DNA of 64,000 bases from contig OZ251539.1 of assembly GCA_965243135.1 (NCBI GenBank), positions 5,696,001 to 5,760,000 of the forward strand. Direction: 5' to 3'. A program made the position numbers and the translations under genes. The notes below the pieces were generated by a model. The model was given only the letters and a program-made list of their open reading frames with translations, had not been told where the DNA came from and made no database searches. This document shows positions 1-64,000 of this stretch, piece after piece. The stretch comes from Alphaproteobacteria bacterium. Lineage in GTDB: Bacteria; Pseudomonadota; Alphaproteobacteria; MPNO01; UBA830. The stretch's first letter is position 1, and every line of letters begins with the position of its first letter.

Positions 1-1
1 T

Positions 2-571
2 CTGACCGGCGTCCTGACGCCGCCCGACTTCTCGACGTTCTGGACGCAGGCGGCGCAGCAAGGGCTCACGCGGCAGTTGAGGGCCGCGACCATGGCCAAG
101 GCGCTGCTGTTCCCTCCGGCCATCGAAGCGCTGGGCGACCGGGGCCACGGGCTGACGACCGAGATCTGGTGGTCGCCGTCGCATCCGTTCAAATCCGGCC
201 TGACCGGCAAGACGTCGGCGGAGTTCGCAGCCGATTACACCAAGGAGACGGGGCGACAGTGGACCCAGCCTCTCGGTTTCAAGCACGCGAACATCGAGGT
301 CGCGATCGACGTGCTCAGGCGCTGCGGCGACCCGGGGGATCCCGAGGCGATCCTGAACGCGATCGAGAACACGAACTACGAGTCGATCGTAGGCCCCGTC
401 TCGTGGAAGTTCGGCGACCGCCGCAATCCGGTCAAGAACGCCTGCCGGACTCCGCTCGTGGGCGGACAGTGGCGGGCGCAGGGCGGTCGCTTCAAGTACG
501 ATCTGGTCATCGTGGACAACAGCATGGCGAAGGAAATACCGGTGACGAGCGAGATCAGGCCGCTGGCCTGA
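2..571 (+). CDS. Branched-chain amino acid-type ABC transporter substrate-binding protein (5'-truncated by window)
   Basis: Frame is open from nt 2 (LTGVLTPPDFSTFWTQAAQQG...TEIWWSPSHPF...TPLVGGQW); first gene of a livKGFHM-like operon. Confidence 0.85.
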   Translation: MTGVLTPPDFSTFWTQAAQQGLTRQLRAATMAKALLFPPAIEALGDRGHGLTTEIWWSPSHPFKSGLTGKTSAEFAADYTKETGRQWTQPLGFKHANIEVAIDVLRRCGDPGDPEAILNAIENTNYESIVGPVSWKFGDRRNPVKNACRTPLVGGQWRAQGGRFKYDLVIVDNSMAKEIPVTSEIRPLA

Positions 572-599
572 CGGAGTCCGCCGCGGGCGCTCCGGCCGC

Positions 600-1325
600 A
601 TGGCCACCGTCCTCTCCATTCGGGGGCTCTCCAGGAGTTTCGGTTCGCTGCAGGTGATCGACGGCTTCGAACTGGATCTCGCGTCCGGCGAAGCGCTCGG
701 GGTCATCGGCCCGAACGGCGCCGGGAAGAGCACGCTGTTCAACCTGATAACCGGGAATCTCGCTCCCGACGCCGGCGCCATCGCGTTCGACGGCGCCGAC
801 GTGACCTCCATGCCGGTGCACAGGCGTTGCCGGCTGGGCATGGGGCGCTCCTATCAGATACCCCATCCGTTCGGCGGCATGACCGTGTTCGAGAACCTTC
901 TCGTGGGCGCAACGTTCGGGCGCGGCGGGACCGAGGCGGGAAGCTACGGCGTCTGCGCCCGGATCCTCGAGCTTACGGGCCTTGCCGGGAAGGCCAACGT
1001 CCTCGCAGGCGCGCTTACGCTTCTCGAGCGCAAAAGGTTGGAACTGGCCCGCGCGCTTTCGACGGAGCCGCGTCTGCTTCTGCTCGACGAGATCGCGGGC
1101 GGGCTGACGGAACACGAGGTCCAGGAGCTGGTGGAGACCATACGGGAAATCCGCACGCCGCAAATCTCGGTGATCTGGATCGAGCATATCGTCCATGCGC
1201 TGACGTCGGTCGTCGACCGTCTCGTGGTGATCCATTCGGGCAGGAAACTGGACGACGGCGCCCCCGAACGGGTCATCGCCAATCCCGAGGTCCGCGAGGT
1301 CTACATGGGGATCGCCGTCGAATGA
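600..1325 (+). CDS. livG: ABC transporter ATP-binding protein, LivG-like
   Basis: Walker A GPNGAGKST, LLLLDEIAGGLT, IEH switch, C-terminal VREVYMG. Confidence 0.9.
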   Translation: MATVLSIRGLSRSFGSLQVIDGFELDLASGEALGVIGPNGAGKSTLFNLITGNLAPDAGAIAFDGADVTSMPVHRRCRLGMGRSYQIPHPFGGMTVFENLLVGATFGRGGTEAGSYGVCARILELTGLAGKANVLAGALTLLERKRLELARALSTEPRLLLLDEIAGGLTEHEVQELVETIREIRTPQISVIWIEHIVHALTSVVDRLVVIHSGRKLDDGAPERVIANPEVREVYMGIAVE

Positions 1326-2026
1326 GGCTGTTGGACGTTCATCGGCTGGATGCGTTCTACGGAGACTTCCAGGCGCTGTTCGGCGTGGATTTCTCGATCG
1401 ACGAGGGCGACGCCATCGCCATCATCGGCGCCAACGGCGCCGGAAAGTCGACCTTTCTCAAGGCGGTCGCGGGGCTGGTTTCGGCTACCGCCGACAGGCT
1501 CGAATACCGCGGCGGCGCGATCGGGCGCCGCAAGGCCGCGGACATCGTCGGCCTGGGCATCTCGATGGTTCCCGAGGGCCGGCGCCTGTTTTCCAGCCTC
1601 ACAGTGGAAGAGAACCTGCTGGTAGGAGCGCATGCGGACAGGAGCGGCGTGTGGACTCTGGAGGGGGTCTACGGCCTCTTCCCGCGCCTCAGGGACCGCC
1701 GGAGCGTGCCGGCGACTTCGCTGAGCGGCGGCGAACAGCAGATGGCGGCGATCGGCAGGGCGCTTATGGCCAACCCCGAACTGCTGCTGTTCGACGAGTT
1801 GTCGCTCGGCCTCGCGCCCGTGGTAATCAGGGATCTTTACGCGACGCTGTCGCGGATCCGGGCCGAAGGAATGTCCATGGTGGTCGTGGAGCAGGACATC
1901 AGCCAGGCGCTGGCGATTTCCGATCGCGTCTACTGCTTTCAAGAGGGCCGCGTGTCGCTGACCGGGCGTCCTTCGGACTTCAGCCGGGAGCGGATCGTCG
2001 AAGCCTATTTCGGACGCGGCGCATGA
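1322..2026 (+). CDS. livF: ABC transporter ATP-binding protein, LivF-like
   Basis: ATG overlaps the upstream stop (ATGA); GANGAGKST, VPEGRRLF, LSGGEQQM, DELSLGLAP. Confidence 0.9.
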   Translation: MRLLDVHRLDAFYGDFQALFGVDFSIDEGDAIAIIGANGAGKSTFLKAVAGLVSATADRLEYRGGAIGRRKAADIVGLGISMVPEGRRLFSSLTVEENLLVGAHADRSGVWTLEGVYGLFPRLRDRRSVPATSLSGGEQQMAAIGRALMANPELLLFDELSLGLAPVVIRDLYATLSRIRAEGMSMVVVEQDISQALAISDRVYCFQEGRVSLTGRPSDFSRERIVEAYFGRGA

Positions 2027-2895
2027 TCGATTGGGCGAGCACGATCATCAACGGCGTCCTCACCGGCGGCCTCTACGCCATGTTCGCCGCCGGGCTCGCG
2101 ATCATCTTCGGGGTCATGCGGCTGGTGAACATAACGCACGGCGATCTGATCGTGCTGGCCGCCTTCGTCGCCATGGTGGTGATCGAGACGGCCGGCGTGA
2201 ATCCGTTCGTCAGCATGATCGCGGTCCTCCCGGTCATGCTTCTCGCCGGGTACCTGCTGCAGCGGGGAATCCTCAACTACACGCTGGGGGACGATCTGCT
2301 GCCGCCGCTGCTGGTTACGTTCGGCCTGTCCATCATCCTTCAGAACCTGCTGCTGGAGATCTTTTCCGCGGACTCGCAGCGGTTGGACGCCGGGCCGGTC
2401 GAGACCGCGAGCATCGGCATCGCCGACGGTCTCGAGATCGGGCTCTTTCCGCTGATCGTCTTCGCGGTCGCCATACTGATGATCGCGACGGTGCAGGCGG
2501 TATTCAGCCGCACCAGGCTGGGGCGCGCCTTTCGCGCCACTTCGGACGACGCCGAAACCGCGCAGCTCATGGGCATCGACCACAAGCACGTCTATGCGCT
2601 GGCGATGGCGATGTCGCTTCTCCTGGTCGGCATCGCGGGGGTGTTTCTCGGCGTCCGCACCACCTTCGACCCGTCGATCGGCCCCTCGAGGCTGCTGTTC
2701 GCCTTCGAGGCGGTCATCATCGGCGGCCTGGGCTCGATCTGGGGGACGCTGGCGGGGGGCGTGATCCTCGGGCTCGCCCAGAACGTCGGGGCGAAGCTGA
2801 ACCCCGGATGGCAAATTCTGGCTGGCCACCTCGTGTTCCTCGCGATCCTGATCGTCCGGCCGAACGGCCTGTTTCCCAGAACCCGCGATGACTGA
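2023..2895 (+). CDS. livH: ABC transporter permease, LivH-like
   Basis: MIDWASTIINGVLTGGLYAMFAAGLAIIFGVMRLVNITHGD; GRAFRATSDD; IIGGLGS. Confidence 0.9.
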   Translation: MIDWASTIINGVLTGGLYAMFAAGLAIIFGVMRLVNITHGDLIVLAAFVAMVVIETAGVNPFVSMIAVLPVMLLAGYLLQRGILNYTLGDDLLPPLLVTFGLSIILQNLLLEIFSADSQRLDAGPVETASIGIADGLEIGLFPLIVFAVAILMIATVQAVFSRTRLGRAFRATSDDAETAQLMGIDHKHVYALAMAMSLLLVGIAGVFLGVRTTFDPSIGPSRLLFAFEAVIIGGLGSIWGTLAGGVILGLAQNVGAKLNPGWQILAGHLVFLAILIVRPNGLFPRTRDD

Positions 2896-3913
2896 CGGCT
2901 CCCCGGGGATCTCGGTAACGCGCTCGACGCGCGCGAGCCGGGCGGGCGCGATCGCCGCCCTCGTTCTCGTCGGCATCCTGATCGCGGGGCCGTACTGGCT
3001 TTCCCGCGCGGACGCGCGCCTCATGGTGGAGGTCTTTTATTTCCTCGCGCTGGCCCAGATGTGGAATCTGCTGGCCGGATACGGCGGCCTGGTATCGGTG
3101 GGCCAGCAAGCCTTCCTCGGCCTGGGCGGATATCTGCTGTTCATCCTCGCCATCCATTTCGGGGTCGGCGCGCTGTGGACGGTGCCGCTGGCCGGGCTGA
3201 TCGGCGCCGTCGTTTCCCTGCCCGTCGCGTTCCTGGTTTTCCGGCTTCGCGGCCATTACTTCGCCATCGGCACCTGGGTCGTCGCCGAGGTGTTTCTGCT
3301 CGGCTTCGCGCAGGTCAAGTCGCTCGGCGGGGGGTCCGGGATGAGCCTGCCGATTTCGGCCATCCGTTCGATCGCGGACAGCCGGGCCGACCGGGAATTC
3401 GCCGTGTACTGGGCGGCCCTCGCCGTGGCCGTCGCGGCGGTCGCGGGGATCTATCTCCTGCTCAAGTCGCGGCACGGCCTTGCCCTGACCGCGATCCGGG
3501 ATTCCGAGGAGGCGTCGCGCAGTCTCGGGGTCGACAATTTCCGCACGAAGCTGACGGTATACGTCATCGCGGCGTTCGGAACGGCGGCGATCGGCGCGTT
3601 GATCTATCTGACCAAGCTCCGCATAAGCCCTTCGGCCGCGTTCGACCTCAACTGGACCACCACGGTCATATTCATCGTGGTGATCGGCGGCATCGGAACC
3701 ATCGAAGGGCCGATCGTCGGCACCGTCATATTCTTCCTGTTGCGCGAGCCGCTTTCGCATCTGGGAAGCTGGTACCTGATCCTGTTGGGCGCTATCGCGG
3801 TCGTCATCATGTTGAAGTCGCCGCAAGGAATCTGGGGGATGGTCGCGAGGCGTTACGATCTCCACTTCTTTCCGGTTCAGCGCCGGGTTCGGGATCCGGA
3901 ATCCGCGCCGTGA
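2888..3913 (+). CDS. livM: ABC transporter permease, LivM-like
   Basis: WNLLAGYGGLVSVGQQAF, RLRGHYFAIGT, AIRDSE, IGGIGTIEGP. Confidence 0.9.
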   Translation: MTDGSPGISVTRSTRASRAGAIAALVLVGILIAGPYWLSRADARLMVEVFYFLALAQMWNLLAGYGGLVSVGQQAFLGLGGYLLFILAIHFGVGALWTVPLAGLIGAVVSLPVAFLVFRLRGHYFAIGTWVVAEVFLLGFAQVKSLGGGSGMSLPISAIRSIADSRADREFAVYWAALAVAVAAVAGIYLLLKSRHGLALTAIRDSEEASRSLGVDNFRTKLTVYVIAAFGTAAIGALIYLTKLRISPSAAFDLNWTTTVIFIVVIGGIGTIEGPIVGTVIFFLLREPLSHLGSWYLILLGAIAVVIMLKSPQGIWGMVARRYDLHFFPVQRRVRDPESAP

Positions 3914-4034
3914 CGAGGCACGTCGTCCGGACGGCGGAAGCGGGACGCTCGCGGGCGGCGCGCGCCGGTTCCGTCCCGAAACGCGCGGCCGGCGGAGAAC
4001 GGCGGCCGGCAGGCGTCGCGAAGCGCCCGGGCGA

Positions 4035-5219
4035 ATGACGGACGCGCTGGAAATCAGGGACGAGGCGGAGCGGGCGGCGGCTCTGGAGAAGCGGGCGAAC
4101 GACCTTCTTCCGGTTCTGGAAGCGCGCGCGGCCGAGACCGAGAGCCTTCGCCGGCTGCCTGACGCCACCGTCGCCGATCTCGCGTCGGCGGGATTGTCCC
4201 GGCTTTGCCAACCACGGAAATACGGCGGCGCGGAACTGCCTCTGGACCGCGCGGTCCGCATCGTCGCCGCGGTGGCACGGGGCTGCGGGTCGTCGGGGTG
4301 GATCTGCGCCGTCCATTCGGATCATTCGATTCTCCTGAGCATGTTTTCCGGCGAAGCGGCGGAGGACGTCTGGGGCGAAAAACCGGAAGCCGTGATTTCC
4401 GCCGGGCTTCGCCCGACGGGCCGCGTCGAGCGGGTTTCCGGCGGCTGGAGACTCTCGGGCGAGTGGGGATGGGTCAGCGGCTGCGATTTCGCCGACTGGT
4501 TTCTTCTGGCGGCCATGGCGCCGGTCGGGCGGACGGGCGCGACGCACACTTTCTTTCTCGTTCCGAGGCGCGAGGCGACGATCGAGGACAACTGGCGCGT
4601 GATGGGCCTGCGGGGGACCGGCAGCAAGAACGTGGTTGTCGGAGAAAGTTTCGTGCCCGATCACCGGACGCTTCCGCGCCCGCTCGCCAACGGAGGCGCC
4701 GAGGCCCGGGGAAACGGGGAGACGCGCCCGTTGTACCGCTTGCCTCACGTGACCGCGGTGCCGTTTTTCTTCAACGGCGTAGGCTTGGGAATCGCCGAGA
4801 GCATGTTCTGCGCCGTCAGCGACCGGATTGCGAACGGCGAGGGCGCGAAACTCGTTCCCGCGCGGGCTCTTCAGGCCGGAGTCGCCGAGGCGGCGGCGGA
4901 AATCGATTGCGCGCGCTTGTTGATCGAACGCGACACGTCGGAGACCATGGCGGCGATGCGCGCTGGCCGTCCGCTGACCATGGGGGAGAAGGCGCGCAAC
5001 CGCCGCGACCAGTCCTACGCCGGCCGGTTATGCAGGAGCGCCGTCGAGAGGCTGCAGAGCATGGCGGGGGCCGGCGCGATATTCGACGACCGCGCGGCGC
5101 AGCGGAAATTCCGCGATATGCATGCCGTCGCTGGCCATTACGTTCAGAGCTGGGACATCGCCGGGACGACTTTCGGCGAGGTCGCTTTCGGTCTGGAGCC
5201 GACCTCGCCCCACATCTGA
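4035..5219 (+). CDS. Flavin-dependent monooxygenase, acyl-CoA dehydrogenase fold (HsaA/hydroxylase-like oxygenase component)
   Basis: QPRKYGG, CGSSGW, GEWGWVSGCDFADW, DNWRVMGLRGTGS, QRKFRD. Confidence 0.8.
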   Translation: MTDALEIRDEAERAAALEKRANDLLPVLEARAAETESLRRLPDATVADLASAGLSRLCQPRKYGGAELPLDRAVRIVAAVARGCGSSGWICAVHSDHSILLSMFSGEAAEDVWGEKPEAVISAGLRPTGRVERVSGGWRLSGEWGWVSGCDFADWFLLAAMAPVGRTGATHTFFLVPRREATIEDNWRVMGLRGTGSKNVVVGESFVPDHRTLPRPLANGGAEARGNGETRPLYRLPHVTAVPFFFNGVGLGIAESMFCAVSDRIANGEGAKLVPARALQAGVAEAAAEIDCARLLIERDTSETMAAMRAGRPLTMGEKARNRRDQSYAGRLCRSAVERLQSMAGAGAIFDDRAAQRKFRDMHAVAGHYVQSWDIAGTTFGEVAFGLEPTSPHI

Positions 5220-5364
5220 CCGACGGCGTTGTCGGGCGGACTTTGCCGCGAGGGAGATTTTCGCAAGAGTTTTCACGGGGAGTCCCGCAGCAGGCGCGAA
5301 ACGATCGCTTCGGCAACGCGGCGTCCCGTATTTTGTCCCTCTGCACCCGGCACCGGACGGCGGT

Positions 5365-6912
5365 TCAGACGGTCTCGAACCTGAAATCCACGATGTTGCG
5401 TTCTTCCCGGCCGAACTCGATCCCGATCAGGTGGACCGGCACGCCCGGACGCCGATATTTGTCCGCGTAGCCGCGTTCCCGTATCTGCGCCAGCGCCCGC
5501 CCTTCCGGCTTCCCGTCCGCGACCTTGAACTCGAACAGGTAGACGCCGCCGTCGTACAGAACCGTCAGGTCCGAGCGGCCGCGCGCCGTGCTCTCCTCCG
5601 CGCGGACGTCCATCCCCGCCGCCACGAAGTGCGAGTAGAGCACGCTCGCGTAGTGCGCCTCGTAGCCGGCCATGCCCGTGTTCGCGTACCACTCGTTCGG
5701 GATGCTCGCCAGCAACGTTCGGAACTGCCGCTCGAGGCCCGCGAAGTCGTTCGCGCGCATCAGGCGGCGCAGCTCCTGGCTCTCCGCCGCGACCGCGACG
5801 CCCGGTGCCATCGTCTGCAGCAGGAGCTCGTTCAGGCTGCGCTTCACCTCCTGGTTCGGGTAGTCCAGCCGATAGAGGAGCGCGTCCCCGTCCCGCTTCT
5901 CGTCGGCGATGGTCAGATAACCGGTCTGGAACAAAAACGTCTCGACGGGAATGCGGTCGACGTCGAGAGCCGACAGCAGCGTGGCGTTCGTGACCGCGCC
6001 CTCCAGGTCCGGCGCCGATACCCGGCGCCGCGCCAGAAGATCGGCGAGGAAGGTCGGCGTGCCGGTCTGGAACCAGTGCTCCTCGAACTCGCGCGTTTCG
6101 AAGAGAAGGAGAATGTCGAACGGGTTGTAGACTCTCTCCGGCCCGCGCCAATTGTAGCCGTTGTACCAGCGCCGGACCTTGTTCCGGTCCAGGCCCTCGA
6201 GTTCCGGGGCGAAGACCGCATCCAGTTCGTCGTCCGTGTAGCCGCAGATGGCGCCGAAACGCGGATCGAGGGTGATGTCGCGCAGGTTGTTCAGGCCCGA
6301 GAAAATGCCCGCCCGCGAGAATCTGCTCACCCCCGTCAGGAAAACGAAACGGAGCTGCCTGTCGCAGGCCTTGATCACCCCGTACAGGCTGCGCAGAAAG
6401 TCGCGGTTGGCCAGCGCCAGTTCCCGGTCGCCGAGCGCGTCCAGGATCGGCTTGTCGTATTCGTCGACCAGAACGACCACCTGCTGTCCGGTGCGCTCGT
6501 GCAGGGCCTCGATCAATTCCCAGAAACGAATCGACGCCTCGACGGATCCCGGTTCGAGGCCGGCGCGCCTCTCCGTCGCCGCCAGCTGCGCTTCCACGGT
6601 TACGCGAACTCCGTCCTGCGCGAGGAAATCGCCCCCTCTGCTGAAATCCAGCCGCACGACCGGATAGCGCGCCGACCAGTCCCACCCGTCGTGCACGGCG
6701 AAGCCCCGGAACAACTCCTCGCTTCCCTCGAACAACTCCTGCAGCGTGTCCACCAGCAGGCTCTTGCCGAACCGGCGCGGACGCGACAGGAAATTGTACT
6801 TGCCCCTCTCGACGAGACGGCGCACATGGTCCGTCTTGTCGACGTAGTAGCAGTCCATTTTCCGGATCTCCCGGAGGGAGGTCATCCCGGTCGGAAGCAT
6901 GCGTCTTTCCAT
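5365..6912 (-). CDS. AAA-ATPase-like + PD-(D/E)XK nuclease protein (PF09820/PF08011-type), paralog A
   Basis: YYVDKT, Walker A RPRRFGKS, Walker B VLVDEYD, FLTGVS, WYNGY, LFQTGYLT, GRSD..FEFK..AQIRERGY; start chosen from the promoter conserved in all paralogs. Confidence 0.88.
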   Translation of the reverse strand: MERRMLPTGMTSLREIRKMDCYYVDKTDHVRRLVERGKYNFLSRPRRFGKSLLVDTLQELFEGSEELFRGFAVHDGWDWSARYPVVRLDFSRGGDFLAQDGVRVTVEAQLAATERRAGLEPGSVEASIRFWELIEALHERTGQQVVVLVDEYDKPILDALGDRELALANRDFLRSLYGVIKACDRQLRFVFLTGVSRFSRAGIFSGLNNLRDITLDPRFGAICGYTDDELDAVFAPELEGLDRNKVRRWYNGYNWRGPERVYNPFDILLLFETREFEEHWFQTGTPTFLADLLARRRVSAPDLEGAVTNATLLSALDVDRIPVETFLFQTGYLTIADEKRDGDALLYRLDYPNQEVKRSLNELLLQTMAPGVAVAAESQELRRLMRANDFAGLERQFRTLLASIPNEWYANTGMAGYEAHYASVLYSHFVAAGMDVRAEESTARGRSDLTVLYDGGVYLFEFKVADGKPEGRALAQIRERGYADKYRRPGVPVHLIGIEFGREERNIVDFRFETV

Positions 6913-6918
6913 TCGACA

Positions 6919-6948
6919 AGAATAGGCCGCCGCAACGGAAACGGTCAA
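6919..6948 (-). promoter_or_regulatory. sigma70-type leaderless promoter of paralog A
   Basis: TTGACC-18nt-TATTCT-6nt-ATG; same architecture upstream of all five paralogs. Confidence 0.6.
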
Positions 6949-7093
6949 TTTATTTCAAACGCGTCACGCCATTTTTTGCCGGCTGCCGTCCGCTCGGCGC
7001 CCTGCGGACGGGCCGCACGGCGGGCAGGCCAAGAGTCGCGCGCCCCGACCTAACGTGCAGCCGCCTCGACGGCCGCGCGGATGGACATGCATG

Positions 7094-7133
7094 GTAAGCG
7101 TTCGGTTGTGGGGTGACGGGGAGGTAAGCGTTC
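7094..7133. mobile_element. Probable IS66-type terminal sequence remnant
   Basis: GTAAGCGTTCGG start (IS66 ends begin GTAA); 24 nt match the end at 31867-31890 at 21 of 24 positions; second GTAAGCGTTC at 7124. Confidence 0.4.
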
Positions 7134-7349
7134 AGGATCTCTCTCAGGTCGCTTTCGAGAGGACGACCCGTGGCGGCAGGAGCCGGGAGAAGAGGTGCGA
7201 CAGCCTCCCATTCCGCATTCGTAAGGTCGCTCGCCCCGTCTTTCGAGCATACTTCTCTCGGGTGGCCTTGTCCCAAGGCATGGCGGCCTCCACGGGTTAC
7301 GGTACCTTGTGGATACCACAAGGCCACCCGATAGTTTTCAATCAGGCTC
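7128..7349 (-). mobile_element. IS5-family (IS1031-like) left end and truncated transposase N-terminus
   Basis: GAGCCTGATTGAAAA end; MPWDKATREKYAR../SDLTNAEWEAVAPLLPAPAATGRP..DLREILNA, frameshifted and truncated. Confidence 0.7.
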
Positions 7350-7623
7350 TTACTGCGAGACGGACTTTGGTGGTTGCCGCGCTCGCCGGAGTCTTTGCCC
7401 TGCTGGTGCCGGAAAGGCGCGCAGCGGCGGCGTGAGTCGCCGCCGTGCGTCCGCCAGCCTTGCGCTGCCCGGCGGCAGCGCTCGCGCCCGCCCGACCGGT
7501 AAGCGCCTGAAGCGTAGCGGGAATGCGCCTCCGCGCTTTTCCCCGGCCGCCCGTGCCGCCGCGGAAACTGTCGGCTGCTTGTCGCGCGACGCGGCACGGG
7601 ACAGGCCTGCCGCCGCCGACTTC

Positions 7624-7652
7624 TTGACGGCTCCGGCGCAGCGGCCTAATCT
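7624..7652 (+). promoter_or_regulatory. sigma70-type leaderless promoter of paralog B
   Basis: TTGACG-17nt-TAATCT-6nt-ATG. Confidence 0.65.
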
Positions 7653-7658
7653 CTTCCG

Positions 7659-9188
7659 ATGGCGAAACGCATGCTTCCGATCGGCTTGACTTCTCTCCGG
7701 AAAATCCGGGGGATGGACTGCTACTACGTCGACAAGACGGACCATATCCGCCGCCTTGTCGAGGGTGGTCAATATTATTTTCTGTCGCGTCCGCGCCGGT
7801 TCGGCAAGACCCTGCTGGTGGATACGCTGCAGGAGCTGTTCGAAGGAAGCGAGGAGTTGTTTCGGGGCCTCGCCGTGCACGGCAAGTGGGACTGGTCGAT
7901 ACGTCATCCTGTCGTGCGGATCAGCTTCGGCGGGGGCAATTTCGACTCCCCGGACCTCGTTCGGGGAAACGTGGAAGACCAGTTGGAGGAAACGGAGCGG
8001 CTGGCCGGCCTCGAACCGGGGCCCGCCGGGGCGGCGGTCCGTTTCCGGCACCTGATAAGGACGCTGCACGAGCGCGCCGGGCAGCGGACGGTCGTTCTGG
8101 TGGACGAATACGACAAGCCGATTCTGGACGCGCTCGGCGACCGGGAACTGGCGGCGGCCAACCGCGACTTCCTGCGCGGCTTCTACGCGATGATCAAGGA
8201 CTGCGACAGGCATCTCCGTTTCGTTTTCCTGACGGGGGTGAGCAAGTTATCAGGCCTGTTCTCTGGCCTGAACAACCTGAACGACATCACGCTGGACGAA
8301 CGCTACGGCGACATCTGCGGCTGCACCGACGCGGAGCTGGACGCGGTCTTCGCCCCTGAACTCGAGGGCCTGGACCGGGACGAAATCCGCCGCTGGTACA
8401 ACGGCTACAACTGGCTCGGACCGGAGAGGGTCTACAACCCGTTCGGCCTCCTGCTGCTGTTCGACAAACGCAAGCTCGGCAACTACTGGTTCCATAGCGG
8501 CACGCCGACCTTCCTGGTCGAGACGCTGGCGCGCCGCAACCTGCCCACTCCCCGCCTGGACGGCATGATCGGCAGCGAGAGCCTGCTCTCGGCCTTCGAC
8601 GTGGACAGGATCTCGGTCGAGGCGCTTCTGTTCCAGACCGGCTACCTCACCATCGCCGGCGAAGAGGGCGGGCGCTACCGGCTAGGCTACCCGAACCTCG
8701 AGGTGCGCCAGAGCCTGGGCGAGGCCCTGCTGGAAGAACTGCTCCCGGCCGAGGCCCGCGAGGAGACGGAGAACCTGCGGCTGGGCGAATTGCTGGCGGC
8801 GAACGACTTCAAGCGTCTCGAAACCCTGTTCCGCGGCATTTTCGCCGCCATCCCGCACCAGTGGTACATGAACAGCCCGGTCGCGAAGTACGAAGCCCAT
8901 TACGCGAGCGTCATCCACAGCTGCTTCCTGATGGAGGGCGTCGAGCCGGTGGCCGAGGACAGCGGCAGCCGGGGGCGGGCCGACATGGCGATCCGCGCCG
9001 GCGGGCGCGTCTACCTGTTCGAGTTCAAGGTGGTGGAGCGCGGGCGGGAGGGGGTCGCGCTCGCGCAGCTGCGGGAGAAGGGCTATGCGGACAAGTACCG
9101 CCGTCTCGGACGTTCGGTCCACCTGATCGGGGTGGAGTTCAGCCGCGAGGAGCGCAACGTCGTCGGCTTCGATTGCGAGGCCGCCTGA
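7659..9188 (+). CDS. AAA-ATPase-like + PD-(D/E)XK nuclease protein, paralog B
   Basis: Same motif set (RPRRFGKT, DEYDKP, GRAD..FEFK..AQLREKGY). Confidence 0.88.
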   Translation: MAKRMLPIGLTSLRKIRGMDCYYVDKTDHIRRLVEGGQYYFLSRPRRFGKTLLVDTLQELFEGSEELFRGLAVHGKWDWSIRHPVVRISFGGGNFDSPDLVRGNVEDQLEETERLAGLEPGPAGAAVRFRHLIRTLHERAGQRTVVLVDEYDKPILDALGDRELAAANRDFLRGFYAMIKDCDRHLRFVFLTGVSKLSGLFSGLNNLNDITLDERYGDICGCTDAELDAVFAPELEGLDRDEIRRWYNGYNWLGPERVYNPFGLLLLFDKRKLGNYWFHSGTPTFLVETLARRNLPTPRLDGMIGSESLLSAFDVDRISVEALLFQTGYLTIAGEEGGRYRLGYPNLEVRQSLGEALLEELLPAEAREETENLRLGELLAANDFKRLETLFRGIFAAIPHQWYMNSPVAKYEAHYASVIHSCFLMEGVEPVAEDSGSRGRADMAIRAGGRVYLFEFKVVERGREGVALAQLREKGYADKYRRLGRSVHLIGVEFSREERNVVGFDCEAA

Positions 9189-9344
9189 ACGGCTTCCCGA
9201 CACGGCCGCCTCCGCGAAAGAACGCCGCCCGCGACGCGGGTTCTGCCTGCGGCGGCCGCCGGTTCCGCCGGTTCGTCGCACGGCTTGACGAGCCGCCCGG
9301 CCGAGGAAGCCGCGTCCGGCGGCGTCTCCCTGCAGGCGCTCCTG

Positions 9345-9900
9345 CCCTGTCATCACAAATCCTCTTCTGAACTGAGCAGGGGTGCGATCTCCCCGATTTC
9401 TTGATTTCCGCCCTCGTATGCCTGACGATAGCCGGCGAGACGGGAATAATCCTGCCAGATTTTCTGATGCCGGTCGGCGGGTTGCGGTTGCGGTAGCCGG
9501 CGGCGACGATCAGCAACGCCGCTTTGAGCGTCCCCGGCTTCGGCGTTCTCGGCAGTTTCGTCGCGTAGTCTTCGATAACGAGCAGTTCCATGTCCGAGAA
9601 CATGAGCTTGGCGGGCTGTCCGGCGTCTCGCGCGCCAGCAGGGCCATGATGCGCCAGACTGCGTTGATCACGCGCTCGAGACGGGCTGCGGTGCGGTGGC
9701 CCGTTTCTTCGACCTTGCATCCGGACTTCAGCGCGCGATGCCAGTCTGCGCCACCTCAGGGCATACCAACCCACGACCCGCATGGCGTCTTCGACAGACG
9801 AAACGGCGACCGCGGTGAGCAGGAATCACCGGTTTGGCGCCGCGGCTTCGGCTCGCTGAACGATCTGAACGGGAAGCGGCGCGGTTCCGCCCGACATTGG
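9345..9900 (-). mobile_element. IS4-family (IS50/Tn5-like) transposase remnant, C-terminal part
   Basis: FLLT..V..EDAMRVVGWYALRW, LKSGCKVEE in another frame, PAKLMFSDMELLVI..TLKAALLIVAAGYRNRNPP; multiple frameshifts. Confidence 0.65.
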
Positions 9901-10029
9901 CGGCAGCAGGACGGTCCGGTAAGCGTCGCCCGGTCGAACGCGGGAGCTGCCGACAGCAATTTTTTGCGGAAGCAACTACCGAAACGCTCGAACGGGACCA
10001 TCGAACTCGTCCGCTGGCGGTTCCCGGCT

Positions 10030-11574
10030 TCAGGCGGTCTCGAACTCGAAGCCGACGATGTTGCGCTCTTCCCGTCCGAACTCCATGCCGATCAACCGGA
10101 TCGGCACGCCGAGATGCCGGTACTTGTCCGCGTAGCCGCGCTCCCGCATCTGCGCCAGCGCTTGGCCTTCGTGCTGTTGGTCCACGACCTTGAACTCGTA
10201 CAGATGCACGCATCCCGGACTCAGCACAGCCATGTCCAGTCGCCCGCGGGCGGTCGCTTCCTCGACCCGAACGTCCAGACCCGCCGCCGCGAAGTGCGAG
10301 TAGACGAGGGCCGCCCAATAGCCCTCGTAGAGGTCGTTCTTCCGGTGCCAGTCGTGAGGAACGCTCGCGAAGAACGCCTCGAACAGCGCTCTCACCCTCT
10401 CCGGATCGTCCTCCGCCGTCAGCCTGGCCAGTTCCGCCTGCCGCGTCGCCTCCTGCCCCGTCGTCGGCGCCATGGCGCGCAACAGCCTCTTGTTCAGGCT
10501 GAGCTTCACCTCGTAGTTCGGGTAGTCCAGCCGGTAGAGGCTCCCGCCGTCTGCGGCCTCCTCGCCGACAATGGTCAAGTAGCCGGTCTGGAACAAAAGC
10601 GCTTCGGTCGAGATGTCGTCGACGTCGAAGGCCGACAGCAACTCGTCGTCCGCGACAAGCCCCTCAAGGGCCGGCGTCGCGACCCGGCGGCGCGATAGAA
10701 GGTCGACGAGGAAGGTCGGCGTGCCGCTCTGGAACCAGTGCGCCTCGAACTTGCGCGTTTCGAAGAGAAGGAGGACGTCGAACGGGTTGTAGACCTTCTC
10801 CGCGCCGCACCAGTTGTAGCCATTGTACCAGCGCCGGACTTCTTCCCGGTCCAGGCCCTCGATCTCCGGGGCGAAGACCGTATCCAGTTCTTCGTCCGTG
10901 TAACCGCAAAGGGTACCGAAACGCGGATCGAGGGTGATGTCGCGCAGGTTGTTCAGGCCCGAGAACACGCCCGCTTGCGAGAACTTGCTCACCCCCGTCA
11001 GGAAAACGAAACGCAGCTGTCTGTCGCAAGCCTTGATCACCCCGTACAAGCTGCGCAGGAAGTCGCGGTTGGCCCGCGCCAGTTCCCGGTCGCCGAGCGC
11101 GTCCAGGATCGGCTTGTCGTATTCGTCCACCAGAACGACCGCCTGCCGCCCGGTGCGCTCGTGCAGGGCCTCGATCAATTCCCAGAAACGAACCGACGCC
11201 TCGACGGAGCCCGGTTCGAGGCCGGCGCGCCTCTCCGCCGCCGCTAGCTGCGCTTCCACGGTTACGCGAACCCCGTCCGGGGCGCGGAAATCGCCCCCTC
11301 TGCTGAAATCCAGCCGCACGACCGGATGGTGCGCCGACCAGTCCCACTTGCCGTGCACGGCGAGGCCCCGGAACAACTCCTCGCTTCCCTCGAACAACTC
11401 CTGCAGCGTGTCCACCAGCAAGCTCTTGCCGAACCGGCGCGGACGCGACAGGAAATTGTACTTGCCCCTCTCGACGAGGCGGCGCGCATGCTCCGTCTTG
11501 TCGACGTAGTAGCAGTCCATTTTCCGGATCTCCCGGAGGGAGGTCATACCGGTCGGAAGCATGCGTTTCGTCAT
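10030..11574 (-). CDS. AAA-ATPase-like + PD-(D/E)XK nuclease protein, paralog C
   Basis: Same motif set; C-terminal half nearly identical to paralog D. Confidence 0.88.
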   Translation of the reverse strand: MTKRMLPTGMTSLREIRKMDCYYVDKTEHARRLVERGKYNFLSRPRRFGKSLLVDTLQELFEGSEELFRGLAVHGKWDWSAHHPVVRLDFSRGGDFRAPDGVRVTVEAQLAAAERRAGLEPGSVEASVRFWELIEALHERTGRQAVVLVDEYDKPILDALGDRELARANRDFLRSLYGVIKACDRQLRFVFLTGVSKFSQAGVFSGLNNLRDITLDPRFGTLCGYTDEELDTVFAPEIEGLDREEVRRWYNGYNWCGAEKVYNPFDVLLLFETRKFEAHWFQSGTPTFLVDLLSRRRVATPALEGLVADDELLSAFDVDDISTEALLFQTGYLTIVGEEAADGGSLYRLDYPNYEVKLSLNKRLLRAMAPTTGQEATRQAELARLTAEDDPERVRALFEAFFASVPHDWHRKNDLYEGYWAALVYSHFAAAGLDVRVEEATARGRLDMAVLSPGCVHLYEFKVVDQQHEGQALAQMRERGYADKYRHLGVPIRLIGMEFGREERNIVGFEFETA

Positions 11575-11580
11575 CCTAAA

Positions 11581-11609
11581 AGGGTAGGCCGCCGTACCGG
11601 AGCGGTCAA
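11581..11609 (-). promoter_or_regulatory. sigma70-type leaderless promoter of paralog C
   Basis: TTGACC-17nt-TACCCT-6nt-ATG. Confidence 0.6.
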
Positions 11610-12113
11610 GGAGCGGTGAACGCGAGACGTTCGCGCTGCGCCATGTTTTGGTCGGCTGCCGTCGGTCCGGCGCGGGCGACTCGGGCAACTTGTCTCCCCA
11701 TGAAAAGAATGTTCCCCTGCCGCCTCTCGTGGCATTCAGCCAGGATGCTCACGACAACCCTCGGGGGGCCGGATTTTTTTGCGCGGAGACGCGCCGCCCA
11801 TTGTCGCAGCGCGGCGTCCGGGCGGACGGCTTGGGACGGAGTCTGCGGAACCTGCCGCCCCGGAAAATCCGCGGTCACCGGGGACATCCGCCGCCCTTGA
11901 AAGCCGTCGGGATTTCAGGACGCCGGGAACGGCGACTGAGCGTCCGTAGAGAGGAGCCGCCGGGCCGGAATTCCCGCCCGCCTCCTCGGCGGCGCTTCCC
12001 GCCAAGTTCCCGGAGGGCAAGGCGGCGGAATAAAAGACGACAGCCTTTCGCCGAGGCGGCTGTCGAAACGCTCGAACGGGACCATCGAACTCGTCCGCTG
12101 GCGGTTCCCGGCT

Positions 12114-13661
12114 TCAGGCGGTCTCGAACTCGAAGCCGACGATGTTGCGCTCTTCCCGTCCGAACTCCATGCCGATCAACCGGATCGGCACGCCGAGATG
12201 CCGGTACTTGTCTGCGTAGCCGCGCTCCCGCATCTGCGCCAGCGCTTGGCCTTCGTGCTGTTGGTCCACGACCTTGAACTCGTACAGATGCACGCATCCC
12301 GGACTCAGCACAGCCATGTCCAGTCGCCCGCGGGCGGTCGCTTCCTCGACCCGAACGTCCAGACCCGCCGCCGCGAAGTGCGAGTAGACGAGGGCCGCCC
12401 AATAGCCCTCGTAATTTGCGAGGTCGTTCTTCCGGTGCCAGTCGTGAGGAACGCTCGCGAAGAACGCCTCGAACAGCGTCCTCACCTTCTCCGGATCGTC
12501 CTCCGCCGTCAGCCTGGCCAGCTCCGCCTGCCGCGTCGCCTCCTGCCCCTTTACCGGCGACATGGCGCGCAGCAGCCTCTTGTTCAGGCTGAGTTTCACC
12601 TCGTAGTTCGGGTAACCCAGCCGATAGAGGCTGCCGCCGCCGACGGCTTCCTCGCCGACGATGGTCAGGTAGCCGGTCTGGAACAAAAGCGCTTCGGTCG
12701 AGATGTCGTCGACGTCGAAAGTCGAGAGCAGTTCGTCGTCCGCGAACATGCCCTCCAGGGCCGGCGGCGCGACCTGGCGGCGCGACAGAAGGTCGACGAG
12801 GAAGGTCGGCGTGCCGCTCCTGAACCAGTGCGCCTCGAACTGGCGACGCCGGAACAGCAGCAGGACATCGAACGGGTTGTAGACCCTGTCCGCGCCGCGC
12901 CAGTTGTAGCCGTTGTACCAGCGGCGTATTTCGTCCCGGTCCAGGCCCTCGAGTTCAAGAGCGAAGACTGCGTCCAGCTCCGAGTCCGTGTAGCCGCAAA
13001 TGTTCGAGAACTCCGGCTCCAGCGTGATGTCGATCAGGTTGTTCAGGCCCGAGAAAATGCCCGCCTGCGAGAACTTGCTCACGCCCGTCAGGAAAACGAA
13101 ACGGAGATGCCTGTCGCTGTCCTTGATCATCGCGTAGAAGCCGCGCAGGAAGTCGCGGTTGGCACGCGCCAGTTCCCGGTCGCCGAGCGCGTCCAGGATC
13201 GGCTTGTCGTATTCGTCGACCAGAACGACCACTCGCTGCCCGGCGCGCTCGTGCAGCGTCCTTATCAGGCGCCGGAAACGGACCGCCGCCCCGGCGGGGC
13301 CCGGTTCGAGGCCGGCCAGCCGCTCCGTTTCCTCCAACTGGTCTTCCACGTTTCCCCGAACGAGGTCCGGAGAGTCGAAATTGCCCCCGCCGAAGCTGAT
13401 CCGCACGACGGGATGGCGCGTCGACCAGTTCCACTTGCCGTGTATGGCGAGGCCCCGGAACAGCTCCTCGCTTCCCTCGAACAGCTCCTGCAGCGTGTCC
13501 ACCAGCAGGGTCTTGCCGAACCGGCGCGGACGCGACAGGAAATAGAGCTTGCCCTCCTCGACGAGGCGGTGCACATGGTCCGTCTTGTCGACGTAGTAGC
13601 AGTCCAGATCCCGGATCTCCCGGAGGGAGGTCATGCCGATCGGCAGCATGCGCTTGGTCAT
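12114..13661 (-). CDS. AAA-ATPase-like + PD-(D/E)XK nuclease protein, paralog D
   Basis: Same motif set; N-terminal half like B, C-terminal half like C. Confidence 0.88.
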   Translation of the reverse strand: MTKRMLPIGMTSLREIRDLDCYYVDKTDHVHRLVEEGKLYFLSRPRRFGKTLLVDTLQELFEGSEELFRGLAIHGKWNWSTRHPVVRISFGGGNFDSPDLVRGNVEDQLEETERLAGLEPGPAGAAVRFRRLIRTLHERAGQRVVVLVDEYDKPILDALGDRELARANRDFLRGFYAMIKDSDRHLRFVFLTGVSKFSQAGIFSGLNNLIDITLEPEFSNICGYTDSELDAVFALELEGLDRDEIRRWYNGYNWRGADRVYNPFDVLLLFRRRQFEAHWFRSGTPTFLVDLLSRRQVAPPALEGMFADDELLSTFDVDDISTEALLFQTGYLTIVGEEAVGGGSLYRLGYPNYEVKLSLNKRLLRAMSPVKGQEATRQAELARLTAEDDPEKVRTLFEAFFASVPHDWHRKNDLANYEGYWAALVYSHFAAAGLDVRVEEATARGRLDMAVLSPGCVHLYEFKVVDQQHEGQALAQMRERGYADKYRHLGVPIRLIGMEFGREERNIVGFEFETA

Positions 13662-13667
13662 TCGAAA

Positions 13668-13696
13668 AGAGTAGGCCGCCGCGCCGTCACCGTCAA
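13668..13696 (-). promoter_or_regulatory. sigma70-type leaderless promoter of paralog D
   Basis: TTGACG-17nt-TACTCT-6nt-ATG. Confidence 0.6.
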
Positions 13697-13868
13697 TGAG
13701 GAGGCGATTGGAGGCGTTTGCGCTGCGCCATGTTTTGCTGCCGTCAGCACAGCACTGCGCGGACCGCTCCGTCCACCCGCGGCGGCGCCATTCGCATTGA
13801 TCTTCGAATGCGCTATAATGCATCGCCCAAAGAGGCATTCTGTCGTCTGCATTCCAAGAGGAACATCG

Positions 13869-15263
13869 ATGAAGAAATACGAACGCATGGCGGGCCGCGC
13901 GCTTCGCCGAACTGTCGTGGTGGGCGGCGTTCTTCTCGCCGCGGCCTTCATGGCGGCTGATGCGCATGCCGCCCTCGACGCCGAATCGAAGTTCGTTCTG
14001 AACAGTTTTTCGTTCCTCATATGGGGTGCGCTGGTCATGTGGATGTGCGCGGGCTTCACCATGCTCGAGTCCGGCACCGTGCGGACCAAGAACGCTTCGG
14101 TCATCTGCCTGAAGAATATCGGGCTCTATTCCATTGCCGGCCTCGCCTTCTATCTTCTCGGCTACAACATCATGTATACCGATGTCGGAAGCTGGATCGG
14201 TTCCGTCAAGCTGTTATACGGCACGTCCGCCGATGAAATCGCGCTGCTGTCGGACAAGGCGGACGCGCTGGCCGGGGTTCTCGAGAACGGCTACTCCAAG
14301 ATGTCGGACTGGTTCTTCCAGATGGTGTTCGTGGCGACCACCGCGTCCATCGTGTCCGGCGCGCTTGCCGAGCGCGTCAAGCTTTGGTCGTTTTTCCTGT
14401 TCATCGCGCTTCTGACGGCGATCATCTATCCGATCGTCGGCTCATGGACCTGGGGCGGCGGCTGGCTCAGCGACTACGGTTTTCAGGATTTCGCGGGATC
14501 GACGATCGTTCACTCGACCGGCGGCTGGGCGGCGCTGGCCGGCATCATGGTCGTCGGCGCGAGGACCGGCAAGTTCAGGGCCGACGGCAGCGTAAAGAGC
14601 ACTCCGCCGTCGAACGTGCCGGCCGTAACTCTGGGCGTATTCATCCTCTGGCTGGGCTGGTTCGGTTTCAACGGAGGTTCGCAGCTGGCTTTGGGCGGCG
14701 CGGCCGATGCGGTGGCGATCAGCAACATTTTGGCGAACACCAATCTTGCGGCGGCGGCCGGCGTCATGGTGGCGCTCGCCCTGTCCAGGCCGGTGTTCGG
14801 GCGAGTCGATCTGCTCGCCGCGCTGAACGGCGCCATAGCCGGGCTGGTTTCCATCACCGCGGGTCCCGACATCGTCGAGCATTACTGGGCCGTCATCATC
14901 GGCGCCGTCGGCGGCGCCATCTGCGTCTTGGGCATGAAATTGCTCGAAACGTTGAAGCTCGACGACGTGGTCGGCGCAATTCCCGCCCATCTGTTCGCCG
15001 GCGCATGGGGAACGCTCGCCGTCTGCATTGCCGCCGGCGGCGACATCGTCGTGCAGATCGTCGGCGTGTTGGCCGTGGGCGTCTTCGTGTTCGCCTGTTC
15101 CATAGTTCTCTGGCTGATCATCGACAAGGTTTTCGGAGCGCGCGTTTCGCTGAAGGTCGAGGAGTTGGGTCAGGATACGGCGGAGCTCGGAATCGAGGCG
15201 TATCCCGAATTCGTGCTGATGCCCGACATGGACGAGGCGGACGATTTCTCGGCCCAAAAGTGA
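13869..15263 (+). CDS. amtB: Ammonium transporter (Amt family)
   Basis: GFTMLESG..KN, FFQMVF..IVSGALAER, DFAGSTIVHSTGG, LWLGWFGFNGGS, DDVVGAIPAH; GAGGA RBS; TATAAT at 13814-13819. Confidence 0.95.
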   Translation: MKKYERMAGRALRRTVVVGGVLLAAAFMAADAHAALDAESKFVLNSFSFLIWGALVMWMCAGFTMLESGTVRTKNASVICLKNIGLYSIAGLAFYLLGYNIMYTDVGSWIGSVKLLYGTSADEIALLSDKADALAGVLENGYSKMSDWFFQMVFVATTASIVSGALAERVKLWSFFLFIALLTAIIYPIVGSWTWGGGWLSDYGFQDFAGSTIVHSTGGWAALAGIMVVGARTGKFRADGSVKSTPPSNVPAVTLGVFILWLGWFGFNGGSQLALGGAADAVAISNILANTNLAAAAGVMVALALSRPVFGRVDLLAALNGAIAGLVSITAGPDIVEHYWAVIIGAVGGAICVLGMKLLETLKLDDVVGAIPAHLFAGAWGTLAVCIAAGGDIVVQIVGVLAVGVFVFACSIVLWLIIDKVFGARVSLKVEELGQDTAELGIEAYPEFVLMPDMDEADDFSAQK

Positions 15264-15298
15264 CGGCGACCCCGGGCAACGGGGCAGAAAACCCCGCA

Positions 15299-15333
15299 GA
15301 GCTTTCCCGGACCGGCAGGTTCCGGGAAAGCTC
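15299..15333. terminator. 13-bp perfect stem-loop downstream of amtB (possible terminator or RNA stability element)
   Basis: GAGCTTTCCCGGA-9nt-TCCGGGAAAGCTC; no U-tract follows. Confidence 0.35.
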
Positions 15334-16552
15334 CGTCCGGGGAGCGGCGGAGCGCCGCGGCTCTTCGCGCGCCCCGGCGCCGCGCAGTCCGCCGTTGGCC
15401 TGACGGCAGACCGCCACGACGAAGAAAGGGGCGCAGGTTGACCCGGCTTTCCCGCAGGGAAAGGAGAATCCCGAGCTCCAAGGAGAGACCGCGGCCAAAA
15501 GCGCAGGAATCTGCAGGCGACCGCGGCCGTAGGCGCGGCCGGTCGGTCCGGCCCGCGTAGTCGCCGCGGACCAGCGGCCGCACGCGCCGTTCACGGTCAC
15601 CCGACGTGGCGACCAGCGCGCCTTTGGCGCGTGACGCCTCTCTCCCTGAAGATGCAGCTGCTTTCCTGCCGGACGCCGGGAGCATGGTTGCCGGTAGTCC
15701 AGATGTTGCGGGCGTCGAGCCGGCCTCGCCAGTGCGACGGCCGCCGCGGGATTCTTCGCCCGTGCGTCTTCCCTCGTCGAGATCCCCTCGCTGTACGGGT
15801 GCGTGAACCTGCCCGCGCGGCCGAGTTGCAGCGGCATGAACGTAGATGATGGCCGATGCCTTCGCGCAGGGCCGCGGGAAACGAAGTCATCGACGGCGCC
15901 AATTCCGGGGTTATGGACCACGCTGGAGCGGTTTTTCCTGTCCGCGTACCGGCACGGAGGTCCGCCTGTTGCAGAAGGACTGCTCCTGAAGAAATTGCCG
16001 TCGCAAGACGGGCCGAGAACCCCTTTCATGGGATTCCGCGTCAGGCGGCGAATCCGTACGACGAAATGCGGCAGGCGTGAGAATCTATCGGCGCGAGGCG
16101 TAGGAAACGGGCTCGCGTCGAGAGAAACGATCGGTCGGGCCCAGCGGGGACGACGAGGCCGGAGATTGGAGCCGCGTGCGCTGTCCGCAACACCTTGAAA
16201 TGCGGACAGCTTTCCGGGGCGCGGAATTTTTTTACCCCGATTCGGGTACGGAAAACCGCGAATTCTTCGCGTCGGGACCGCGATTTTCGCAGATTCCACC
16301 CCACGGCCGGCCGGGTGCCGCTCCCCCGATTGGCCAACTGCGTTCAGACCACGGCCCGGCTTGCACCAGGTTTGCGGCGTGGCAACCGGATACTCGCCTT
16401 TTGTTCTGAAGACCGAGCACCCCCTCGGCACTTGTCTGGCAAGCTCGCCGAGGGGGATCCTCAAATAATTTGATTAAAATCCACATGAAACCTGTGCATA
16501 TCCTTGCACAGCCACACATGATACTGATGGCAGATGTTTTGGAGGCAGAGCA

Positions 16553-16798
16553 ATGGCGACGATCAACGTGCGGCAACTGGGCGTGGTCCGGCACCTTAAG
16601 CGGCGGGCCGCCGGGAACAACCGCTCTCTGGAAGGCGAAGTGCGCCACATTCTTCGCGGCGCGGTCGCGGACGACATGGCGGCGAAGCGGGCGTCCTTCC
16701 GGGCTCTGGCCGCGAGGCTGCGGCGGAAGACCGAAGGGGACGCGCAAACGCTCTCGGAAATCCGCGAGGATCGTGACGGCGGGCACCGAGTGGGCTGA
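16553..16798 (+). CDS. FitA/Arc-like ribbon-helix-helix antitoxin
   Basis: MATINVRQL..LKRRAAGNNRSLEGEVRHIL..IREDRDG; GGAGG RBS; coupled to a PIN gene. Confidence 0.8.
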   Translation: MATINVRQLGVVRHLKRRAAGNNRSLEGEVRHILRGAVADDMAAKRASFRALAARLRRKTEGDAQTLSEIREDRDGGHRVG

Positions 16799-17360
16799 TG
16801 CGTCTGGTGGTCGACGCCAGCGTGGCGGTCAAATGGCTGATCGCGGAGGACGGTTCGGACGCGGCGGCTCTCTTGTTGATGGACGGCGACGATCTGCATG
16901 CGCCGCGTCTGATGGCTTCCGAGGTCGCCAACGCGCTGTGGTGCAAGATCCGGAAGGGCGAGGTCGAGCGCGGCCAAGTCGACGTTCTGACGGCCGCCGT
17001 ATGCCCGTTCGTTGGAGCGCGGACGAGACGGTGTGCGTGGACGCTGTTCGTCTGGCCGTCGCGCTCGACCGACCGGTTTACGACTGCATGTACCTGACTC
17101 TGGCGCATCGCCTTGAAGCTCGATTGGTGACGGCGGACCGGCGCTTTGCGAACGCTCTGGCGTCGACCGAGCACGGCGGCGCCGTAACGACGCTGGCGGA
17201 CCATGCGCGGGAACGATGGGCCGGTCAAGCGCGAACGGGTTGTCATTGGGCGGTCGCATGCCCGGGGGAAGCGCAGGCTTTCGGCCCGCTGTGCCGACGG
17301 AGACATCGGCGCTCTCAGGTCAACGAGGTCTTCTCGCTCGCGGATGGTTTTCGTGAATAA
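16798..17360 (+). pseudogene. vapC: VapC/PIN toxin, frameshifted near 17000
   Basis: MRLVVDASVAVKWLIAEDGS..EVANALW in one frame; LDRPVYDCMYLTLA..LVTADRRF continues in another. Confidence 0.8.
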
Positions 17361-17445
17361 GCAGGAAATCATGAAAACAGGCCCACGCTATTTTCGTGCG
17401 TCAGAACGCCGGTCGGAGCCCAACCGATGAACCGGGCGGGCCTCT

Positions 17446-17625
17446 GGAACGTGCGGCAATTCCCGCTAAGGCTCTTGGAAAATACGGGGTTTCAGAAAAA
17501 TTTTTCGTAGATTTTTCCGGGTATTTGCCTGAGGGATTTGTCGCGGCGGCTTGTCCATTGGTACTTCTCGACGCACCTTCCGGACATGCGGCCGCCTTGG
17601 CGAAAATTGCTGTGGCGAAACCGAG
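17446..17625 (+). repeat. Diverged copy of the autotransporter upstream region (inverted relative to 23625-23840)
   Basis: GGAAAATACGGGGTTTCAGAAAAATTTTTCGTAGATTTTTCCGG vs GGAAAACCGGGAGTTCGAAAAAATTTTTCGTGGACTTTTCCGG; similarity continues through GCGGC.TGTCCAT to GAAACC. Confidence 0.65.
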
Positions 17626-18428
17626 CCGCTGGCCTCGCTTCGCTTCTTGCCCGGAAGCGCTCAGCGCCATTGTCTCCCCGCGGCGCCTCCGCTCCTTTTC
17701 CGCCGTTCCGCGCTTCCAGACAGCGCGTCTCGTACTCCCGCGTTGTGATGGAGGGGGCCGGAGAACGACGCCGCTTCGACGACCGAGCGCGTTCCGGAAG
17801 GCTGTCAAGAACCTCTTGGGGAGGCCGGAGACTCCTCGCCAAGGTTTTCCACGTTGTGGGCACCTGGCGTTTCGTCCGCTCCCATGGCCCTGTACATGTC
17901 CCGCGCGTCAGGTCCTGACGGCCGCCGCGGATACCTGAGCGGTCGAACCGGCGCATAGCTGTCGCCGACGCCGCTCATGGTTCTCAGCACGGCGGGCAGG
18001 AAGGCGCTCCCTCCGCGAAAGGCGCTCAGCAGAGTTCGTTGCGCTATTTTGAAAGCGGAGTCGTTCGGCGAACGCACGGCGATCTGGGGCATGGAGCTTT
18101 CCTTGTCTTTCACCGTGAGCCTGGAAATATTCTTCGATAGCTCCAAACATAACAAGAGCCGAATTAAAGGCGTTTACGGCGCGCCGTTCCCGTCGGCCGA
18201 ACGCCCGGCGATTCGTCCGCCCGCCGACGGAAGCGCAAGGGTGGTTCAGGCGTCCTTGAACAAGCGAAGATTACGCAGCGACGCAAACCCGTCGCCCGAC
18301 CGCAAGCGTCTTTGGCGTTGCGTTCGACAGCGCCCCCTTCCGAAAGGAAGCCGACGAAAGGTTTTACCGTTGGCGGGCAGCTTGACGACGATCACCGAGA
18401 AAAGCCGGTTCGGCGGAGAGTCGGTCGG

Positions 18429-19040
18429 TCAGCGATTGCCGATCTCGCCCAGCAGGCGATCGATGGCGTTCGTAAACCCCTTCAAGGAGCCCTCGAGGCG
18501 AAACGGCTCGCCTCCGCCGGCCGCCGGTTCGGCCTCCACGTGAAGCACCACTCCCGCCCGGAAGCTTTCGATCATTATCTGGCTGAGGGCGCCGCGCGCG
18601 ACGCAGCCGTTCGGGAAACAGGAATCGAACGCAAGCAGAGTGCTTGGCGCCTCGTCGGCGCGCAGCCGCAGGCCGCTCTTCAACTTCAGGCCGAACGGCG
18701 TGACCACGACCGCCTCGAATCCCTTGCCGGGGGAGGCCAGCGGGACGAGAGTCACGGTCAGCAACGGCTGCCGTTGTCCGGACTGGGGGTCTTGCCAGAT
18801 GAACCGCTGCTCCATGACGCACTGCCGCACGCTCTCGCCTTCCCTCTCCTCGACCGCGCAGCGCACCGTCCAGTTGTTGTAGGTTTCGGAAAAGGCGCTC
18901 GGCCCGGAGACCTGCGCATGCGAGGGCACCCCCCAACCGAGCGCCGCGAACGCGATTGCGGCGAAGCGGACGACGAAATTTCTCGCGATCGTCCCGCCCG
19001 GCCATCCATTTCTCGCGAACGGCGCTGCGGAACGCGTCAT
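18429..19040 (-). CDS. Invasion-associated locus B (IalB) family protein
   Basis: Signal peptide; ETYNNWTVRC..CVMEQ..TPFGLKL..CFPNGCVA..SLKGF; start overlaps the autotransporter stop. Confidence 0.85.
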   Translation of the reverse strand: MTRSAAPFARNGWPGGTIARNFVVRFAAIAFAALGWGVPSHAQVSGPSAFSETYNNWTVRCAVEEREGESVRQCVMEQRFIWQDPQSGQRQPLLTVTLVPLASPGKGFEAVVVTPFGLKLKSGLRLRADEAPSTLLAFDSCFPNGCVARGALSQIMIESFRAGVVLHVEAEPAAGGGEPFRLEGSLKGFTNAIDRLLGEIGNR

Positions 19041-22000
19041 CAGAACCGTACCTTCAAGTTCATTTCTCCGCCGACTTCATAACTGTCCACCCGGTCCGTC
19101 GCAGCGTAGCTCAGCCCGCTCTGGAGCGTATACCGTCCGTCGCCCCAGACATGGATTCCCTTCAGGCCCAAGCGAAGCCAGGTAGCCTCCGCCTCCGACT
19201 TGAGATTCGTCCCGGACACGTTGACCGTCGTTTCGTCCCTGAGCTCGTGCTCCAAGTCTATCGAGCCGGACCAGCGACTGTCGGGATTCCCGTCCCAGCT
19301 CCCCTCGACGGTCACGCCCCCCCTGCCTTTCAGGCTTTGCCCGTCTGCAGAGATGCGCGGACCGTCTACAGACCCGTCTGCAGAGACGCGCTCTGTCACC
19401 TTGTCGGTGAAGCCCGGCCAAGACACCCTCGCATAGGTCAGCCCGAACCGGGGCACGACGACGACGCCGTCCTGGTCGGACCGGCGGCCGACTTCCACGC
19501 CCAACGCATGGCTGCGGCCCCTCGCTCCCTTCTTCAGGTCGCCGCGGAGCGAGGAACTGAGATCCGTCTCGTAAAACGTCGTTTCGCCCTGGACGTCCAC
19601 GTAGACGTCGTCCCGGCGCCAAGTGCCGGATATTCCCGCGCCGACGCCGAACAGATCGACTTTGCCGCCTTTCGAGATATCCGCCTGTCCGCGGCGATGG
19701 TGCACGGATACGCCGAAAAGGCCGTCGCGTATCGTCGTATCCAGCCCTCCCTGAAAGCCGCCGCTGTTGCGGTAGTATTCCAACTCCGACGTCGTCGAAG
19801 AAGCCGCTTTCCACTTGCCGTGAGAGCCGTACACGCGAGCCCATACGCCTTTCGCGTCCCGCGGCGCGGTCATTCGGTCGCGGAGATTCGTCAGTCTGGT
19901 CATCCCCAGCAGCACCGACGGCAGCGCCTCGTAAACCCGTGCGCGCGGCGCGAGTTCGCGAACCACCCTGACGCCGCCGCTCCCGTCCGTCTCCAAGCCT
20001 AGGTCATAAGCGCCGGACGGAGCCGACTCCGTGGTGCCGAGCCTGCCCAGCTTGATCGGCTCGGTCGAGCCGAAAGGTTGGTACCGTACGTCGACGCTCT
20101 CCTGTCCTTCGGCAGCCAGGATTCGGCCTTTCACCCGATCCACGGCTTCGCCCGACATTTCGTCGGGGCTTTCCTGGATCGTGATCTTGATATCGCCCCG
20201 TTCGCTCGAAACCGCGATAACGTCGTCTCCGCCTCCGGGGTTGATCCGGCCTTTCGGACCTACGGTAAACGCGCCGCCCTCGTCGATCATGACGCGGCCG
20301 ACCGCGCCGTTCACCGTCAACGCGCTCTCGCCTTCGCCTACCCGCGTGGCTACGCGCACGGCGCCCGTCACCGTTCCGCCTTCCGCCACCGTAACCCTGT
20401 GCTTCCCGGTCCCCAGAGCGAGCACGTCGCCCGTAAGCATGCCGGCCAGGTTGGCGGTCAGGTCTTCGGCGTCGCTGCGGACTGCCTCGCCCTCGATTCC
20501 GGTGATCGAGCCGGTACCGCTGACCGTCACCGTGCCGCCTTTTTCCAGCCACACGCGCCCGGCCGTGCCAGCGACCGTCACCTCGCTTGCGGCAAGCTGG
20601 ATGGTTCCTCCCACCGTCCCGCCATCGTGCACCGTGACGGTGTGGTCGCCCGAGCCATCGCCGAGGATATCGCCCGTGACCATGCCCGTCACCGACGCGG
20701 TCAGATCTCCGAGCGCGTGGATGTTGCCCTCCACCGTTCCGGCCACCGTCGCGTCGAGGGCGCGCGAGCCGCTGGAGAATATTGCCGTGGGCTTCGAGGA
20801 GATTACCCTGCCGGTCCGGCCAACCGTCACCGTGCCGCCGTCAGACAAGATTACTCCGCTGTTGCCGCCGGTCACGTCGCCATCGACTCTGACGATGCCG
20901 GTCGGCACGTTTCCATTCGCGTCAGCGCTGGTGGACACTTGGATGCCGGCAAGGCCGCCCGAGACGCTGGCGCCTTCGCCGACGGTTATCGAGACGGTGC
21001 CCGCGCCGCTGAAATCCGCCAGCACGCCAAGGCTGCCGGATCCCGCCGCCCTGACCTCGCCGTCAGCGATGTTGATGGAGCCGCTGCCGGCCGTGGAGCG
21101 ATAGAGATGGACGCCGTGGCCATAGTCGCCCGCTGTCGTAGCTTCGCCGCCGGTCATGCGGAAGGCGAGGCTGCCGGCGCCGTTCTGCTGGACGAAAACG
21201 GCGTTGGCTCTTTCGCCTTCCGTCTTGACGGAACCGGACAGTTCGACCGCCAGATCGCCGCTGCCGTCGTTGATCGCGTGGATGCCGTGAGCGTCGGCCC
21301 CTTTCGTGGTGACGGAGCCTCCGTCCACGGTCACTGCGACATTGCCCTTGGCACCGCGATGTTCGGCGAAGACGCCGTGAGCTTCTTCGCCTGCGGTCGC
21401 GGCGGCGACGCCCGTCAAGCGGACGGCGACGCTGCCTTCGTTTTCGTGCCGGGCCTGGACGGCGTAGGCGCCGCCAATCCCCGTCGTGTCGATGGAACCG
21501 CCCGTGACGGCGATGTCGATGTCGCCGACGCCGGTGCCATCGACCAATTCGTTAACGAAGCAGTCGTCGTTGTGGCCGGTGCAGCCGGGTTTCCGCGACC
21601 GGATGATCGTCTGCTGGATCAGACCGTAGACGCCGCGGGCGTGGTTGCCGGTGGTTGCGATGGCGGCATCCGTGACGGCGATGGCGATGTTGCCGGTGCC
21701 GATGTCGTTGGGGTCGACGGTCCCGTCGTTGTCGTCGGCCCCGCTGTCGCCCCGGTGCCGCGCCCAGATGCCGTGGGAGTCCTCGCCCTCAGTGGCGATG
21801 TCGCCGCCCGTCACGACGATGGAGATGCCGCCTCCGCCTGGCGTGACGACGGTTTCGCCTTCGCTGGCTCCTTCGCCTACACAATCGTCGGGGTCCGCCT
21901 CAGTACACACAGTCTCCGTTCGGGTCCTGCCGGTATGGGTGGCGTAGATGCCCTGGGCGTCGTCGCCCCAGGTCCGGATGTTGTTGTCGGTGGCGCGGAC

Positions 22001-23596
22001 GCGAATGTCGCCATGGCCCTCATGGCTGGCGTAGATGCCCCGGGCTTGGAAGCCGGTGGCTTGGGAGCCGCTGGGAGCGCCGTCAATCCTTTCCACGTAA
22101 CAGGCGCGGCGATCATCCGCCGTCTCGAGGGCCTGGCAGTAGGCGACATCCTCCGACAGGCTCTCGTCCAATGCCCGGAAGTAACGGCCGTTCCAGATAA
22201 CGATCTGGGGATCCGCGAAAAACTCGCGCGAGTCGGGATCCTCGGGGTCGTGATTCGGATTCCTGACGGGAAGATAGGCGAGGGTATAGGGGCGGAAGTC
22301 AGCAGTGAGGCCTTTATTCAGTCGAATAAACTGCGCAATGTTGACGAACTCGGGCGAGTCCGGGTCCGTAGGATCGTAATCCGAATTGCGAGTAAAGGGC
22401 TTGTCGGGGTCGAAGACAAGGTCGCGGACAAGGTCGCGCCGCGGGGTGCCGACCGCGCCTATGGGCACGATGCCCCCGGTGGCGATGTCGTAGCCTTCCA
22501 CCGTGACGGCGATATGCCCATATGCGGCGGCGCGGGTGTATTCGGCCCGGACCGCGTCGGCTTGGTCGCCGCGGGTTCCGACCAGCGGGCGGACGCGCTG
22601 TTCGCGGTCGCGGTCGGTCTCGATGAGGTTGACGACCACCGCGCCCCTTGCCCGCGTGATGGCGCCGCTGCCCTGCCTGACTACGCCATCCTCCTCGGTC
22701 CTGATGGTGTAGGAGTTGTCCGTGTTATCCCATGTGACGCAGTTGGTGGGGGCGACCCAGTCGCCGTGCTCGTCCCTGCATCTGAGGCTGGGGCTGAGCC
22801 AGTTGCCGTCCTCGTCCCTGTAGACGTAGCTGCCTTCCTGCCAGCCATAGACTCCGTAAGCATCGTTGCCGGTGGTTCGAACCGAGAGGTTGCGGACGTC
22901 GATGCCGACCCGGCCCTCCCCGGTGTGCTTGGCGTGGATGCCGTAGGAAGCCTCGCCCGTCTCATAATAGGCCGTGTTGCCCGTAGTGAAGATGCCACGG
23001 GCGTAATCCAGCGGGAACGGATACGAGAAGACGTTGGCGGCGCTGCCGAATTGCTCGGAGACGGAATGGGCGTAGATCTCCAGATTGCCGCTGCCCTCGT
23101 ACAGGGCTTCGATGGCGGGGAGGAAGTCGCCGGCAACGATGAGTGCGGGGTTGAGGACGACGAGGGCGCGGCCCTTCGTTTCCGCGCGCCCGTAACGGCA
23201 ATAGATGTCCTGGGTGAGATCGCGCACGACTTGGCCGCCGACCGCCCGATACAGGGCGCGGAATTTCTCGGGGTCGCGGACGAGCTCCCCGCCAGTAATG
23301 TAATCGTTGTCGTCGACTTGGATGACGCGGTTGCCATCCTCGTTCTCGACGCTGCCGCCCTCTATGATTGATATTGTGGGTGCTACGCTTGGGCAAGTAA
23401 ACCGCACTTGCGCCTCCGCCTCTCCGGCGCCGAAGGCGATCGCGCCGAGCAGCAGCCCTCCGACGACCGTCATTGCAGGGCGCTTCGCGCATCCTCTCCG
23501 AAGGAACCGCAGTCCGCGGCGGAAATCATCGTACATCGACCAAGCTCCCAAGCTGTTTTGACTGAAACCGAACATCACAGACAAAGACGACGCCAT
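19040..23596 (-). CDS. Autotransporter (type Va) adhesin-like protein; start uncertain (23596, 23536 or 23473)
   Basis: Signal peptide ..AGEAEA|QV, G/T-rich beta-helix repeats (T.G..A.GI.A.H.G.G), APRARVYEALPSVL linker, beta-barrel ending LKVRF. Confidence 0.9.
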   Translation of the reverse strand: MASSLSVMFGFSQNSLGAWSMYDDFRRGLRFLRRGCAKRPAMTVVGGLLLGAIAFGAGEAEAQVRFTCPSVAPTISIIEGGSVENEDGNRVIQVDDNDYITGGELVRDPEKFRALYRAVGGQVVRDLTQDIYCRYGRAETKGRALVVLNPALIVAGDFLPAIEALYEGSGNLEIYAHSVSEQFGSAANVFSYPFPLDYARGIFTTGNTAYYETGEASYGIHAKHTGEGRVGIDVRNLSVRTTGNDAYGVYGWQEGSYVYRDEDGNWLSPSLRCRDEHGDWVAPTNCVTWDNTDNSYTIRTEEDGVVRQGSGAITRARGAVVVNLIETDRDREQRVRPLVGTRGDQADAVRAEYTRAAAYGHIAVTVEGYDIATGGIVPIGAVGTPRRDLVRDLVFDPDKPFTRNSDYDPTDPDSPEFVNIAQFIRLNKGLTADFRPYTLAYLPVRNPNHDPEDPDSREFFADPQIVIWNGRYFRALDESLSEDVAYCQALETADDRRACYVERIDGAPSGSQATGFQARGIYASHEGHGDIRVRATDNNIRTWGDDAQGIYATHTGRTRTETVCTEADPDDCVGEGASEGETVVTPGGGGISIVVTGGDIATEGEDSHGIWARHRGDSGADDNDGTVDPNDIGTGNIAIAVTDAAIATTGNHARGVYGLIQQTIIRSRKPGCTGHNDDCFVNELVDGTGVGDIDIAVTGGSIDTTGIGGAYAVQARHENEGSVAVRLTGVAAATAGEEAHGVFAEHRGAKGNVAVTVDGGSVTTKGADAHGIHAINDGSGDLAVELSGSVKTEGERANAVFVQQNGAGSLAFRMTGGEATTAGDYGHGVHLYRSTAGSGSINIADGEVRAAGSGSLGVLADFSGAGTVSITVGEGASVSGGLAGIQVSTSADANGNVPTGIVRVDGDVTGGNSGVILSDGGTVTVGRTGRVISSKPTAIFSSGSRALDATVAGTVEGNIHALGDLTASVTGMVTGDILGDGSGDHTVTVHDGGTVGGTIQLAASEVTVAGTAGRVWLEKGGTVTVSGTGSITGIEGEAVRSDAEDLTANLAGMLTGDVLALGTGKHRVTVAEGGTVTGAVRVATRVGEGESALTVNGAVGRVMIDEGGAFTVGPKGRINPGGGDDVIAVSSERGDIKITIQESPDEMSGEAVDRVKGRILAAEGQESVDVRYQPFGSTEPIKLGRLGTTESAPSGAYDLGLETDGSGGVRVVRELAPRARVYEALPSVLLGMTRLTNLRDRMTAPRDAKGVWARVYGSHGKWKAASSTTSELEYYRNSGGFQGGLDTTIRDGLFGVSVHHRRGQADISKGGKVDLFGVGAGISGTWRRDDVYVDVQGETTFYETDLSSSLRGDLKKGARGRSHALGVEVGRRSDQDGVVVVPRFGLTYARVSWPGFTDKVTERVSADGSVDGPRISADGQSLKGRGGVTVEGSWDGNPDSRWSGSIDLEHELRDETTVNVSGTNLKSEAEATWLRLGLKGIHVWGDGRYTLQSGLSYAATDRVDSYEVGGEMNLKVRF

Positions 23597-23602
23597 TTTA
23601 CT

Positions 23603-23614
23603 CCCCCCCCCCCC
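23603..23614 (-). repeat. G12 homopolymer at the autotransporter RBS/5' end
   Basis: Coding strand reads AGA-G12-AGTAAA-ATG. Confidence 0.8.
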
Positions 23615-23624
23615 TCTTTGCAAC

Positions 23625-23840
23625 CGGAGGTTTCTCGCGCCGGCGATTCGCGCCAGCGAGGCCGACGTTCGAAGAAGGCGCGCCGGGGAGGCGCCGTTGG
23701 ATGGACAGGCCGCTTCGACGCGAGCGAAGCGCCTCATCCAAGAGCGAATAGTACCGAATCGTCCGGAAAAGTCCACGAAAAATTTTTTCGAACTCCCGGT
23801 TTTCCGTAGGTTTCGGGTCTCGGCGGGAATCGCCGTTCCG
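23625..23840 (-). repeat. Autotransporter upstream region, homologous to 17446-17625
   Basis: See partner repeat; both translate to ..AIPA..KFFVDFSG..AACP..LA.IA. Confidence 0.65.
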
Positions 23841-23883
23841 GCGCGTCTCCTCGCATGGCTTCGACGCGTCGGCCTTCCGCGAA

Positions 23884-25275
23884 CTACGGCAGAAAATCGT
23901 CGAGATCCACCTTGTCGAAATTCCGCGGCATCGCGCGCCGAAAGCGCTCGCGCTCTTCGGCGGCGGCCGGCATGGTCGCGTCGATCATCCACTTCGTTCC
24001 GACGCGGTGGAAGCTGTTCTGGCCCGGCGCAACCGGAGAGACGTTGTCGAGCGCGAACACGCGGGTATGCGGGATGGTCACGATATCGCGCTCGGCGTGC
24101 ACGCGCGTCGTCATCGACCACATGACCTGACGCAGATCGCCGGCGTCCACGTCCGCGTCCACGGCGATCGCGAGTTTCGGGTGAAGGTACGGGCCCGAAA
24201 GCGCCGCCATCAGCGCCGTCTTGGCCTGGCCTTCGACGCGCGGACGAAGCTTTATCACCAGCATCATCATGCCCGCCGACGGATGGCAGCGCACGTCCAT
24301 CAGGTCGAGCCCGCCCTCGACGTTGCGGAGATGGTCCCTCGTCGCGGCCTCCACCCCGAGCGCCATCGTGCCCTGCGTGTCGGTCGTCGGATATCCGCAA
24401 TGCACGGCGTAGAAGACGGGGTCCTTGCGGCGCGTCATGCAACGAACCCGAAAGACGTGCGAATGGGTCGCCTCCGCGTAGGTGCCCGGAATTTCCCCGA
24501 AGGGGCCTTCCGGCACCTGCCTGTCGCGCAGCACCTCGCCCTCGAGCACGAGCTCCGCCTCGGCCGGAACCTCGAGATCCAGCGTCTTGCAACGAACCAT
24601 CCGCACGCCTTCCCCGATCAGCGCGCCGGCGACCTCAAGTTCGTCCTGTTCGAAGCCGGTCGTGAAGCCCGCGCCGAAGAACAGGGCCGGATGCCCGCCG
24701 TAGACCATGGCGACCGGCATGTCCCGGCCCTGCGCGGCGTACGCGTCGTAGATGCGCTTCGCCTGGCGCGGCACCATGATGAAGCCGGTTTCGCGTTCGT
24801 TCAGCACCATCTGGCGGTGAACCGACACGTTGCGGACTCCGGTCTCGGGATCCCTGACGATCGCCATGCCCGACGCGAAGTAGCGGCCGCCGTCCCGCTC
24901 GGAGGTCATCATCGACGGCACTTCGAGAATGTTCACGTCCGCGCCTTCCGCCACGACCTCCTGGACGGGCGCCTCGGCGGCGTCGACCGTGGGAACGGTC
25001 CGTCCGAGGCGGGCCGCGACTTCGTCGAGGATCCCGTCTTCCTCGATGCCGAGGCCGATGGCCCATTTGCGGCGGTCGGCGAGAATCTGGCTGACCGCCC
25101 GCCACCCCTCGTGACCCTTGATGCTGGTGAACAGGCTGGCCTTGCCGGCCTCGTTGAACGCCTTCCATTCGACGGCCGCCATGTTCTCCAGAGGATCCAC
25201 TTCCGTGGCGAAACGGATCAGTTCCCCCTGCTGCTCGAGATTGGCGAGAAAGGTGCGAAGGGACTGGTCGACCAT
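23884..25275 (-). CDS. UbiD-family (prFMN-dependent) decarboxylase
   Basis: DGGRYF, NVSVHR, VPAEAELVLEG, EGPFGEIPGTY, VDADVD, KWMIDAT. Confidence 0.92.
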   Translation of the reverse strand: MVDQSLRTFLANLEQQGELIRFATEVDPLENMAAVEWKAFNEAGKASLFTSIKGHEGWRAVSQILADRRKWAIGLGIEEDGILDEVAARLGRTVPTVDAAEAPVQEVVAEGADVNILEVPSMMTSERDGGRYFASGMAIVRDPETGVRNVSVHRQMVLNERETGFIMVPRQAKRIYDAYAAQGRDMPVAMVYGGHPALFFGAGFTTGFEQDELEVAGALIGEGVRMVRCKTLDLEVPAEAELVLEGEVLRDRQVPEGPFGEIPGTYAEATHSHVFRVRCMTRRKDPVFYAVHCGYPTTDTQGTMALGVEAATRDHLRNVEGGLDLMDVRCHPSAGMMMLVIKLRPRVEGQAKTALMAALSGPYLHPKLAIAVDADVDAGDLRQVMWSMTTRVHAERDIVTIPHTRVFALDNVSPVAPGQNSFHRVGTKWMIDATMPAAAEERERFRRAMPRNFDKVDLDDFLP

Positions 25276-25287
25276 GCCCGGTTTCCT

Positions 25288-26373
25288 TTACGATGTTGCG
25301 CCGGCCGCCGGGCCGGACGATTCGGCGAGCGCGGCGTAGCGGCGGCGGTGCATTCCGGCGTTGCCGTAGCGCGCCGACAGGGTCATCGCCCGCTTCAGGC
25401 AGAGGCCGATGTCGTGTTCGTCCGTGAACCCGACGCCGCCGTGCATCTGGATCGCGGACTTGCAGACCGCGAGCGCGGCGTCGGCGGCGTAAGCCAGCGC
25501 GGCCGACGGCAGCGCCGGCGCGCCTCCGCCGGAATCCATGGCCCGCGCCGCCTGGTAGACCAGCGACCGGCACATTTCGACGGCGGCGTGATTGTCCACC
25601 GCCCGATGCTGCAACGCCTGGAAGGATCCGATCGGGCGGCCGAACTGTTCGCGAGTCTTCAGATATTCGATCGTCGTTTCCTGGGCGGCCTCCGCCACGC
25701 CGAGAAGTTCCGCCGCGGTGGCCAGATGGAGCGCGTCGAGCAGCGAGGCGACGGCCGCCGCGGCCTCGTTCGGGCCCGCCGCGAGACGCGCCTCGACGCC
25801 CGCAAACGATACGGTTCCGGTCGTCGTCCCGTCGGCCGCCCGCGACCATCGGACGTCCCCCGGCGGCGCGTGGACGAGAACCGTGCCGTCCGCGGCCGCT
25901 GCCGAAACCAGATACCCGTCCGCCCGGCCCGCGACGCCGGTCTTGGTCCCGTGCAGCGAGACGGCGCCGTTCCGCATCTTCGCGGCCGCCGCCGGCGGTT
26001 CGTCGCCGATCGCTCGGGGGCCCTCCGCCAGGGCCGGGAGGACGACCATGCGGCCCGCGACGACGGCCGAAGCCGTCTCCCGGTCTCCGCGCGCCAGCGC
26101 GCGCGCCGCCGCGGCGGCGGCGGCGATCGGTTCCGGGACGAGATTCCTGCCGAGTTGCTGGGAGACGAGGCACAGTTCCGTCAGCCCGAGGCCAAGTCCG
26201 CCGGCGGCTTCCGGCGCGAGAGCGGCGAGCCAGCCGGCCGCGGCGGCCTCCGACCAGATGCCGCGGTCGACGTCCCCCTCCGCCGGCCGGCGCAGCCGGT
26301 TCGCGTGCCGCGAGGCGAACGCCGCGGCGCTCTCGCGGAACATTTCCTGTTCTTCGGCGAGGACGAGGTCCAT
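25288..26373 (-). CDS. Acyl-CoA dehydrogenase family protein (short, heteromer-subunit-like)
   Basis: MDLVLAEEQEMFRES, YLKTREQFGRPIGSFQALQHR, IQMHGGVGFTDEHD. Confidence 0.88.
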   Translation of the reverse strand: MDLVLAEEQEMFRESAAAFASRHANRLRRPAEGDVDRGIWSEAAAAGWLAALAPEAAGGLGLGLTELCLVSQQLGRNLVPEPIAAAAAAARALARGDRETASAVVAGRMVVLPALAEGPRAIGDEPPAAAAKMRNGAVSLHGTKTGVAGRADGYLVSAAAADGTVLVHAPPGDVRWSRAADGTTTGTVSFAGVEARLAAGPNEAAAAVASLLDALHLATAAELLGVAEAAQETTIEYLKTREQFGRPIGSFQALQHRAVDNHAAVEMCRSLVYQAARAMDSGGGAPALPSAALAYAADAALAVCKSAIQMHGGVGFTDEHDIGLCLKRAMTLSARYGNAGMHRRRYAALAESSGPAAGATS

Positions 26374-27908
26374 CACGCGGTTCCCGCGCCGCCGCCGGCG
26401 AGGCGGCGGCGGAGTTCGGCCTTGACGACCTTGCCGGTGCTGTTGCGCGGGAGGGCCTCGACCGGCAGCACGAGCCTCGGTTTCTTGTAGCTCGCGATCA
26501 GGCCGCGGCAGTGATCGACCAGATCCTCGTCCGACGCCTCCGTCCCCTCTTCGAAAATGACGAAGGCCGCGACGCGTTCGCCGAATTCCGGGTCGGGCGC
26601 GGGCACGACCGCCGCCTCCCTCACCGCCGGATGCGCCTCCAGGGCGTCCTCGACCTCGCGGGCGTAAATGTTGAGCCCGCCCGAGACGATCATGTCCCGG
26701 GCCCGGCCGACGAAATAAAGGTAACCGTCTTCGTCCAGCCGCCCGATGTCGCCGGTCGCGAGCCAGTCGCCGTGGAACGCCGCCCGCGTTTCTTCCGGCC
26801 TGCGCCAGTATCCCGTCATCGCGGCGACGCCGCGGGGGCCGCAGCGCATCAATATCTCGCCGGCCTCCCCCGCCGGCAGGTCTCTGCGGTCCGCGTCGAC
26901 GATCCGCAACTCGACGCCGGGAACGGGCCTGCCGCAGGACGCCGGACGGGCTTCCTGCTCGTCGGGGCGGAGGCAAGCGATGAATCCCGCTTCGGTCTGG
27001 GCGTAGAAGCTGTAAAGGCCGAGGCCGGGGAGGGCCTTCGCGAGGCGCTTCTTGAGGTCGACCGGAAACGTCTCGCCCGTCGCCAACATGGCGCGCAGGG
27101 TCCGGCACGCGCGGGGGCGCTTCTCGAACTCGTCCATCAGCATGCGGGCGATGGTGGGCACGAGGCCGATGACGGTGATTCCTTCGCGTTCGATCGTGTC
27201 GACGCAGGCCGCCGGGTCGAAGCGCGGCATCACGACGACGGTGCAGCCGACCGACACCGCGTTGGCGATCCGGCCGAGCCCCGTGCGGTGAGCCAGCGGC
27301 GTCGTGGCGAGAATCCTGTCGTCCGGGCGCAGCCCGAATTCCCGCGCGTTGATGAAGCCGCTGAGGAGAACGATGCCGAGATTGGTCGCGACGGCGCCCT
27401 TGGGCCGGCCCGTGGTGCCGGAGGTGTATCCGATCAGGAGATCGTCGGGTTCGCCCGGCAACGGCGGCGGCGCGTCGTCGCCCGCGAGAAGGGTCTCGTA
27501 GGCGGTCTCGCCGGATTCCGCGCCGCCGACCGCGATCAGCAAGGGGTCCGCCAGTTCAGAAGCGGCGTCGCGAACGGCGTCGCGGAAATCCGGCGCGAAC
27601 AGGATGGCCCAGGGTTCGCAGTCGCGCAGGATGTATCGCGCTTCCGCAGGGGCGAGCCGGGTCGCGATCGGCACGATGACGCCGCCGGACTTCGCCGCGC
27701 CGAGCATGGCTTCCGCAAGTTCGGCGCTGTTGGGGAGATACATCGCGAGCCTGTCGCCGGGTTTCTGGCCCAGCGCCGCGAAGGCGCCGGCCAGCCGGCC
27801 GGCCGCGCGGTCGAGCTCGCCGAAGGAGATGCGCCGCTCGCCGCACACGACCGCTTCCCGATCCGGGAACCGCAGCGCGCTGCCGGCGAGCATCGCGCCG
27901 AGTTTCAC
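26373..27908 (-). CDS. Acyl-CoA synthetase / AMP-binding ligase
   Basis: YTSGTTGRPKG, YAQTE, TGDIGRLDEDG, RDMIVSGGLNIY, LPRNSTGKV; GTG start overlaps the upstream stop. Confidence 0.9.
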   Translation of the reverse strand: MKLGAMLAGSALRFPDREAVVCGERRISFGELDRAAGRLAGAFAALGQKPGDRLAMYLPNSAELAEAMLGAAKSGGVIVPIATRLAPAEARYILRDCEPWAILFAPDFRDAVRDAASELADPLLIAVGGAESGETAYETLLAGDDAPPPLPGEPDDLLIGYTSGTTGRPKGAVATNLGIVLLSGFINAREFGLRPDDRILATTPLAHRTGLGRIANAVSVGCTVVVMPRFDPAACVDTIEREGITVIGLVPTIARMLMDEFEKRPRACRTLRAMLATGETFPVDLKKRLAKALPGLGLYSFYAQTEAGFIACLRPDEQEARPASCGRPVPGVELRIVDADRRDLPAGEAGEILMRCGPRGVAAMTGYWRRPEETRAAFHGDWLATGDIGRLDEDGYLYFVGRARDMIVSGGLNIYAREVEDALEAHPAVREAAVVPAPDPEFGERVAAFVIFEEGTEASDEDLVDHCRGLIASYKKPRLVLPVEALPRNSTGKVVKAELRRRLAGGGAGTA

Positions 27909-28336
27909 CGGGAGCCGCCGCCTTCTTTCTCCGGTTTCTCCGGAACGAACGCGAAATAGGCTCCGTCTTCGCCGATCTTCTCCCAGACCACTTTCACCCG
28001 CATGCCGATCTCGGCGTCGTCGGGTGCGACGTCCTTGAGGTTCGCGATGATGCGCACGCCTTCGTCGAGTTCGATCAGGCCGACGACGTAGGGGGCCTTC
28101 CCGTCGAACCCCGCGGTCGGCACGTGGGTCACCGTGTACGAATAGAGCGTTCCCTTGCCGGAGGCGCGCCGCCACCGGAGATTGCGCTTGCCGCTGCGGA
28201 CGCTGTTGGCGCGGGGCCAGAACTGGTGCTTTCGCGTCGCAGGGTCGTACTGCAGCATCAATTCGCCTTCCTTCGCGCCGTCCCAGAACGGCTGCGTGGT
28301 CGGGGTCGGTTTCGGCGTCGGCCGCCGGTCGGCCAT
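27905..28336 (-). CDS. DUF35/ChsH2-like OB-fold protein lacking the zinc-ribbon cysteines
   Basis: PFWDGAKEGELMLQ..WPR..SGKGTLYSYTVTH..PYVVGLIELDEGVR..IGMRVKV; GGAGG RBS. Confidence 0.85.
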   Translation of the reverse strand: MADRRPTPKPTPTTQPFWDGAKEGELMLQYDPATRKHQFWPRANSVRSGKRNLRWRRASGKGTLYSYTVTHVPTAGFDGKAPYVVGLIELDEGVRIIANLKDVAPDDAEIGMRVKVVWEKIGEDGAYFAFVPEKPEKEGGGSR

Positions 28337-28350
28337 GTCCGTTCCTCCGT

Positions 28351-29532
28351 TCAGTTGACCAGGACCATGGCGGAGGCGGTTCCCCAGTTGCGCCCGTAGG
28401 GGATCACGCCGATGCCGGTGACCAGAGCGTTTCGCGGGTTCGGCACTTGCCGCTTTCCGGCTTCGCCCGTCAGCTGCCGCACGGCTTCGGCGAGGTTGAG
28501 CCCGCCCCCCGCCAGCCCTGGCTGGCCGCAGCTGATCTGGCCGCCGCCGGTGTTGATCGGAAGTTCGCCCTTCGGGCCGAGGTCGGTGTCGCGCAGGAAC
28601 TGCGATCCTTGTCCCTTCCCGGCGAAGCCGATCTGCTCGCATTTGAGCATCACCGCGAACAGGAAGTCGTCGTATGGATGGAACATGTCGACGTCGCGCG
28701 GCTTCATCTTCGCCTTCTTCAGGGCTTCGGGGCCCGACACGGAGTGTCCGGTCGCCGTGATGTCGGGGGTCTGGTTGGCGCAGTCGAAGTTGGAAATCTC
28801 GGCGTAGGAGAGGGGGTAGACCCGGTTGCCGAACCCGAGGCGGCGCGCGCGGCTGGTCTTCATCATGACGAGGCCGTTGCCGCCGTCGCAGAACATCACC
28901 GAATCGAGCAGCCTGAGCGGCGACGAGACCTGCCGCGATTCGAGGTAGTCGTCGACGGTGATCTTGCTGCGCAGCTTTTCGTAGGCGTTGGGATTCAGGA
29001 CCGCGCCGTTCCGCTGCGCCACGGCGAGCGCGCCGAGGCCGCGGAAATCGAGGTCGTGCTCGTGGGCGTACCGGTTCATCAGCAGCCCGAACGCTCCGGG
29101 CGGCCCCTGGATGCCCACGGGATCCCAGAACTCGTTGCGGTAGCTGCCGTAATTGGCGCGCCACTGGGTCGAAGGGGCGTCCGCCGCGATCAACATGACC
29201 GTGTCGCAGAGGCCGGCCTGGAGCGCCATGGCGGCGCGGGCGACGTTGCCGATCGCCGACGCGCCGCCGAGGTCGCTGGTCTGGAGCCATCGGGCCGAGA
29301 CGCCGAGGTATTCCGTCGCGTAGTTCGACCAGAACGGGTTGGCGCATTCGCTGAGCGGCACGGTGAAGGCGACGCCGTCGATGTCCCCGGGTTCGAGCCG
29401 CGTTTTCTTGTAAAGCCGTTCCGCGACCTCGGCCGCGATCTCGTAGGCCGATCTGCCGCCGCGCCGTTCGACCTTGGTTTCGGCGTAGGCGACGATGCAG
29501 ACGTCCTTGTTCGCGAGGAAGTTGCCGGCCAT
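28351..29532 (-). CDS. Thiolase-like protein (SCP2/Ltp2-type)
   Basis: LGGASA, GAVLNPNAY, ITVDDYLESR..PLRLLD, PYDDF, LPINTGGGQIS, EAVRQL..RQVPN. Confidence 0.85.
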   Translation of the reverse strand: MAGNFLANKDVCIVAYAETKVERRGGRSAYEIAAEVAERLYKKTRLEPGDIDGVAFTVPLSECANPFWSNYATEYLGVSARWLQTSDLGGASAIGNVARAAMALQAGLCDTVMLIAADAPSTQWRANYGSYRNEFWDPVGIQGPPGAFGLLMNRYAHEHDLDFRGLGALAVAQRNGAVLNPNAYEKLRSKITVDDYLESRQVSSPLRLLDSVMFCDGGNGLVMMKTSRARRLGFGNRVYPLSYAEISNFDCANQTPDITATGHSVSGPEALKKAKMKPRDVDMFHPYDDFLFAVMLKCEQIGFAGKGQGSQFLRDTDLGPKGELPINTGGGQISCGQPGLAGGGLNLAEAVRQLTGEAGKRQVPNPRNALVTGIGVIPYGRNWGTASAMVLVN

Positions 29533-29535
29533 GTC

Positions 29536-30381
29536 CTATTGTCCCCTGAATTCCGGCTTGCGCCGCTCGGAGAAGGCCGCCAGGCCCTCGGTCCTGTCCT
29601 CCGACCAGGACAGCAGGTAGGCGAGGTCGGATTCCTGCTGGAAGCCGAGGTGCAGGGGCAGGTCGCGCCCCCGGTTGACGGCCTGTTTCGACATCATGGT
29701 GGCGAGCGGGCCCACCTTGTGCATTTCTTCGACGATCTCGCGCACCTTCGCGACCGCCTGTCCCTTCGGCACGACGTGGTTGACGATGCGGAGTTCGCGG
29801 GCTTCCGCGGCCGGGATTCGCCGGCCGGTCCATATCAGTTCCTTGGCGAGCGGCGCGCCGATCAGGCGCTGCAGGTTCTGGGTGCCGCCGGCGCCCGGAA
29901 TCAGGCCGTGCCGGCCTTCCGGGAGGCCGAAGCTCGCGTTCTCGCCGGCGACGATGAAGTCGCCCAGCATCGCCATCTCGAAGCCGCCGCCGAGGCAGTA
30001 GCCTTCGACGGCCGAGACCACCGGCTTGGTGTAGTTCATCAGGAAGCGGTAGAGGAGCCGGTTCCTGCGGTGGTTGTATCGCGCCCGGTAGTTGTCGTAG
30101 CGGTCCTCCGGCAGATCCCGGAATCCTCCGAGATCGGCGCCGGCGCAGAAGGCGCGTTCGTCGCCCGACAGCACGACGGCGATGATCTTCCGGTCGAGTT
30201 CGACGGCGTCCATCGCGTGCATGATGTCGTCCGCCATTTCCTCGTTGATCGCGTTCAGCCGGTCGGGCCGGTTCAACCGGATCTCGAGCGCGCCCTTGCG
30301 CTTGCGGGCCAGAATCGCGTCGTAGGACTTTCTGATCGCGCCGCCGCGGGGGCGGCGGAAGGATTCCAGCTTTCTCGCCAT
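29536..30381 (-). CDS. Enoyl-CoA hydratase/isomerase (crotonase family)
   Basis: [50 protein letters not shown]. Confidence 0.9.
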
Positions 30382-31100
30382 GTCGGCTCCCGCTGTCCCG
30401 TAACGGCGCGGAGCGTGCCTGTCGGCGACCGCGAAGTCAAGGATGAGCGTTCGCTACCCGGGGGACGAAAAAATTTCGTCCGGGGACCGGACGCGGGATC
30501 CTTCGCCCCTTTTGCCGCGACCGACGGACGAGGGGCTTTGCCGCCGGCAACGGCCCGGCGGGACGAGGCGCGCCAGGAAGCGGAAACGTCGCGCGGAGGC
30601 AGGCCGGCAGGCGACGTTCCGGAAAACGCAGCGGGCGCGCCGAGGCGGCGCGCAACGAGCCGCCTGAAGTCGGCCTCTTCGGCGAACGAGCGGGCCGCCC
30701 GCGGCGAAGCCGAGGGAGCGACTCGACGAACGCGGCAACGCCCGCGGCGCGCAAGTTTGACAAGTTCGAGAGCGAGCGCGCCCGAGGCGCGCCCGAGGCG
30801 CGCAGGAGAGCGGCGCGGAACGAGAAGCCCGGCGGGGGCGACAGCCCGGGTCGCCGTCGCGCGGACGCGCGCCGCGCTTGCCGGGTTCCCGGCCGCCGTC
30901 AACGGCAAGCCTTGCGCGAGAAACGGAGAAAAGGCCGCTCGTCGAGTTTCGCGCCGCGGCGTTGTCGCCGGCCCCCGTTCGACGCCGAAGCGGGAGGCGC
31001 GCCGGCGCCGCGGTCGGTCGCGAACGACGGCGCCGGCACTTGCGCCCCGCGCGACCGCGACAGTCGCTCGACTTCGAGGTTTCGCCGGCGGGGAAGGCCG

Positions 31101-31544
31101 TCAGGCGCCCCCCGCCCCGTCGTCCGTCGGCGTCGTCCGTTCGGCGACGGTTTCCGGCGCGGCGGTCTGGCGGATCAGCGCCTTGAGCGCCGTCATGCTC
31201 TCCTCGTGGCGGCGTTCGTCGGCTTCGCGCTGCTGCTGCAGGGCTTGCAGCATGGCCTCGTGGCGGCGCTCTTCGGCTTCGCGCTGCTGCTGCATGGCTT
31301 CGCTCTGCTGCTGCATGGCCGCGCTCTGCTGCTGCATGGCCGCGCGCTGCTGTTCCATCGCTTCCTCGTGGCGGCGCTCTTCGGCTTCGCGCTGCTGCTG
31401 CATGGCTGCGCTCTGCTGTTGCCCGCGTTCGTCGCTGGCGCGGACCATCGCGCGGATGCCATACCAGATGCCGACGGCCGCGACGACGGCCGCGAGCGCG
31501 TTGACGGAAGCGACGGCGAGATTGGCGATCACGACGGCACTCAT
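31101..31544 (-). CDS. Membrane-anchored Gln-rich tandem-repeat coiled-coil protein of unknown function
   Basis: Hydrophobic N-terminus, then QQQSAAM / QQQREAEERRHEEAM repeats; AGGA upstream of the ATG. Confidence 0.65.
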   Translation of the reverse strand: MSAVVIANLAVASVNALAAVVAAVGIWYGIRAMVRASDERGQQQSAAMQQQREAEERRHEEAMEQQRAAMQQQSAAMQQQSEAMQQQREAEERRHEAMLQALQQQREADERRHEESMTALKALIRQTAAPETVAERTTPTDDGAGGA

Positions 31545-31749
31545 GAGCGTCCTTTCTGGAGACGGTTTCGGAGACAATATCCGCGGCGCCGATGCGATCG
31601 TCAAGAGAGAGAAGGGAGAGACGTTTGCGCCAGGGCGAGAACGGGGCGGCGGCGTTCATTGCCCGTCCTCGGGGCGGCAGCAGGGGCGGCGCGCAGGACG
31701 ACCCGCAAGCGGCGAAACGCCTGAACTCCAGGCCGCGGTTCCGTCGAAC

Positions 31750-31890
31750 GGGAGCGTCGTCCGGTCGAGCGAGGCGGACCCGTCGAACCTCTTGGGTTCG
31801 GCCATGGGCGGAAAGCCTGAGGAAACATGCAACCAGCGTGGGCCCGCCTGGAGGCGGAACAGGCAGGTCGCCCCGCGACCGAACGCTTAC
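31750..31890 (+). mobile_element. Probable IS66 right-end remnant
   Basis: Ends in CCGAACGCTTAC (reverse complement GTAAGCGTTCGG); preceded by a ..PWAESL fragment resembling the IS66 C-terminal LLPW motif. Confidence 0.45.
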
Positions 31891-32254
31891 AGTCAAGGAG
31901 ACCCTTGCGCTGTTCATAACGTCCTGAAACAGCTTTCAGGGGCGCGAATTTTCTTTTCCTCAGGTACGGAAGACTGCGAACTTTCCGCGCTGAGACCGCC
32001 GTTTTCGCAGGTTCCGCTCCAAACACCGTTTCGCGACCGCATGTCCGCGTCACGGCTCGGTTCGTCCGAGTTCGCCGCGCGGCGCCGGAGCGACCGGGCA
32101 GTCCATTTTCGTTCCGCGGTTGCCCGCCTGCGCGACCCTTACGGGGTCGCCGGCCGGGCGGCGAGCCGACAAAAAAACCGCACAGCGCGAATGCCTCCGA
32201 GTCTTGATTTGCAAGCCCATAGAGCTTACGCTCCTGACAGAACGGGAGACAGCA

Positions 32255-32542
32255 GTGCGTCAAGCCAGAACCGAACGCGTGCAGATGCGCATTGACCCTG
32301 CGGCAAAGCGCAGGTTGGAGCGCGCTGCGGCGTTGTCGAACACGACAGTATCGGCCTTCGTTGCGAGCCATGCGCTTGAAGCCGCCGATCGCATGATTCG
32401 CGAATGTGAGCGGATCGTCATCAGCGATCGGGACTGGGACTTGTTCATCGATACTCTCGCCGACCCTCCCGAACCGAATGCCGCGCTGCGCAAAGCATGG
32501 GCGACGCATAGACGCATGGTCTCGAAGACCGCCAGCGTGTGA
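32255..32542 (+). CDS. DUF1778 (TacA-like) antitoxin
   Basis: RVQMRIDPAAKRRLERAAAL..VSAFV..ISDRDWDLFIDTLADPPEPNAAL; GGAG RBS, GTG start. Confidence 0.85.
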   Translation: MRQARTERVQMRIDPAAKRRLERAAALSNTTVSAFVASHALEAADRMIRECERIVISDRDWDLFIDTLADPPEPNAALRKAWATHRRMVSKTASV

Positions 32543-32970
32543 CCTTCGCTTTCGAGGCGCCGGCGCGGCGTCACGACCGGTCGCGATGCGGCTCCGAGCC
32601 TCTCGACAGATACCCGGCAAGCATCCCAGGATGTCCGGCGCAGGGTGGCGCGGGTGTTTGTCGCTATTCCAGGCAAAGCGGCAGGATACTCTCAGCGCGG
32701 CCAGCGCGGACCGCGCTGCCGTCAGAGGCGGCGCGCCGTCTGCCTCCGGTTCCTGTAGCGCGGACGGCTGGCGGTAGACCGGCGCCGAAGCGGTCAGGGC
32801 CCGGCTTTCCTCGCGGACGCCTTGCGCCGGGTGGTTCGCGCCAGCGAAGCGCTTGCGATCCACGCGGTCGTCGCGAAGGATGCGCACGCCCTTCTACGAA
32901 CGTTTTGAGTTTATGCGGTTGCCGGAGGCCGGAAAGCGCTTTCCCGTCGCTTCAACCGAACGGCCGATTG
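32539..32970 (+). pseudogene. GNAT acetyltransferase toxin (TacT-like), heavily degraded
   Basis: HDRSRCGSEPLDRY, LPSEAARRLPPVPV, FYERFEF fragments in different frames. Confidence 0.7.
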
Positions 32971-33310
32971 ATCCTGTGCAGGTCTTCAGGGACGAACCCG
33001 GCGTCGGCCCGCATCAGTTCGCAAGCCCGCGCTTCCTGAACAACATGGACCGCGTCCCTCTCAACGCCGGGCGCGATATCGTCACCCGCATGGTTGTCGC
33101 CCTTGGGCGCGCGCCGTTCGAAGACGCCAGCTCTTCAAGTTCATCGACGCCTCCAACGATCATCCACATGGCGCGGACCGGGCGAGCGGATGACGAAAAG
33201 ACGGCGCGACGCGAACGCCTTTCGAAGCGTCGGCCGGCGGAGCGGCCCGGTGGACGGTTCGCCGCCGCTGCGATAGGTTGCGCCGCGTCGGTTCTGGCGG
33301 AGGGAGAAGC

Positions 33311-34825
33311 ATGGACACGTATCGACTCTATATCGGCGGCAGGTTCGTGGACGCTGAAGGCGGCGCGACGAAGCCGACCGTCAACCCGTACGACGGTTCG
33401 GAAATCGCAGCGGTGCCCGTTGCGAGCGCCGCGGACGCCCGCGCCGCGGTTGCGGCGGCCCGCCGGGCGTTCGACGAGGGGCCCTGGCCGCGGATGTCGG
33501 GCGAGGAGCGCAGCGCGATCATTTGTTCGCTGGCGGCCAGGATGAAGGAGCGGCAGAAGGATCTGGCGCGAATCGAGTCGCTGGATTCCGGAGGCACGAT
33601 CGCCAAGACCGGCGCCGACGCCTATCTCGCCCAGCGGCAGATGAACTATTTCGGGGAGATGGCGAAGAACTACAACGCCGAGCCGGAAGAGATCGCGGGC
33701 ATGTCGCGCCCCGGCCGGTCGTACAATTTCACCATCCGCGAGCCGATCGGCGTCTGCGCGTCGATCATCCCCTGGAACTTCCCGTTGATGATGGCGGTCT
33801 GGAAGCTCGGGCCGGCGCTCGCGACCGGCAACGCGATCGTGCTCAAGCCGGCGACGGACACGCCGCTTTCCGCCCTGGAGCTCGCGCGTCTCGTGGACGA
33901 ATGCGGCTTTCCGGAAGGCGTGGTCAACATCGTCACGGGTCCCGGCGGGCGGATCGGCGAGACGCTGACGACCAGCGCCGACGTCGACAAGGTCGCCTTC
34001 ACCGGCTCCACCGAGGTGGGGCGCGACATCATGTCCAGAGCGGCGGGAACGTTGAAGAAGGTGACGCTCGAGTGCGGCGGAAAGTCGGCCAACATCGTCT
34101 GCCACGACGCCAACTGGGACATCGCGGTCGACGGGTCGATCTTCGCCTCGTTCTATCATCAGGGACAGGTCTGCGAATCCGGCACGCGGCTGCTGCTGCC
34201 GGCGAGCCAGCACGATTCGTTCGTGGAAAAGATGGTCGCGAAGCTGGAGGCGCTGCCGATGGGCGATCCGCTCGATCCGGCGACGAAGGTCGGTCCGGTC
34301 GTTTCCGAGAAGCACATGCAGACGGTTCTCGACTACATCGAGAAGGGAAAGGCGGAGGGAGCGACGCTCGCCTGCGGCGGCGAACGCGCGAAGGACGGCG
34401 ATCTGGCGCGGGGCTGCTTCGTCAAGCCGACCGTCTTCACGGACGTGACCAACGACATGGCGATCGCGCGCGAGGAAATCTTCGGTCCGGTGCTCTGCGT
34501 CATGAAGTACGAGAGCGAGGACGAGGCGGTGTCGATCGCCAACGATTCAATCTACGGTCTCGGCGGCGGCGTCTGGTCGGAGGATCTGGACCGCGCGCGG
34601 TCGCTGGCGGCCCGATTGCGGACCGGCACTGTGTGGATCAACGACTGGCACCTGTTGTCCGAACGGATGCCGTTCGGCGGGTACAAGCAGTCGGGCATCG
34701 GACGCGAGTTCGGCGAGGAGGGCTTGAACGAATACACCGAAGTCAAGGCGCTGCACGTGGACGACGCCAAGACGCGGGAGAACAAGCCTTGGTACGACAT
34801 GTTGGTGCCGCGCGACGCGGCGTGA
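33311..34825 (+). CDS. Aldehyde dehydrogenase
   Basis: PWNFP, FTGSTEVG, LECGGKS, GQVCESG, EEIFGPV, PFGGYKQSG. Confidence 0.95.
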   Translation: MDTYRLYIGGRFVDAEGGATKPTVNPYDGSEIAAVPVASAADARAAVAAARRAFDEGPWPRMSGEERSAIICSLAARMKERQKDLARIESLDSGGTIAKTGADAYLAQRQMNYFGEMAKNYNAEPEEIAGMSRPGRSYNFTIREPIGVCASIIPWNFPLMMAVWKLGPALATGNAIVLKPATDTPLSALELARLVDECGFPEGVVNIVTGPGGRIGETLTTSADVDKVAFTGSTEVGRDIMSRAAGTLKKVTLECGGKSANIVCHDANWDIAVDGSIFASFYHQGQVCESGTRLLLPASQHDSFVEKMVAKLEALPMGDPLDPATKVGPVVSEKHMQTVLDYIEKGKAEGATLACGGERAKDGDLARGCFVKPTVFTDVTNDMAIAREEIFGPVLCVMKYESEDEAVSIANDSIYGLGGGVWSEDLDRARSLAARLRTGTVWINDWHLLSERMPFGGYKQSGIGREFGEEGLNEYTEVKALHVDDAKTRENKPWYDMLVPRDAA

Positions 34826-35037
34826 ACGCCGCTTCGTCGAACTGGCCGCACGGTCGCAGCAGGCTCACGAAGCGCGCGTCTGCGGGCGGGGGAAACCGTT
34901 AACCCCGGGGCGGAGAGCCGGATGATCCGGTCGCGCGTCGGCAACGGAATGCGGTGCAAGACGTTCGTCGCTGTGATGATTTCGTTCGCCGGATTGCGCG
35001 GGAAGCCCGAGCGCGTGGACGTGAGGTCGATAGGCCT

Positions 35038-35735
35038 TATACCAGACCTGTTATAAATGACCTGTTTTGTGGGGGTTACAGTAGCCCAAGCCCGGTTCAC
35101 TATAGAAGCGATTTCAGCCGGAGAATCGCATAGCCAACCTTTCCGCGTCGCGAACCTCCGAGACATCCTTGAACACGCGATTCGCGAAGCGATTTGTTGT
35201 GTAACTTACCCCAAGCTGCCGGCCACACGAAACCGTTCCGCGAATCGAAGATTTTTTCGCGGTGGTGATTGCCGTTCGAGAACTCGGGAGTGTGACGCTG
35301 AGGGCTGCCCGTAACGCCCTGTCTTCGCGCCGCGACGCCCGAACGCGGAACGGGTATGTCGGCAAGCGGCGCGAAGCCGGGTGAACCATGCCCAAAGTTA
35401 CATGCTACGGGGTGAGTAGGTGCCGATCATGAGCGTTTGTTTCAGGTACGACATTCTCCATTGGATCCAGATCTGGACTGTAGGGTGGTAGAAGCAGGAG
35501 AGTTATGTTTTCGGGAAGCTCTTTACTTTTATGCCAGCCGGCACCGACGAGAGCCAGAACGCACTGGCTTCCCAGTTGTACGGAAGCACTGATGAAGGCG
35601 AGGTGTTCGTTCATGGATTCCGTGTTGGCGCGGCGTGGCCGACCGTAAGCTTTCTTTCTGCGCACGCAGCCCCGAAAAGATAGACGTAGCCGTAGTGGTG
35701 GCCGCGGCGGTCGTTCGTGCGTGCTCACAGCCACG
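35038..35735 (-). mobile_element. IS630-family transposase remnant, interrupted
   Basis: ANTESMNEHL..GAGWHKSK..LPPYSPDLDPMENV; NRFANRVFKD..PAEIASIVNRAWA; TATACCA-type end. Confidence 0.7.
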
Positions 35736-35872
35736 ACAACATCCCCGCCAATTCTGCCTCGTCCTGGAACCCGTCCGCCCGGCCTTGGACCCTACGGCAT
35801 CTTTTATCACCCACTACCAACTCCGATGTGCTGATGGGCAGGCATGGGATAATTGGGACAGAATGAGTCAGA

Positions 35873-37324
35873 TTAAACCTGTATCGAATCGAGAATACTT
35901 GTCACATCTTGTGGTTGAAGTGCCCATCGGTATGCAGGATGAACTTCCCAATCGTATCCAAAATCTATAACTTCACTTGCCAAAAATCTATTTTGATCAA
36001 AATATCTTCTATCGATTCCGGATGATGTATCCTTTCTTGCAGTGATAAAGTCTATCTTATAAAGAAATTGTATCAGAGACTTTGGTGTGACGGGTCTTCC
36101 ATTTTTATAGTGAAGAGCCGAATGATCTATGATCTCTTTCATTTTTAGAACAAGCCTATCCGTAGCATATAGAAAACTACTGGAAGTTCTCCTTTCTCTC
36201 TTTGTTTGCCGCATACCTAACAACAACTTCTCAATCTGTGGAAGCTCACTCGAAAACTCATTTATTGTATCTTGAAGCCTTTCCAGTGAATACGGCTCAA
36301 ATACTGCCTCCAAATTCCCTGTGCTGATTATCTGACTATCATGCATATACGCGTTTCGAGCCGCACTGTGCATAAGTTTGATCAAATCTCTTGGCCTCCG
36401 TCTCGTCAGAGAGAGTAAGACGTTATGTATAGGGCGGTTACTCCAGTGGCCTCTTCCTCCGAAATTCGGATCCATAATTTTCGATAGTATATTCTTGGAT
36501 ATATCGGTCTGATTCATTCTCAATATAGCTTCTTGATCACATTCTCCGTCGAAGAAAGTTAAAACTCTTTTTGCAATTACAGAAAGTATTTCGTGATTGG
36601 TCCAAGAGAGCCAGATCACATGACGTTCTATTTTATCAGTCGACTCGTCAGAAGTCCGGACAAGATAATAAACATCTGTTCTCAGGCCAATACGAAATTT
36701 GATCCGACTGTCCGATCCAGAGAGGTCGCGAATGGCGTTTAGTAATGCAGAAATATTTCTTATACTACTTTCTGACGCATCCCATCCTCGGTCTATATCG
36801 TCTATATAAACGTTTATAGAACGATCTTGTAGAAATCTTTCAACAACTCTTCTTTTCAAATCATCCATGATAGATGGGCGTATATTTTCCAATGCTATTT
36901 TGATAGATTCAATCACATACCCCATGCTTTTCTTTGCAATTTGAGCATTCTGATTACTATCACCGCTATTAGTTATTCGAGAAATCGCTTTATGTATTAT
37001 CGCTGAAACTAAACCAAGTTTCCAATTTTCAATGAGTTGATTGAATTCCGACTTGTCTGCATTCCCAACATGAGCAATGAGGTCATTGGGTCTAATCCAA
37101 ACCGATAGCCTTAAATTTTCTTCATCGTCGATATATGCGCGACGTAATAAGGCACTCTTGCCTATTCCCTTGTGACCGACTAATATCCGTATCGGAATAT
37201 CAACGATGAGATTTTCATAAGTCCGGTTGGAGAAAAAATATTCTTTAAATCTCTCCAAGTTTTCGTTCTCAGCGTCTTCAGCTCCAAACAGACGTTCGTT
37301 TGTCGCGTCATCGAATTTAAACAT
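35873..37324 (-). CDS. AT-rich P-loop ATPase (resembles FunZ/Sll1717-type NTPases)
   Basis: FGAEDAENE, Walker A GHKGIGKS, Walker B YIDDIDRGW, LRTD, RPRDLI, EVHPAYRWAL; AAGGAG RBS; visibly more AT-rich than the flanks. Confidence 0.75.
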   Translation of the reverse strand: MFKFDDATNERLFGAEDAENENLERFKEYFFSNRTYENLIVDIPIRILVGHKGIGKSALLRRAYIDDEENLRLSVWIRPNDLIAHVGNADKSEFNQLIENWKLGLVSAIIHKAISRITNSGDSNQNAQIAKKSMGYVIESIKIALENIRPSIMDDLKRRVVERFLQDRSINVYIDDIDRGWDASESSIRNISALLNAIRDLSGSDSRIKFRIGLRTDVYYLVRTSDESTDKIERHVIWLSWTNHEILSVIAKRVLTFFDGECDQEAILRMNQTDISKNILSKIMDPNFGGRGHWSNRPIHNVLLSLTRRRPRDLIKLMHSAARNAYMHDSQIISTGNLEAVFEPYSLERLQDTINEFSSELPQIEKLLLGMRQTKRERRTSSSFLYATDRLVLKMKEIIDHSALHYKNGRPVTPKSLIQFLYKIDFITARKDTSSGIDRRYFDQNRFLASEVIDFGYDWEVHPAYRWALQPQDVTSILDSIQV

Positions 37325-38258
37325 ATCTAACTCTCCTTTACAAACCTATTCCGGCAAGCATGTCTCATAGCCATATGGACCCCCTTCTTGTCTACCCGGT
37401 TTCGTCGAGGGCTTCAACAATCAGGGTTGCCCCCTCCCGGACTACGATCTCAGCTTCCTCACTGCGCCGTTACCCTGTTCAGCGTAGCGAAGCGCGCAGC
37501 TTGTCGGAAACCGCTGCAAAGATCGGGCCACGCTCCCTGACCTTGAGTAGCACCCCGCGCACAGCTTCATGAGGGCAAGCATACATCGATACGAAAGTCG
37601 ACACACACTCTTTCTTCACCGCTCCACCTCTCCCACGTTCGGTGACCTTGCCACAAACTCGGAGGCCGATCATGGCTTGCCTATGCAATCTTTTCAGACA
37701 TCAGCCAACTCGAAGCGCTGTTGGGGGTGTGGAAAAGCACGGCTTCGGCCGCGTCGGTAGGCGGCCGCATACGGCCCGTTCCGTGACAGTTCGCGCACCC
37801 GAACCGATGCGGGTTCTGGTTCAGCACCGGCGACGCTCGTTTCCCTTCCTCCCGGTAATAAAGCAGGTAGCCTCGGCGTCACCTGTCGATGTCGCTGCCT
37901 TCCAAGTAGAAGCTTCAAGATAGCGCTCCGCGCTTCGAGTCTTCCCGCACGATCGCCACGGTGCCGACGCCCTCTGCCCGAAGCGGCGGCGAGATACCGC
38001 CATGGCCGCACTTTCAACCCGAAACCGCGCATGACCTCGAAGCGGCAGGGCTGGAGCGCCGACCTCTGCCGCGCCTTGTGGATTCTGGACGGGGCCGCCA
38101 TCCTGACAGCGCTTCGGTTCCTGCCGACTATGCGCCCGGAGCACGGCTTTTCCCAAGGGAAACGGGGCGTTGCGGCGGGAGCGTCGGTTCGTGCGGGCCG
38201 CACCAGAGACATGGTGGACTTCCCCCGTTGTTCAAACCATCGGGCAGGTAACGGAACG

Positions 38259-38558
38259 ATGAAACAACGGATTCTGGAACGGGCGCGGAGCGCCGTGGAA
38301 GCCTTCCTGCACCAGCAGTGTGCAGATGCCACGCTCAGCATGCTGTCGGTGAATTCGGAAGTGGACGGCTACGGCGACGAGTTTCTCTTGATACACCTCG
38401 CTTAGGATGACGGCAGCAACACCAAGGGCCTCCCCGACCCCTTGGCGCGGATAAAGCTGATAGGTCGCTTGCGGACCGAACTCCAAGGCCAGGACATCGA
38501 GGCGTTCCCCGTCGTCTCGTTCACCGCCGAATCGGAGGTCGGGGAAGAGCCGGAGTAG
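38259..38558 (+). pseudogene. Small putative antitoxin (MNT-like position upstream of a HEPN-like gene) with internal TAG
   Basis: MKQRIL..DGYGDEFLLIHLA*DDG..LRTELQGQDIEAFPVVSFTAESE reads in one frame across TAG 38403-38405. Confidence 0.5.
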
Positions 38559-38564
38559 CGCGTC

Positions 38565-39031
38565 GCGGATCCGGAGCACCTCTTGCAGATAGCCATCGGC
38601 CTTGCCGAAGCCAACGCCGGCCGGCCGCGATGGGCGGATTTGTGCCGTGCCGTCAGCACCGCGTACTACGCCTTGTTCCACTGTCTGGCGCGCATCTGTG
38701 CGGACAGCTTGGCTGGCCGCTCTCGTTCGGTCGGCAACCGGGCGGCGGCGGGTGTACCGGGCACCGGAGCGCAGGCAGGCCAGGACGCGTTGCGAGAACA
38801 TGCCGTCCTCGTTTCCAGACGGAATGCAGGAATTCGGGCAAGCGTTCTCGGTGTTGCAAAGCGGACACCACCTGTCGGACTACGACCCGGACTACCTGGT
38901 CAGGAAGTCTAACGTGACCGCAGCCATCAACGATGCTCGAACGAGATCGACCGTTTTCTCGCAACGCCCGCCGGCGTCCGCCGCGATTTCGCCGTGCTGA
39001 TGAAGGTGAGACGCCTGAACGGCGGGCGTAG
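38565..39031 (+). pseudogene. HEPN-like toxin, frameshifted
   Basis: ADLCRAVSTAYYALFH; YRA..; FSVLQSGHHLSDYDP (degenerate R-H..DY motif). Confidence 0.65.
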
Positions 39032-39098
39032 TCGAGTCGTGGCGGCGACGGCGAGGCCGGGCGTTCGCGGTGGGTGGTGCCGCGTGTGTAGCGTTCCC
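38861..39098 (+). repeat. Direct repeat copy 1 (HEPN 3' end and flank)
   Basis: Highly similar to 40771-41008 (CCACCTGTCGGACTACGACCCGGACTACCTGGTCAGGAAGTC...). Confidence 0.9.
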
Positions 39099-39165
39099 TC
39101 TTTCGTTCCTTGGATTGCGGCGCGCGTAGCCGGAGCATCCGACCTTACGTAAGCGACGGATTTTA

Positions 39166-40527
39166 CTACCTCCCTCGCGCGGCGATTTCGGGCGCGTTCT
39201 CCCGGTCGAGGCGGCCGTGATTGACCAACTGTGAGCGAATGGTCATCTGCGAGACGCCGAAACGCCTCGCGGTTTCCATCTGCCTGTCTTCGGAAAGATC
39301 GCCTGCCATCATGTCGTCCACGGCGGCGAAGGGGCTGAGCAACTCTGCCGCAAAGGCGCGTTGCACCTTCTGGCGGTAACTGTAGGTGCGCGTTGCGGGG
39401 TGCAACGCCTCTGTGGGGCGGCCGTTGCGAGCGGCAAACAGTCGGTCGCAAAGGAGACGCGCCAACTCGAAGCGCCGGCCCGTCTTCCATTTCGATTTCA
39501 ACGCCAAGCGCCCGCCGCCCGGCCGGTCGAGCGCGAAGCAGGGTCCGTTCCAACGCTTGCTCGTTCGCTCAATCGCTTTGGCTGTCGTTCCCGACAGGGC
39601 CGCGAGCCGTGCGTCGGCGATCGGCAGGCCGTCCAGTCCCTCCCGGTCGCGAACCGCTTGCGCCATGCCGTACCCCAACCGCCAGGCTTCGACGTCTGGC
39701 GCCTTTGGCAACTCCGTCCCGTCGGGCAACGCTACTGCGTCCTTCGGGTCGGCATCGAAACCGTTCCGCTTTGCGGCCTCCGTGATGTCCTGCGCTGAAA
39801 CCATCTCGTCGAGGGCGCGGCCGCGCAGGGCGGCGTCGGCAGCCACTTCGCCCCAGGCCTCTTCTCCCAGCTCATCCGCTCCGGCGAGATGCTGGCGGAT
39901 CAGGCAGTCGTCGACCTTGTCCGGATCGTACCCGAGCTGCGCTTCCAACCGTCGAAAGCGCGCAAGTTCAGGCTCGCGCCGCTCTACTGTCAGGTCGTTC
40001 CACAGGCGATGCAGGTTCGTGCTCTTCAATTTCCGTTCGTCCAGACAGGCCAGTATGTTTTTCGCGAAGTCGTCGATGGCGCTTTCCAGGCTCGCGGCCG
40101 GAATCGCTTCCCGTCGCGGTGAACCGACGCAGCGGAACAAGGCGGTGTACGGCTCCAGGGACGGCTCGGAGATCAGAAACGACATCGGACCGTCCGAGAA
40201 AATCGTAATATTTGGCCATACGTAGCCGTCGCCGACGGCCGACATGCAATGCGTAAAGTCCCAGTCAAGCGCAGCTTTCTCTCCGGAAGGCCTCCGCCCG
40301 AATTCCCACCGCAGCCGCCACCAATTCCACAGGAGCCATTCGGCCAGCGGGTAGCCGGCGACATGCGGGCCGATCTCCACACGCTCAATGTCTTCGACGA
40401 CGGTCAGCAATCTGCAGTTCGCCGTCATGGAGAGCATGCCGAATGTTGCCTTCTCTTCCGTCGACCCCTCGTCAAGGGGTTCGCAAGAAAGCGAAATTTT
40501 CAGTTCGTTGGACATCTCGTCTGCCAT
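39166..40527 (-). CDS. Hypothetical protein with a C-terminal ImmA/IrrE-like fold lacking HExxH
   Basis: YPLAEWLLWNWWRLRWE, GDGYVWPNITIFSDG, GRRFELARLL, QKVQRAFAAELLSP, VSQMTIRSQLVNH. Confidence 0.6.
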   Translation of the reverse strand: MADEMSNELKISLSCEPLDEGSTEEKATFGMLSMTANCRLLTVVEDIERVEIGPHVAGYPLAEWLLWNWWRLRWEFGRRPSGEKAALDWDFTHCMSAVGDGYVWPNITIFSDGPMSFLISEPSLEPYTALFRCVGSPRREAIPAASLESAIDDFAKNILACLDERKLKSTNLHRLWNDLTVERREPELARFRRLEAQLGYDPDKVDDCLIRQHLAGADELGEEAWGEVAADAALRGRALDEMVSAQDITEAAKRNGFDADPKDAVALPDGTELPKAPDVEAWRLGYGMAQAVRDREGLDGLPIADARLAALSGTTAKAIERTSKRWNGPCFALDRPGGGRLALKSKWKTGRRFELARLLCDRLFAARNGRPTEALHPATRTYSYRQKVQRAFAAELLSPFAAVDDMMAGDLSEDRQMETARRFGVSQMTIRSQLVNHGRLDRENAPEIAARGR

Positions 40528-40730
40528 TCCTTGATGATACGTCTCTGCATGGCGTTACCGCCGCTCAGTTCGTAGCCGCGATAACTCCCTTTACTTCCCA
40601 AAATGGCCTCGGCCGTCGGAGTTAACCGCCCAAACATATTTCGGTAGTTCGTCTTCGCCAAGGCCATCCCTCGCTTGATGCCTTCGCGAAAAAGAGCCCT
40701 CGCTTCAGCCTTTTTGACGCTTCGGCCACG
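40500..40730 (-). pseudogene. 5'-truncated small partner gene of the ImmA-like protein (possible toxin)
   Basis: AEARALFREGIKRG..GSYRGYEL..RRIIKEW overlaps the next start; cut by repeat copy 2. Confidence 0.4.
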
Positions 40731-40770
40731 GTCGCGCAATGATTTTCCGGGACGCGGGCTTGTTGATGGA

Positions 40771-41008
40771 GCGGACGCCACCTGTCGGACTACGACCCGG
40801 ACTACCTGGTCAGGAAGTCCAACGTGACCGAGGCCATCAACGATGCTCGAACGGCGATCGACCCTTTTCTCGCGACGCCCGCCGGCGTTCGCCGCGATTT
40901 CGCCGTGCTGATGAAGGTGAGGCGCCTGAACCGGCGGGCGTAGTCGAGTCGCGGCGGAGACGGTCAGGTCGGGCGTTCGCGGCGGGTGGAGCCGTGCGGA
41001 GCGCTCCT
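40771..41008 (+). repeat. Direct repeat copy 2
   Basis: Matches 38861-39098. Confidence 0.9.
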
Positions 41009-41414
41009 GCGTCTGCGCCCGCCCCCGTAGCGGCGAAGCTGCTGACGCGCCCTCGCGGTCCTTGCGGATCTGTTGGCGGACAGCCGGAGCGATCCGCGGG
41101 GCGCCGGCCGGGCGCCGAGCCGACAAAAAACGGCGCAGCGCAAACGCCTCTCGCACTTGGCCATTCCGTGATGAAAGGCGCCGGCCATGCGGTAACGGCG
41201 TCAAGAGTGGGCGCGTTCCGACGCGTCGCTGATAACTCCCGCCGTTACCGAAGCCTTCCGGCCGGCGTGCGTCGCCGGTCGACGAAGACGACATCTCCCG
41301 TCGAAACCGCTTGAGCGTTGAATCCCCTCGCCGAAAATTCGGAGCCGCGCGGTGCGACGAAGCCCGTTCCGGGGAAGCCGTTGGTACAATGACTCTTCTG
41401 GAGGAAACGGCGAA

Positions 41415-42638
41415 ATGAACGGAATGACATCGCAAGATGCCGCAACGCCGCGCATCGAATGCCTGAAGGTGCGGAACTTCCGGGCCTTGCGGGACGTCGA
41501 GATCGCGAAACTGATGCCGTTGACAGTGCTCCTCGGCCCCAACGGCAGCGGCAAATCCACGGTGTTCGACGCGCTCGCCTTCCTCGCGGAGTGCTTTTCG
41601 TCCGGCCTGCGGCGCGCCTGGGATCGGCGCGGGCGGGCCAAGGAGCTCAGGACCTGCGACGCCGACGGGGCGGTGACGATAGAGATCAAATACCGTGAAC
41701 GACGAAAAACTCCGCTGATCACTTATCACCTGTCCATTGACGAGTTGGCCGGCGCGCCAGTAGTCGTCCACGAGTGGCTGGGCTGGAAACGAACGGGCTT
41801 CGAAGCGCCTTTTCGTTTCCTTGAGTACCGCCACGGCAGAGGCCAAGCCGCGAGCGGCGAAGTGCCGGACGCGGAAGACGAGCGGATCGAGACGCCGTTA
41901 AAATCGCCCGACCTGCTGGCGGTCAACGCGCTCGGGCAGTTCCAGGATCATCCGCGCGCGGCGGCGCTGCGCGATTTCATCATGGGTTGGCACGTTTCCT
42001 GCCTTTCGGCCGACAGCGCGCGTGCACAGCCGGAGGCGGGTCCGCAGGAGCGTCTGAGCACGAGCGGCGACAACCTCGCCAACGTCATCCAGCATCTAAG
42101 CGAACGGCACCCAAAGCGTCTCGACCTCATTTTCCAAACGCTGCGCCGGCGCGTGCCGCGCATCGAGCGCGTGCTGGCCGACGCCATGCCGGACGGCCGG
42201 CTGCTGCTGCAAATCAAGGACGCGCCGTTCAGCCACCCGGTTCTGGGGCGCTTCGCTTCCGATGGCACGCTAAAGATGCTGGCCTATCTGACGTTGCTGC
42301 ATGATCCGGAACCACCGCCCTTCATCGGCATCGAGGAGCCGGAAAACTTTCTGCATCCGCGCCTGCTCCACGAACTGGCGGAGGAATGCGCCGCGGCCGG
42401 CGAGCGCACGCAGATGCTCGTCGCCACCCATTCGCCATTCTTCCTGAATGCGCTGAAGCCCAAACAGGTTCGCGTCCTGTGGCGGGACGAAAAGGGCCAC
42501 GCGCGGTCGCGGCGAGTCGCCGACCTCGATGGCGTGCCCGATTTCATGGAAGCCGGCGCACTGCTCGGCGATCTCTGGATGGAAGGCTATTTCGGCGTTG
42601 GCGATCAGTTGACCCGGCATGGCGGAGAACGCCGGTGA
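41415..42638 (+). CDS. ABC-type ATPase (AAA_21/COG4637-like)
   Basis: [39 protein letters not shown]. Confidence 0.88.
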
Positions 42639-43200
42639 CGGCGGCGCGGCGCTTGGAAATCCCGATCGAAGAGCCGGAGGCCTTCTTGCAAGAGCTGCTA
42701 CCGCGGGTTCTCCCGGATGGCTGCGCGTGCCGCGTGGTCCAACGCAGAACTGTTGCGAAAGCTCGAACGCCGCTTGCTTGGATACCGTCGTCGGCTATCC
42801 GCCGAATGGCGACTCGTCGTCGCGGTTGATCGCGACAACGACGATTGCCATGCGCTCAAGAGGCAACTCGAACAGGCGGCAGGCGGGCCTGCTTGCGCGC
42901 TCGCGCGGCCAGGAGATGCCGCGGCAAGTGATCAACCGCGAGGCATGGTATTTCGGCGATTGGGAGGCGGTGCGCCAAGCTTATCCAGGAGTCCAGCCCA
43001 ACATCCCGTATCAAGCGCGTTACCGCGACCCGGACGCCGTCCGGGGCGGGACCTGGGAAGCGTTCGAGCGTAGAAGCGCGGCTATTTCCGAAACGGGTTG
43101 CGCAAGACCGAAGCCGCGCGAACCATCGCCCCTAACATCGACCCGGCACGCAACCGTTCGCGGAGTTTCACGATGCTTTGGCCGAGGCGACCGCATGAAA
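42635..43200 (+). pseudogene. DUF4276-like partner of the ATPase, multiply frameshifted
   Basis: EEPEAFLQELLPR / KLERRLLGY..VDRDNDDC / EAWYFGDWEAV..DPDAVRGGTWEAFER / KTEAARTIAP..NRSRSF in shifting frames. Confidence 0.7.
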
Positions 43201-43525
43201 CGAGCGGAAACGGCGGCGTGAACGACCTTTCGGAATCCCTTTTCGGCATCGTCCCCAAGCGGCTCTTCGGTCGCGGCTGGGCCGCCGTCCGCGGTCCCGG
43301 CGAGGTCGCGCCGCCAGCCGAACGCATGGCTGGCGTGTCTTGAGCGACGGTCCCGGCGCTGGTTCCGCGGGAGACTCTCGCCAGGCCCCGCGAATTCGAA
43401 CGCTTCGGCGGGTCCGAGTTGGGAAGCCTCAATCCGCGCGCGTCTTCCGGCGCTGTCGAAGCCGGTTGCAAAAGGATCGCAGGCGGTCGCCTCGGACCCG
43501 ACGCGCGGGGCGGGAACGACCGTCT

Positions 43526-44633
43526 TCAGGCTCCCGCGACCCGGCGAGATGTCCGCTCCTCGGGGAAGTGCCTGAAGGTGTTGACGGCCGAACGGTAATC
43601 GTCCAGCCCCAAACGGGCGCGGATGTCCGCGGTCGCCTTGAGAACCATCGGATCCACGCCGCAGCCATTGGCGATGCGGTCGTTTTTGGAGAAATTCGCC
43701 GCGATGGCCGCCGCCGCGGGCACGGCTTGGGGGCCGATGGCCCCGGCCACGGCGTCGCGCGCCCGGCGCCTCGCGATCCGAACCGATCGCCGTCTCGGCG
43801 AAATCCAGCAACTCGGCGCCGCCGGGAACGCCGATGTCCTGCGACGGATCGACCAGCGCGTCGAGATTGATGTTCATGTCGGCGTCGCGTCCACTCTCAC
43901 GGAGGAACCGGGCATGCCCGGAGGTTCAGAAAAAGCACTCGTTGATCGCCGACACCCGGCCGGCGACCACCTCCGCCTGGGCGCGGCTGAACCCCTCGTG
44001 ATGCTGGTAATCGGGCACCATGATCCGGTGCAGCGGGAGATACTGAACCTCCTCCAGCTCCAGGTGGCGGCGCAGTTCGTCCGGCACCAGACTCATGCCG
44101 CGGACGATGTAGGGCTTGGGTTTGCCGCCGTATAACTCGTCGGCCGCTGCGCCGCCGTCCGGCGGGTTGGGGACGGTCGGCACCCAGGCCAGCTCCTGCA
44201 CCGCCGCCGCCGGGCGTTCGCGCGACGGCGCGCCGGGTCGGGCCGTCGGCAGCGGCCGAAGATCGACGCCGATGCCGCGCATGTCGAGGTTCGTGACTCG
44301 CGCGACGAGGCCGACGATCTCGACGTATTCCTCGTCGCTTAAGCCGCCCCGGCGCGCTTCCTCGTAAGACTCTTCGTCGACGTCCTTGGGGTCGACGGCA
44401 AGCCGCCGAACCATCGTCCGCGCCGCCTCGGGCAAATCGGCGTTCGCCGACTCGGCGCCGCCGGCGGACGGCTCCAGCCTGCCGGCTTCGTAGCCCGCCT
44501 GACGGGTTTCGACAGCGACTGCGAGACGCTGGGCGCCGGTTCCCCAAGCGCCGGCCAGCTGGTCGATCTGCCTGGCGTGGACGCCCGCCAGATCGTCCCG
44601 AACGTGGTACCGCGAGTCGGAGTATAGGGGCAT
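43526..44633 (-). CDS. AhpD/CMD-like protein with in-frame UGA (candidate selenocysteine at 43926-43928); additional frameshift near 43770
   Basis: SRAQAEVVAGRVSAINECFF-UGA-TSGHARFLRESG..MNINLDAL..GVPGGAELLDFAE reads through in frame. Confidence 0.7.
43885..43925 (-). promoter_or_regulatory. Candidate bacterial SECIS element
   Basis: Directly 3' of the UGA: CCGGG-CAUG-CCCGG hairpin and a CUC-CGU-GAG mini-hairpin about 25 nt downstream. Confidence 0.4.
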
Positions 44634-44644
44634 TCGTCCTCCGG

Positions 44645-45952
44645 TCAGATGTCGAACATGCTGTCGGGCAGGAACGTGGCGATTTCCGGGAAGGCGACCA
44701 GGAGCGCCAGACACGCGCCCATCGCGATCCAGAACGGCCAGATGCCGCGGAAGATGGTGCCCATGGGCACGTCCGGCGCGACGCTCTTGACGACGAAAAC
44801 GTTGACGCCGACGGGCGGGCTGATAAGTCCCATTTCCAACACGATCACCACTACGATTCCGAACCAGATCGGACTCATCCCCAGTTGGGTGATCACCTCG
44901 AACACCACGGGGAGGGTCAGGACCAGCATCGCGAGCCCTTCGAGGAAGGTGCCGAGCGCGATGTAGGTTACCAGTATCATGAGCAGGACGCCGGTCTTGT
45001 CCATGTCCAGATTGACCAGGAAGGTCACCAGATCGGACGGCAACTGCGTCAGCGCCATGAACGGTATGAAGATGTGGGCGCCGATCAGGATCATGAAAAC
45101 GGTGGCCGTGGTCCGCAGGGTCTGCAGGACGACGAACTGGATTTTCTCCCGATCCAGCGATCTCCGGCGAAGGGCCACGCAGAACGCCAGGAAGGCGCCG
45201 ACGCCGGCCGCCTCGACCGGCGTGAAGATGCCCATGTAGATGCCGCCGATGGTCGCCGCCACGATGACGACGAAGGTCGCGGAACGCCGCAGCGACGACA
45301 GTTTTTCGGCCGTCGAACTTGCCGGTCCGGCAGGCCCCAGTTCGGGTTTGATGCGCGTCACGACGGCGATCGCGACGAGGAACAGGCCCGTCAGCAGCAG
45401 GCCCGGAACGACTCCGGCCATGAACAGCCGGCCGATGGATTGCTCGGTCAGGATGGCGTAGATGATCAGCCCGGTGGAAGGCGGAATCAGGATGCCGAGC
45501 GTTCCGCCGGCCGCCACTGCGCCGGTGGACAGGCTCGCCCCGTAGTTGAACCGCTTCATCTCGGGCAGCGCGACCCGTCCCATGGTGACGGCTGAGGCGA
45601 TGGAGGAGCCGCTGAGGGCCGCGAAACCGGCGCAGCCTGCGATGGTCGCGGACGCCAGGCCGCCGCGCCGGTGTCCGAGCCAGGCGTAGGCGGCGTTGAA
45701 CAGGTCGGCGCTCATCCCCGACGCCCCGGCCAGATTGCCCATCAGGACGAACACCGGAATGACGGTCAGCGGCAAGGTGACCGTCATTTCGAACGCCTCG
45801 CTCGAAAGCGTGCTGAGCGCCGCGCTGTACCCGTTCATCGCGGCGGTGCCGAAAAATCCCACGATCAACATGGCCATCGCCACGGGCATGCGCATGAAGA
45901 GGAGCGCGAACAACGCGACGAGACCGATGCATCCGATGGCGGTGGCCGACAC
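44645..45952 (-). CDS. dctM: TRAP transporter large permease
   Basis: SGSSIASA, AAGGTLGILIPPS, FTPVEAAG, GLISPPVGVN. Confidence 0.92.
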   Translation of the reverse strand: MSATAIGCIGLVALFALLFMRMPVAMAMLIVGFFGTAAMNGYSAALSTLSSEAFEMTVTLPLTVIPVFVLMGNLAGASGMSADLFNAAYAWLGHRRGGLASATIAGCAGFAALSGSSIASAVTMGRVALPEMKRFNYGASLSTGAVAAGGTLGILIPPSTGLIIYAILTEQSIGRLFMAGVVPGLLLTGLFLVAIAVVTRIKPELGPAGPASSTAEKLSSLRRSATFVVIVAATIGGIYMGIFTPVEAAGVGAFLAFCVALRRRSLDREKIQFVVLQTLRTTATVFMILIGAHIFIPFMALTQLPSDLVTFLVNLDMDKTGVLLMILVTYIALGTFLEGLAMLVLTLPVVFEVITQLGMSPIWFGIVVVIVLEMGLISPPVGVNVFVVKSVAPDVPMGTIFRGIWPFWIAMGACLALLVAFPEIATFLPDSMFDI

Positions 45953-45963
45953 GTCCGACGTCC

Positions 45964-46482
45964 CTACGAGGCCGCTTCGTCCGGGTCGCGTCCCGAAATC
46001 AGGGCGGCCGTTTCCGCGAGGAGGACAAGGCCGTACAGCGCCATGCCGAAGGCCAGCGTCCAGAAGAACGGCTGCAGCGTGATCTCCAGCGACAACGTGG
46101 TTTCGCCGTATCTGGCGGCGTTGTTGCCGCTTTCGACCAGCATCCAGACCAGGACGCCCGTCATCGCGCAGCCGGCCGCCTTGACGGCGATATCGGTCCA
46201 GCGGGTGACCGTCGGTCCCGAGACGACCCCCAGGATTTCAACCGCCACCTGACCGCCGGTGCGTCCGCTGTATCCCACCGAAAAGGCCACGGTGAACACC
46301 AGCAGGATCTGGTTGAAGTCGTCGGCTCCGAAAATGGGAGAATTGAAGACGTAGCGGAAAACGACCGCCACCACGATCAGCGCCGCGAGTCCGGCTACGG
46401 CGACCCCCCCGGCGTAAAGGGCTATCAGGCGAACCGCGCGATCGACGAAAGCGATCGCGCGGTTCGCGCCCGGATCGGACAC
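45964..46482 (-). CDS. dctQ: TRAP transporter small permease
   Basis: Four hydrophobic segments, RYVFNSPIFG; between dctP and dctM. Confidence 0.85.
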   Translation of the reverse strand: MSDPGANRAIAFVDRAVRLIALYAGGVAVAGLAALIVVAVVFRYVFNSPIFGADDFNQILLVFTVAFSVGYSGRTGGQVAVEILGVVSGPTVTRWTDIAVKAAGCAMTGVLVWMLVESGNNAARYGETTLSLEITLQPFFWTLAFGMALYGLVLLAETAALISGRDPDEAAS

Positions 46483-46506
46483 GATTCCGGCCGCTCGGCC
46501 GCGGCC

Positions 46507-47520
46507 TTACTCCGTGGCGGCCTTGTAGATCGCCCGGGCCGGAACGCCTTTCTTCTCCTTGTCGGCGAGGAAGGCTTCGACCGACCTGGCGGTGGCCGCG
46601 TCGAACGCCGCCGCCGCCTCCGCGGACAGTTGGTGGAATTTTACGCCCTTCTGTTCGGTCTTGGCGGTCTTCAGCTGTCCGGCGTCGATCTTTCCCCAAA
46701 AGTCGGCGGCCGCCATGCTGTACTCGCGGCCGGAGTGTTCGGTCACCGCGGCCTTGTGGGCCGCCGAAAGGCCTTTCCAAACCTGCTTGTTCATGGCGAT
46801 GAAGAACAGGGAAGTCGGACCGTTCATGCCGGCGGTCACGTGCTCGCCGGGTTCGGCCAGCCGCCAGGGACGGTAAAGCGCGCCCGGCGAGATATAGACG
46901 CCGTCGAGCACTCCGGTCTGCAGGGCGTTGTAGATTTTGGACACCGGCATGTAGACCGCGGCGGCGGCCCACGCCTTCAGCTGGGGTATGTTGGCCGGCG
47001 ACGGCGCCCTGACTTTCAATCCCTTGACGTCGTCCAGCCGGGTAACCGCTTTCTTGCGGGTTATCAGAACCGGCGGCCAGTTGGAAAACAACGCCAGCAC
47101 CTTGACCTCTTCGTACTCGGGCTTGAGGTACTGGTCGTACACCTTCCAGATTTTCGCGGTCACTTCCTGCGAGCTGTTGCCGACGCCCGGTTGGCCGACG
47201 ATCATGGTGCGGGGAAAGATGGTCGGCGTGTAACCCTGGATGCCGAAGGTGATCTCGGCCACATTGTCGACAACCCGCTTGTATTGCGCGACCGGACCCT
47301 TGCCCAGCTGGCCGCTCGGGAACAGTTTGATCGTCAACGAGCCGTTCGTCGCCTCGGCCAGTTTCTTCGCCAGCAGCGGAATGACGCCGCGGTTGACCGG
47401 ATGCTGCGGCGACATGAAGGTCGCCGCCTTCAGTTCGACGGCGCCGGCCGTCGACGGCATTCCGGCGGTTGCGGCGAAGGCTCCGCCGACGAGGGCCGTC
47501 ATTAGTGCGATGCGCTTCAT
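46507..47520 (-). CDS. dctP: TRAP transporter substrate-binding protein
   Basis: Signal peptide, FPSGQLG, DVKGLKVRAP, YNALQTGVLDG, MNKQVW; GGAGG RBS. Confidence 0.9.
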   Translation of the reverse strand: MKRIALMTALVGGAFAATAGMPSTAGAVELKAATFMSPQHPVNRGVIPLLAKKLAEATNGSLTIKLFPSGQLGKGPVAQYKRVVDNVAEITFGIQGYTPTIFPRTMIVGQPGVGNSSQEVTAKIWKVYDQYLKPEYEEVKVLALFSNWPPVLITRKKAVTRLDDVKGLKVRAPSPANIPQLKAWAAAAVYMPVSKIYNALQTGVLDGVYISPGALYRPWRLAEPGEHVTAGMNGPTSLFFIAMNKQVWKGLSAAHKAAVTEHSGREYSMAAADFWGKIDAGQLKTAKTEQKGVKFHQLSAEAAAAFDAATARSVEAFLADKEKKGVPARAIYKAATE

Positions 47521-48320
47521 TGTTTCCTCCCGATATCGCAGGCGCGGATTCCGGCCGACGCGGCCGCTTCGGAGAATGGCCGCGGCGCTTTGCTTCCGGT
47601 TTCCGCAACGCGTTCGAAACGATGATACCGCCTGCGGCCGGACGATTTCAAGCGTCGGCGGGCCCGAGCGCCGCGTCGGGGAGCGATCGACGACTTTCGC
47701 TCGCGTCCCGCAGCGCGGAATTGGAGGCCGCGTCTTCGGCGCGGCCGGGCGGAACTTCGACCGGCGGCATCCTCCCTCCGGCCCAGGCGCCAGTTCGCCT
47801 TCAGGTCGCTCCGAAGGGTCGCGAGACGCTTGTCGGTCATCGCGCGGGCTATTTCCGCGGCGATCCGGCGGCCGCGCCGGACAGCGCAGCGTTCGCGTTT
47901 CGCATGATCGGCGGATACGCTTCGTCCGGCGGGATGCTCAGGCCCGTGGAGTTGAACAACCGCTATGGATGACCGGCGGTCCGAACGACGAGGAGTGAAG
48001 AGATGTCGCTCGGCGCAACCGGATATTCCGTTCTTGATTCTGCAGTCGCCCGCCTGCACGATCCTTGCGAGCCTGCCGACGGGCGGGCGGAGCGCCGAGC
48101 GGACGGCAGCCGAAAAAATGGCGCAACGCGAACGCCTCGGCTACGCTCGGGCGTGACCGCCGAGAAACCTATGTTTCCGTCGAGCGCCGTCGCCGTTACG
48201 TTGCCGAATTCGCTTGGCGGCGCAACGTCGGCGAAGCCGGTGCCATCGGCGAATGGCGCCGACGGTCGCCTGCGGTTGGGAACCGCCCGATGTATCGCGA
48301 CCTGACGGCGTGAGGACAGC

Positions 48321-49088
48321 ATGACTGATCTCTTTATTCCTGCGGAAACGGTTGACGTCGTCGATGAAATTACCGCCAATGATGGTCACGCAACAGTGGA
48401 AATTCTCCCTGCTGCCGATGTATTGTATACATTGGGGCGATCCATGAGGGTAAACGCAATCATACTTGACCCTTGGTAAAATAGGGGGGTTGGAGGAGAG
48501 CGTGGCGATTACGATGATTGGTTGGCTGAAGTCATTCGGTCTGCATGCGATATTGCCGATCATGTCTTCGTCTGGGGATTCCCCGAAATATTGGCGAACC
48601 AAATCTCGCGTCTGCCGAATGAATTCTTTCTTGTTTCTTGGCTGACGTGGTATTACAAAAACTGTCCCTCTGTAATTCGAGGATGGCGTTCCGCCCAAAA
48701 TACCTGCCTTCATTTGGCCCTAAAGGATACGAAAATCTACCCTGAACATTTTTTGAACGCACAACAATATGAGAGATGGAAGACAGGAAGAATGCGGTTC
48801 GTTCCTAGTCCTCCTTCGGTGCTCGAAGCGCCGTTGAACATAGGTTTCGTAGGAAAATCGGAACAGACGGGACATCCGGCGCAAAAACCTCTCGCTGTCA
48901 TCGAACCCTTGATAATGATGGCAACCAAGGAGGACGATACGGTACTAGACCCGATGTGCGGTTCGGGTACGACTGGAGAAGCTTGCCTCAGATTTAAGCG
49001 CAATGCCGTTCTCTGCGACGCCGCTTCCGATTATCTCTCCATCGCTCGCTCTCGAATCGACGCTTGGCATCGGTCGAATGGACGATAG
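48321..49088 (+). pseudogene. Beta-class N6/N4 DNA methyltransferase with a nonsense codon in the catalytic motif
   Basis: ILDPW-TAA(48477)-NRG in frame; HPAQKP; VLDPMCGSGTT. Confidence 0.85.
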
Positions 49089-49706
49089 AAACGCCGTCGT
49101 TCGCGGCCCATACATGCAAAGCTCCATCCGTGGAGAGGCTTTCTTTCTCGATAACTTAGGAAAAGTCGCGACGCGCGAGCAACTAATACAGGTGGCGATC
49201 GATCCGAAAACCGGGCGGATCCCTGAGAATTGGCATCAACGATTATCGGAGCTTCGGACAGATCTGAGCTATACCATCCTGTCGTGGCGCAACCGGGGCG
49301 ATCTGCGGGTGAGCGAATACATGATGCCCAACTCAGAGCGCCGCTCCACCTCTGCCCGCCGCGCTCGTCCTAGCGCCCTCACTTGGGAAAGGGTTCTGGA
49401 ACGCCACGATTATCGTTGTACTTGGGAGGAGGACGGCGTTACCTGCGGGTTACGGAATGGCGACGCGGACCCGATTGGCGGCGGAACGGTTAAATTGACG
49501 CCCGATCATCGCATCTCGCATGCGTTGCACGCGGAAACCGATCCAGGAGACTCCGAAAAGTGGCGCCCCTTACGCCATCAAGTCATGAAGAAGAACTATT
49601 GGGATGACGAGACCGGATGGCTCAATGTCATGGCCAGTCTGCCTCCGAGGTCGAGAAGCGTCAAGTTTTGGAATTTTTGAAGACGTATTTCACGGAAACG
49701 ACATGA
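49078..49706 (+). pseudogene. R.KpnI-like HNH restriction endonuclease, damaged
   Basis: NLGKV.TR..DPKTG..PENWHQRLSELRTD..YTILSWR; DPIGGGTVKLTPDH; RHQVMKKNYWD match R.KpnI as I recall it; CG of LCGRHQ missing; C-terminus frameshifted. Confidence 0.8.
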
Positions 49707-50137
49707 CAAGGCGAATCGATTGCTATTGATTTGAGCCTTCCAGGCTGAAAAATGCCGGATTTGAGGTCCGAGTGGCGTGACGATAGAAGTTCCTGCTGGA
49801 GTTCTGCAAGCGCCGCGCACCGCATCGGGGGTCGAAAGTCTGGAGCCGCAAGGGTTTAGAGCCGTCGCCGCGCTTGAGCGCGACGACCGGACCACGAGCG
49901 CATTCCACATCTCCTTCCGAGCGCGACAGGCAACAAAGCGGAGGGTGCCGGGCAAGCGGCCGGCAACGAACTTGCGCGATCCGCAGAACGGACAGTCGGG
50001 GTCGTGTTCGAAAAGATGGTGCAACCGCTATATTTTACGGCTCGCTGGCGCGTGATGGTTTGTCCTTTAGTATTACGTCGTGCATTCTCCAATCTGAACC
50101 TGGATTTGGATCCGGGACAAAGGGCTCGAATTCATCC

Positions 50138-52105
50138 ATGGGCGCGATTCTTCCGATAAACCTCGACAACCTCCTCCACTGTCGCAGTGTGGAGTCGGAA
50201 CGGGTGGAGTTCGAAGGATCGTGGGATCCGCGGACGACAGGGCCCCAAGTGCTCAGGACGATCTGCGCGTTCGCCAATGACTATCACAACCTGAACGGCG
50301 GCTACGTCGTCATCGGCGTCGAGGAGCAGGCCGGACGTGCGGTCTTGCCTCCTTCCGGTCTGTCCGCCGGGGAGATCGAGACCGCGCGGAAATGGGTCCG
50401 CGGCAACTGCAACCGGCTCGACCCTCCCTATCACCCCATTTTGTCGCCCGAGACCGTCGGAGATCGACTTATCCTGGTAGTGTGGGCCCCGGCGAGCGAG
50501 ATGAGGCCCCATCGTGCGCGCGGGATCGGCGGCGAGCGATTCTGGGTGCGTCTCGGCTCCGAGACCGTCGACGCCGAACGGCGCGGCGGTCTGCTTCGCG
50601 GCGTCGTCGAGCAGACCGCGCGCGTGCCTTGGGACGATCGCCGGGCGCCCGATGCTCAAGTCGAAGATCTGCGCGGAGCAAAGGTCCGCGAATACCTGCG
50701 AGATGTACGCAGCGGGCTCCTCGACGAACCGAGCGAAGAGAACGTTTATCGGCGCATGCGCATAACGATGAAAGTTAATGATCGCGAAGTCCCCCGGAAT
50801 GCGGGCCTCCTGTTCTTTTCGAAAGATCCCGCGGAGTGGTTTCGAGGGGCGAAGATCGAAGTCGTGCAGTGCGCCGCGGATCGGGCCGGGGATGTGCAGG
50901 AGGAACGGATCTTCGGTGGCGCGCTCGTGGATCAGCTTCGCGACTGCTTGAATTATCTTGAAAACTTTTCGGCGTTTCATCTGCAAAAGCAGCGGCATCG
51001 GAGCCAGGTTCGCGGTTGGGTCAGCTATCCGCTTCCGGCCCTCCGCGAAACCCTCGTCAACGCGGTCTATCACCGCGGCTACGATGTCGACCAGCCCGAA
51101 CCTACCAAAGTCTATCTCTATCCGGACCGCATTGAGGTCATCAGCTACCCGGGACCGGTTGCGGGAATCGAAGCCCGACACCTGCTTCCCGACGCGGAAG
51201 TTCGGGCCGCGCCTGCCCGCAATCGCCGCATCGGAGAATTTCTGAAGGAGCTGGGGCTTGCGGAGGGACGACTCACCGGACTGCGGAAGGTGTTTCAGGC
51301 GATGGAAACCAATGGCTCTCCGTCGCCCCGATTCGATTTCGACGAGCAGCGGACTTACTTCCAGGCCACGTTGCCGGCCCATCCGGAATATGGGGCGCTG
51401 TCGGCGCTGCGGGACGCGGCCCATCTAAAGGCATTGGGAGATCAAAGAGAAGCTCTCCGTCGCGTTGAGTCCGCGTGGACGTCCAACCGAAGTTCGGCGA
51501 TCCTCGCGTCCGAGATGGTGCGGGCGTATGCGGAAAGCGGCGAGTTGGAGCGTGCCGAGGAAGTCCTGAAAACCTTCGAGGCGCAAGGGCCGGAGAGCGC
51601 GGTTTCCTGCGTCGCGAATGCGATGATCGAGGCGCTCGCGGACGCGGGCGACGAAAGCGGAGCTCGGCGGTTGCTCAGGAAGAGCCGTCCCGTATTGTTC
51701 GGCCGGGACGCTATAGACGCTGCTATCCTGGCCCGGCGCGTCAAAGACTCCCGCGCCGCGCACCGGTATTTCGAGCGCGCCGACGATGCCGTATATGCCG
51801 ATTCTCGGGCGCTGCTTGAGTTCGCGCAGACCAAGCTCTGGCTGGCGAACGAGGCCTACCGGCAACGTCGGCGCGATTCGAATCGACGGTTTCTCATGGA
51901 GGCTCGAGTGCTGCTGGAGCGCGCTATCCAGCTCGATGCATCGCCTGCGCGCCATGCCTGGGCGTGGCGCGAACTGGCGCGTGCGCTCAACTGGCTACGG
52001 GCTCCGGTCGGAGAGGTCGAAGGAGCCTATCGCGCGGCGATCGAGCTATTGCCGGACGAACGGAGATTTCGCAGAGAGATGGAGAGGGTGCTGGTTGCCA
52101 GATAG
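50138..52105 (+). CDS. AlbA_2 (Schlafen-like) + HATPase_c_4 protein with a helical/TPR-like C-terminus
   Basis: VESERVEF, ICAFAND..GGYVVIGV, YPLPALRETLVNAVYHR.Y, RNRRIGEFLKELGLAEGR.TG. Confidence 0.8.
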   Translation: MGAILPINLDNLLHCRSVESERVEFEGSWDPRTTGPQVLRTICAFANDYHNLNGGYVVIGVEEQAGRAVLPPSGLSAGEIETARKWVRGNCNRLDPPYHPILSPETVGDRLILVVWAPASEMRPHRARGIGGERFWVRLGSETVDAERRGGLLRGVVEQTARVPWDDRRAPDAQVEDLRGAKVREYLRDVRSGLLDEPSEENVYRRMRITMKVNDREVPRNAGLLFFSKDPAEWFRGAKIEVVQCAADRAGDVQEERIFGGALVDQLRDCLNYLENFSAFHLQKQRHRSQVRGWVSYPLPALRETLVNAVYHRGYDVDQPEPTKVYLYPDRIEVISYPGPVAGIEARHLLPDAEVRAAPARNRRIGEFLKELGLAEGRLTGLRKVFQAMETNGSPSPRFDFDEQRTYFQATLPAHPEYGALSALRDAAHLKALGDQREALRRVESAWTSNRSSAILASEMVRAYAESGELERAEEVLKTFEAQGPESAVSCVANAMIEALADAGDESGARRLLRKSRPVLFGRDAIDAAILARRVKDSRAAHRYFERADDAVYADSRALLEFAQTKLWLANEAYRQRRRDSNRRFLMEARVLLERAIQLDASPARHAWAWRELARALNWLRAPVGEVEGAYRAAIELLPDERRFRREMERVLVAR

Positions 52106-52184
52106 CAGTCGAACCCTGGTTCCCCGGTTTTTGAATCCACTTCGTCGCGGTAGTCGAGTCAGTCGCAATGTGGAGACCGTTGTT

Positions 52185-52290
52185 GGCGATTCACCCGCGA
52201 CTTCGGCGATTCCGTTTGCCGTTGCGGCGGCTTTGCCGGGGTCGTTGGCGAAATGGACGTAGCGGGCGTTGGACTTGGTCGACAGACTTG
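52185..52290 (-). pseudogene. Tyrosine recombinase/integrase C-terminal remnant
   Basis: ARYVHFANDPGKAAA..IAEVAG resembles the T.RYAHL..DP.K.AA tail of phage integrases. Confidence 0.45.
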
Positions 52291-52398
52291 GAACGCGGGC
52301 CGCGCCGAGATAACCGTTCCGCGGTCGGGCGTCGCGGCGTGAAGACGGACGGGGCGGCCCCTCAGCGTCACGCTCCCGAATTCTCGAACGACGCCGCG

Positions 52399-53358
52399 CT
52401 ATGCGGCGGCGTAGCGCGGCAAGAGCGTCTCGGCGTTGCCGCGGCGAACGGCATGGGCGCGCGCCGTTCCTGTCCAGGCGTCCAGCCCGGCGGTCTCCGA
52501 CGCCACCGCCTTTTCGGAGACGTACGGATAGTCGCTTCCGTAGAGGATGCGCGACGGGTCCGCGACGTCGTGAAGCGCAGCCAGCGGAGTTCCGTCGCCG
52601 GACAGCGCCGTGTCGAACCAGAAGCGCCGGATGCAGGCCAGCGCGCCTTCGGGATAATTGTCGCGGAAAGCGGTCGCCTCGTCGAAAATCGCGATCCGGT
52701 GAGCGAGGAACGGCAGCGTGCCGCCGCTGTGCGACAGGATGAACCGGATGTTCGGCCAGCGCGTCGTCACGCCGTTGAGGATCAGGTTGACCGCCGCTTT
52801 CGTCGTCTCGAACGGGTAGTCGATCAGCATGCGCGGGATATTCCAGCCCTGCGCCTCGGTTCCCGCCGGATAGCAGGGATGGACGAACGCCACGGCCGCC
52901 CGGCGGTCGAGTTCGGCGTAGAGCGGTTCGAAACCCCGGTCTCCGACGTAACGGTCGTCGACGCTTGTCAGCAGCGTGATGCCGTCGAGCCCGAGATCGT
53001 CCAGCGCCCGCGCTGTTTCGGCGAGCGCGGCGTCGATATCCGGCAGGGGCAGAAAAGCGAAGCCTCCGAAGCGGCCGGGACGGTCGCGCGCGAGACGGGC
53101 CAGATAATCGTTGCAACGGCGGGCCAGATCCCGCGTCTGCGCGATGTCGCCGAACCAGATGCCGGGCGAGGTGAAGGAAAGGACCGCGGCGTCGATGTCG
53201 TTGGCCTCCATCGCCGCAAGGCTCTTCTCCGGCGTCCATTCGGGAAAACCGCGATAGGCGGTGCCGGTGAAGCCGGCCCCGCGCTGCGCCTCGATATAGA
53301 ATGCGGGCAGAACGTGGTGATGCACGTCGATGCGGCCGGTCATGGCCTCTCCGGTCAT
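52399..53358 (-). CDS. Amidohydrolase_2 family protein (ACMSD/aromatic decarboxylase-like)
   Basis: IDVHHH, FVHP, DYPFETT, SHSGGTLP, FDTALS, YGSDYPY. Confidence 0.88.
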   Translation of the reverse strand: MTGEAMTGRIDVHHHVLPAFYIEAQRGAGFTGTAYRGFPEWTPEKSLAAMEANDIDAAVLSFTSPGIWFGDIAQTRDLARRCNDYLARLARDRPGRFGGFAFLPLPDIDAALAETARALDDLGLDGITLLTSVDDRYVGDRGFEPLYAELDRRAAVAFVHPCYPAGTEAQGWNIPRMLIDYPFETTKAAVNLILNGVTTRWPNIRFILSHSGGTLPFLAHRIAIFDEATAFRDNYPEGALACIRRFWFDTALSGDGTPLAALHDVADPSRILYGSDYPYVSEKAVASETAGLDAWTGTARAHAVRRGNAETLLPRYAAA

Positions 53359-54059
53359 ACGGATCGCGTCAGCCCGCCGTCGACCCGGATGTTCTGTCCG
53401 GTGATGTAGCCGGCTTCGTCCGACAGCAGGAAGGCGACGGTCTCGCCGACCTCGCTCGGGGAGCCGTAGCGGCGCGCCGGAATCGTCTCCGCGACCGAGC
53501 TGTCCGCCCCGTGGGTGTCGATGAAGCCGGGCAGGACGTTGTTCATGCGGATGCCCGAGGGTGCGTACTCGTCGGCGTAAAGTTTCGCGTACGCGGCGAC
53601 GCCGGCCCGGAACGTGGCCGAGACGGGATAGGCCGGACTCGGTTCGACCGCGGCGTAGGTCGTGATGTTGACGATCGCGCCCCCGCCCTGCTTCGCCATG
53701 ACGGGCGTCACCAGCCGGGCCATCCGGACGACGTTGAGCAGCACCATGTCGAGGCCGTTGCGCCAGTCCTCGTCCGAAATCTCGAGAAGGTTTCCGCGAG
53801 GCGCGAAGCCGCTGTTGTTGACCACCGAGTCGATCCGGCCGTGCGCCGCCATGGTCGCGTCGACGAGCGCGGCGAGGTCGTCCGCCTCCGTTACCGAGCC
53901 TCTGACCCCGATGGCGCCCAGTTCCTCCGCCAGAGCCTCGGCCGAACCGCCCGGAGACATCAGCGCGAGCGCATGGCCCCTTGCGGCCAGCGCGCGGGCG
54001 CAGGCGGCGCCCATTCCGCGTCCGCCGCCGGTGACGATCGCGACTTTGGCATCGGTCAT
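53355..54059 (-). CDS. Short-chain dehydrogenase/reductase
   Basis: TGGGRGMG, VVNNSG, NVLPGFID, YITGQNIRVDGG. Confidence 0.9.
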   Translation of the reverse strand: MTDAKVAIVTGGGRGMGAACARALAARGHALALMSPGGSAEALAEELGAIGVRGSVTEADDLAALVDATMAAHGRIDSVVNNSGFAPRGNLLEISDEDWRNGLDMVLLNVVRMARLVTPVMAKQGGGAIVNITTYAAVEPSPAYPVSATFRAGVAAYAKLYADEYAPSGIRMNNVLPGFIDTHGADSSVAETIPARRYGSPSEVGETVAFLLSDEAGYITGQNIRVDGGLTRSV

Positions 54060-54175
54060 TCCGCTTCTCCTCCTTGCCGTTTCAGGCGGCGAGCATAGCC
54101 GGGCAGGCCGTTTCCGAAAAGCGCCGGCGCGTCGCCGTTCGCTGCGGGCCGGCGCTCGCCGCCGCGTCTCGGCCG

Positions 54176-55477
54176 TCAGGGAAAGAGTTGTCCCGGAAGC
54201 CAGAGAGCGAGCTGGGGGAACAGCATCAGCAGCGCGATCAGCACGGCGTCCGCCACGAGAAAGGGCGCGATGCCGCGGAAGACGGTCGAGAGCGCGACGT
54301 TTTCCAGCTGGGCGCGGATGACGAAGATGTTCAGCCCCACCGGCGGCGTGATCAGGCCTACCTCCACGACCACCACCATCAGTACGCCGTACCAGACGGT
54401 GTCGTAACCGAGAGCGACGACGATGGGCAGAAAGACGGGAACCGTCACGAGGATGATCGCCACCGATTCGAGAACGCAACCCAGGACGATGTAGAAGGCG
54501 AGAATGATCAGGATGACCGCCCAAGGCGCCAGCGACAAGGCGTCGATGAGGTCGATCATCGCGTTCGGAAGCCGGGTCTGGACGACGAAATATGCGAATA
54601 TCCACGCCCCCGCGATGATGAACATCAGCATCGCGGTCGTGCGCAGCGTGTCCGCGAGGCAGTCGACGAAGCCCTTCCAGCCGAGTTTTCCGGTGCCGGC
54701 CGCGATGACGATGGCGGCGAACGAGGCGATGCCGGCCGCCTCGGTCGGACTGAACCAGCCGGTATAGATGCCGCCCACCGCCAGACCGAACAGCACGACC
54801 AGTTTCCACATGGCCAGGGAGGCGGCCAGGCGCTCGCGCCACGGCATGCGAGGGCCGGCCGGCGTCCATTCCGGACGCACGCGGGCGATGACCCAGATCA
54901 CGGCGACGAAAAGGAAGGTGAGAAGAAGTCCCGGAATCATTCCTGCGGCGAACAGGGCCGGCACCGATTCCTCGGCCGCCAGGGCGTAGATCACCATGAT
55001 CACCGAAGGCGGAATGAGAATGCCGAGCGTGCCGCCGGCGGCGACCGACCCGGTCGCGAGCCGCTCGTCGTAACCGTACCGGCGCATTTCCGGGACGGCG
55101 ATCCGGGTGAAGGTCGCCGCGGTGGCGAGCGAAGACCCGCTGATCGCCGCGAAGCCCGCGCAGGCGCCGATCGTCGCCATGGGAAGCGCGCCCCGCCGTC
55201 CGGCGAACAGGGCGTTGGCGGCGACGAACAATTCCTGCGACATGCCGGCGCGGGTCGCGACGGCGCCCATCAGGACGAAAAGAGGCAGGACCGAGAAGGC
55301 GTAACTCGAAAGAAAATAGGGAGTTTCTCCGAACACGATGAAGGCGCGCTCCCAGCCGTCGATCGCTGCGTATCCGACCAGGCCGGTCAAGCCCATCGCC
55401 GCGCCCAGGGGCACGCGGAGGAGCGTGAGCGCGACCAGGCCGAGAATGCCGAACGCGCCGATGAGTTGCGTCGTCAC
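54176..55477 (-). CDS. dctM: TRAP transporter large permease
   Basis: SGSSLATAA, GGTLGILIPPS, SPTEAAG, GLITPPVGLN. Confidence 0.92.
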   Translation of the reverse strand: MTTQLIGAFGILGLVALTLLRVPLGAAMGLTGLVGYAAIDGWERAFIVFGETPYFLSSYAFSVLPLFVLMGAVATRAGMSQELFVAANALFAGRRGALPMATIGACAGFAAISGSSLATAATFTRIAVPEMRRYGYDERLATGSVAAGGTLGILIPPSVIMVIYALAAEESVPALFAAGMIPGLLLTFLFVAVIWVIARVRPEWTPAGPRMPWRERLAASLAMWKLVVLFGLAVGGIYTGWFSPTEAAGIASFAAIVIAAGTGKLGWKGFVDCLADTLRTTAMLMFIIAGAWIFAYFVVQTRLPNAMIDLIDALSLAPWAVILIILAFYIVLGCVLESVAIILVTVPVFLPIVVALGYDTVWYGVLMVVVVEVGLITPPVGLNIFVIRAQLENVALSTVFRGIAPFLVADAVLIALLMLFPQLALWLPGQLFP

Positions 55478-55962
55478 GCCGGATCCCGGCGGCGCAGCGC
55501 CGCCCGCATGTCGCGCAGAAAAACCGCCGTGACGGCCAGGAACGAAGCCGCCACGCCGGTCAGGACGAGGCTGGCCTTCCAGATCACGGGATATTGCAGG
55601 TCGGCCGTAACTTCGTTGAATTCGACGAACTCGACGGCAGGTTCGACCATGTGAAACGCCAGCAGGCCCATGAAGACGACGGACGCGGCGACGCCGGTCA
55701 GCTTGAGCAGTTCGACTCCGCGCGGCGGCACGATCTGGTCGATCAACTCGATCGTGATGTGCCGGCCCCGCAGGAAAGCCTCCGGAATGGCGAGAAACGC
55801 GACGCCGGCAAGGAACAGCTCGACGATCTCGTAGGTGCCGAATATCGGCGCGTTGAAACCGGACCGCAGTCCCACGTCGAGCACGTTGATCGCGACCATG
55901 GCGATCAGAAGGATGGCGGCGGCGCGAGAAAGAAATCGCGCCGCCGCCAAGGCGAGGGACAT
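55474..55962 (-). CDS. dctQ: TRAP transporter small permease
   Basis: DVGLRSGFNAPIFGTYEIV, HITIELI; hydrophobic. Confidence 0.85.
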   Translation of the reverse strand: MSLALAAARFLSRAAAILLIAMVAINVLDVGLRSGFNAPIFGTYEIVELFLAGVAFLAIPEAFLRGRHITIELIDQIVPPRGVELLKLTGVAASVVFMGLLAFHMVEPAVEFVEFNEVTADLQYPVIWKASLVLTGVAASFLAVTAVFLRDMRAALRRRDPA

Positions 55963-55970
55963 GGCCGCCG

Positions 55971-56999
55971 CTATTCGCTTGCGTACTTCGCGGACAGCGC
56001 TTTCATCTTTCCGAAGACCTCGCGCGCCGGCAGGCCTTTTTTCTCGAGGCCGGCGATCTTGGCTTCGATCACCTTGTCGGCGGCCTGACGCATTCGCGCG
56101 TCGGCCTCGGCGCTCAACGGCACCGACTCGATGTTGATCTTCTTCATGTAGTCGGTGAACACGGGAAAATCGTCCCAGGTGAGGGTCGACATTTGAATCG
56201 CGTTGTCGCGCGACCCGAGGTCGTCGACCATGGCCCGCAGGTCGGCCGGCAGGTTGCCGTACGATTTTTCGTTCATGGCGAAGCCGAAACTGATCACCGA
56301 CACGAACATGTTCGTGTAGTACTTCACCAGCCCGCCGAGCTTGAAGGCGAAGATGCCCGAGGGATCGGTCACCACGCCGTCGATCGTCTTCTTCTGCAGC
56401 GATTCCGCCATCAGCGGAGCCGGCAGGCCGATGGGCAGGGCACCGAGGGACTTCATCATCGCCACGTCGGTCGGCGTCGGCGCGCGGTAGCGGCGCCCCT
56501 TGAGGTCGTCCACCGTCCGGATGGGAATCTGGGAATCGTAGATCCCCGACGGGCGGTTGAACACGATCCACAACGCTTTGGTTCCCTTGTGCTCGGCTGC
56601 GAGGTAGGGGGCCTTGAGGTCGTGCGCGACCTTCGCTCCGACAAGCGACCCCTTGAAGCCGGGCGGGAACAGGTACGGAGCGTGCGTGAGTTCGGTCAGC
56701 GGAAACCTGCCCGGGGTCGTGCCGTGCTGGAAGAACGACAGGTCGGCGACGCCCTTGCGCGCGAGGTCGTAATGCCGCGGCATCGGCCCCATCGAAGCGC
56801 CGTAGAACACTTCGAGGTTGAGGCGTCCGCCGCTTTTCTCGGCCAGCTCTTTTTGCTTCAACTCGAACCAGCGAGTGCTTGACGCCGCTTTCGGCGTGAA
56901 ATTCGCGACCTTGAGGGTATAGGTCTTCTGCGCGGTCGCGGAGCCTGCGGCGAGCATGCCAGCCGCCGCCGCAAGGGCGAGTGAACAGGATATGCGCAT
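55971..56999 (-). CDS. dctP: TRAP transporter substrate-binding protein
   Basis: Signal peptide, YDLARKGVAD, TPGRFPLTEL, DLKGRRYRAP, MNEKSY; GGAGG RBS. Confidence 0.9.
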   Translation of the reverse strand: MRISCSLALAAAAGMLAAGSATAQKTYTLKVANFTPKAASSTRWFELKQKELAEKSGGRLNLEVFYGASMGPMPRHYDLARKGVADLSFFQHGTTPGRFPLTELTHAPYLFPPGFKGSLVGAKVAHDLKAPYLAAEHKGTKALWIVFNRPSGIYDSQIPIRTVDDLKGRRYRAPTPTDVAMMKSLGALPIGLPAPLMAESLQKKTIDGVVTDPSGIFAFKLGGLVKYYTNMFVSVISFGFAMNEKSYGNLPADLRAMVDDLGSRDNAIQMSTLTWDDFPVFTDYMKKINIESVPLSAEADARMRQAADKVIEAKIAGLEKKGLPAREVFGKMKALSAKYASE

Positions 57000-57003
57000 C
57001 GGT

Positions 57004-57365
57004 ATTCCTCCCGTTTTGTCGCGGATCAGCGAGAGAGCGCCGGCCGGGCCTGTACGCTGTTCCGCAAGCCTGCTTGTCCAAGCCGTTAGACAGTCTGCCA
57101 TAATTCGGCGGGACGGCATAGCCGGACAGCGCCGCCCCTTTCGCCGCCGCGCGCGCGGCCGTCAGATGACGCCGACCCTTGATGCGCCTCGCAGAACTTT
57201 CGCCGCCGCGTGCGGGGCCGTCGGCCAGCGCGATGGCTTTCCGCGGTCGGCCAGTCCTGCCCGCTGTCCGGCATCTTCTCGACGGCTGGCGTTCCGTAGC
57301 CGACCGCCCACGTTGTCAGGGGTCCAGGTCCGTGCGGAGTGACGGAGGGGAAACAGGTCATTCCC
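57004..57365 (+). repeat. Diverged direct repeat copy 1 (copy 2 = 59462-59563 joined to 62410-62660 across the IS insertions)
   Basis: CGCGGATCAGCGAGAGAGCGCCGGCCGGGCCTGT..GCAAGCCTGCTTGTCCAAGCCGTTAG, then AGTCTGCCA.AATTCGGCGGG..GGCATCTTCTCGAC.GCTGGCGTTCCGTAGCCGAC..GGAGGGGAAACAGG. Confidence 0.8.
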
Positions 57366-57510
57366 GAACCGGCCGGCGGCCTCGGCCATGAGGCCCATGC
57401 CGACGCCGGCGGCGCTGCCCGTGCGCCTCCTTCTCCTGCCGGTCGAGCTGGCGGATGGCGTCGCCGAGCTGGGCGCGGACGCGCAGGACGAGGCGTTAAT
57501 GACGCTCTCC

Positions 57511-57539
57511 TTGACGGCTTCGGGGCGGCGGCCTACCCT
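57511..57539 (+). promoter_or_regulatory. sigma70-type leaderless promoter of paralog E
   Basis: TTGACG-17nt-TACCCT-6nt-ATG. Confidence 0.6.
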
Positions 57540-57545
57540 TTTCGG

Positions 57546-59087
57546 ATGACGAGACGCATGCTTCCGACCGGCATGACCTCCCTCCGGGAGATCCGGGGAG
57601 AGATGGATTGTTACTACGTCGACAAGACGGACCATGTGCGCCGCCTCGTCGAGAGGGGCAAGTACTATTTCCTGTCGCGTCCGCGCCGGTTCGGCAAGAC
57701 CCTCCTGGTGGACACGCTGCAGGAGCTGTTCGAGGGAAGCGAGGAGCTGTTCCGGGGCCTCGCCGTGCACGACGGGTGGGACTGGTCGGCGCGCCATCCG
57801 GTCGTGCGGCTGGATTTCAGCAGAGGGGGCGATTTCCGCGCCCAGGACGGGGTTCGCGTAGCCGTGGAAAGGCAGCTGGCGAGGGCGGAAAGGCGCGCCG
57901 GCCTCGAACCGTGCCTCGTCGAAGCGTCGGTTCGTTTCTGGGAATTGATCGAGGCCCTGCACGAGCGCACCGGGCAGCGCGTGGTCGTGCTGGTGGACGA
58001 ATACGACAAGCCGATTCTGGACGCGCTCGACGACCGGGAACTGGCGCGGGCCAACCGCGACTTCCTGCGCAGCCTGTACGGGGTGATCAAGGCCTGCGAC
58101 AGGCAACTGCGTTTCGTTTTTCTGACGGGAGTTAGCAAGTTCTCGCAGGCGGGCCTGTTCTCGGGCCTGAACAACCTGCGCGACATCACCCTCGATCCGC
58201 GGTTCGGCACCATCTGCGGCTACACGGACGCGGAACTGGATGCGGTCTTCGCTCCGGAACTCGAGGGCCTGGACCGGAACGAGGTCCGCCGCTGGTACAA
58301 CGGCTACAACTGGCGCGGGCCGGAAAGGGTCTACAGCCCGTTCGACATCCTCCTTCTCTTCGAAACGCGCGAGTTCGGCAACCACTGGTTCCTGAGCGGC
58401 ACGCCGACCTTCCTGGTCGAGACGCTGGCGCGCCGCAACCTGCCCACTCCCCGCCTGGACGGCATGATCAGCAGCGAAAACCTGCTCTCGACCTTCGACG
58501 TCGACAGGATCTCGGTCGAGGCGCTTCTGTTTCAGACCGGCTACCTCACCATCGCGGGCGAGGAGAACGGGCGCTACCGGCTGGACTACCCGAACCTTGA
58601 GGTGCGCCAAAGCCTGGGCGAAGCCCTGCTGGGAGAACTGCTCCCGGCCGAGGCCCGCGAGGAGACGGAGAACCTGCGGCTGGGCGAACTGCTGGAGGCG
58701 AACGACTTCAAGCGCATCGAGACCCTGTTCCGCGGCGTCTTCGCCGCCATCCCGCACCAGTGGTACGCGACCAGCCCGGTTGCGAAGTACGAGGCCCACT
58801 ACGCGAGCGTCATCCACAGCTGCTTCCTGATGGAGGGCCTCGAGCCGGTCGCGGAGGACAGCGGCAGCCGGGGGCGCGCCGACATGGCGATCCGCGTCGG
58901 CGGACGCGTCTACCTGTTCGAGTTCAAGGTGGTGGAGCGCGGGCGGGAGGGGACCGCGCTCGCGCAGTTGCGGGAGAAGGGCTATGCGGACAAGTACCGC
59001 CATCTCGGTCGTTCGGTGCACCTGATCGGGGTGGAGTTCAGCCGCGAGGAGCGCAACGTCGTCGGCTTCGATTGCGAGGCTGCCTGA
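57546..59087 (+). CDS. AAA-ATPase-like + PD-(D/E)XK nuclease protein, paralog E
   Basis: Same motif set; N-half like A/C, C-half nearly identical to B. Confidence 0.88.
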   Translation: MTRRMLPTGMTSLREIRGEMDCYYVDKTDHVRRLVERGKYYFLSRPRRFGKTLLVDTLQELFEGSEELFRGLAVHDGWDWSARHPVVRLDFSRGGDFRAQDGVRVAVERQLARAERRAGLEPCLVEASVRFWELIEALHERTGQRVVVLVDEYDKPILDALDDRELARANRDFLRSLYGVIKACDRQLRFVFLTGVSKFSQAGLFSGLNNLRDITLDPRFGTICGYTDAELDAVFAPELEGLDRNEVRRWYNGYNWRGPERVYSPFDILLLFETREFGNHWFLSGTPTFLVETLARRNLPTPRLDGMISSENLLSTFDVDRISVEALLFQTGYLTIAGEENGRYRLDYPNLEVRQSLGEALLGELLPAEAREETENLRLGELLEANDFKRIETLFRGVFAAIPHQWYATSPVAKYEAHYASVIHSCFLMEGLEPVAEDSGSRGRADMAIRVGGRVYLFEFKVVERGREGTALAQLREKGYADKYRHLGRSVHLIGVEFSREERNVVGFDCEAA

Positions 59088-59563
59088 AGCTGGGCGAGTG
59101 CGACGTCCCTTTCGAACATTTCGACGGCCGCCTCCGCGAAAGGCCGCCGCCCGCTCGCTGTCGGCCCTCTTCCGCGGCACGAACGGGTTGGAATCGGCCA
59201 GCCGCCGCGTCCAGTATCGTGCATGGCGGAGGCGCGCGGCACGCCCCTTGCGGCGGCGACCTGCCACTCTCGTCGGGCGCCACCAGCCGTTCCTTGACGG
59301 TCGACACCGCCTCCCCGCCTGCGACGACGCCCGGCCTTTCCGGACAGTGCGTTCCGGAGGCGGCGTCGCCTCCAACAGTTCTTCTGCGCGGGGAAATCCG
59401 AGGATCTGCCCGACTTCGGCGCGAACGTCATACAGTCGTTCCTGCCCGGGTGGAGCGGGTTTTTCCTCCCGTTTCCGAATTGCCGCGGATCAGCGAGAGA
59501 GCGCCGGCCGGGCCTGTGCGTCGTTCGCGGTTCCGCAAGCCTGCTTGTCCAAGCCGTTAGGTA

Positions 59564-61286
59564 GTGCCCGCCATAAAATAAGCAACTATCTGATTCTGCG
59601 CCTGATTCGGGGATTCCCGGTTGCAAAGATTCTCTGGATGTAGTAGAGATTCGGTCGGGTAGCCACGATATCAGGCATTCTTCGCGAGGTCAGGGCCATG
59701 AGAACGGTCGAGCAGGCGCAATTCCGGCTTGGGCAGCTGCGCGTACATCAAGCTCGATGCCAAGTCGCGTGACGACATTCCGGCGCTTTTGTGGGGTCTT
59801 CAGCACATTTACAAGGACAAAAAGACTCGGGCGGAGCTTTTCGCATTGCTGGACGCGCACATTTGCCCTGGTACTGACAGAAGCGTCGGAAGGCCGGGCA
59901 TGGAGATGTGGAAGATTCTGGTTTTGGGGATATCAAGGTTTGGGTTGCGATTTCGACCGCCTTCATGAACTTGCGAATCAGCACAAGACGGTTCGTGATG
60001 GGGCACAGCGACTTTGTGGACGATACCTACTACGAATATCAGACGGTTATTGACAATATTTCGCTTCTGACCCCCGAACTTTTGGCGGAGGTCCAGAAGC
60101 TTGTCGTGAAGACCGGTCATGAAGTCGCTAAAAAAACCCTGGCGCACCCTTGCGAGGCCGGTGTGATTCGTTTGTTGTGATTCGTTTGTTGTGGAAACCG
60201 ATGTCCATTACCGATCTTAACTTGCTACGGGAGCGCTGTTTAATAAGAGAGACCGGCAAGGCGGCTCAGAAATTTGAAGTTGGGGGATGGCGTCAATCTC
60301 AGCAATTGAGTCGAAAGGTTCACAAGCTGTTTAACAAGGTTCGCGGACGCAGGAAGCGTCAGGAAAAGGATGTAAAAGCGTATTTGAGATATTGCAGTCC
60401 GTTGGTTGATCGTGCCGAGAAGGCGATTCCGGAATTGCGAGAGAAAGGTGCCTTGCAGAAAAAGATTGAGGAAATTGAACGCTTTATACGCCATGCACGG
60501 CGACAGCCAGGGGTCGAACGCCGTCTTCTTCGGGGCGAGACAATACCGCAAGAGGAAAAGGTATTTTTCGAAGAACACACTCGCTGGATTCAAAAGGGGA
60601 AAGCGGGTGTTCCGGTAGAGCTTGGCGTTCCGGTTTGCGTTGTTGAAGACCAGTACCAATTCATTCTTGACCATAAGATATTATGGGAAGGCGGCGACAC
60701 GGATATAGCGGTTTCGATGATCCGTGACGTGCAAGAAAAGTATCCGGAACTGCGAGCCTGTAGTTTCGATCGCGGGTTCCACAGCCCTTTCAACCGATCT
60801 GAACGAGATACTCGATCTTAACGCTCTACCAAAAAAGGGGAAGCTGAATCGGGTCGAACGAGAAAGAGAGGAAGCTGAGGACTTCAAATTCGCTCGGCAG
60901 AAACACCCCGCGGTTGAGTCCGCGATAAACAATCTCGAACAACGTGGTCTTGATCGTGTTCGTACCTGTGGAGCTGACGGTTTCTCCCGAACGGTCGCAC
61001 TGTCGGTTCTCGCGTTGAATTTACATCGTATCGGGTTGCTATTGCAACGACAGGAACGGCGTCGAATACGACGCGCAGCCTGATTACTCTTCTCAGTTGT
61101 TCTGTTTCGTCTCGCGTAATTGGCTTTCTGTGTCCGAACTCTTAAAATTGGTTCCAGCGTGGGTCGCAAATGGCCGGTTCGAGACGAATACTTGCATATG
61201 CAATCGAATTTCTGACTGATTTGGCATCGGCGAGCGGCGACACGAGCTGCCCGGAGCGCAAAACCGGGGGGTTTTCTGGCGGGCAC
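59564..61286 (+). mobile_element. IS element (ISNCY/IS5-like DDE transposase), frameshifted
   Basis: IRs GTGCCCGCCA / TGGCGGGCAC; 6-bp TSD TAGGTA; SRDDIPALL, GRPGMEMW, FEEHTRWIQKGKAG, SFDRGFHS, HPAVESAINNLE..GLDR. Confidence 0.85.
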
Positions 61287-61288
61287 TA

Positions 61289-62403
61289 GTGTTGTGTCCC
61301 TTAAATAGATATTATATATCGGCGTGGGAAATTTTCAGGAGGAGGTCACCATGCCGAAAGGGAGGCCTGTCACGCCGCTCGTTCTCACTCAGGAAGCGCA
61401 ACTGCGCAGCATTGCGAATGCAACGTCGCTGCCCTGACTCTGCGCGCCAGGATCGTTCTGGAGTGCGCCGCGGGAATGTCGAACAGGGCGGTTGCCGAAA
61501 AGTTCGACGTTTCGCCGCTGACCGTGGGCAAATGGCGAAAGCGGTTTGTGGAAGGCGGGACCGAAGGACTGCACGACGAATTGCGCAGCGGCCGGCCCCG
61601 GACATACGACGACGAACGGGTTGCCGAGGTCATCAAGAGCGCGCTTCAGGAAACGCCGAAAAACGCGACGCACTGGAGCGTTCGCTCAATGGCCCGCCAT
61701 GCCGGCCTCTCGAAGAGCACCGTCCAGCGTTGGTTCGAGTTGTTCGGCGTCAAGCCCCACCTGCGCAAGACGTTCAAGCTGTCGACGGATCCGTTCTTCG
61801 TCGAGAAGGTGCGCGACATCGTCGGATCTCAACCCTCCGGAACACGCGGTGGTGCTGTGCGTCGACGAGAAATCACAGATTCAGGCCCTCGACCGTACCC
61901 AGCCGACCCTGCCCCTCGGGCTCGGCTATGTCGAGGGCTACACCCATGACTACATCCGTCACGGCACCACCACGTTGTTCGCCGCGCTCGACGTTGCCAC
62001 CGGACAGGTCATCGCCACTTGCAAGCAACGTCATCGTCACCAGGATTTCCTCGACTTTCTGCGCCTCATCGATCGTAATGTCCCTGAAGAACTCGACGTC
62101 CGTGGCTGACAACTACGCGACCCACAAGCATCCCAAGGTTCGTGCCTGCGCAGCGACCTCGCTACCATCTCCACTTCACCCCGACCTACGCTTCCTGGCT
62201 CAACCAGGTCGAGCGCTGGTTCGGCCACGGAGACCGCCCTTCGCCGGGGATCGTTCGCAAACGTCAGCCAATTAGTGAAATGCATCAAGCGGTTCACCGA
62301 AGACTACAATCGCGAGGCCGCCCCCTTCGTTTGGGCTGCTACCGCCGAGTCCATTCTCGAAAAGGTCCAGCGATTATCTATGCGTATTTCTGGGACAGAA
62401 CAC
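61289..62403 (+). mobile_element. IS630-family element, frameshifted
   Basis: IRs GTGTTGTGTCCC / GGGACAGAACAC, TA duplication; [38 protein letters not shown]. Confidence 0.9.
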
Positions 62404-62592
62404 TAGGTAGTCTGCCACAATTCGGCGGGGAGGCGCAGCGCCGCCTCTTTCGCCGCTGCGCGCTTGGCATTCGGCGGAGCCGTCGGCCGAACGGCCAGCG
62501 CGATGGGTCTCCGCAGTCGGCCAGTCGCGGTTCTGCCCGCCGGAAGGCATCTTCTCGACAGCTGGCGTTCCGTAGCCGACGCCCCGCCGTTG

Positions 62593-63130
62593 TCAGGGGT
62601 CTAGATGCGGTCCGATATATACGATACGGAGCCGCTCGCATGGAGGGGAAACAGGCCATTCGAAATGCATACGAAATGCCGGCGTCGAAATTTTGCCATG
62701 CCAAAAGCAGACCAACGTTCCTTCGCCGTCGGGATCGGGAAAAGTAAAGGTTTTCTCGGAGCGCTTACGGGGTTCCGACTCGTCCGAGAACCAAGCCCGT
62801 TTTCCCGTGAAGAAATTTGCGCGAAGTTCCATTCCTGCTTCGGAAAGCCTTCCCTCTTTGTCCATCTCATTCATCATTTTCTGGAGCACATGGAGCAGTT
62901 CGACAATCCTCCTTCCTGCAGGCGGATGATATGGGTAAGGTGCGAGCGCACTATCGCAGTATTCGCCAATGCGCAGACGGTTGAAGCGCTCACGGGATCC
63001 AGAAAGAAGTTCCGTCCACGTCTTCGGATCCGGCTTGGAATTCAGCAATTCAGCCGCAAGATCGCTCGCCCTCCGAAAGTTCTCGACAGGCACTTGCGCG
63101 ATGGGTTTCTCTAAGAATCCATGAGTGACG
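62593..63130 (-). pseudogene. 5'-truncated hypothetical protein with a RelE-like C-terminal pattern
   Basis: WFSDES..FTFPDP..CFWHGKI..RMHFEWP..IVYIGPH; upstream part replaced by an IS end. Confidence 0.5.
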
Positions 63131-63193
63131 ATTAACGGATCGACGGTAAAACGGGATTCGGGGTTTTGGACTGGGCTGAAGGTAGAGGCGGGC

Positions 63194-64000
63194 GGGTGCA
63201 AATCTGATATTGCCAAATTGAAAAATCTATAAGGTGTTGATTTTTAAGGATTAACAAAGTTTGCGCGATAGCGCTTCAAGGCCAAAATCAGCGATTTCGT
63301 GACAAATCGCCGTTCCGGGCGCGGATTTTGTCACGATGGCGGGGGGGGGGGGGGCGCGAAAAAAGGAATGCTCCAAGCCGCAAGATGCGGTAAAATGTTG
63401 GCATCAAACCACAACATCAGGAGCATTCCCATGCCAGCATTACAGCCTTCGGCCGGTTTGTCCATCGATTTCTCGAAGCTCCCCGCGGCGACTGCCGAGG
63501 CATTCCAGTCAGCCGCAGCCTTCGAGTGGGTGGAACGACAAGATCAGGGTTCCGAGGCGTTCGCCGGTTTCGAAACCGAGTTGTTCCAGCATACCTACGC
63601 GATCTGCCGGGCGGCCGTAGGCGATTACATTGAAGCGCGGGACGTGGAGGAAGGCCCGGTTCGCCGGGAGGGTCAGGTTTTCTACCGGGCTGCACCGACG
63701 CAAAAGACCATCCACACATTGTTCGGTCCTGTCACGTTCTCCCGCTCGCGGTATCGCGTGCATTCGGGAAGTTCGTCCATCTCGCCGGTCGATGAAAGCC
63801 TGGGGCTGGTCGACGGTTATCTCACGGTTCCAGCCGCTTACCGCGCTCTCCATGGACCACTGTACGCCGAGAGACGCGGTCAAACTCTTCGAAAAACTGG
63901 GGGGCATGAACCCGTCGACGAGCCATCTGCAACGTCTTTTGGTTACGGCGGGCGATCTCTGGAAGGAGAAAGGCGAGGCGGCCATGGACGAAATCCGGAA
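63194..64000 (+). mobile_element. ISKra4-like element, left end and transposase N-terminus (runs off window)
   Basis: GGGTGC start; ORF from 63431 with TLFGPVTFSRSRY..PVDESLGL..LTVPAA; frameshift to ..PSTSHLQRL. Confidence 0.65.

Follow-up and report, generated by a model that had tools for sequence, protein, structure and literature searches.

Five genes in a 64,000-nucleotide stretch of alphaproteobacterial DNA (contig OZ251539.1; hereafter the window) carry different pairings of N-terminal and C-terminal sequence types, which raises the question of how such pairings arise. A sequence-only reading had proposed that recombination at one conserved motif, GTPTFL, reassorts two N-terminal sensor alleles (N1 and N2) with three C-terminal nuclease alleles (X, Y and Z). 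Here we set this proposal against the gene family to which the five genes belong, with motif and promoter counts taken over the 92 intact copies analysed.

The window genes and their family

The five open reading frames lie where they had been placed, and their description as AAA-ATPase-like proteins with a PD-(D/E)XK domain is confirmed by Pfam. Copies A-E match PF09820 (AAA-ATPase_like; E 1e-57 to 1e-60, 194-205 bits, gathering score 26.1) and, C-terminally, PF08011 (PDDEXK_9; E 1e-15 to 7e-19, 55.6-68.2 bits, gathering score 25.5); the same scan found no secretion-related domain in them. Their 5' ends had been set too far upstream: the real starts are a conserved ATG behind a conserved promoter, and the longer frames are upstream read-through (Table 1). 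An AF2 model (mean pLDDT 65.9) is confident for the ATPase (residues 10-195) and the nuclease (residues 350-509) and falls below 50 at residues 245-349. Foldseek with this model returned ORC/Cdc6 AAA+ and CidB nuclease-domain matches at a TM of only 0.2-0.3. Copies A-E are plain members of the DUF1703 family, with both Pfam domains and no apparent structural difference from it, and the DUF1703 proteins of this genome are predicted to be ATP-dependent DNA nucleases.

Table 1. Positions of the five DUF1703 genes and of their parts within the window.
Feature	Position	Strand	Description	Basis
Copy A, DUF1703 gene	5365..6912	-	515 aa; C-module class 2 (= X)	Pfam; conserved ATG
Copy B, DUF1703 gene	7659..9188	+	509 aa; C-module class 1 (= Y)	Pfam
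Copy C, DUF1703 gene	10030..11574	-	514 aa; C-module class 3 (= Z)	Pfam
Copy D, DUF1703 gene	12114..13661	-	515 aa; backbone class 3	Pfam
Copy E, DUF1703 gene	57546..59087	+	513 aa; C module class 1	Pfam
Promoter of A	6913..6948	-	TTGACC, 18 nt, TATTCT; ends 6 nt before ATG	Consensus scan
Equivalent promoter elements	B 7624-7658; C 11575-11609; D 13662-13696; E 57511-57545	B +; C -; D -; E +	Directly 5' of ATG	
Variable block nv	B 7899..8078; A 6490-6672; C 11152-11334; D 13242-13421; E 57789-57971	B +	Codons 81-140, Walker A to Walker B	
Junction zone	B 8463..8522; A 6040-6099; C 10702-10761; D 12792-12851; E 58362-58421	B +	WFxSGTPTFL, alignment nt 811-870	
Clonal C-terminal module	B 8523..9185; A 5368-6039; C 10033-10701; D 12117-12791; E 58422-59084	B +	Helical region and PD-(D/E)XK core	

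The 6.1-Mb genome of this sponge-associated bacterium holds 184 DUF1703 loci (96 intact, 2 divergent intact, about 22 split and 64 remnants), which cover 231,705 bp or 3.80% of its length; 229 open reading frames match the family profile. The copies are 47-100% identical and lie at more than 100 scattered places. The observation that all five frames stay open holds for the window, but genome-wide only 96 of the 184 loci are intact by the profile criterion. The unit common to all copies is a promoter and an open reading frame, with shared homology stopping 0-10 nt past the stop codon. The promoter (TTGA[CT], 17-18 nt, TAnnnT, ending 6 nt before the ATG) is found in 87 of 92 copies, and a Shine-Dalgarno-like motif in 0 of 92. 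The five mosaic genes are a small sample of one hugely expanded family of stand-alone genes, each with its own promoter. A transposon carrying the DUF1703 gene was also considered and is ruled against by an inverted-repeat score near the shuffled level: no terminal inverted repeats were found in the 92 copies (mean score 16.0, against 14.6 shuffled and 17.1 in direct orientation). Close relatives (55-64% amino acid identity) are present in MAGs that carry the names of at least seven different taxa.

The intact copies keep their catalytic motifs. SRPRRFGK[ST] (Walker A), DEYD, FLTGV[ST] and the nuclease EFK are present in 92 of 92, and the nuclease Asp (GRxD) in 90 of 92; GC3 in the sense frames is 0.84-0.87. 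Purifying selection acts on every part of the gene, with omega of 0.17-0.68 within classes. With every pair taken together, a few windows of 10 codons (codons 301-310, 351-360 and 371-380) have an omega above 1, so some diversifying selection may act on the linker or helical region.

Recombination among the paralogs

The peptide signatures of N1, N2, X, Y and Z were found by alignment in the copies to which they had been assigned. In 60-nt windows, copies B and D share 91-100% DNA identity at alignment nt 241-560 and 46-58% at nt 1051-1320; from nt 841 to the end B and E are 88-98% alike and C and D 83-100%, and A, C and E are mutually 83-98% alike across nt 1-840. N1 and N2 do not, however, describe whole N-terminal halves, but only the single variable block nv, of which there are 16 classes genome-wide at a 10% cut. 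Copy D has N2 in this block, where it is 96-98% identical to class 1 and class 2 copies, yet at nt 601-660 and at nt 781-840 it does not resemble B. The N-part blocks of copy E find their nearest matches (93-98%) in class 2 copies elsewhere in the genome, and copy B is a typical member of a 21-copy subfamily with both flanks in common.

The argument that these combinations go beyond what duplication alone can produce was upheld. The PHI statistic is 0.685 and its permutation mean 0.935 (z -53), with none of 1000 permutations reaching so low a value, and the trees of the N and C halves, whose comparison had been suggested as a check, are incongruent. On the C tree the C classes are monophyletic (49/49, 32/32 and 9/10), and the same classes are scattered over the whole N-part tree, on which C class changes 22 times. 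An AU test on the N-part data rejects a class 2 clade (delta lnL 667, p 1.3e-8). Recombination among paralogs is thus strongly supported.

Its distribution along the gene is uneven. Between adjacent 150-nt windows, Mantel r is 0.05-0.6 over nt 1-870 (interleaved-site controls 0.56-0.92) and 0.87-0.98 over nt 900-1530 (controls 0.94-0.98). Several boundaries divide the first ~290 codons into a patchwork. The last ~220 codons are one clonal block, inside which Mantel r is 0.9-0.98, and fall into three major classes (X, Y and Z). GTPTFL does mark the main N|C boundary: counting pairs of related copies rather than independent events, as in the class analyses, 622 of 1453 change-points (43%) fall in nt 811-870, a concentration sharper than in neighbouring bins, and 573 of these come from same-class pairs that are more similar on the right side. 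A dedicated switch that swaps sensor against nuclease modules is not supported. The 17-mer that encodes GTPTFL was indeed exact at all five places (chance expectation 0.02), lying in copy B at 8499-8515 inside the junction zone, but it is not specific to these genes: the genome contains it 107 times, 71 of the 92 intact copies have it, four other 30-nt stretches are more conserved, and it is an ordinary conserved motif.

A swap of two modules at a single point is contradicted by the several boundaries within the N part and by the co-segregation of upstream flanks with the C module. Among 243 pairs sharing an upstream flank class, 98% also share C class (background 41%), and the four N blocks are shared by 40%, 26%, 53% and 33% (backgrounds 44%, 11%, 50% and 14%). 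The 21 copies with common flanks and C module carry five nv classes, each also paired with other C classes. That upstream flanks track the C class and not the adjacent N blocks indicates internal gene-conversion patches rather than N/C crossovers.

The position of the main boundary agrees with where the classes still share exact sequence. Over nt 1-780, 10-85% of between-class pairs have exact runs of at least 20 nt. As far as about nt 630 such runs are almost as frequent as they are within classes; from nt 631 they lag. Their coverage is 22% at nt 841-870 and 0-2% across most of nt 871-1350. Class-specific divergence sets in after GTPTFL, the last island of identity, and the main boundary at WFxSGTPTFL coincides with the 3' edge of the zone of shared exact runs. 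Two small islands in the C part, at nt 961-990 (19% of between-class pairs) and nt 1351-1380 (44%), see little exchange, so the passive limit may be reinforced by selection against chimeric C modules or by some preference for particular sites. Exact tracts between classes have a median of 52 nt and a maximum of 195 nt, none reaching 200 nt; tracts this short point to old exchanges. For each block the best donors are 92-98% identical, and those of most blocks are found in other parts of the genome, at distances of up to megabases.

Probable gene conversion and its alternatives

The window genes belong to a large DUF1703 family, and we consider it probable that its N parts have been scrambled by ordinary gene conversion up to a passive boundary and that its C parts persist as clonal lineages. 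The encoded protein would consist of an ORC/Cdc6-like AAA+ ATPase, a helical linker and a PD-(D/E)XK nuclease. The clonal backbone of each copy would be its flanks together with the last ~220 codons, in three diverged lineages X, Y and Z. As the first ~290 codons are sufficiently similar in all copies, and exact runs of at least 20 nt are common in them, ordinary homologous recombination could copy short patches between any paralogs. Such non-reciprocal conversion, which we infer to be of RecA type, would leave the ATPase part scrambled and partly homogenised across lineages. Between-lineage conversion would halt at the WFxSGTPTFL codons, the last shared identity island before class-specific sequence, and this passive homology limit would explain why there seems to be a switch and how the N x C combinations arise.

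The module reassortment put forward by the sequence-only reading is partly supported by these data. Its stronger form conjectures a programmed or selected diversification of a defence repertoire: recombination, favoured or catalysed at conserved motifs, would reassort ATPase sensors with alternative nuclease or specificity heads, by analogy with HsdS. This reading might draw on the sharp boundary at WFxSGTPTFL, on the decoupling of N and C parts seen again in a second genome, on the persistence of three discrete C classes, and on intact copies under purifying selection with their own promoters and catalytic motifs. Defence-type genes (AAA_21, Schlafen AlbA_2) also lie in the window, and there is a weak fold likeness (TM 0.2-0.3) to ORC/Cdc6, STAND-type switches and BrxC- or Avs4-type defence ATPases. 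We nevertheless regard it as quite unlikely. The identity landscape alone predicts the boundary, the N part has many boundaries and not one, the linkage of flanks to the C module speaks for conversion patches rather than module swaps, and the age of the exchanges, whose tracts and donors are described above, argues in the same direction. The copies are surrounded by ordinary metabolic genes; no recombinase domain was found in the three non-family open reading frames scanned near copies A-D (5.2-15.3 kb), whose sole match was an ammonium transporter; and among the PADLOC 2.0 defence models no family matched copy A, B or C with an E-value of 0.01 or better. A functional asymmetry is conceivable but unlikely: the cell, or the family's own nucleases, might homogenise one ATPase engine across ~100 genes and preserve three or more nuclease/specificity heads. 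The outcome would be a combinatorial repertoire of single genes for defence or conflict, horizontally shared among unrelated sponge symbionts, into which a group II intron might even home.

Two further explanations bear on what drives the mosaics and on whether they are real. The nucleases might cut the family's own conserved N-terminal DNA, so that repair from paralogs drives conversion, and possibly spread, in a homing-like manner. The extraordinary copy number, the presence of relatives in differently named taxa, the universally shared unit of promoter and frame, and a dS of 0.08-0.12 in the conserved motifs against 0.4-0.7 elsewhere would lend this idea indirect support; homology-dependent conversion predicts low motif dS equally, however, the exchanges are old rather than ongoing, and the copies were seen with neither terminal inverted repeats nor defined element ends or target duplications, which makes it very improbable. 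An artefact of assembly or polishing, in which reads mis-assigned among ~100 near-identical repeats create mosaics, is hardly credible, even though this is a metagenome-type single-contig assembly and no junction is bridged by independent data, the public contigs that match the locus being at most ~540 nt long and ending within repeats. Mosaic blocks differ from their best donors by 2-8% rather than being identical, frames and motifs are kept in 96 intact copies, and each copy has its own flanks. Sequencing runs from four studies contain the unique spacers of the A-D cluster at 98-100% identity, mostly with 0 and at most 5 differing letters per piece. A separately assembled genome of the same genus (G004, 16 copies) has an equal landscape (N1|N2 r 0.21, control 0.78; N|C 0.36, control 0.97; C1|C2 0.98, control 0.99), so the pattern is not specific to one assembly, and recombining DUF1703 genes appear in the available text on Cardinium (PMC6387759). 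Ordinary gene conversion with a passive boundary remains the reading that we favour.

Comparison with known systems

In phase-variable type I restriction-modification shufflons, adjacent opposed hsdS paralogs carry conserved motifs that flank variable modules. The window genes resemble them in being neighbouring opposed paralogs with conserved motifs around variable modules, but an hsdM/hsdR partner and a nearby recombinase domain are absent from the scanned frames, and exchanges are genome-wide, old and patchy instead of local reciprocal inversions. Distant donors and the flank-to-C linkage rule against the local reciprocal exchange of an HsdS-type shufflon. Polymorphic toxins of the Rhs and CdiA-CT type have a conserved demarcation motif followed by a variable C-terminal module. 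The DUF1703 genes share with them a conserved N part, a sharp boundary motif and discrete alternative C modules, but here these modules share one nuclease fold with its catalytic residues intact. A CT-immunity module was rejected: no conserved downstream, immunity-like frame was found among 22 copies of three classes, and shared homology ends just after the stop codon.

Concerted evolution in bacterial multigene families proceeds by non-reciprocal patches bounded by stretches of identity, and conserved parts become homogenised within a genome. The identity-limited patches agree with this, as does the homogenised N part, which in genome G000 is monophyletic with respect to G004 and G030; the difference is that only part of the gene is homogenised, and three diverged C-terminal lineages coexist.

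The closest parallels are within DUF1703 itself, defined by PF09820 and PF08011 (Knizewski et al., 2007, PMC1913061), for which the available text gives a variant Walker A RPRRFGK[ST], Walker B DEYD and sensor-1 FLTG.VS as hallmarks. The window genes show the same domain pair, the same Walker A/B and sensor-1 (FLTGVS) variants, a probable helical region and a C-terminal PD-(D/E)XK core with Asp and E-x-K. The family architecture has four parts, an AAA+ alpha/beta domain, a helical lid, a helical region and a restriction-endonuclease-like fold; against it, the AF2 model is confident for the ATPase and nuclease parts. Recombining DUF1703 expansions are already published for Cardinium. The text available for Siozios et al. 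(2019, PMC6387759) describes 25 paralogs with a mean of 39% amino acid identity in Cardinium hertigii cCpun, a reduced insect endosymbiont whose DUF1703 proteins are predicted to be secreted, and reports intragenic recombination among them by RDP4 and PHI. Both cases combine a lineage-specific expansion, patchy among relatives, with intragenic recombination and incomplete homogenisation. Compared with what that text describes, the present family is larger (96 intact copies and ~88 further loci, 47-100% identical, within 6.1 Mb), its landscape separates a scrambled N part from three clonal C classes, and the linkage of flanks to the C module indicates conversion.

The DUF1703 family and its copies in the window

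The five ORFs that a sequence-only reading had proposed as NTPase-nuclease paralogs lie where it placed them (ORF check of the window), and Pfam searches find two domains in each of them, PF09820 (AAA-ATPase_like, 194-205 bits) and PF08011 (PDDEXK_9, 56-68 bits). In a protein alignment of copies A to E, the peptide signatures of the proposed alleles occur in the copies to which they had been assigned, and the 17-mer encoding GTPTFL, the suggested switch point between an N-terminal and a C-terminal module, is exact in all five (chance expectation 0.02 matches). The mosaic is plain at the DNA level: identity between B and D is 91-100% over nt 241-560 of the family DNA alignment and 46-58% at nt 1051-1320; B matches E at 88-98%, and C matches D at 83-100%, from nt 841 onwards; and A, C and E share 83-98% over nt 1-840. 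Codon-position GC of the five sense frames (GC3 0.84-0.87, GC2 0.41-0.45) indicates that these frames are coding; the long antisense ORFs overlapping family genes are by-products of high GC, and the true start of the family genes is the conserved ATG. The neighbours of the window copies are ordinary metabolic genes, namely ABC and TRAP transporters, an acyl-CoA dehydrogenase and an ammonium transporter.

Elsewhere in the window, a domain scan located accessory or defence-type genes encoding a TacA1-like antitoxin, an AAA_21 (AbiEii-type) ATPase, a Schlafen AlbA_2 + HATPase_c_4 protein and an IS-type HTH protein. For an ORF of 1850 aa, Pfam gives no match at E 1e-5 or better; only the looser codon-position GC filter let it through, so it may not be a coding sequence but read-through in high-GC DNA.

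Positions of the features discussed; window coordinates unless preceded by G000:C1 (G000 being the genome under study)
Feature	Position	Strand	Remark
Copy A	5365-6912	(-) for its promoter	conserved ATG start
Promoter, copy A	6913-6948	(-)	
Copy B	7659-9188	(+) for its promoter	conserved ATG start
Promoter, copy B	7624-7658	(+)	
Copy C	10030-11574	(-) for its promoter	conserved ATG start
Promoter, copy C	11575-11609	(-)	
Copy D	12114-13661	(-) for its promoter	conserved ATG start
Promoter, copy D	13662-13696	(-)	
Copy E	57546-59087	(+) for its promoter	conserved ATG start
Promoter, copy E	57511-57545	(+)	
1850-aa ORF	19040-24592	(-)	
Accessory/defence-type genes	32120-32542, 41352-42638, 49874-52105, 61476-61949	all (+)	domain scan
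Group II intron	G000:C1:1150690-1151560 (L001 1331-2172)		outside window
Group II intron, further sites near	G000:C1: 1934103, 2665272-2668845, 2889589, 3618458, 4119198, 1914071, 1924199		
Divergent adjacent members	G000:C1:1565053-1566642, 1567193-1568791		intact
Split-copy examples	G000:C1:1276535-1278296, 1332653-1334331, 3649948-3652378, 3965828-3967573		

The genome is a single contig of 6,103,318 bp with 65% GC, in which 229 stop-to-stop ORFs match a profile made from the five window proteins. Joining of these matches gives 184 family loci, with 96 intact close copies (93 single ORFs and three that the joining rule had merged with adjacent fragments), two divergent intact copies at 1.565-1.569 Mb, about 22 split copies and 64 remnants; family DNA amounts to 231,705 bp, or 3.80% of the genome. 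Our alignments use 92 copies, as four of the 96 did not match the start-motif pattern. Of the 30 relatives searched, only 4 contain the family: three same-genus genomes, with 23, 9 and 1 matches, and one same-order genome, with 9. This indicates that the expansion is lineage-specific. The two divergent members are adjacent, only 42-44% identical to copy C and score ~454 against the profile, versus ~1000 for other copies; they make up a distinct and older subfamily that stands outside the pool of recombining copies. Breaks in split copies recur at profile positions ~114 (at least six loci), 185-190 (at least five) and 458-459 (at least four), and may reflect duplicated broken copies, frameshifts spread by conversion or slippage-prone sites.

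An AlphaFold2 model of copy B, built on a 34-sequence alignment, has a mean pLDDT of 65.9; the ATPase (residues 10-195) and the nuclease (residues 350-509) are modelled with confidence, and residues 245-349, GTPTFL included, are modelled poorly. Its best Foldseek matches are the AAA+ proteins ORC4, Orc1 and Cdc6, all weak (E 7e-5 to 1e-3, TM 0.23-0.30), with further weak matches to CidB nuclease domains, Apaf-1, an archaeal Walker ATPase (2qen), BrxC and Avs4; these agree with Knizewski et al. (2007). Sequence searches found no match in PDB (E 0.01 or better), PADLOC or NCBIfam. The catalytic motifs are retained almost throughout (Walker A, DEYD and EFK in 92/92 copies, the nuclease Asp in 90/92), and selection within classes is purifying in every block (omega 0.17-0.68), with no block-level positive selection. 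We infer that the family protein is a putative ATP-switched DNA nuclease.

Homology common to all copies extends from ~39-46 nt 5' of the ATG to 0-10 nt beyond the stop codon. Within it, 87 of the 92 copies have a sigma-70-type promoter (TTGA[CT], 17-18 nt, TAnnnT) whose end lies 6 nt upstream of the ATG, and one family instance was also recovered by a consensus scan. Every copy starts with ATG, and a Shine-Dalgarno-like motif is absent from all 92; promoter spacing and the missing motif together predict leaderless transcripts for the whole family. A transposon reading of the unit was rejected: when the 70 nt preceding each of the 92 copies were compared with the reverse complement of the 70 nt that follow it, there was no excess of inverted repeats, and a match seen by eye between the -35 region and the sequence after the stop codon was lost in this test. 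No consistent unit ends were found beyond the shared core, though subfamily flanks extend further, nor, in the 22 copies inspected, was a conserved downstream ORF that could encode a partner or immunity protein. Counterparts of the flanking acyl-CoA dehydrogenase and ammonium transporter in four same-genus genomes are 40-62% and 60-81% identical, respectively, and lie in unlinked places.

Probable gene conversion on a clonal backbone

Recombination among the family copies is real and strong. Over 768 informative sites the PHI statistic comes to 0.685, where permutation gives a mean of 0.935 (z -53) and none of 1000 permutations reaches so low a value. A 10% cut over the last 660 nt separates the copies into three major classes, with 49, 32 and 9 members, and two singletons, and the three C-terminal alleles distinguished in the sequence-only reading (Y, X and Z, here classes 1, 2 and 3) correspond to these major classes. 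A tree of nt 1-840 requires 22 changes of C class, and forcing class 2 into one group on it is rejected by the AU test (delta lnL 667, p 1.3e-8); the N and C trees are thus incongruent, and the sequence-only reading survives its own check on this point.

The form of the exchange differs from the single-switch swap of two modules that had been proposed. Over nt 1-870, distances in adjacent 150-nt windows correlate with r of 0.05-0.6, versus 0.56-0.92 for random interleaved halves of the same 300 nt, which shows the N part to be a patchwork with several boundaries; over nt 900-1530 the adjacent-window values (0.87-0.98) equal the interleaved ones (0.94-0.98), and the C part is therefore one clonal block. 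The two N-terminal alleles of that reading represent one block, codons 81-140, which has 16 classes genome-wide; these occur in 32 combinations with the C classes. The decisive result is the linkage of the flanks. In the 243 pairs of copies with a common upstream flank class, the C class, which lies ~0.9 kb or more further down, agrees in 98% (background 41%), while the four N blocks right beside that flank agree in only 40%, 26%, 53% and 33%, against backgrounds of 44%, 11%, 50% and 14%. The backbone therefore consists of the flanks and the C module, and the N coding region has been overwritten in patches, a pattern of non-reciprocal gene conversion and not of N/C crossover.

The boundary at GTPTFL and the age of the exchanges

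Genome-wide there are 107 occurrences of the 17-mer; 71 of the 92 aligned copies have it, and four other 30-nt stretches outrank the one that bears it in conservation. Exact runs of at least 20 nt between different C classes are found in 10-85% of pairs over nt 1-780; their coverage is nearly at the within-class level to ~nt 630, falls behind from nt 631, is 22% at nt 841-870 and drops to 0-2% over most of nt 871-1350. This drop makes the WFxSGTPTFL codons the last island in which a between-class conversion tract could resolve. Of 1453 pairwise change-points, 622 lie within nt 811-870, and 573 of these come from same-class pairs that are more similar on the right side; they mark where the clonal block starts. 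Passive limits of homologous recombination would then yield the apparent switch at GTPTFL, and a pattern of combinatorial modules can arise in this way. Some identity islands within the C part are hardly used, so the passive boundary may be reinforced by selection against chimeric C modules.

The exchanges are historical. For individual blocks of the five window copies the best donors are 92-98% identical, and the majority map to other parts of the genome, at distances of up to megabases; exact tracts between classes have a median of 52 nt and a maximum of 195 nt, and reach 100 nt in only 63 of 2478 pairs. Neither donor identities nor exact tracts give any sign of a currently switching system. 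The same landscape is present in the same-genus genome G004, whose 16 copies give r of 0.21 for N1/N2 (control 0.78), 0.36 for N versus C (0.97) and 0.98 for C1 versus C2 (0.99); a further relative, G030, contributes only seven copies, too few to inform the landscape. The N parts of the genome under study group into a single clade (support 0.956), while G004 is not excluded by its C parts (a weakly supported result, 0.725), and C-part identity falls to 47% within the genome, versus at most 54% to G004. As judged from these trees and identities, this fits an N part homogenised within the genome and older C lineages.

Parts of window 5000-14500 were found in runs of five studies, sponge-metagenome runs among them. 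Contigs from four runs of four studies on this stretch reach at most 541 nt and end inside repeats; their single joint, 6516 to 13274, has only 25-26 nt on one side and is probably another paralog.

Probable spread, a resident intron and published expansions

A group II intron is inserted inside the family after the FQTGYL codons (RF02003 75-77 bits, RF00029 51 bits). Five copies whose N part can be read carry it, as do, by position, three further family remnants; ORF-less (~0.8 kb) and longer forms occur, blastn gives about 31 matches genome-wide, and the window has a loose end at 8649 in run X10. The intron appears to use the multi-copy gene as a repeated homing site, and the copies that bear it may remain functional once it is spliced out.

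The closest relatives of the protein (55-64% amino acid identity) are encoded in MAG chromosomes, with several copies per chromosome. These MAGs are labelled Gammaproteobacteria, Pseudomonadales, Latescibacterota, Binatia, Vicinamibacterales, Poribacteria, Gemmatimonadota and Alphaproteobacteria, and span at least seven different phyla or classes by label. Together with the presence of parts of the locus in sponge metagenomes, this suggests that the DUF1703 subfamily has spread horizontally within one habitat, and that the family matters there. A literature search for sponge symbionts with PDDEXK or predicted AAA-ATPase proteins found nothing on the subject.

With 184 loci and ~3.8% of its DNA, the genome is an extreme case for DUF1703, a large and widespread ATPase-nuclease family without known function, and a natural data set on which parts of a protein exchange freely and which stay as discrete types. 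The core phenomenon has already been published: PMC6387759 describes a DUF1703 expansion of 25 paralogs in Cardinium cCpun, where recombination among paralogs was likewise detected, by RDP4 and PHI. To this the present genome adds the scale of the expansion, a resolved landscape of a scrambled N part with three clonal C classes, flank-linkage support for conversion, an account of the apparent switch in terms of identity runs, a predicted leaderless promoter, and the observations on the intron and on relatives in other MAGs.

Follow-up and report, generated by a model that had tools for sequence, protein, structure and literature searches.

Does the TGA at which a 235-codon open reading frame appears to end, just downstream of a TRAP transporter operon, terminate translation, or would it specify a selenocysteine (Sec) within a longer protein; and is the gene that contains it still intact? 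These questions are posed by a locus in a 64,000-nucleotide stretch of alphaproteobacterial DNA, the whole of which is referred to here as the window (positions are counted from its first letter). A preliminary description of the locus had proposed a hidden selenoprotein gene of the AhpD type, and every sequence element that it named is present, on the minus strand.

Results

Reading frame and family membership

On the minus strand, an open reading frame starts at an ATG (44633-44631) and, by direct translation, begins MPLYSDS and ends ..AGRVSAINECFF ahead of a TGA at 43928-43926; past this codon, the in-frame translation of the same strand reads TSGHARFLRESGRDADMNINLDAL.. The residues spanning the TGA form the motif Cys233-Phe-Phe-Sec236-Thr-Ser-Gly-His240, i.e., CxxUxxxH, with the in-frame TGA itself (43926..43928) supplying U236 of C-F-F-U-T-S-G-H. 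The 235 codons on the N-terminal side (MPLYSDS..AINECFF, minus strand 43929..44633) include Glu221 and Cys233, retain the residues of all invariant columns in alignment A1, and encode a sequence that is 100% identical to a database protein of 235 aa (P0002). On the other side of the TGA, 53 codons remain in the original frame (TSGHARFLRESG..AIGSDREA, minus strand 43767..43925), and these together with the N-terminal part correspond to positions 1-293 of the NCBIfam model NF041238.

NF041238 is an equivalog model of 357 positions, named AhpD_rel_CFYUT (seleno)protein, and over those 293 positions the read-through sequence scores 278 bits with it (E 1.3e-82; the curated cut-off is 175). The N-terminal 235 aa alone reach 214.3 bits (positions 1-238), again above the cut-off of 175, and the +1 frame at 43777-43526 matches positions 296-357 (E 2.3e-12). 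Besides the score, the gene has the CF[YF]UT motif with a TGA-encoded U and the His at +4; what is absent here is the family's continuous frame of about 357-371 codons, running through the TGA to ..NTF[RK]H.., which is broken at about 43766. On its sequence, then, the gene belongs to NF041238, and its product as sequenced would be incomplete. When the TGA is read through, the Pfam CMD domain (PF02627) is recognized at residues 212-251 with 25.1 bits (gathering threshold 23), and neither half alone matches this domain without read-through. Scores against the model for AhpD proper (TIGR00777: 18.1 bits, E 0.0019) and against the peroxidase-related enzymes (TIGR01926: 40.9 bits) fall below the respective cut-offs of 191.95 and 81.8; the gene is related to the TIGR01926 family, yet no member of it.

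The proposal of an AhpD-type CxxUxxxH selenoprotein gene is borne out by the match to NF041238 and by the conservation of the TGA described below, but the gene is not hidden: its family has already been curated as an NCBIfam model named after the motif, and is listed in reviews. In the passages of a 2026 review that concern it (PMC13188914), NF041238 is listed as a CxxU selenoprotein and identified with the family that was named ‘hypothetical protein 1’ in the Sargasso Sea selenoproteome of 2005. The corresponding passages of the 2005 study report AhpD-like CXXU selenoproteins in the Sargasso Sea, and describe ‘hypothetical protein 1’ as a CXXU family of four sequences with no functional evidence (PMC1088965); in a passage of a further study, AhpD-like 1 and 2 are counted among the abundant marine selenoproteins (PMC2398784). 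The literature passages on the family yielded no tested function for any NF041238 member. Both the family and its motif, as well as the Sec codon, are hence already known, through NF041238 and the selenoproteome reviews.

Conservation of the UGA and Sec/Cys pairing

A protein-level search returned 321 homologs with E-values of 0.001 or less, 120 of which were listed. All 120 listed homologs stop at C-F-[FY], 98 of them being stumps of 239 aa, and the 235-aa P0002 is one of the 120; the split by gene callers that had been anticipated for this gene is therefore evident throughout the listed relatives.

A scan at the nucleotide level, applied to one genome per species, gave 423 confirmed stretches, the best 80 of which were kept. 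Because the peptide patterns used for the scan end 5′ of the Sec codon, they carry no bias for Sec over Cys. The best 80 loci come mostly from Alphaproteobacteria or Rhodospirillales MAGs; Gammaproteobacteria contribute three, and Bryobacterales one. At the aligned codon, TGA occurs in every one of these best 80 of the 423 stretches (76 recovered by the first pattern and four by a looser one), and TAA or TAG in none. The frame continues for 123-132 codons past the TGA in 79 of the 80 loci, the exception (L019) having a private frameshift. Among the 63 loci with a recognized start, read-through proteins are 358-371 aa in length with one internal TGA each (the frameshifted L019 measures 342 aa); in the remaining 17 of the 80 loci the start was not found by pattern, and these stand outside the length count. 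The size of about 370 aa that had been suggested for the product agrees with this range for intact homologs.

Relatives with a standard residue at the Sec position were found in a profile search of 1.84 billion cluster representatives, which returned 2115 proteins with E-values of 0.001 or less. The motif is read through in 25 full-length proteins among the best 150 of these representatives, and the Sec position is occupied by Cys in 24 and by Ser in one. Ninety-two of the best 150 end exactly at C-x-x, and 33 fit neither pattern; at least five of the latter stop at this very point but with different residues, and two more (P0245 and P0288) show CxxC. With Cys forms aligned to a conserved TGA, the classical Sec/Cys pairing is present in this family. 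The family match and the conservation of the UGA in 80 of 80 loci are, as judged by comparison of sequences, far above chance. They also expose a misannotation, in that all 120 listed homologs and at least 92 of the best 150 representatives are stored as stumps ending CF[YF].

A SECIS-like element inside the coding sequence

Two hairpins had been noted immediately after the UGA, and both exist: CCGGG-CAUG-CCCGG at 43921-43908 and CUC-CGU-GAG at 43903-43895. The second proved to be the tip of a conserved element; the first is not conserved. The element is a SECIS-like hairpin, GUUCCUC-CGUGA-GAG(U)GGAC, on the minus strand at 43889..43908, and its apical loop CGUGA (43901-43897) is situated 24 nt 3′ of the UGA. 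The spacing rule of bSECISearch is reportedly 16-37 nt.

We evaluated both hairpins in an alignment (A2) of the 75 nt that surround the TGA in the window and in each of the 80 loci; the segment GGTTCCTCCGTGAGAGTGGAC is almost invariant there, and the element occupies columns 33-52. At codons +7 to +12, which specify F-L-R-E-S-G, the major codon accounts for a fraction of 0.99, as compared with 0.56 at 127 other conserved columns across the 80 loci. When columns 33-39 are matched with columns 45-52, allowing for the bulged U, pairing holds in 94.4% of 518 cells and drops to 31-68% once the 3′ partners are slid. The unbulged version (columns 34-39 with 45-50) is paired in 84.7% of 444 cells, with a covariation score of 0.126 that was equalled by none of 500 shuffles. 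Compensatory change is seen at pair 34-50, which is UG in 64 rows and GC in eight, the GC rows making up the A-L-R-E-G-A subfamily. Because the element is almost invariant, covariation is limited to double changes in one or two pairs. The 18-nt core is nearly the same from Alphaproteobacteria to a Bryobacterales genome, and the core in the present gene is identical to the consensus. The first hairpin (43908..43921, minus strand; A2 columns 20-24 with 29-33) was not accepted as conserved despite its presence in this gene: its paired cells come to 67.0% of 370, equal to the value for partners slid by -1.

Folding energies add little to this picture. For three stretches after the UGA, z-scores relative to dinucleotide shuffles were +1.10, +0.85 and +0.14, and the hairpins are thermodynamically unremarkable for this sequence (64% G+C), such that the case for a SECIS stands on the comparison of homologs and not on folding energy. 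RNAalifold returned four pairs and -0.87 kcal/mol for A2; the element is too invariant for this program, and explicit structures were tested instead. No Rfam family reached its gathering score anywhere in the window, and with E-values up to 10 the region 43700-44100 gave no SECIS, only chance-level matches to mir-645 and CcsR1.

As described in the relevant passage of the 2005 study, a bacterial SECIS is a stem-loop shortly 3′ of the UGA, whose small apical loop contains a G (PMC1088965). The hairpin at 43908-43889 fits this description, with its CGUGA loop, its conservation and compensatory changes, and the constraint on its synonymous sites. We infer that the UGA at 43928-43926 would be decoded as Sec with the aid of this hairpin, which, being located within the coding sequence, would freeze the codons for F-L-R-E-S-G. 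Whatever the state of the present copy, the comparison yields a clean description of the NF041238 SECIS-like element.

Search for Sec machinery in the window

No component needed for Sec insertion was found nearby. ARAGORN detected no tRNA genes at all in the 64-kb window, and hence no tRNA-Sec there, and none of the 43 window ORFs scanned is selA, selB or selD. According to the 2026 review, selC of Alphaproteobacteria may be located within selB (PMC13188914). An alternative genetic code in which TGA is a sense codon was rejected, since TGA serves as the stop of dctM and also of this gene's shifted frame. A crude screen of the window for in-frame TGA codons with high GC3 on both sides picked out 11 other sites, all with translations that look off-frame.

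Damage to this copy

The preliminary description had also flagged a frameshift near 43770, and this frameshift is real in the sequence. Relative to the homologs L001, L035 and L004, 5 nt are missing at about 43766 (A5 columns 161-165; the gap site is 43765..43767, minus strand), leaving a lone C at 43766 where relatives have Leu-Asp codons, and the frame is shifted. The C-terminal 79 codons continue in the +1 frame (RARDAVAGAIGPQ..NTFRHFPEERTSRRVAGA, minus strand 43529..43765), which matches the NF041238 profile, is 92% identical to P0122, and remains open to a TGA at 43526..43528 that is read directly from the sequence. Within these codons, between 43658 and 43657 (43657..43658, minus strand), a further 6 nt are missing in frame relative to the same three homologs (A5 columns 274-279), so that Ile-Pro of GCG-IP-VDP is lost; the Ile is kept in 79 and the Pro in 80 of the 80 loci. 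In all nine of the closest C-terminal relatives, which are 65-92% identical, both ..DRxxLDxAR.. and GCGI[PS].. are uninterrupted, the latter with IP in eight and IS in one. Both gaps are private to this copy among the homologs compared. A programmed frameshift at 43766 was considered and rejected, given that the closest relatives carry five more bases at this point and keep their frame.

Elsewhere in the window, each of at least 11 genes aligns with its family profile over the full length and without interruption, from which the assembly does not appear to be generally indel-ridden. That the C-terminal frame is still open and still 92% identical to P0122 implies that any inactivation was recent. 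As sequenced, the copy cannot give rise to the family's C-terminal helices, and a recent pseudogene is its most likely status, barring errors of assembly as the source of the indels. Being damaged as sequenced, it is unsuitable as a reference sequence.

The TRAP operon and the neighbourhood

The gene lies downstream of, and in the same direction as, a set of TRAP transporter genes on the minus strand (44645..47520), comprising dctP (47520-46507; NCBIfam NF037995, E 6.5e-22), dctQ (46482-45964; Pfam, E 3.1e-18) and dctM (45952-44645; TIGR00786, E 1e-90). From the dctM stop (TGA 44647-44645) to the ATG of the selenoprotein gene there is a spacer of 11 nt (44634..44644), which contains the gene's own GGAGG at 44642-44638. 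A promoter-like site at 47651-47622, identified by consensus match only, is upstream of dctP.

Such an arrangement might suggest that the enzyme is functionally tied to the transporter and acts on the substrate that it imports, as the preliminary description had ventured, and the 11-nt spacing on the same strand, together with the single promoter-like site ahead of dctP, speaks for this. Comparison across loci lends that idea no support. Of the 80 loci, two have a DctM-like match (27-30% identity) that is on the gene's own strand and no more than 5 kb upstream of it, and 16 have any TRAP-like match in the flanking DNA, which extends to at most 10 kb in either direction; the sole complete DctPQM set, in L014, is downstream of the gene. 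The neighbours that do recur are different ones: clusters of SDR proteins (19 loci), GST (18) and Zn-ADH (16), followed by another CMD protein, OsmC, a class II aldolase and a xylose-isomerase-like TIM barrel (15 loci each). Moreover, TRAP systems are common here, and a second one is present in the window at 54176-57119. We therefore reject TRAP linkage as a conserved arrangement, and regard a functional tie to this transporter as improbable.

There is no conserved neighbour of any kind, the best cluster occurring in 19 of 81 regions (the 80 loci and the window). By counts only, the recurrent neighbours have a loose redox or detoxification flavour.

Fold and active site

A profile built from 38 full-length homologs (A4) was compared with the PDB, and recovered solved AhpD-family proteins over positions 183-337, including 6k40 (E 2.5e-10, positions 183-332), 3c1l (E 9.9e-08), 2oyo and 2prr. 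These alignments place CxxC on CxxU, together with the His that follows four positions later and a Glu that precedes the first Cys by 12 residues, and the Sec position is aligned with the second Cys of the CxxC of the solved proteins. Four residues of the motif region, E225, C237, U240 and H244 in the numbering of L001, are invariant in A4, and their equivalents in the present gene (E221, C233, U236 and H240) are all retained.

For the intact homolog L001, the AlphaFold2 model is all-helical, with a pLDDT of 94.7 and a pTM of 0.94. In a Foldseek search of the PDB, the model matched AhpD/CMD chains (2prr, 3c1l, 3lvy, 2pfx, 6k40, and the debrominase Bmp8) with TMt values of 0.53-0.70, and Sestrin2 over 344-376 columns; all E-values of this search were 0.017 or weaker, with none at or below 0.001. 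On the strength of this model, the intended product would be an all-helical protein of about 365 aa with a tandem AhpD/CMD-like fold, in which the second lobe may house an AhpD-type selenol/thiol redox centre. This centre, in the C-terminal half, would consist of Glu221, Cys233-x-x-Sec236 and His240, with Sec in place of the second Cys of CxxC, and its chemistry would probably be that of a selenol/thiol oxidoreductase of the AhpD or peroxidase-related type.

Discussion

Very probably, this locus is a copy of a known selenoprotein family, NF041238, in which the UGA would be translated as Sec by virtue of the conserved hairpin, and the copy has been damaged, most likely having become a recent pseudogene unless its lesions are errors of assembly. 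Membership of the family, conservation of the UGA, the pairing of Sec with Cys, the conserved RNA hairpin and the fold are established by the present analysis; Sec insertion itself and the redox role are inferred. Three other accounts bear on this conclusion, one of which concerns the meaning of the TGA and two of which concern the origin of the lesions.

That the TGA is an ordinary stop, separating a 235-aa N-terminal protein from a second protein that starts at the ATG of MNINLDAL (43877), we consider hardly credible. Gene callers do predict two proteins, and TGA is a normal stop in this genome, as at the end of dctM. But the 16 codons between the TGA and this ATG are among the most conserved of the family (T-x-G-H-A-x-F-L-R-E-S-G), and the Met is absent from most homologs, which have L, I or T instead (e.g., ..TDLNINL and ..TGLNVNL). 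Full-length Cys forms are single proteins, the AhpD domain of the solved structures spans the site, and a stop would cut the motif between its two redox residues.

If the TGA is a Sec codon, the lesions could have arisen after the lineage lost the ability to decode Sec, such that protein synthesis now stops at the UGA and the sequence 3′ of it, no longer translated, is degenerating. Loss of decoding would explain why both deletions fall 3′ of the UGA, when the 235 upstream codons keep every invariant residue, and no Sec machinery is seen in the window; however, 64 kb is too small a region to establish the absence of sel genes, the SECIS and the codons after the frameshift are still near-consensus, so that any decay must be very recent, and a stump deprived of Sec and His would be expected to decay itself. 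We judge this explanation unlikely. A more serious contender, with appreciable but less than even odds, is that the gene is intact in the organism, making a normal protein of about 367 aa, and that errors of assembly or consensus account for the gaps of 5 and 6 nt. The shifted frame does run on to a stop where one is expected, with 92% identity to the nearest relative, the SECIS core matches the consensus, no residue of the catalytic set (Glu, Cys, Sec and His) has been lost, and L019, from a long-contig MAG, likewise has a private frameshift in the same gene. Against this, one gene carries two multi-base gaps 108 nt apart, when at least 11 other window genes are matched end to end, and the second gap deletes an Ile and a Pro that 79 and 80 of the 80 loci, respectively, retain. 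Usual consensus errors are single-base homopolymer slips, which gaps of five and six bases do not resemble. Recent pseudogenization of a selenoprotein gene is thus the reading that we retain.

Within its own family (NF041238, the Sargasso hypothetical protein 1), the gene is typical in its above-cut-off score, its C-F-[FY]-U-T and x-G-H motif, its length class, the position of its TGA, which is that of all 80 loci, and its downstream hairpin, the core of which is identical. It has Phe and not Tyr before the U, a frequent alternative (CFF closes 57 of the 120 homologs listed), and is set apart by its private 5-nt frameshifting gap, its private 6-nt gap, and its place behind a TRAP operon, which is atypical for the family.

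With the peroxidase-related enzymes (TIGR01926, COG2128; Cys forms 6k40, 3c1l, 2prr and 2oyo), it shares a C-terminal half that aligns with these proteins of about 190 aa, the placement of CxxC on CxxU, the His and the spacing of the Glu, and the fold (TMt 0.53-0.70). In contrast to these enzymes, the NF041238 protein is twice as long, owing to a family-specific N-terminal half of about 180 aa without a CxxC. In Mycobacterium tuberculosis AhpD (TIGR00777; 1knc/1gu9), the redox motif is of the same CxxCxxxH class, and its Cys130, Cys133, His137 and Glu118 show the same Glu-to-Cys spacing of 12. The present protein scores far below the TIGR00777 cut-off (18.1 bits against 191.95), with a PDB profile E-value of 0.16, and is therefore no AhpD orthologue; nor is an AhpC partner evident in the window.

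Sestrin2 (5dj4, 5cuf, 9lvj) is the sole solved protein to match nearly the whole model, over 344-376 columns with TMq values of 0.38-0.45, and is itself a helical protein of the AhpD-like kind with two lobes. The similarity is weak (E 0.017 to 0.3, rmsd 11-15 Å, identity 10-14%), and the two, which are unrelated at the sequence level, differ further in that Sestrin2 senses leucine in eukaryotes. As a long shot, NF041238 might nonetheless represent a bacterial, selenium-using counterpart of a two-lobe sestrin, with a degenerate AhpD lobe and an active CxxU lobe, which was here recruited into a TRAP operon and is now being lost; the location of both deletions 3′ of the UGA would fit a failure of Sec decoding as the first step. 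Were this so, the locus would furnish a dated example of selenoprotein loss, and a lead to the substrate of a family that has been without a function since 2005.

Misannotation of the selenoprotein family

Proteins of the NF041238 family, the AhpD-related CxxU family to which the selenoprotein gene of the window belongs, are systematically misannotated in public protein collections. All 120 listed homologs (of 321 with E <= 0.001) are stumps that end at the Sec codon, as are at least 92 of the best 150 cluster representatives (of 2115); the entries concerned are P0003-P0121 and P0242-P0391. The C-terminal parts of these proteins are filed apart as separate 'hypothetical proteins', and the sole entry that we saw named as an 'alkylhydroperoxidase-related (seleno)protein, partial' is P0209.

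Variation among homologous loci

Among the best 80 of the 423 confirmed stretches of homologous DNA, eight loci (L059, L062, L063, L065, L069, L071, L073 and L076) form a subfamily that encodes A-L-R-E-G-A instead of F-L-R-E-S-G. In the alignment of 75 nt around the TGA, this subfamily has a perfect 6-bp stem (GCAC UC / GG GUGC) at columns 33-52 in place of the bulged stem, and one pair of the perfect stem alternates among A-U, G-U and G-C. The subfamily thus has the SECIS-like hairpin of the family in a second, compensated version. Another locus, L019 from a long-contig MAG, has a frameshift of its own in the C-terminal part (10718-11026 of that locus), with 102 codons after its TGA, and its tail is divergent.

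Genomic neighborhood

The window contains a second TRAP transporter on the minus strand (dctM, 54176-55477; dctP, 55971-57119), which means that such transporters are common in the genome and that adjacency to one of them is weak evidence of linkage. Also present are a minus-strand run of catabolic genes (23884-30381) encoding a UbiD-family decarboxylase, an acyl-CoA ligase, a thiolase-like protein and an enoyl-CoA hydratase; a gene for aldehyde dehydrogenase (33278-34825); and, in the 3' part of 12198-15263, an ammonium transporter of the marine subtype.

A Sll1717-family P-loop ATPase (35873-37324, minus strand; full-length match to NF047389, E 1.5e-66) is encoded by a gene with a GC3 of 0.35, and the patch around it has 37-45% G+C vs. 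about 64% window-wide. The gene is probably foreign DNA or a piece of a defence island. Between the two ATPase genes of this putative island lies a 453-aa ORF (39166-40527, minus strand), which has a gene-like GC3 of 0.77 and no match in Pfam or NCBIfam.

The gene for the other ATPase, of the AAA family (41352-42638, plus strand), shares 20 nt with an ORF that matches DUF4276 weakly (42619-43221, plus strand; 27.4 bits vs. a cut-off of 30.2), and the pair (41352-43221) is convergent with the selenoprotein gene. The best NCBIfam match of the AAA-family ATPase is the antiphage MADS3 model NF047739 (E 1.2e-33; 116.9 bits, under the cut-off of 420), and together the two genes look like a defence-type module.
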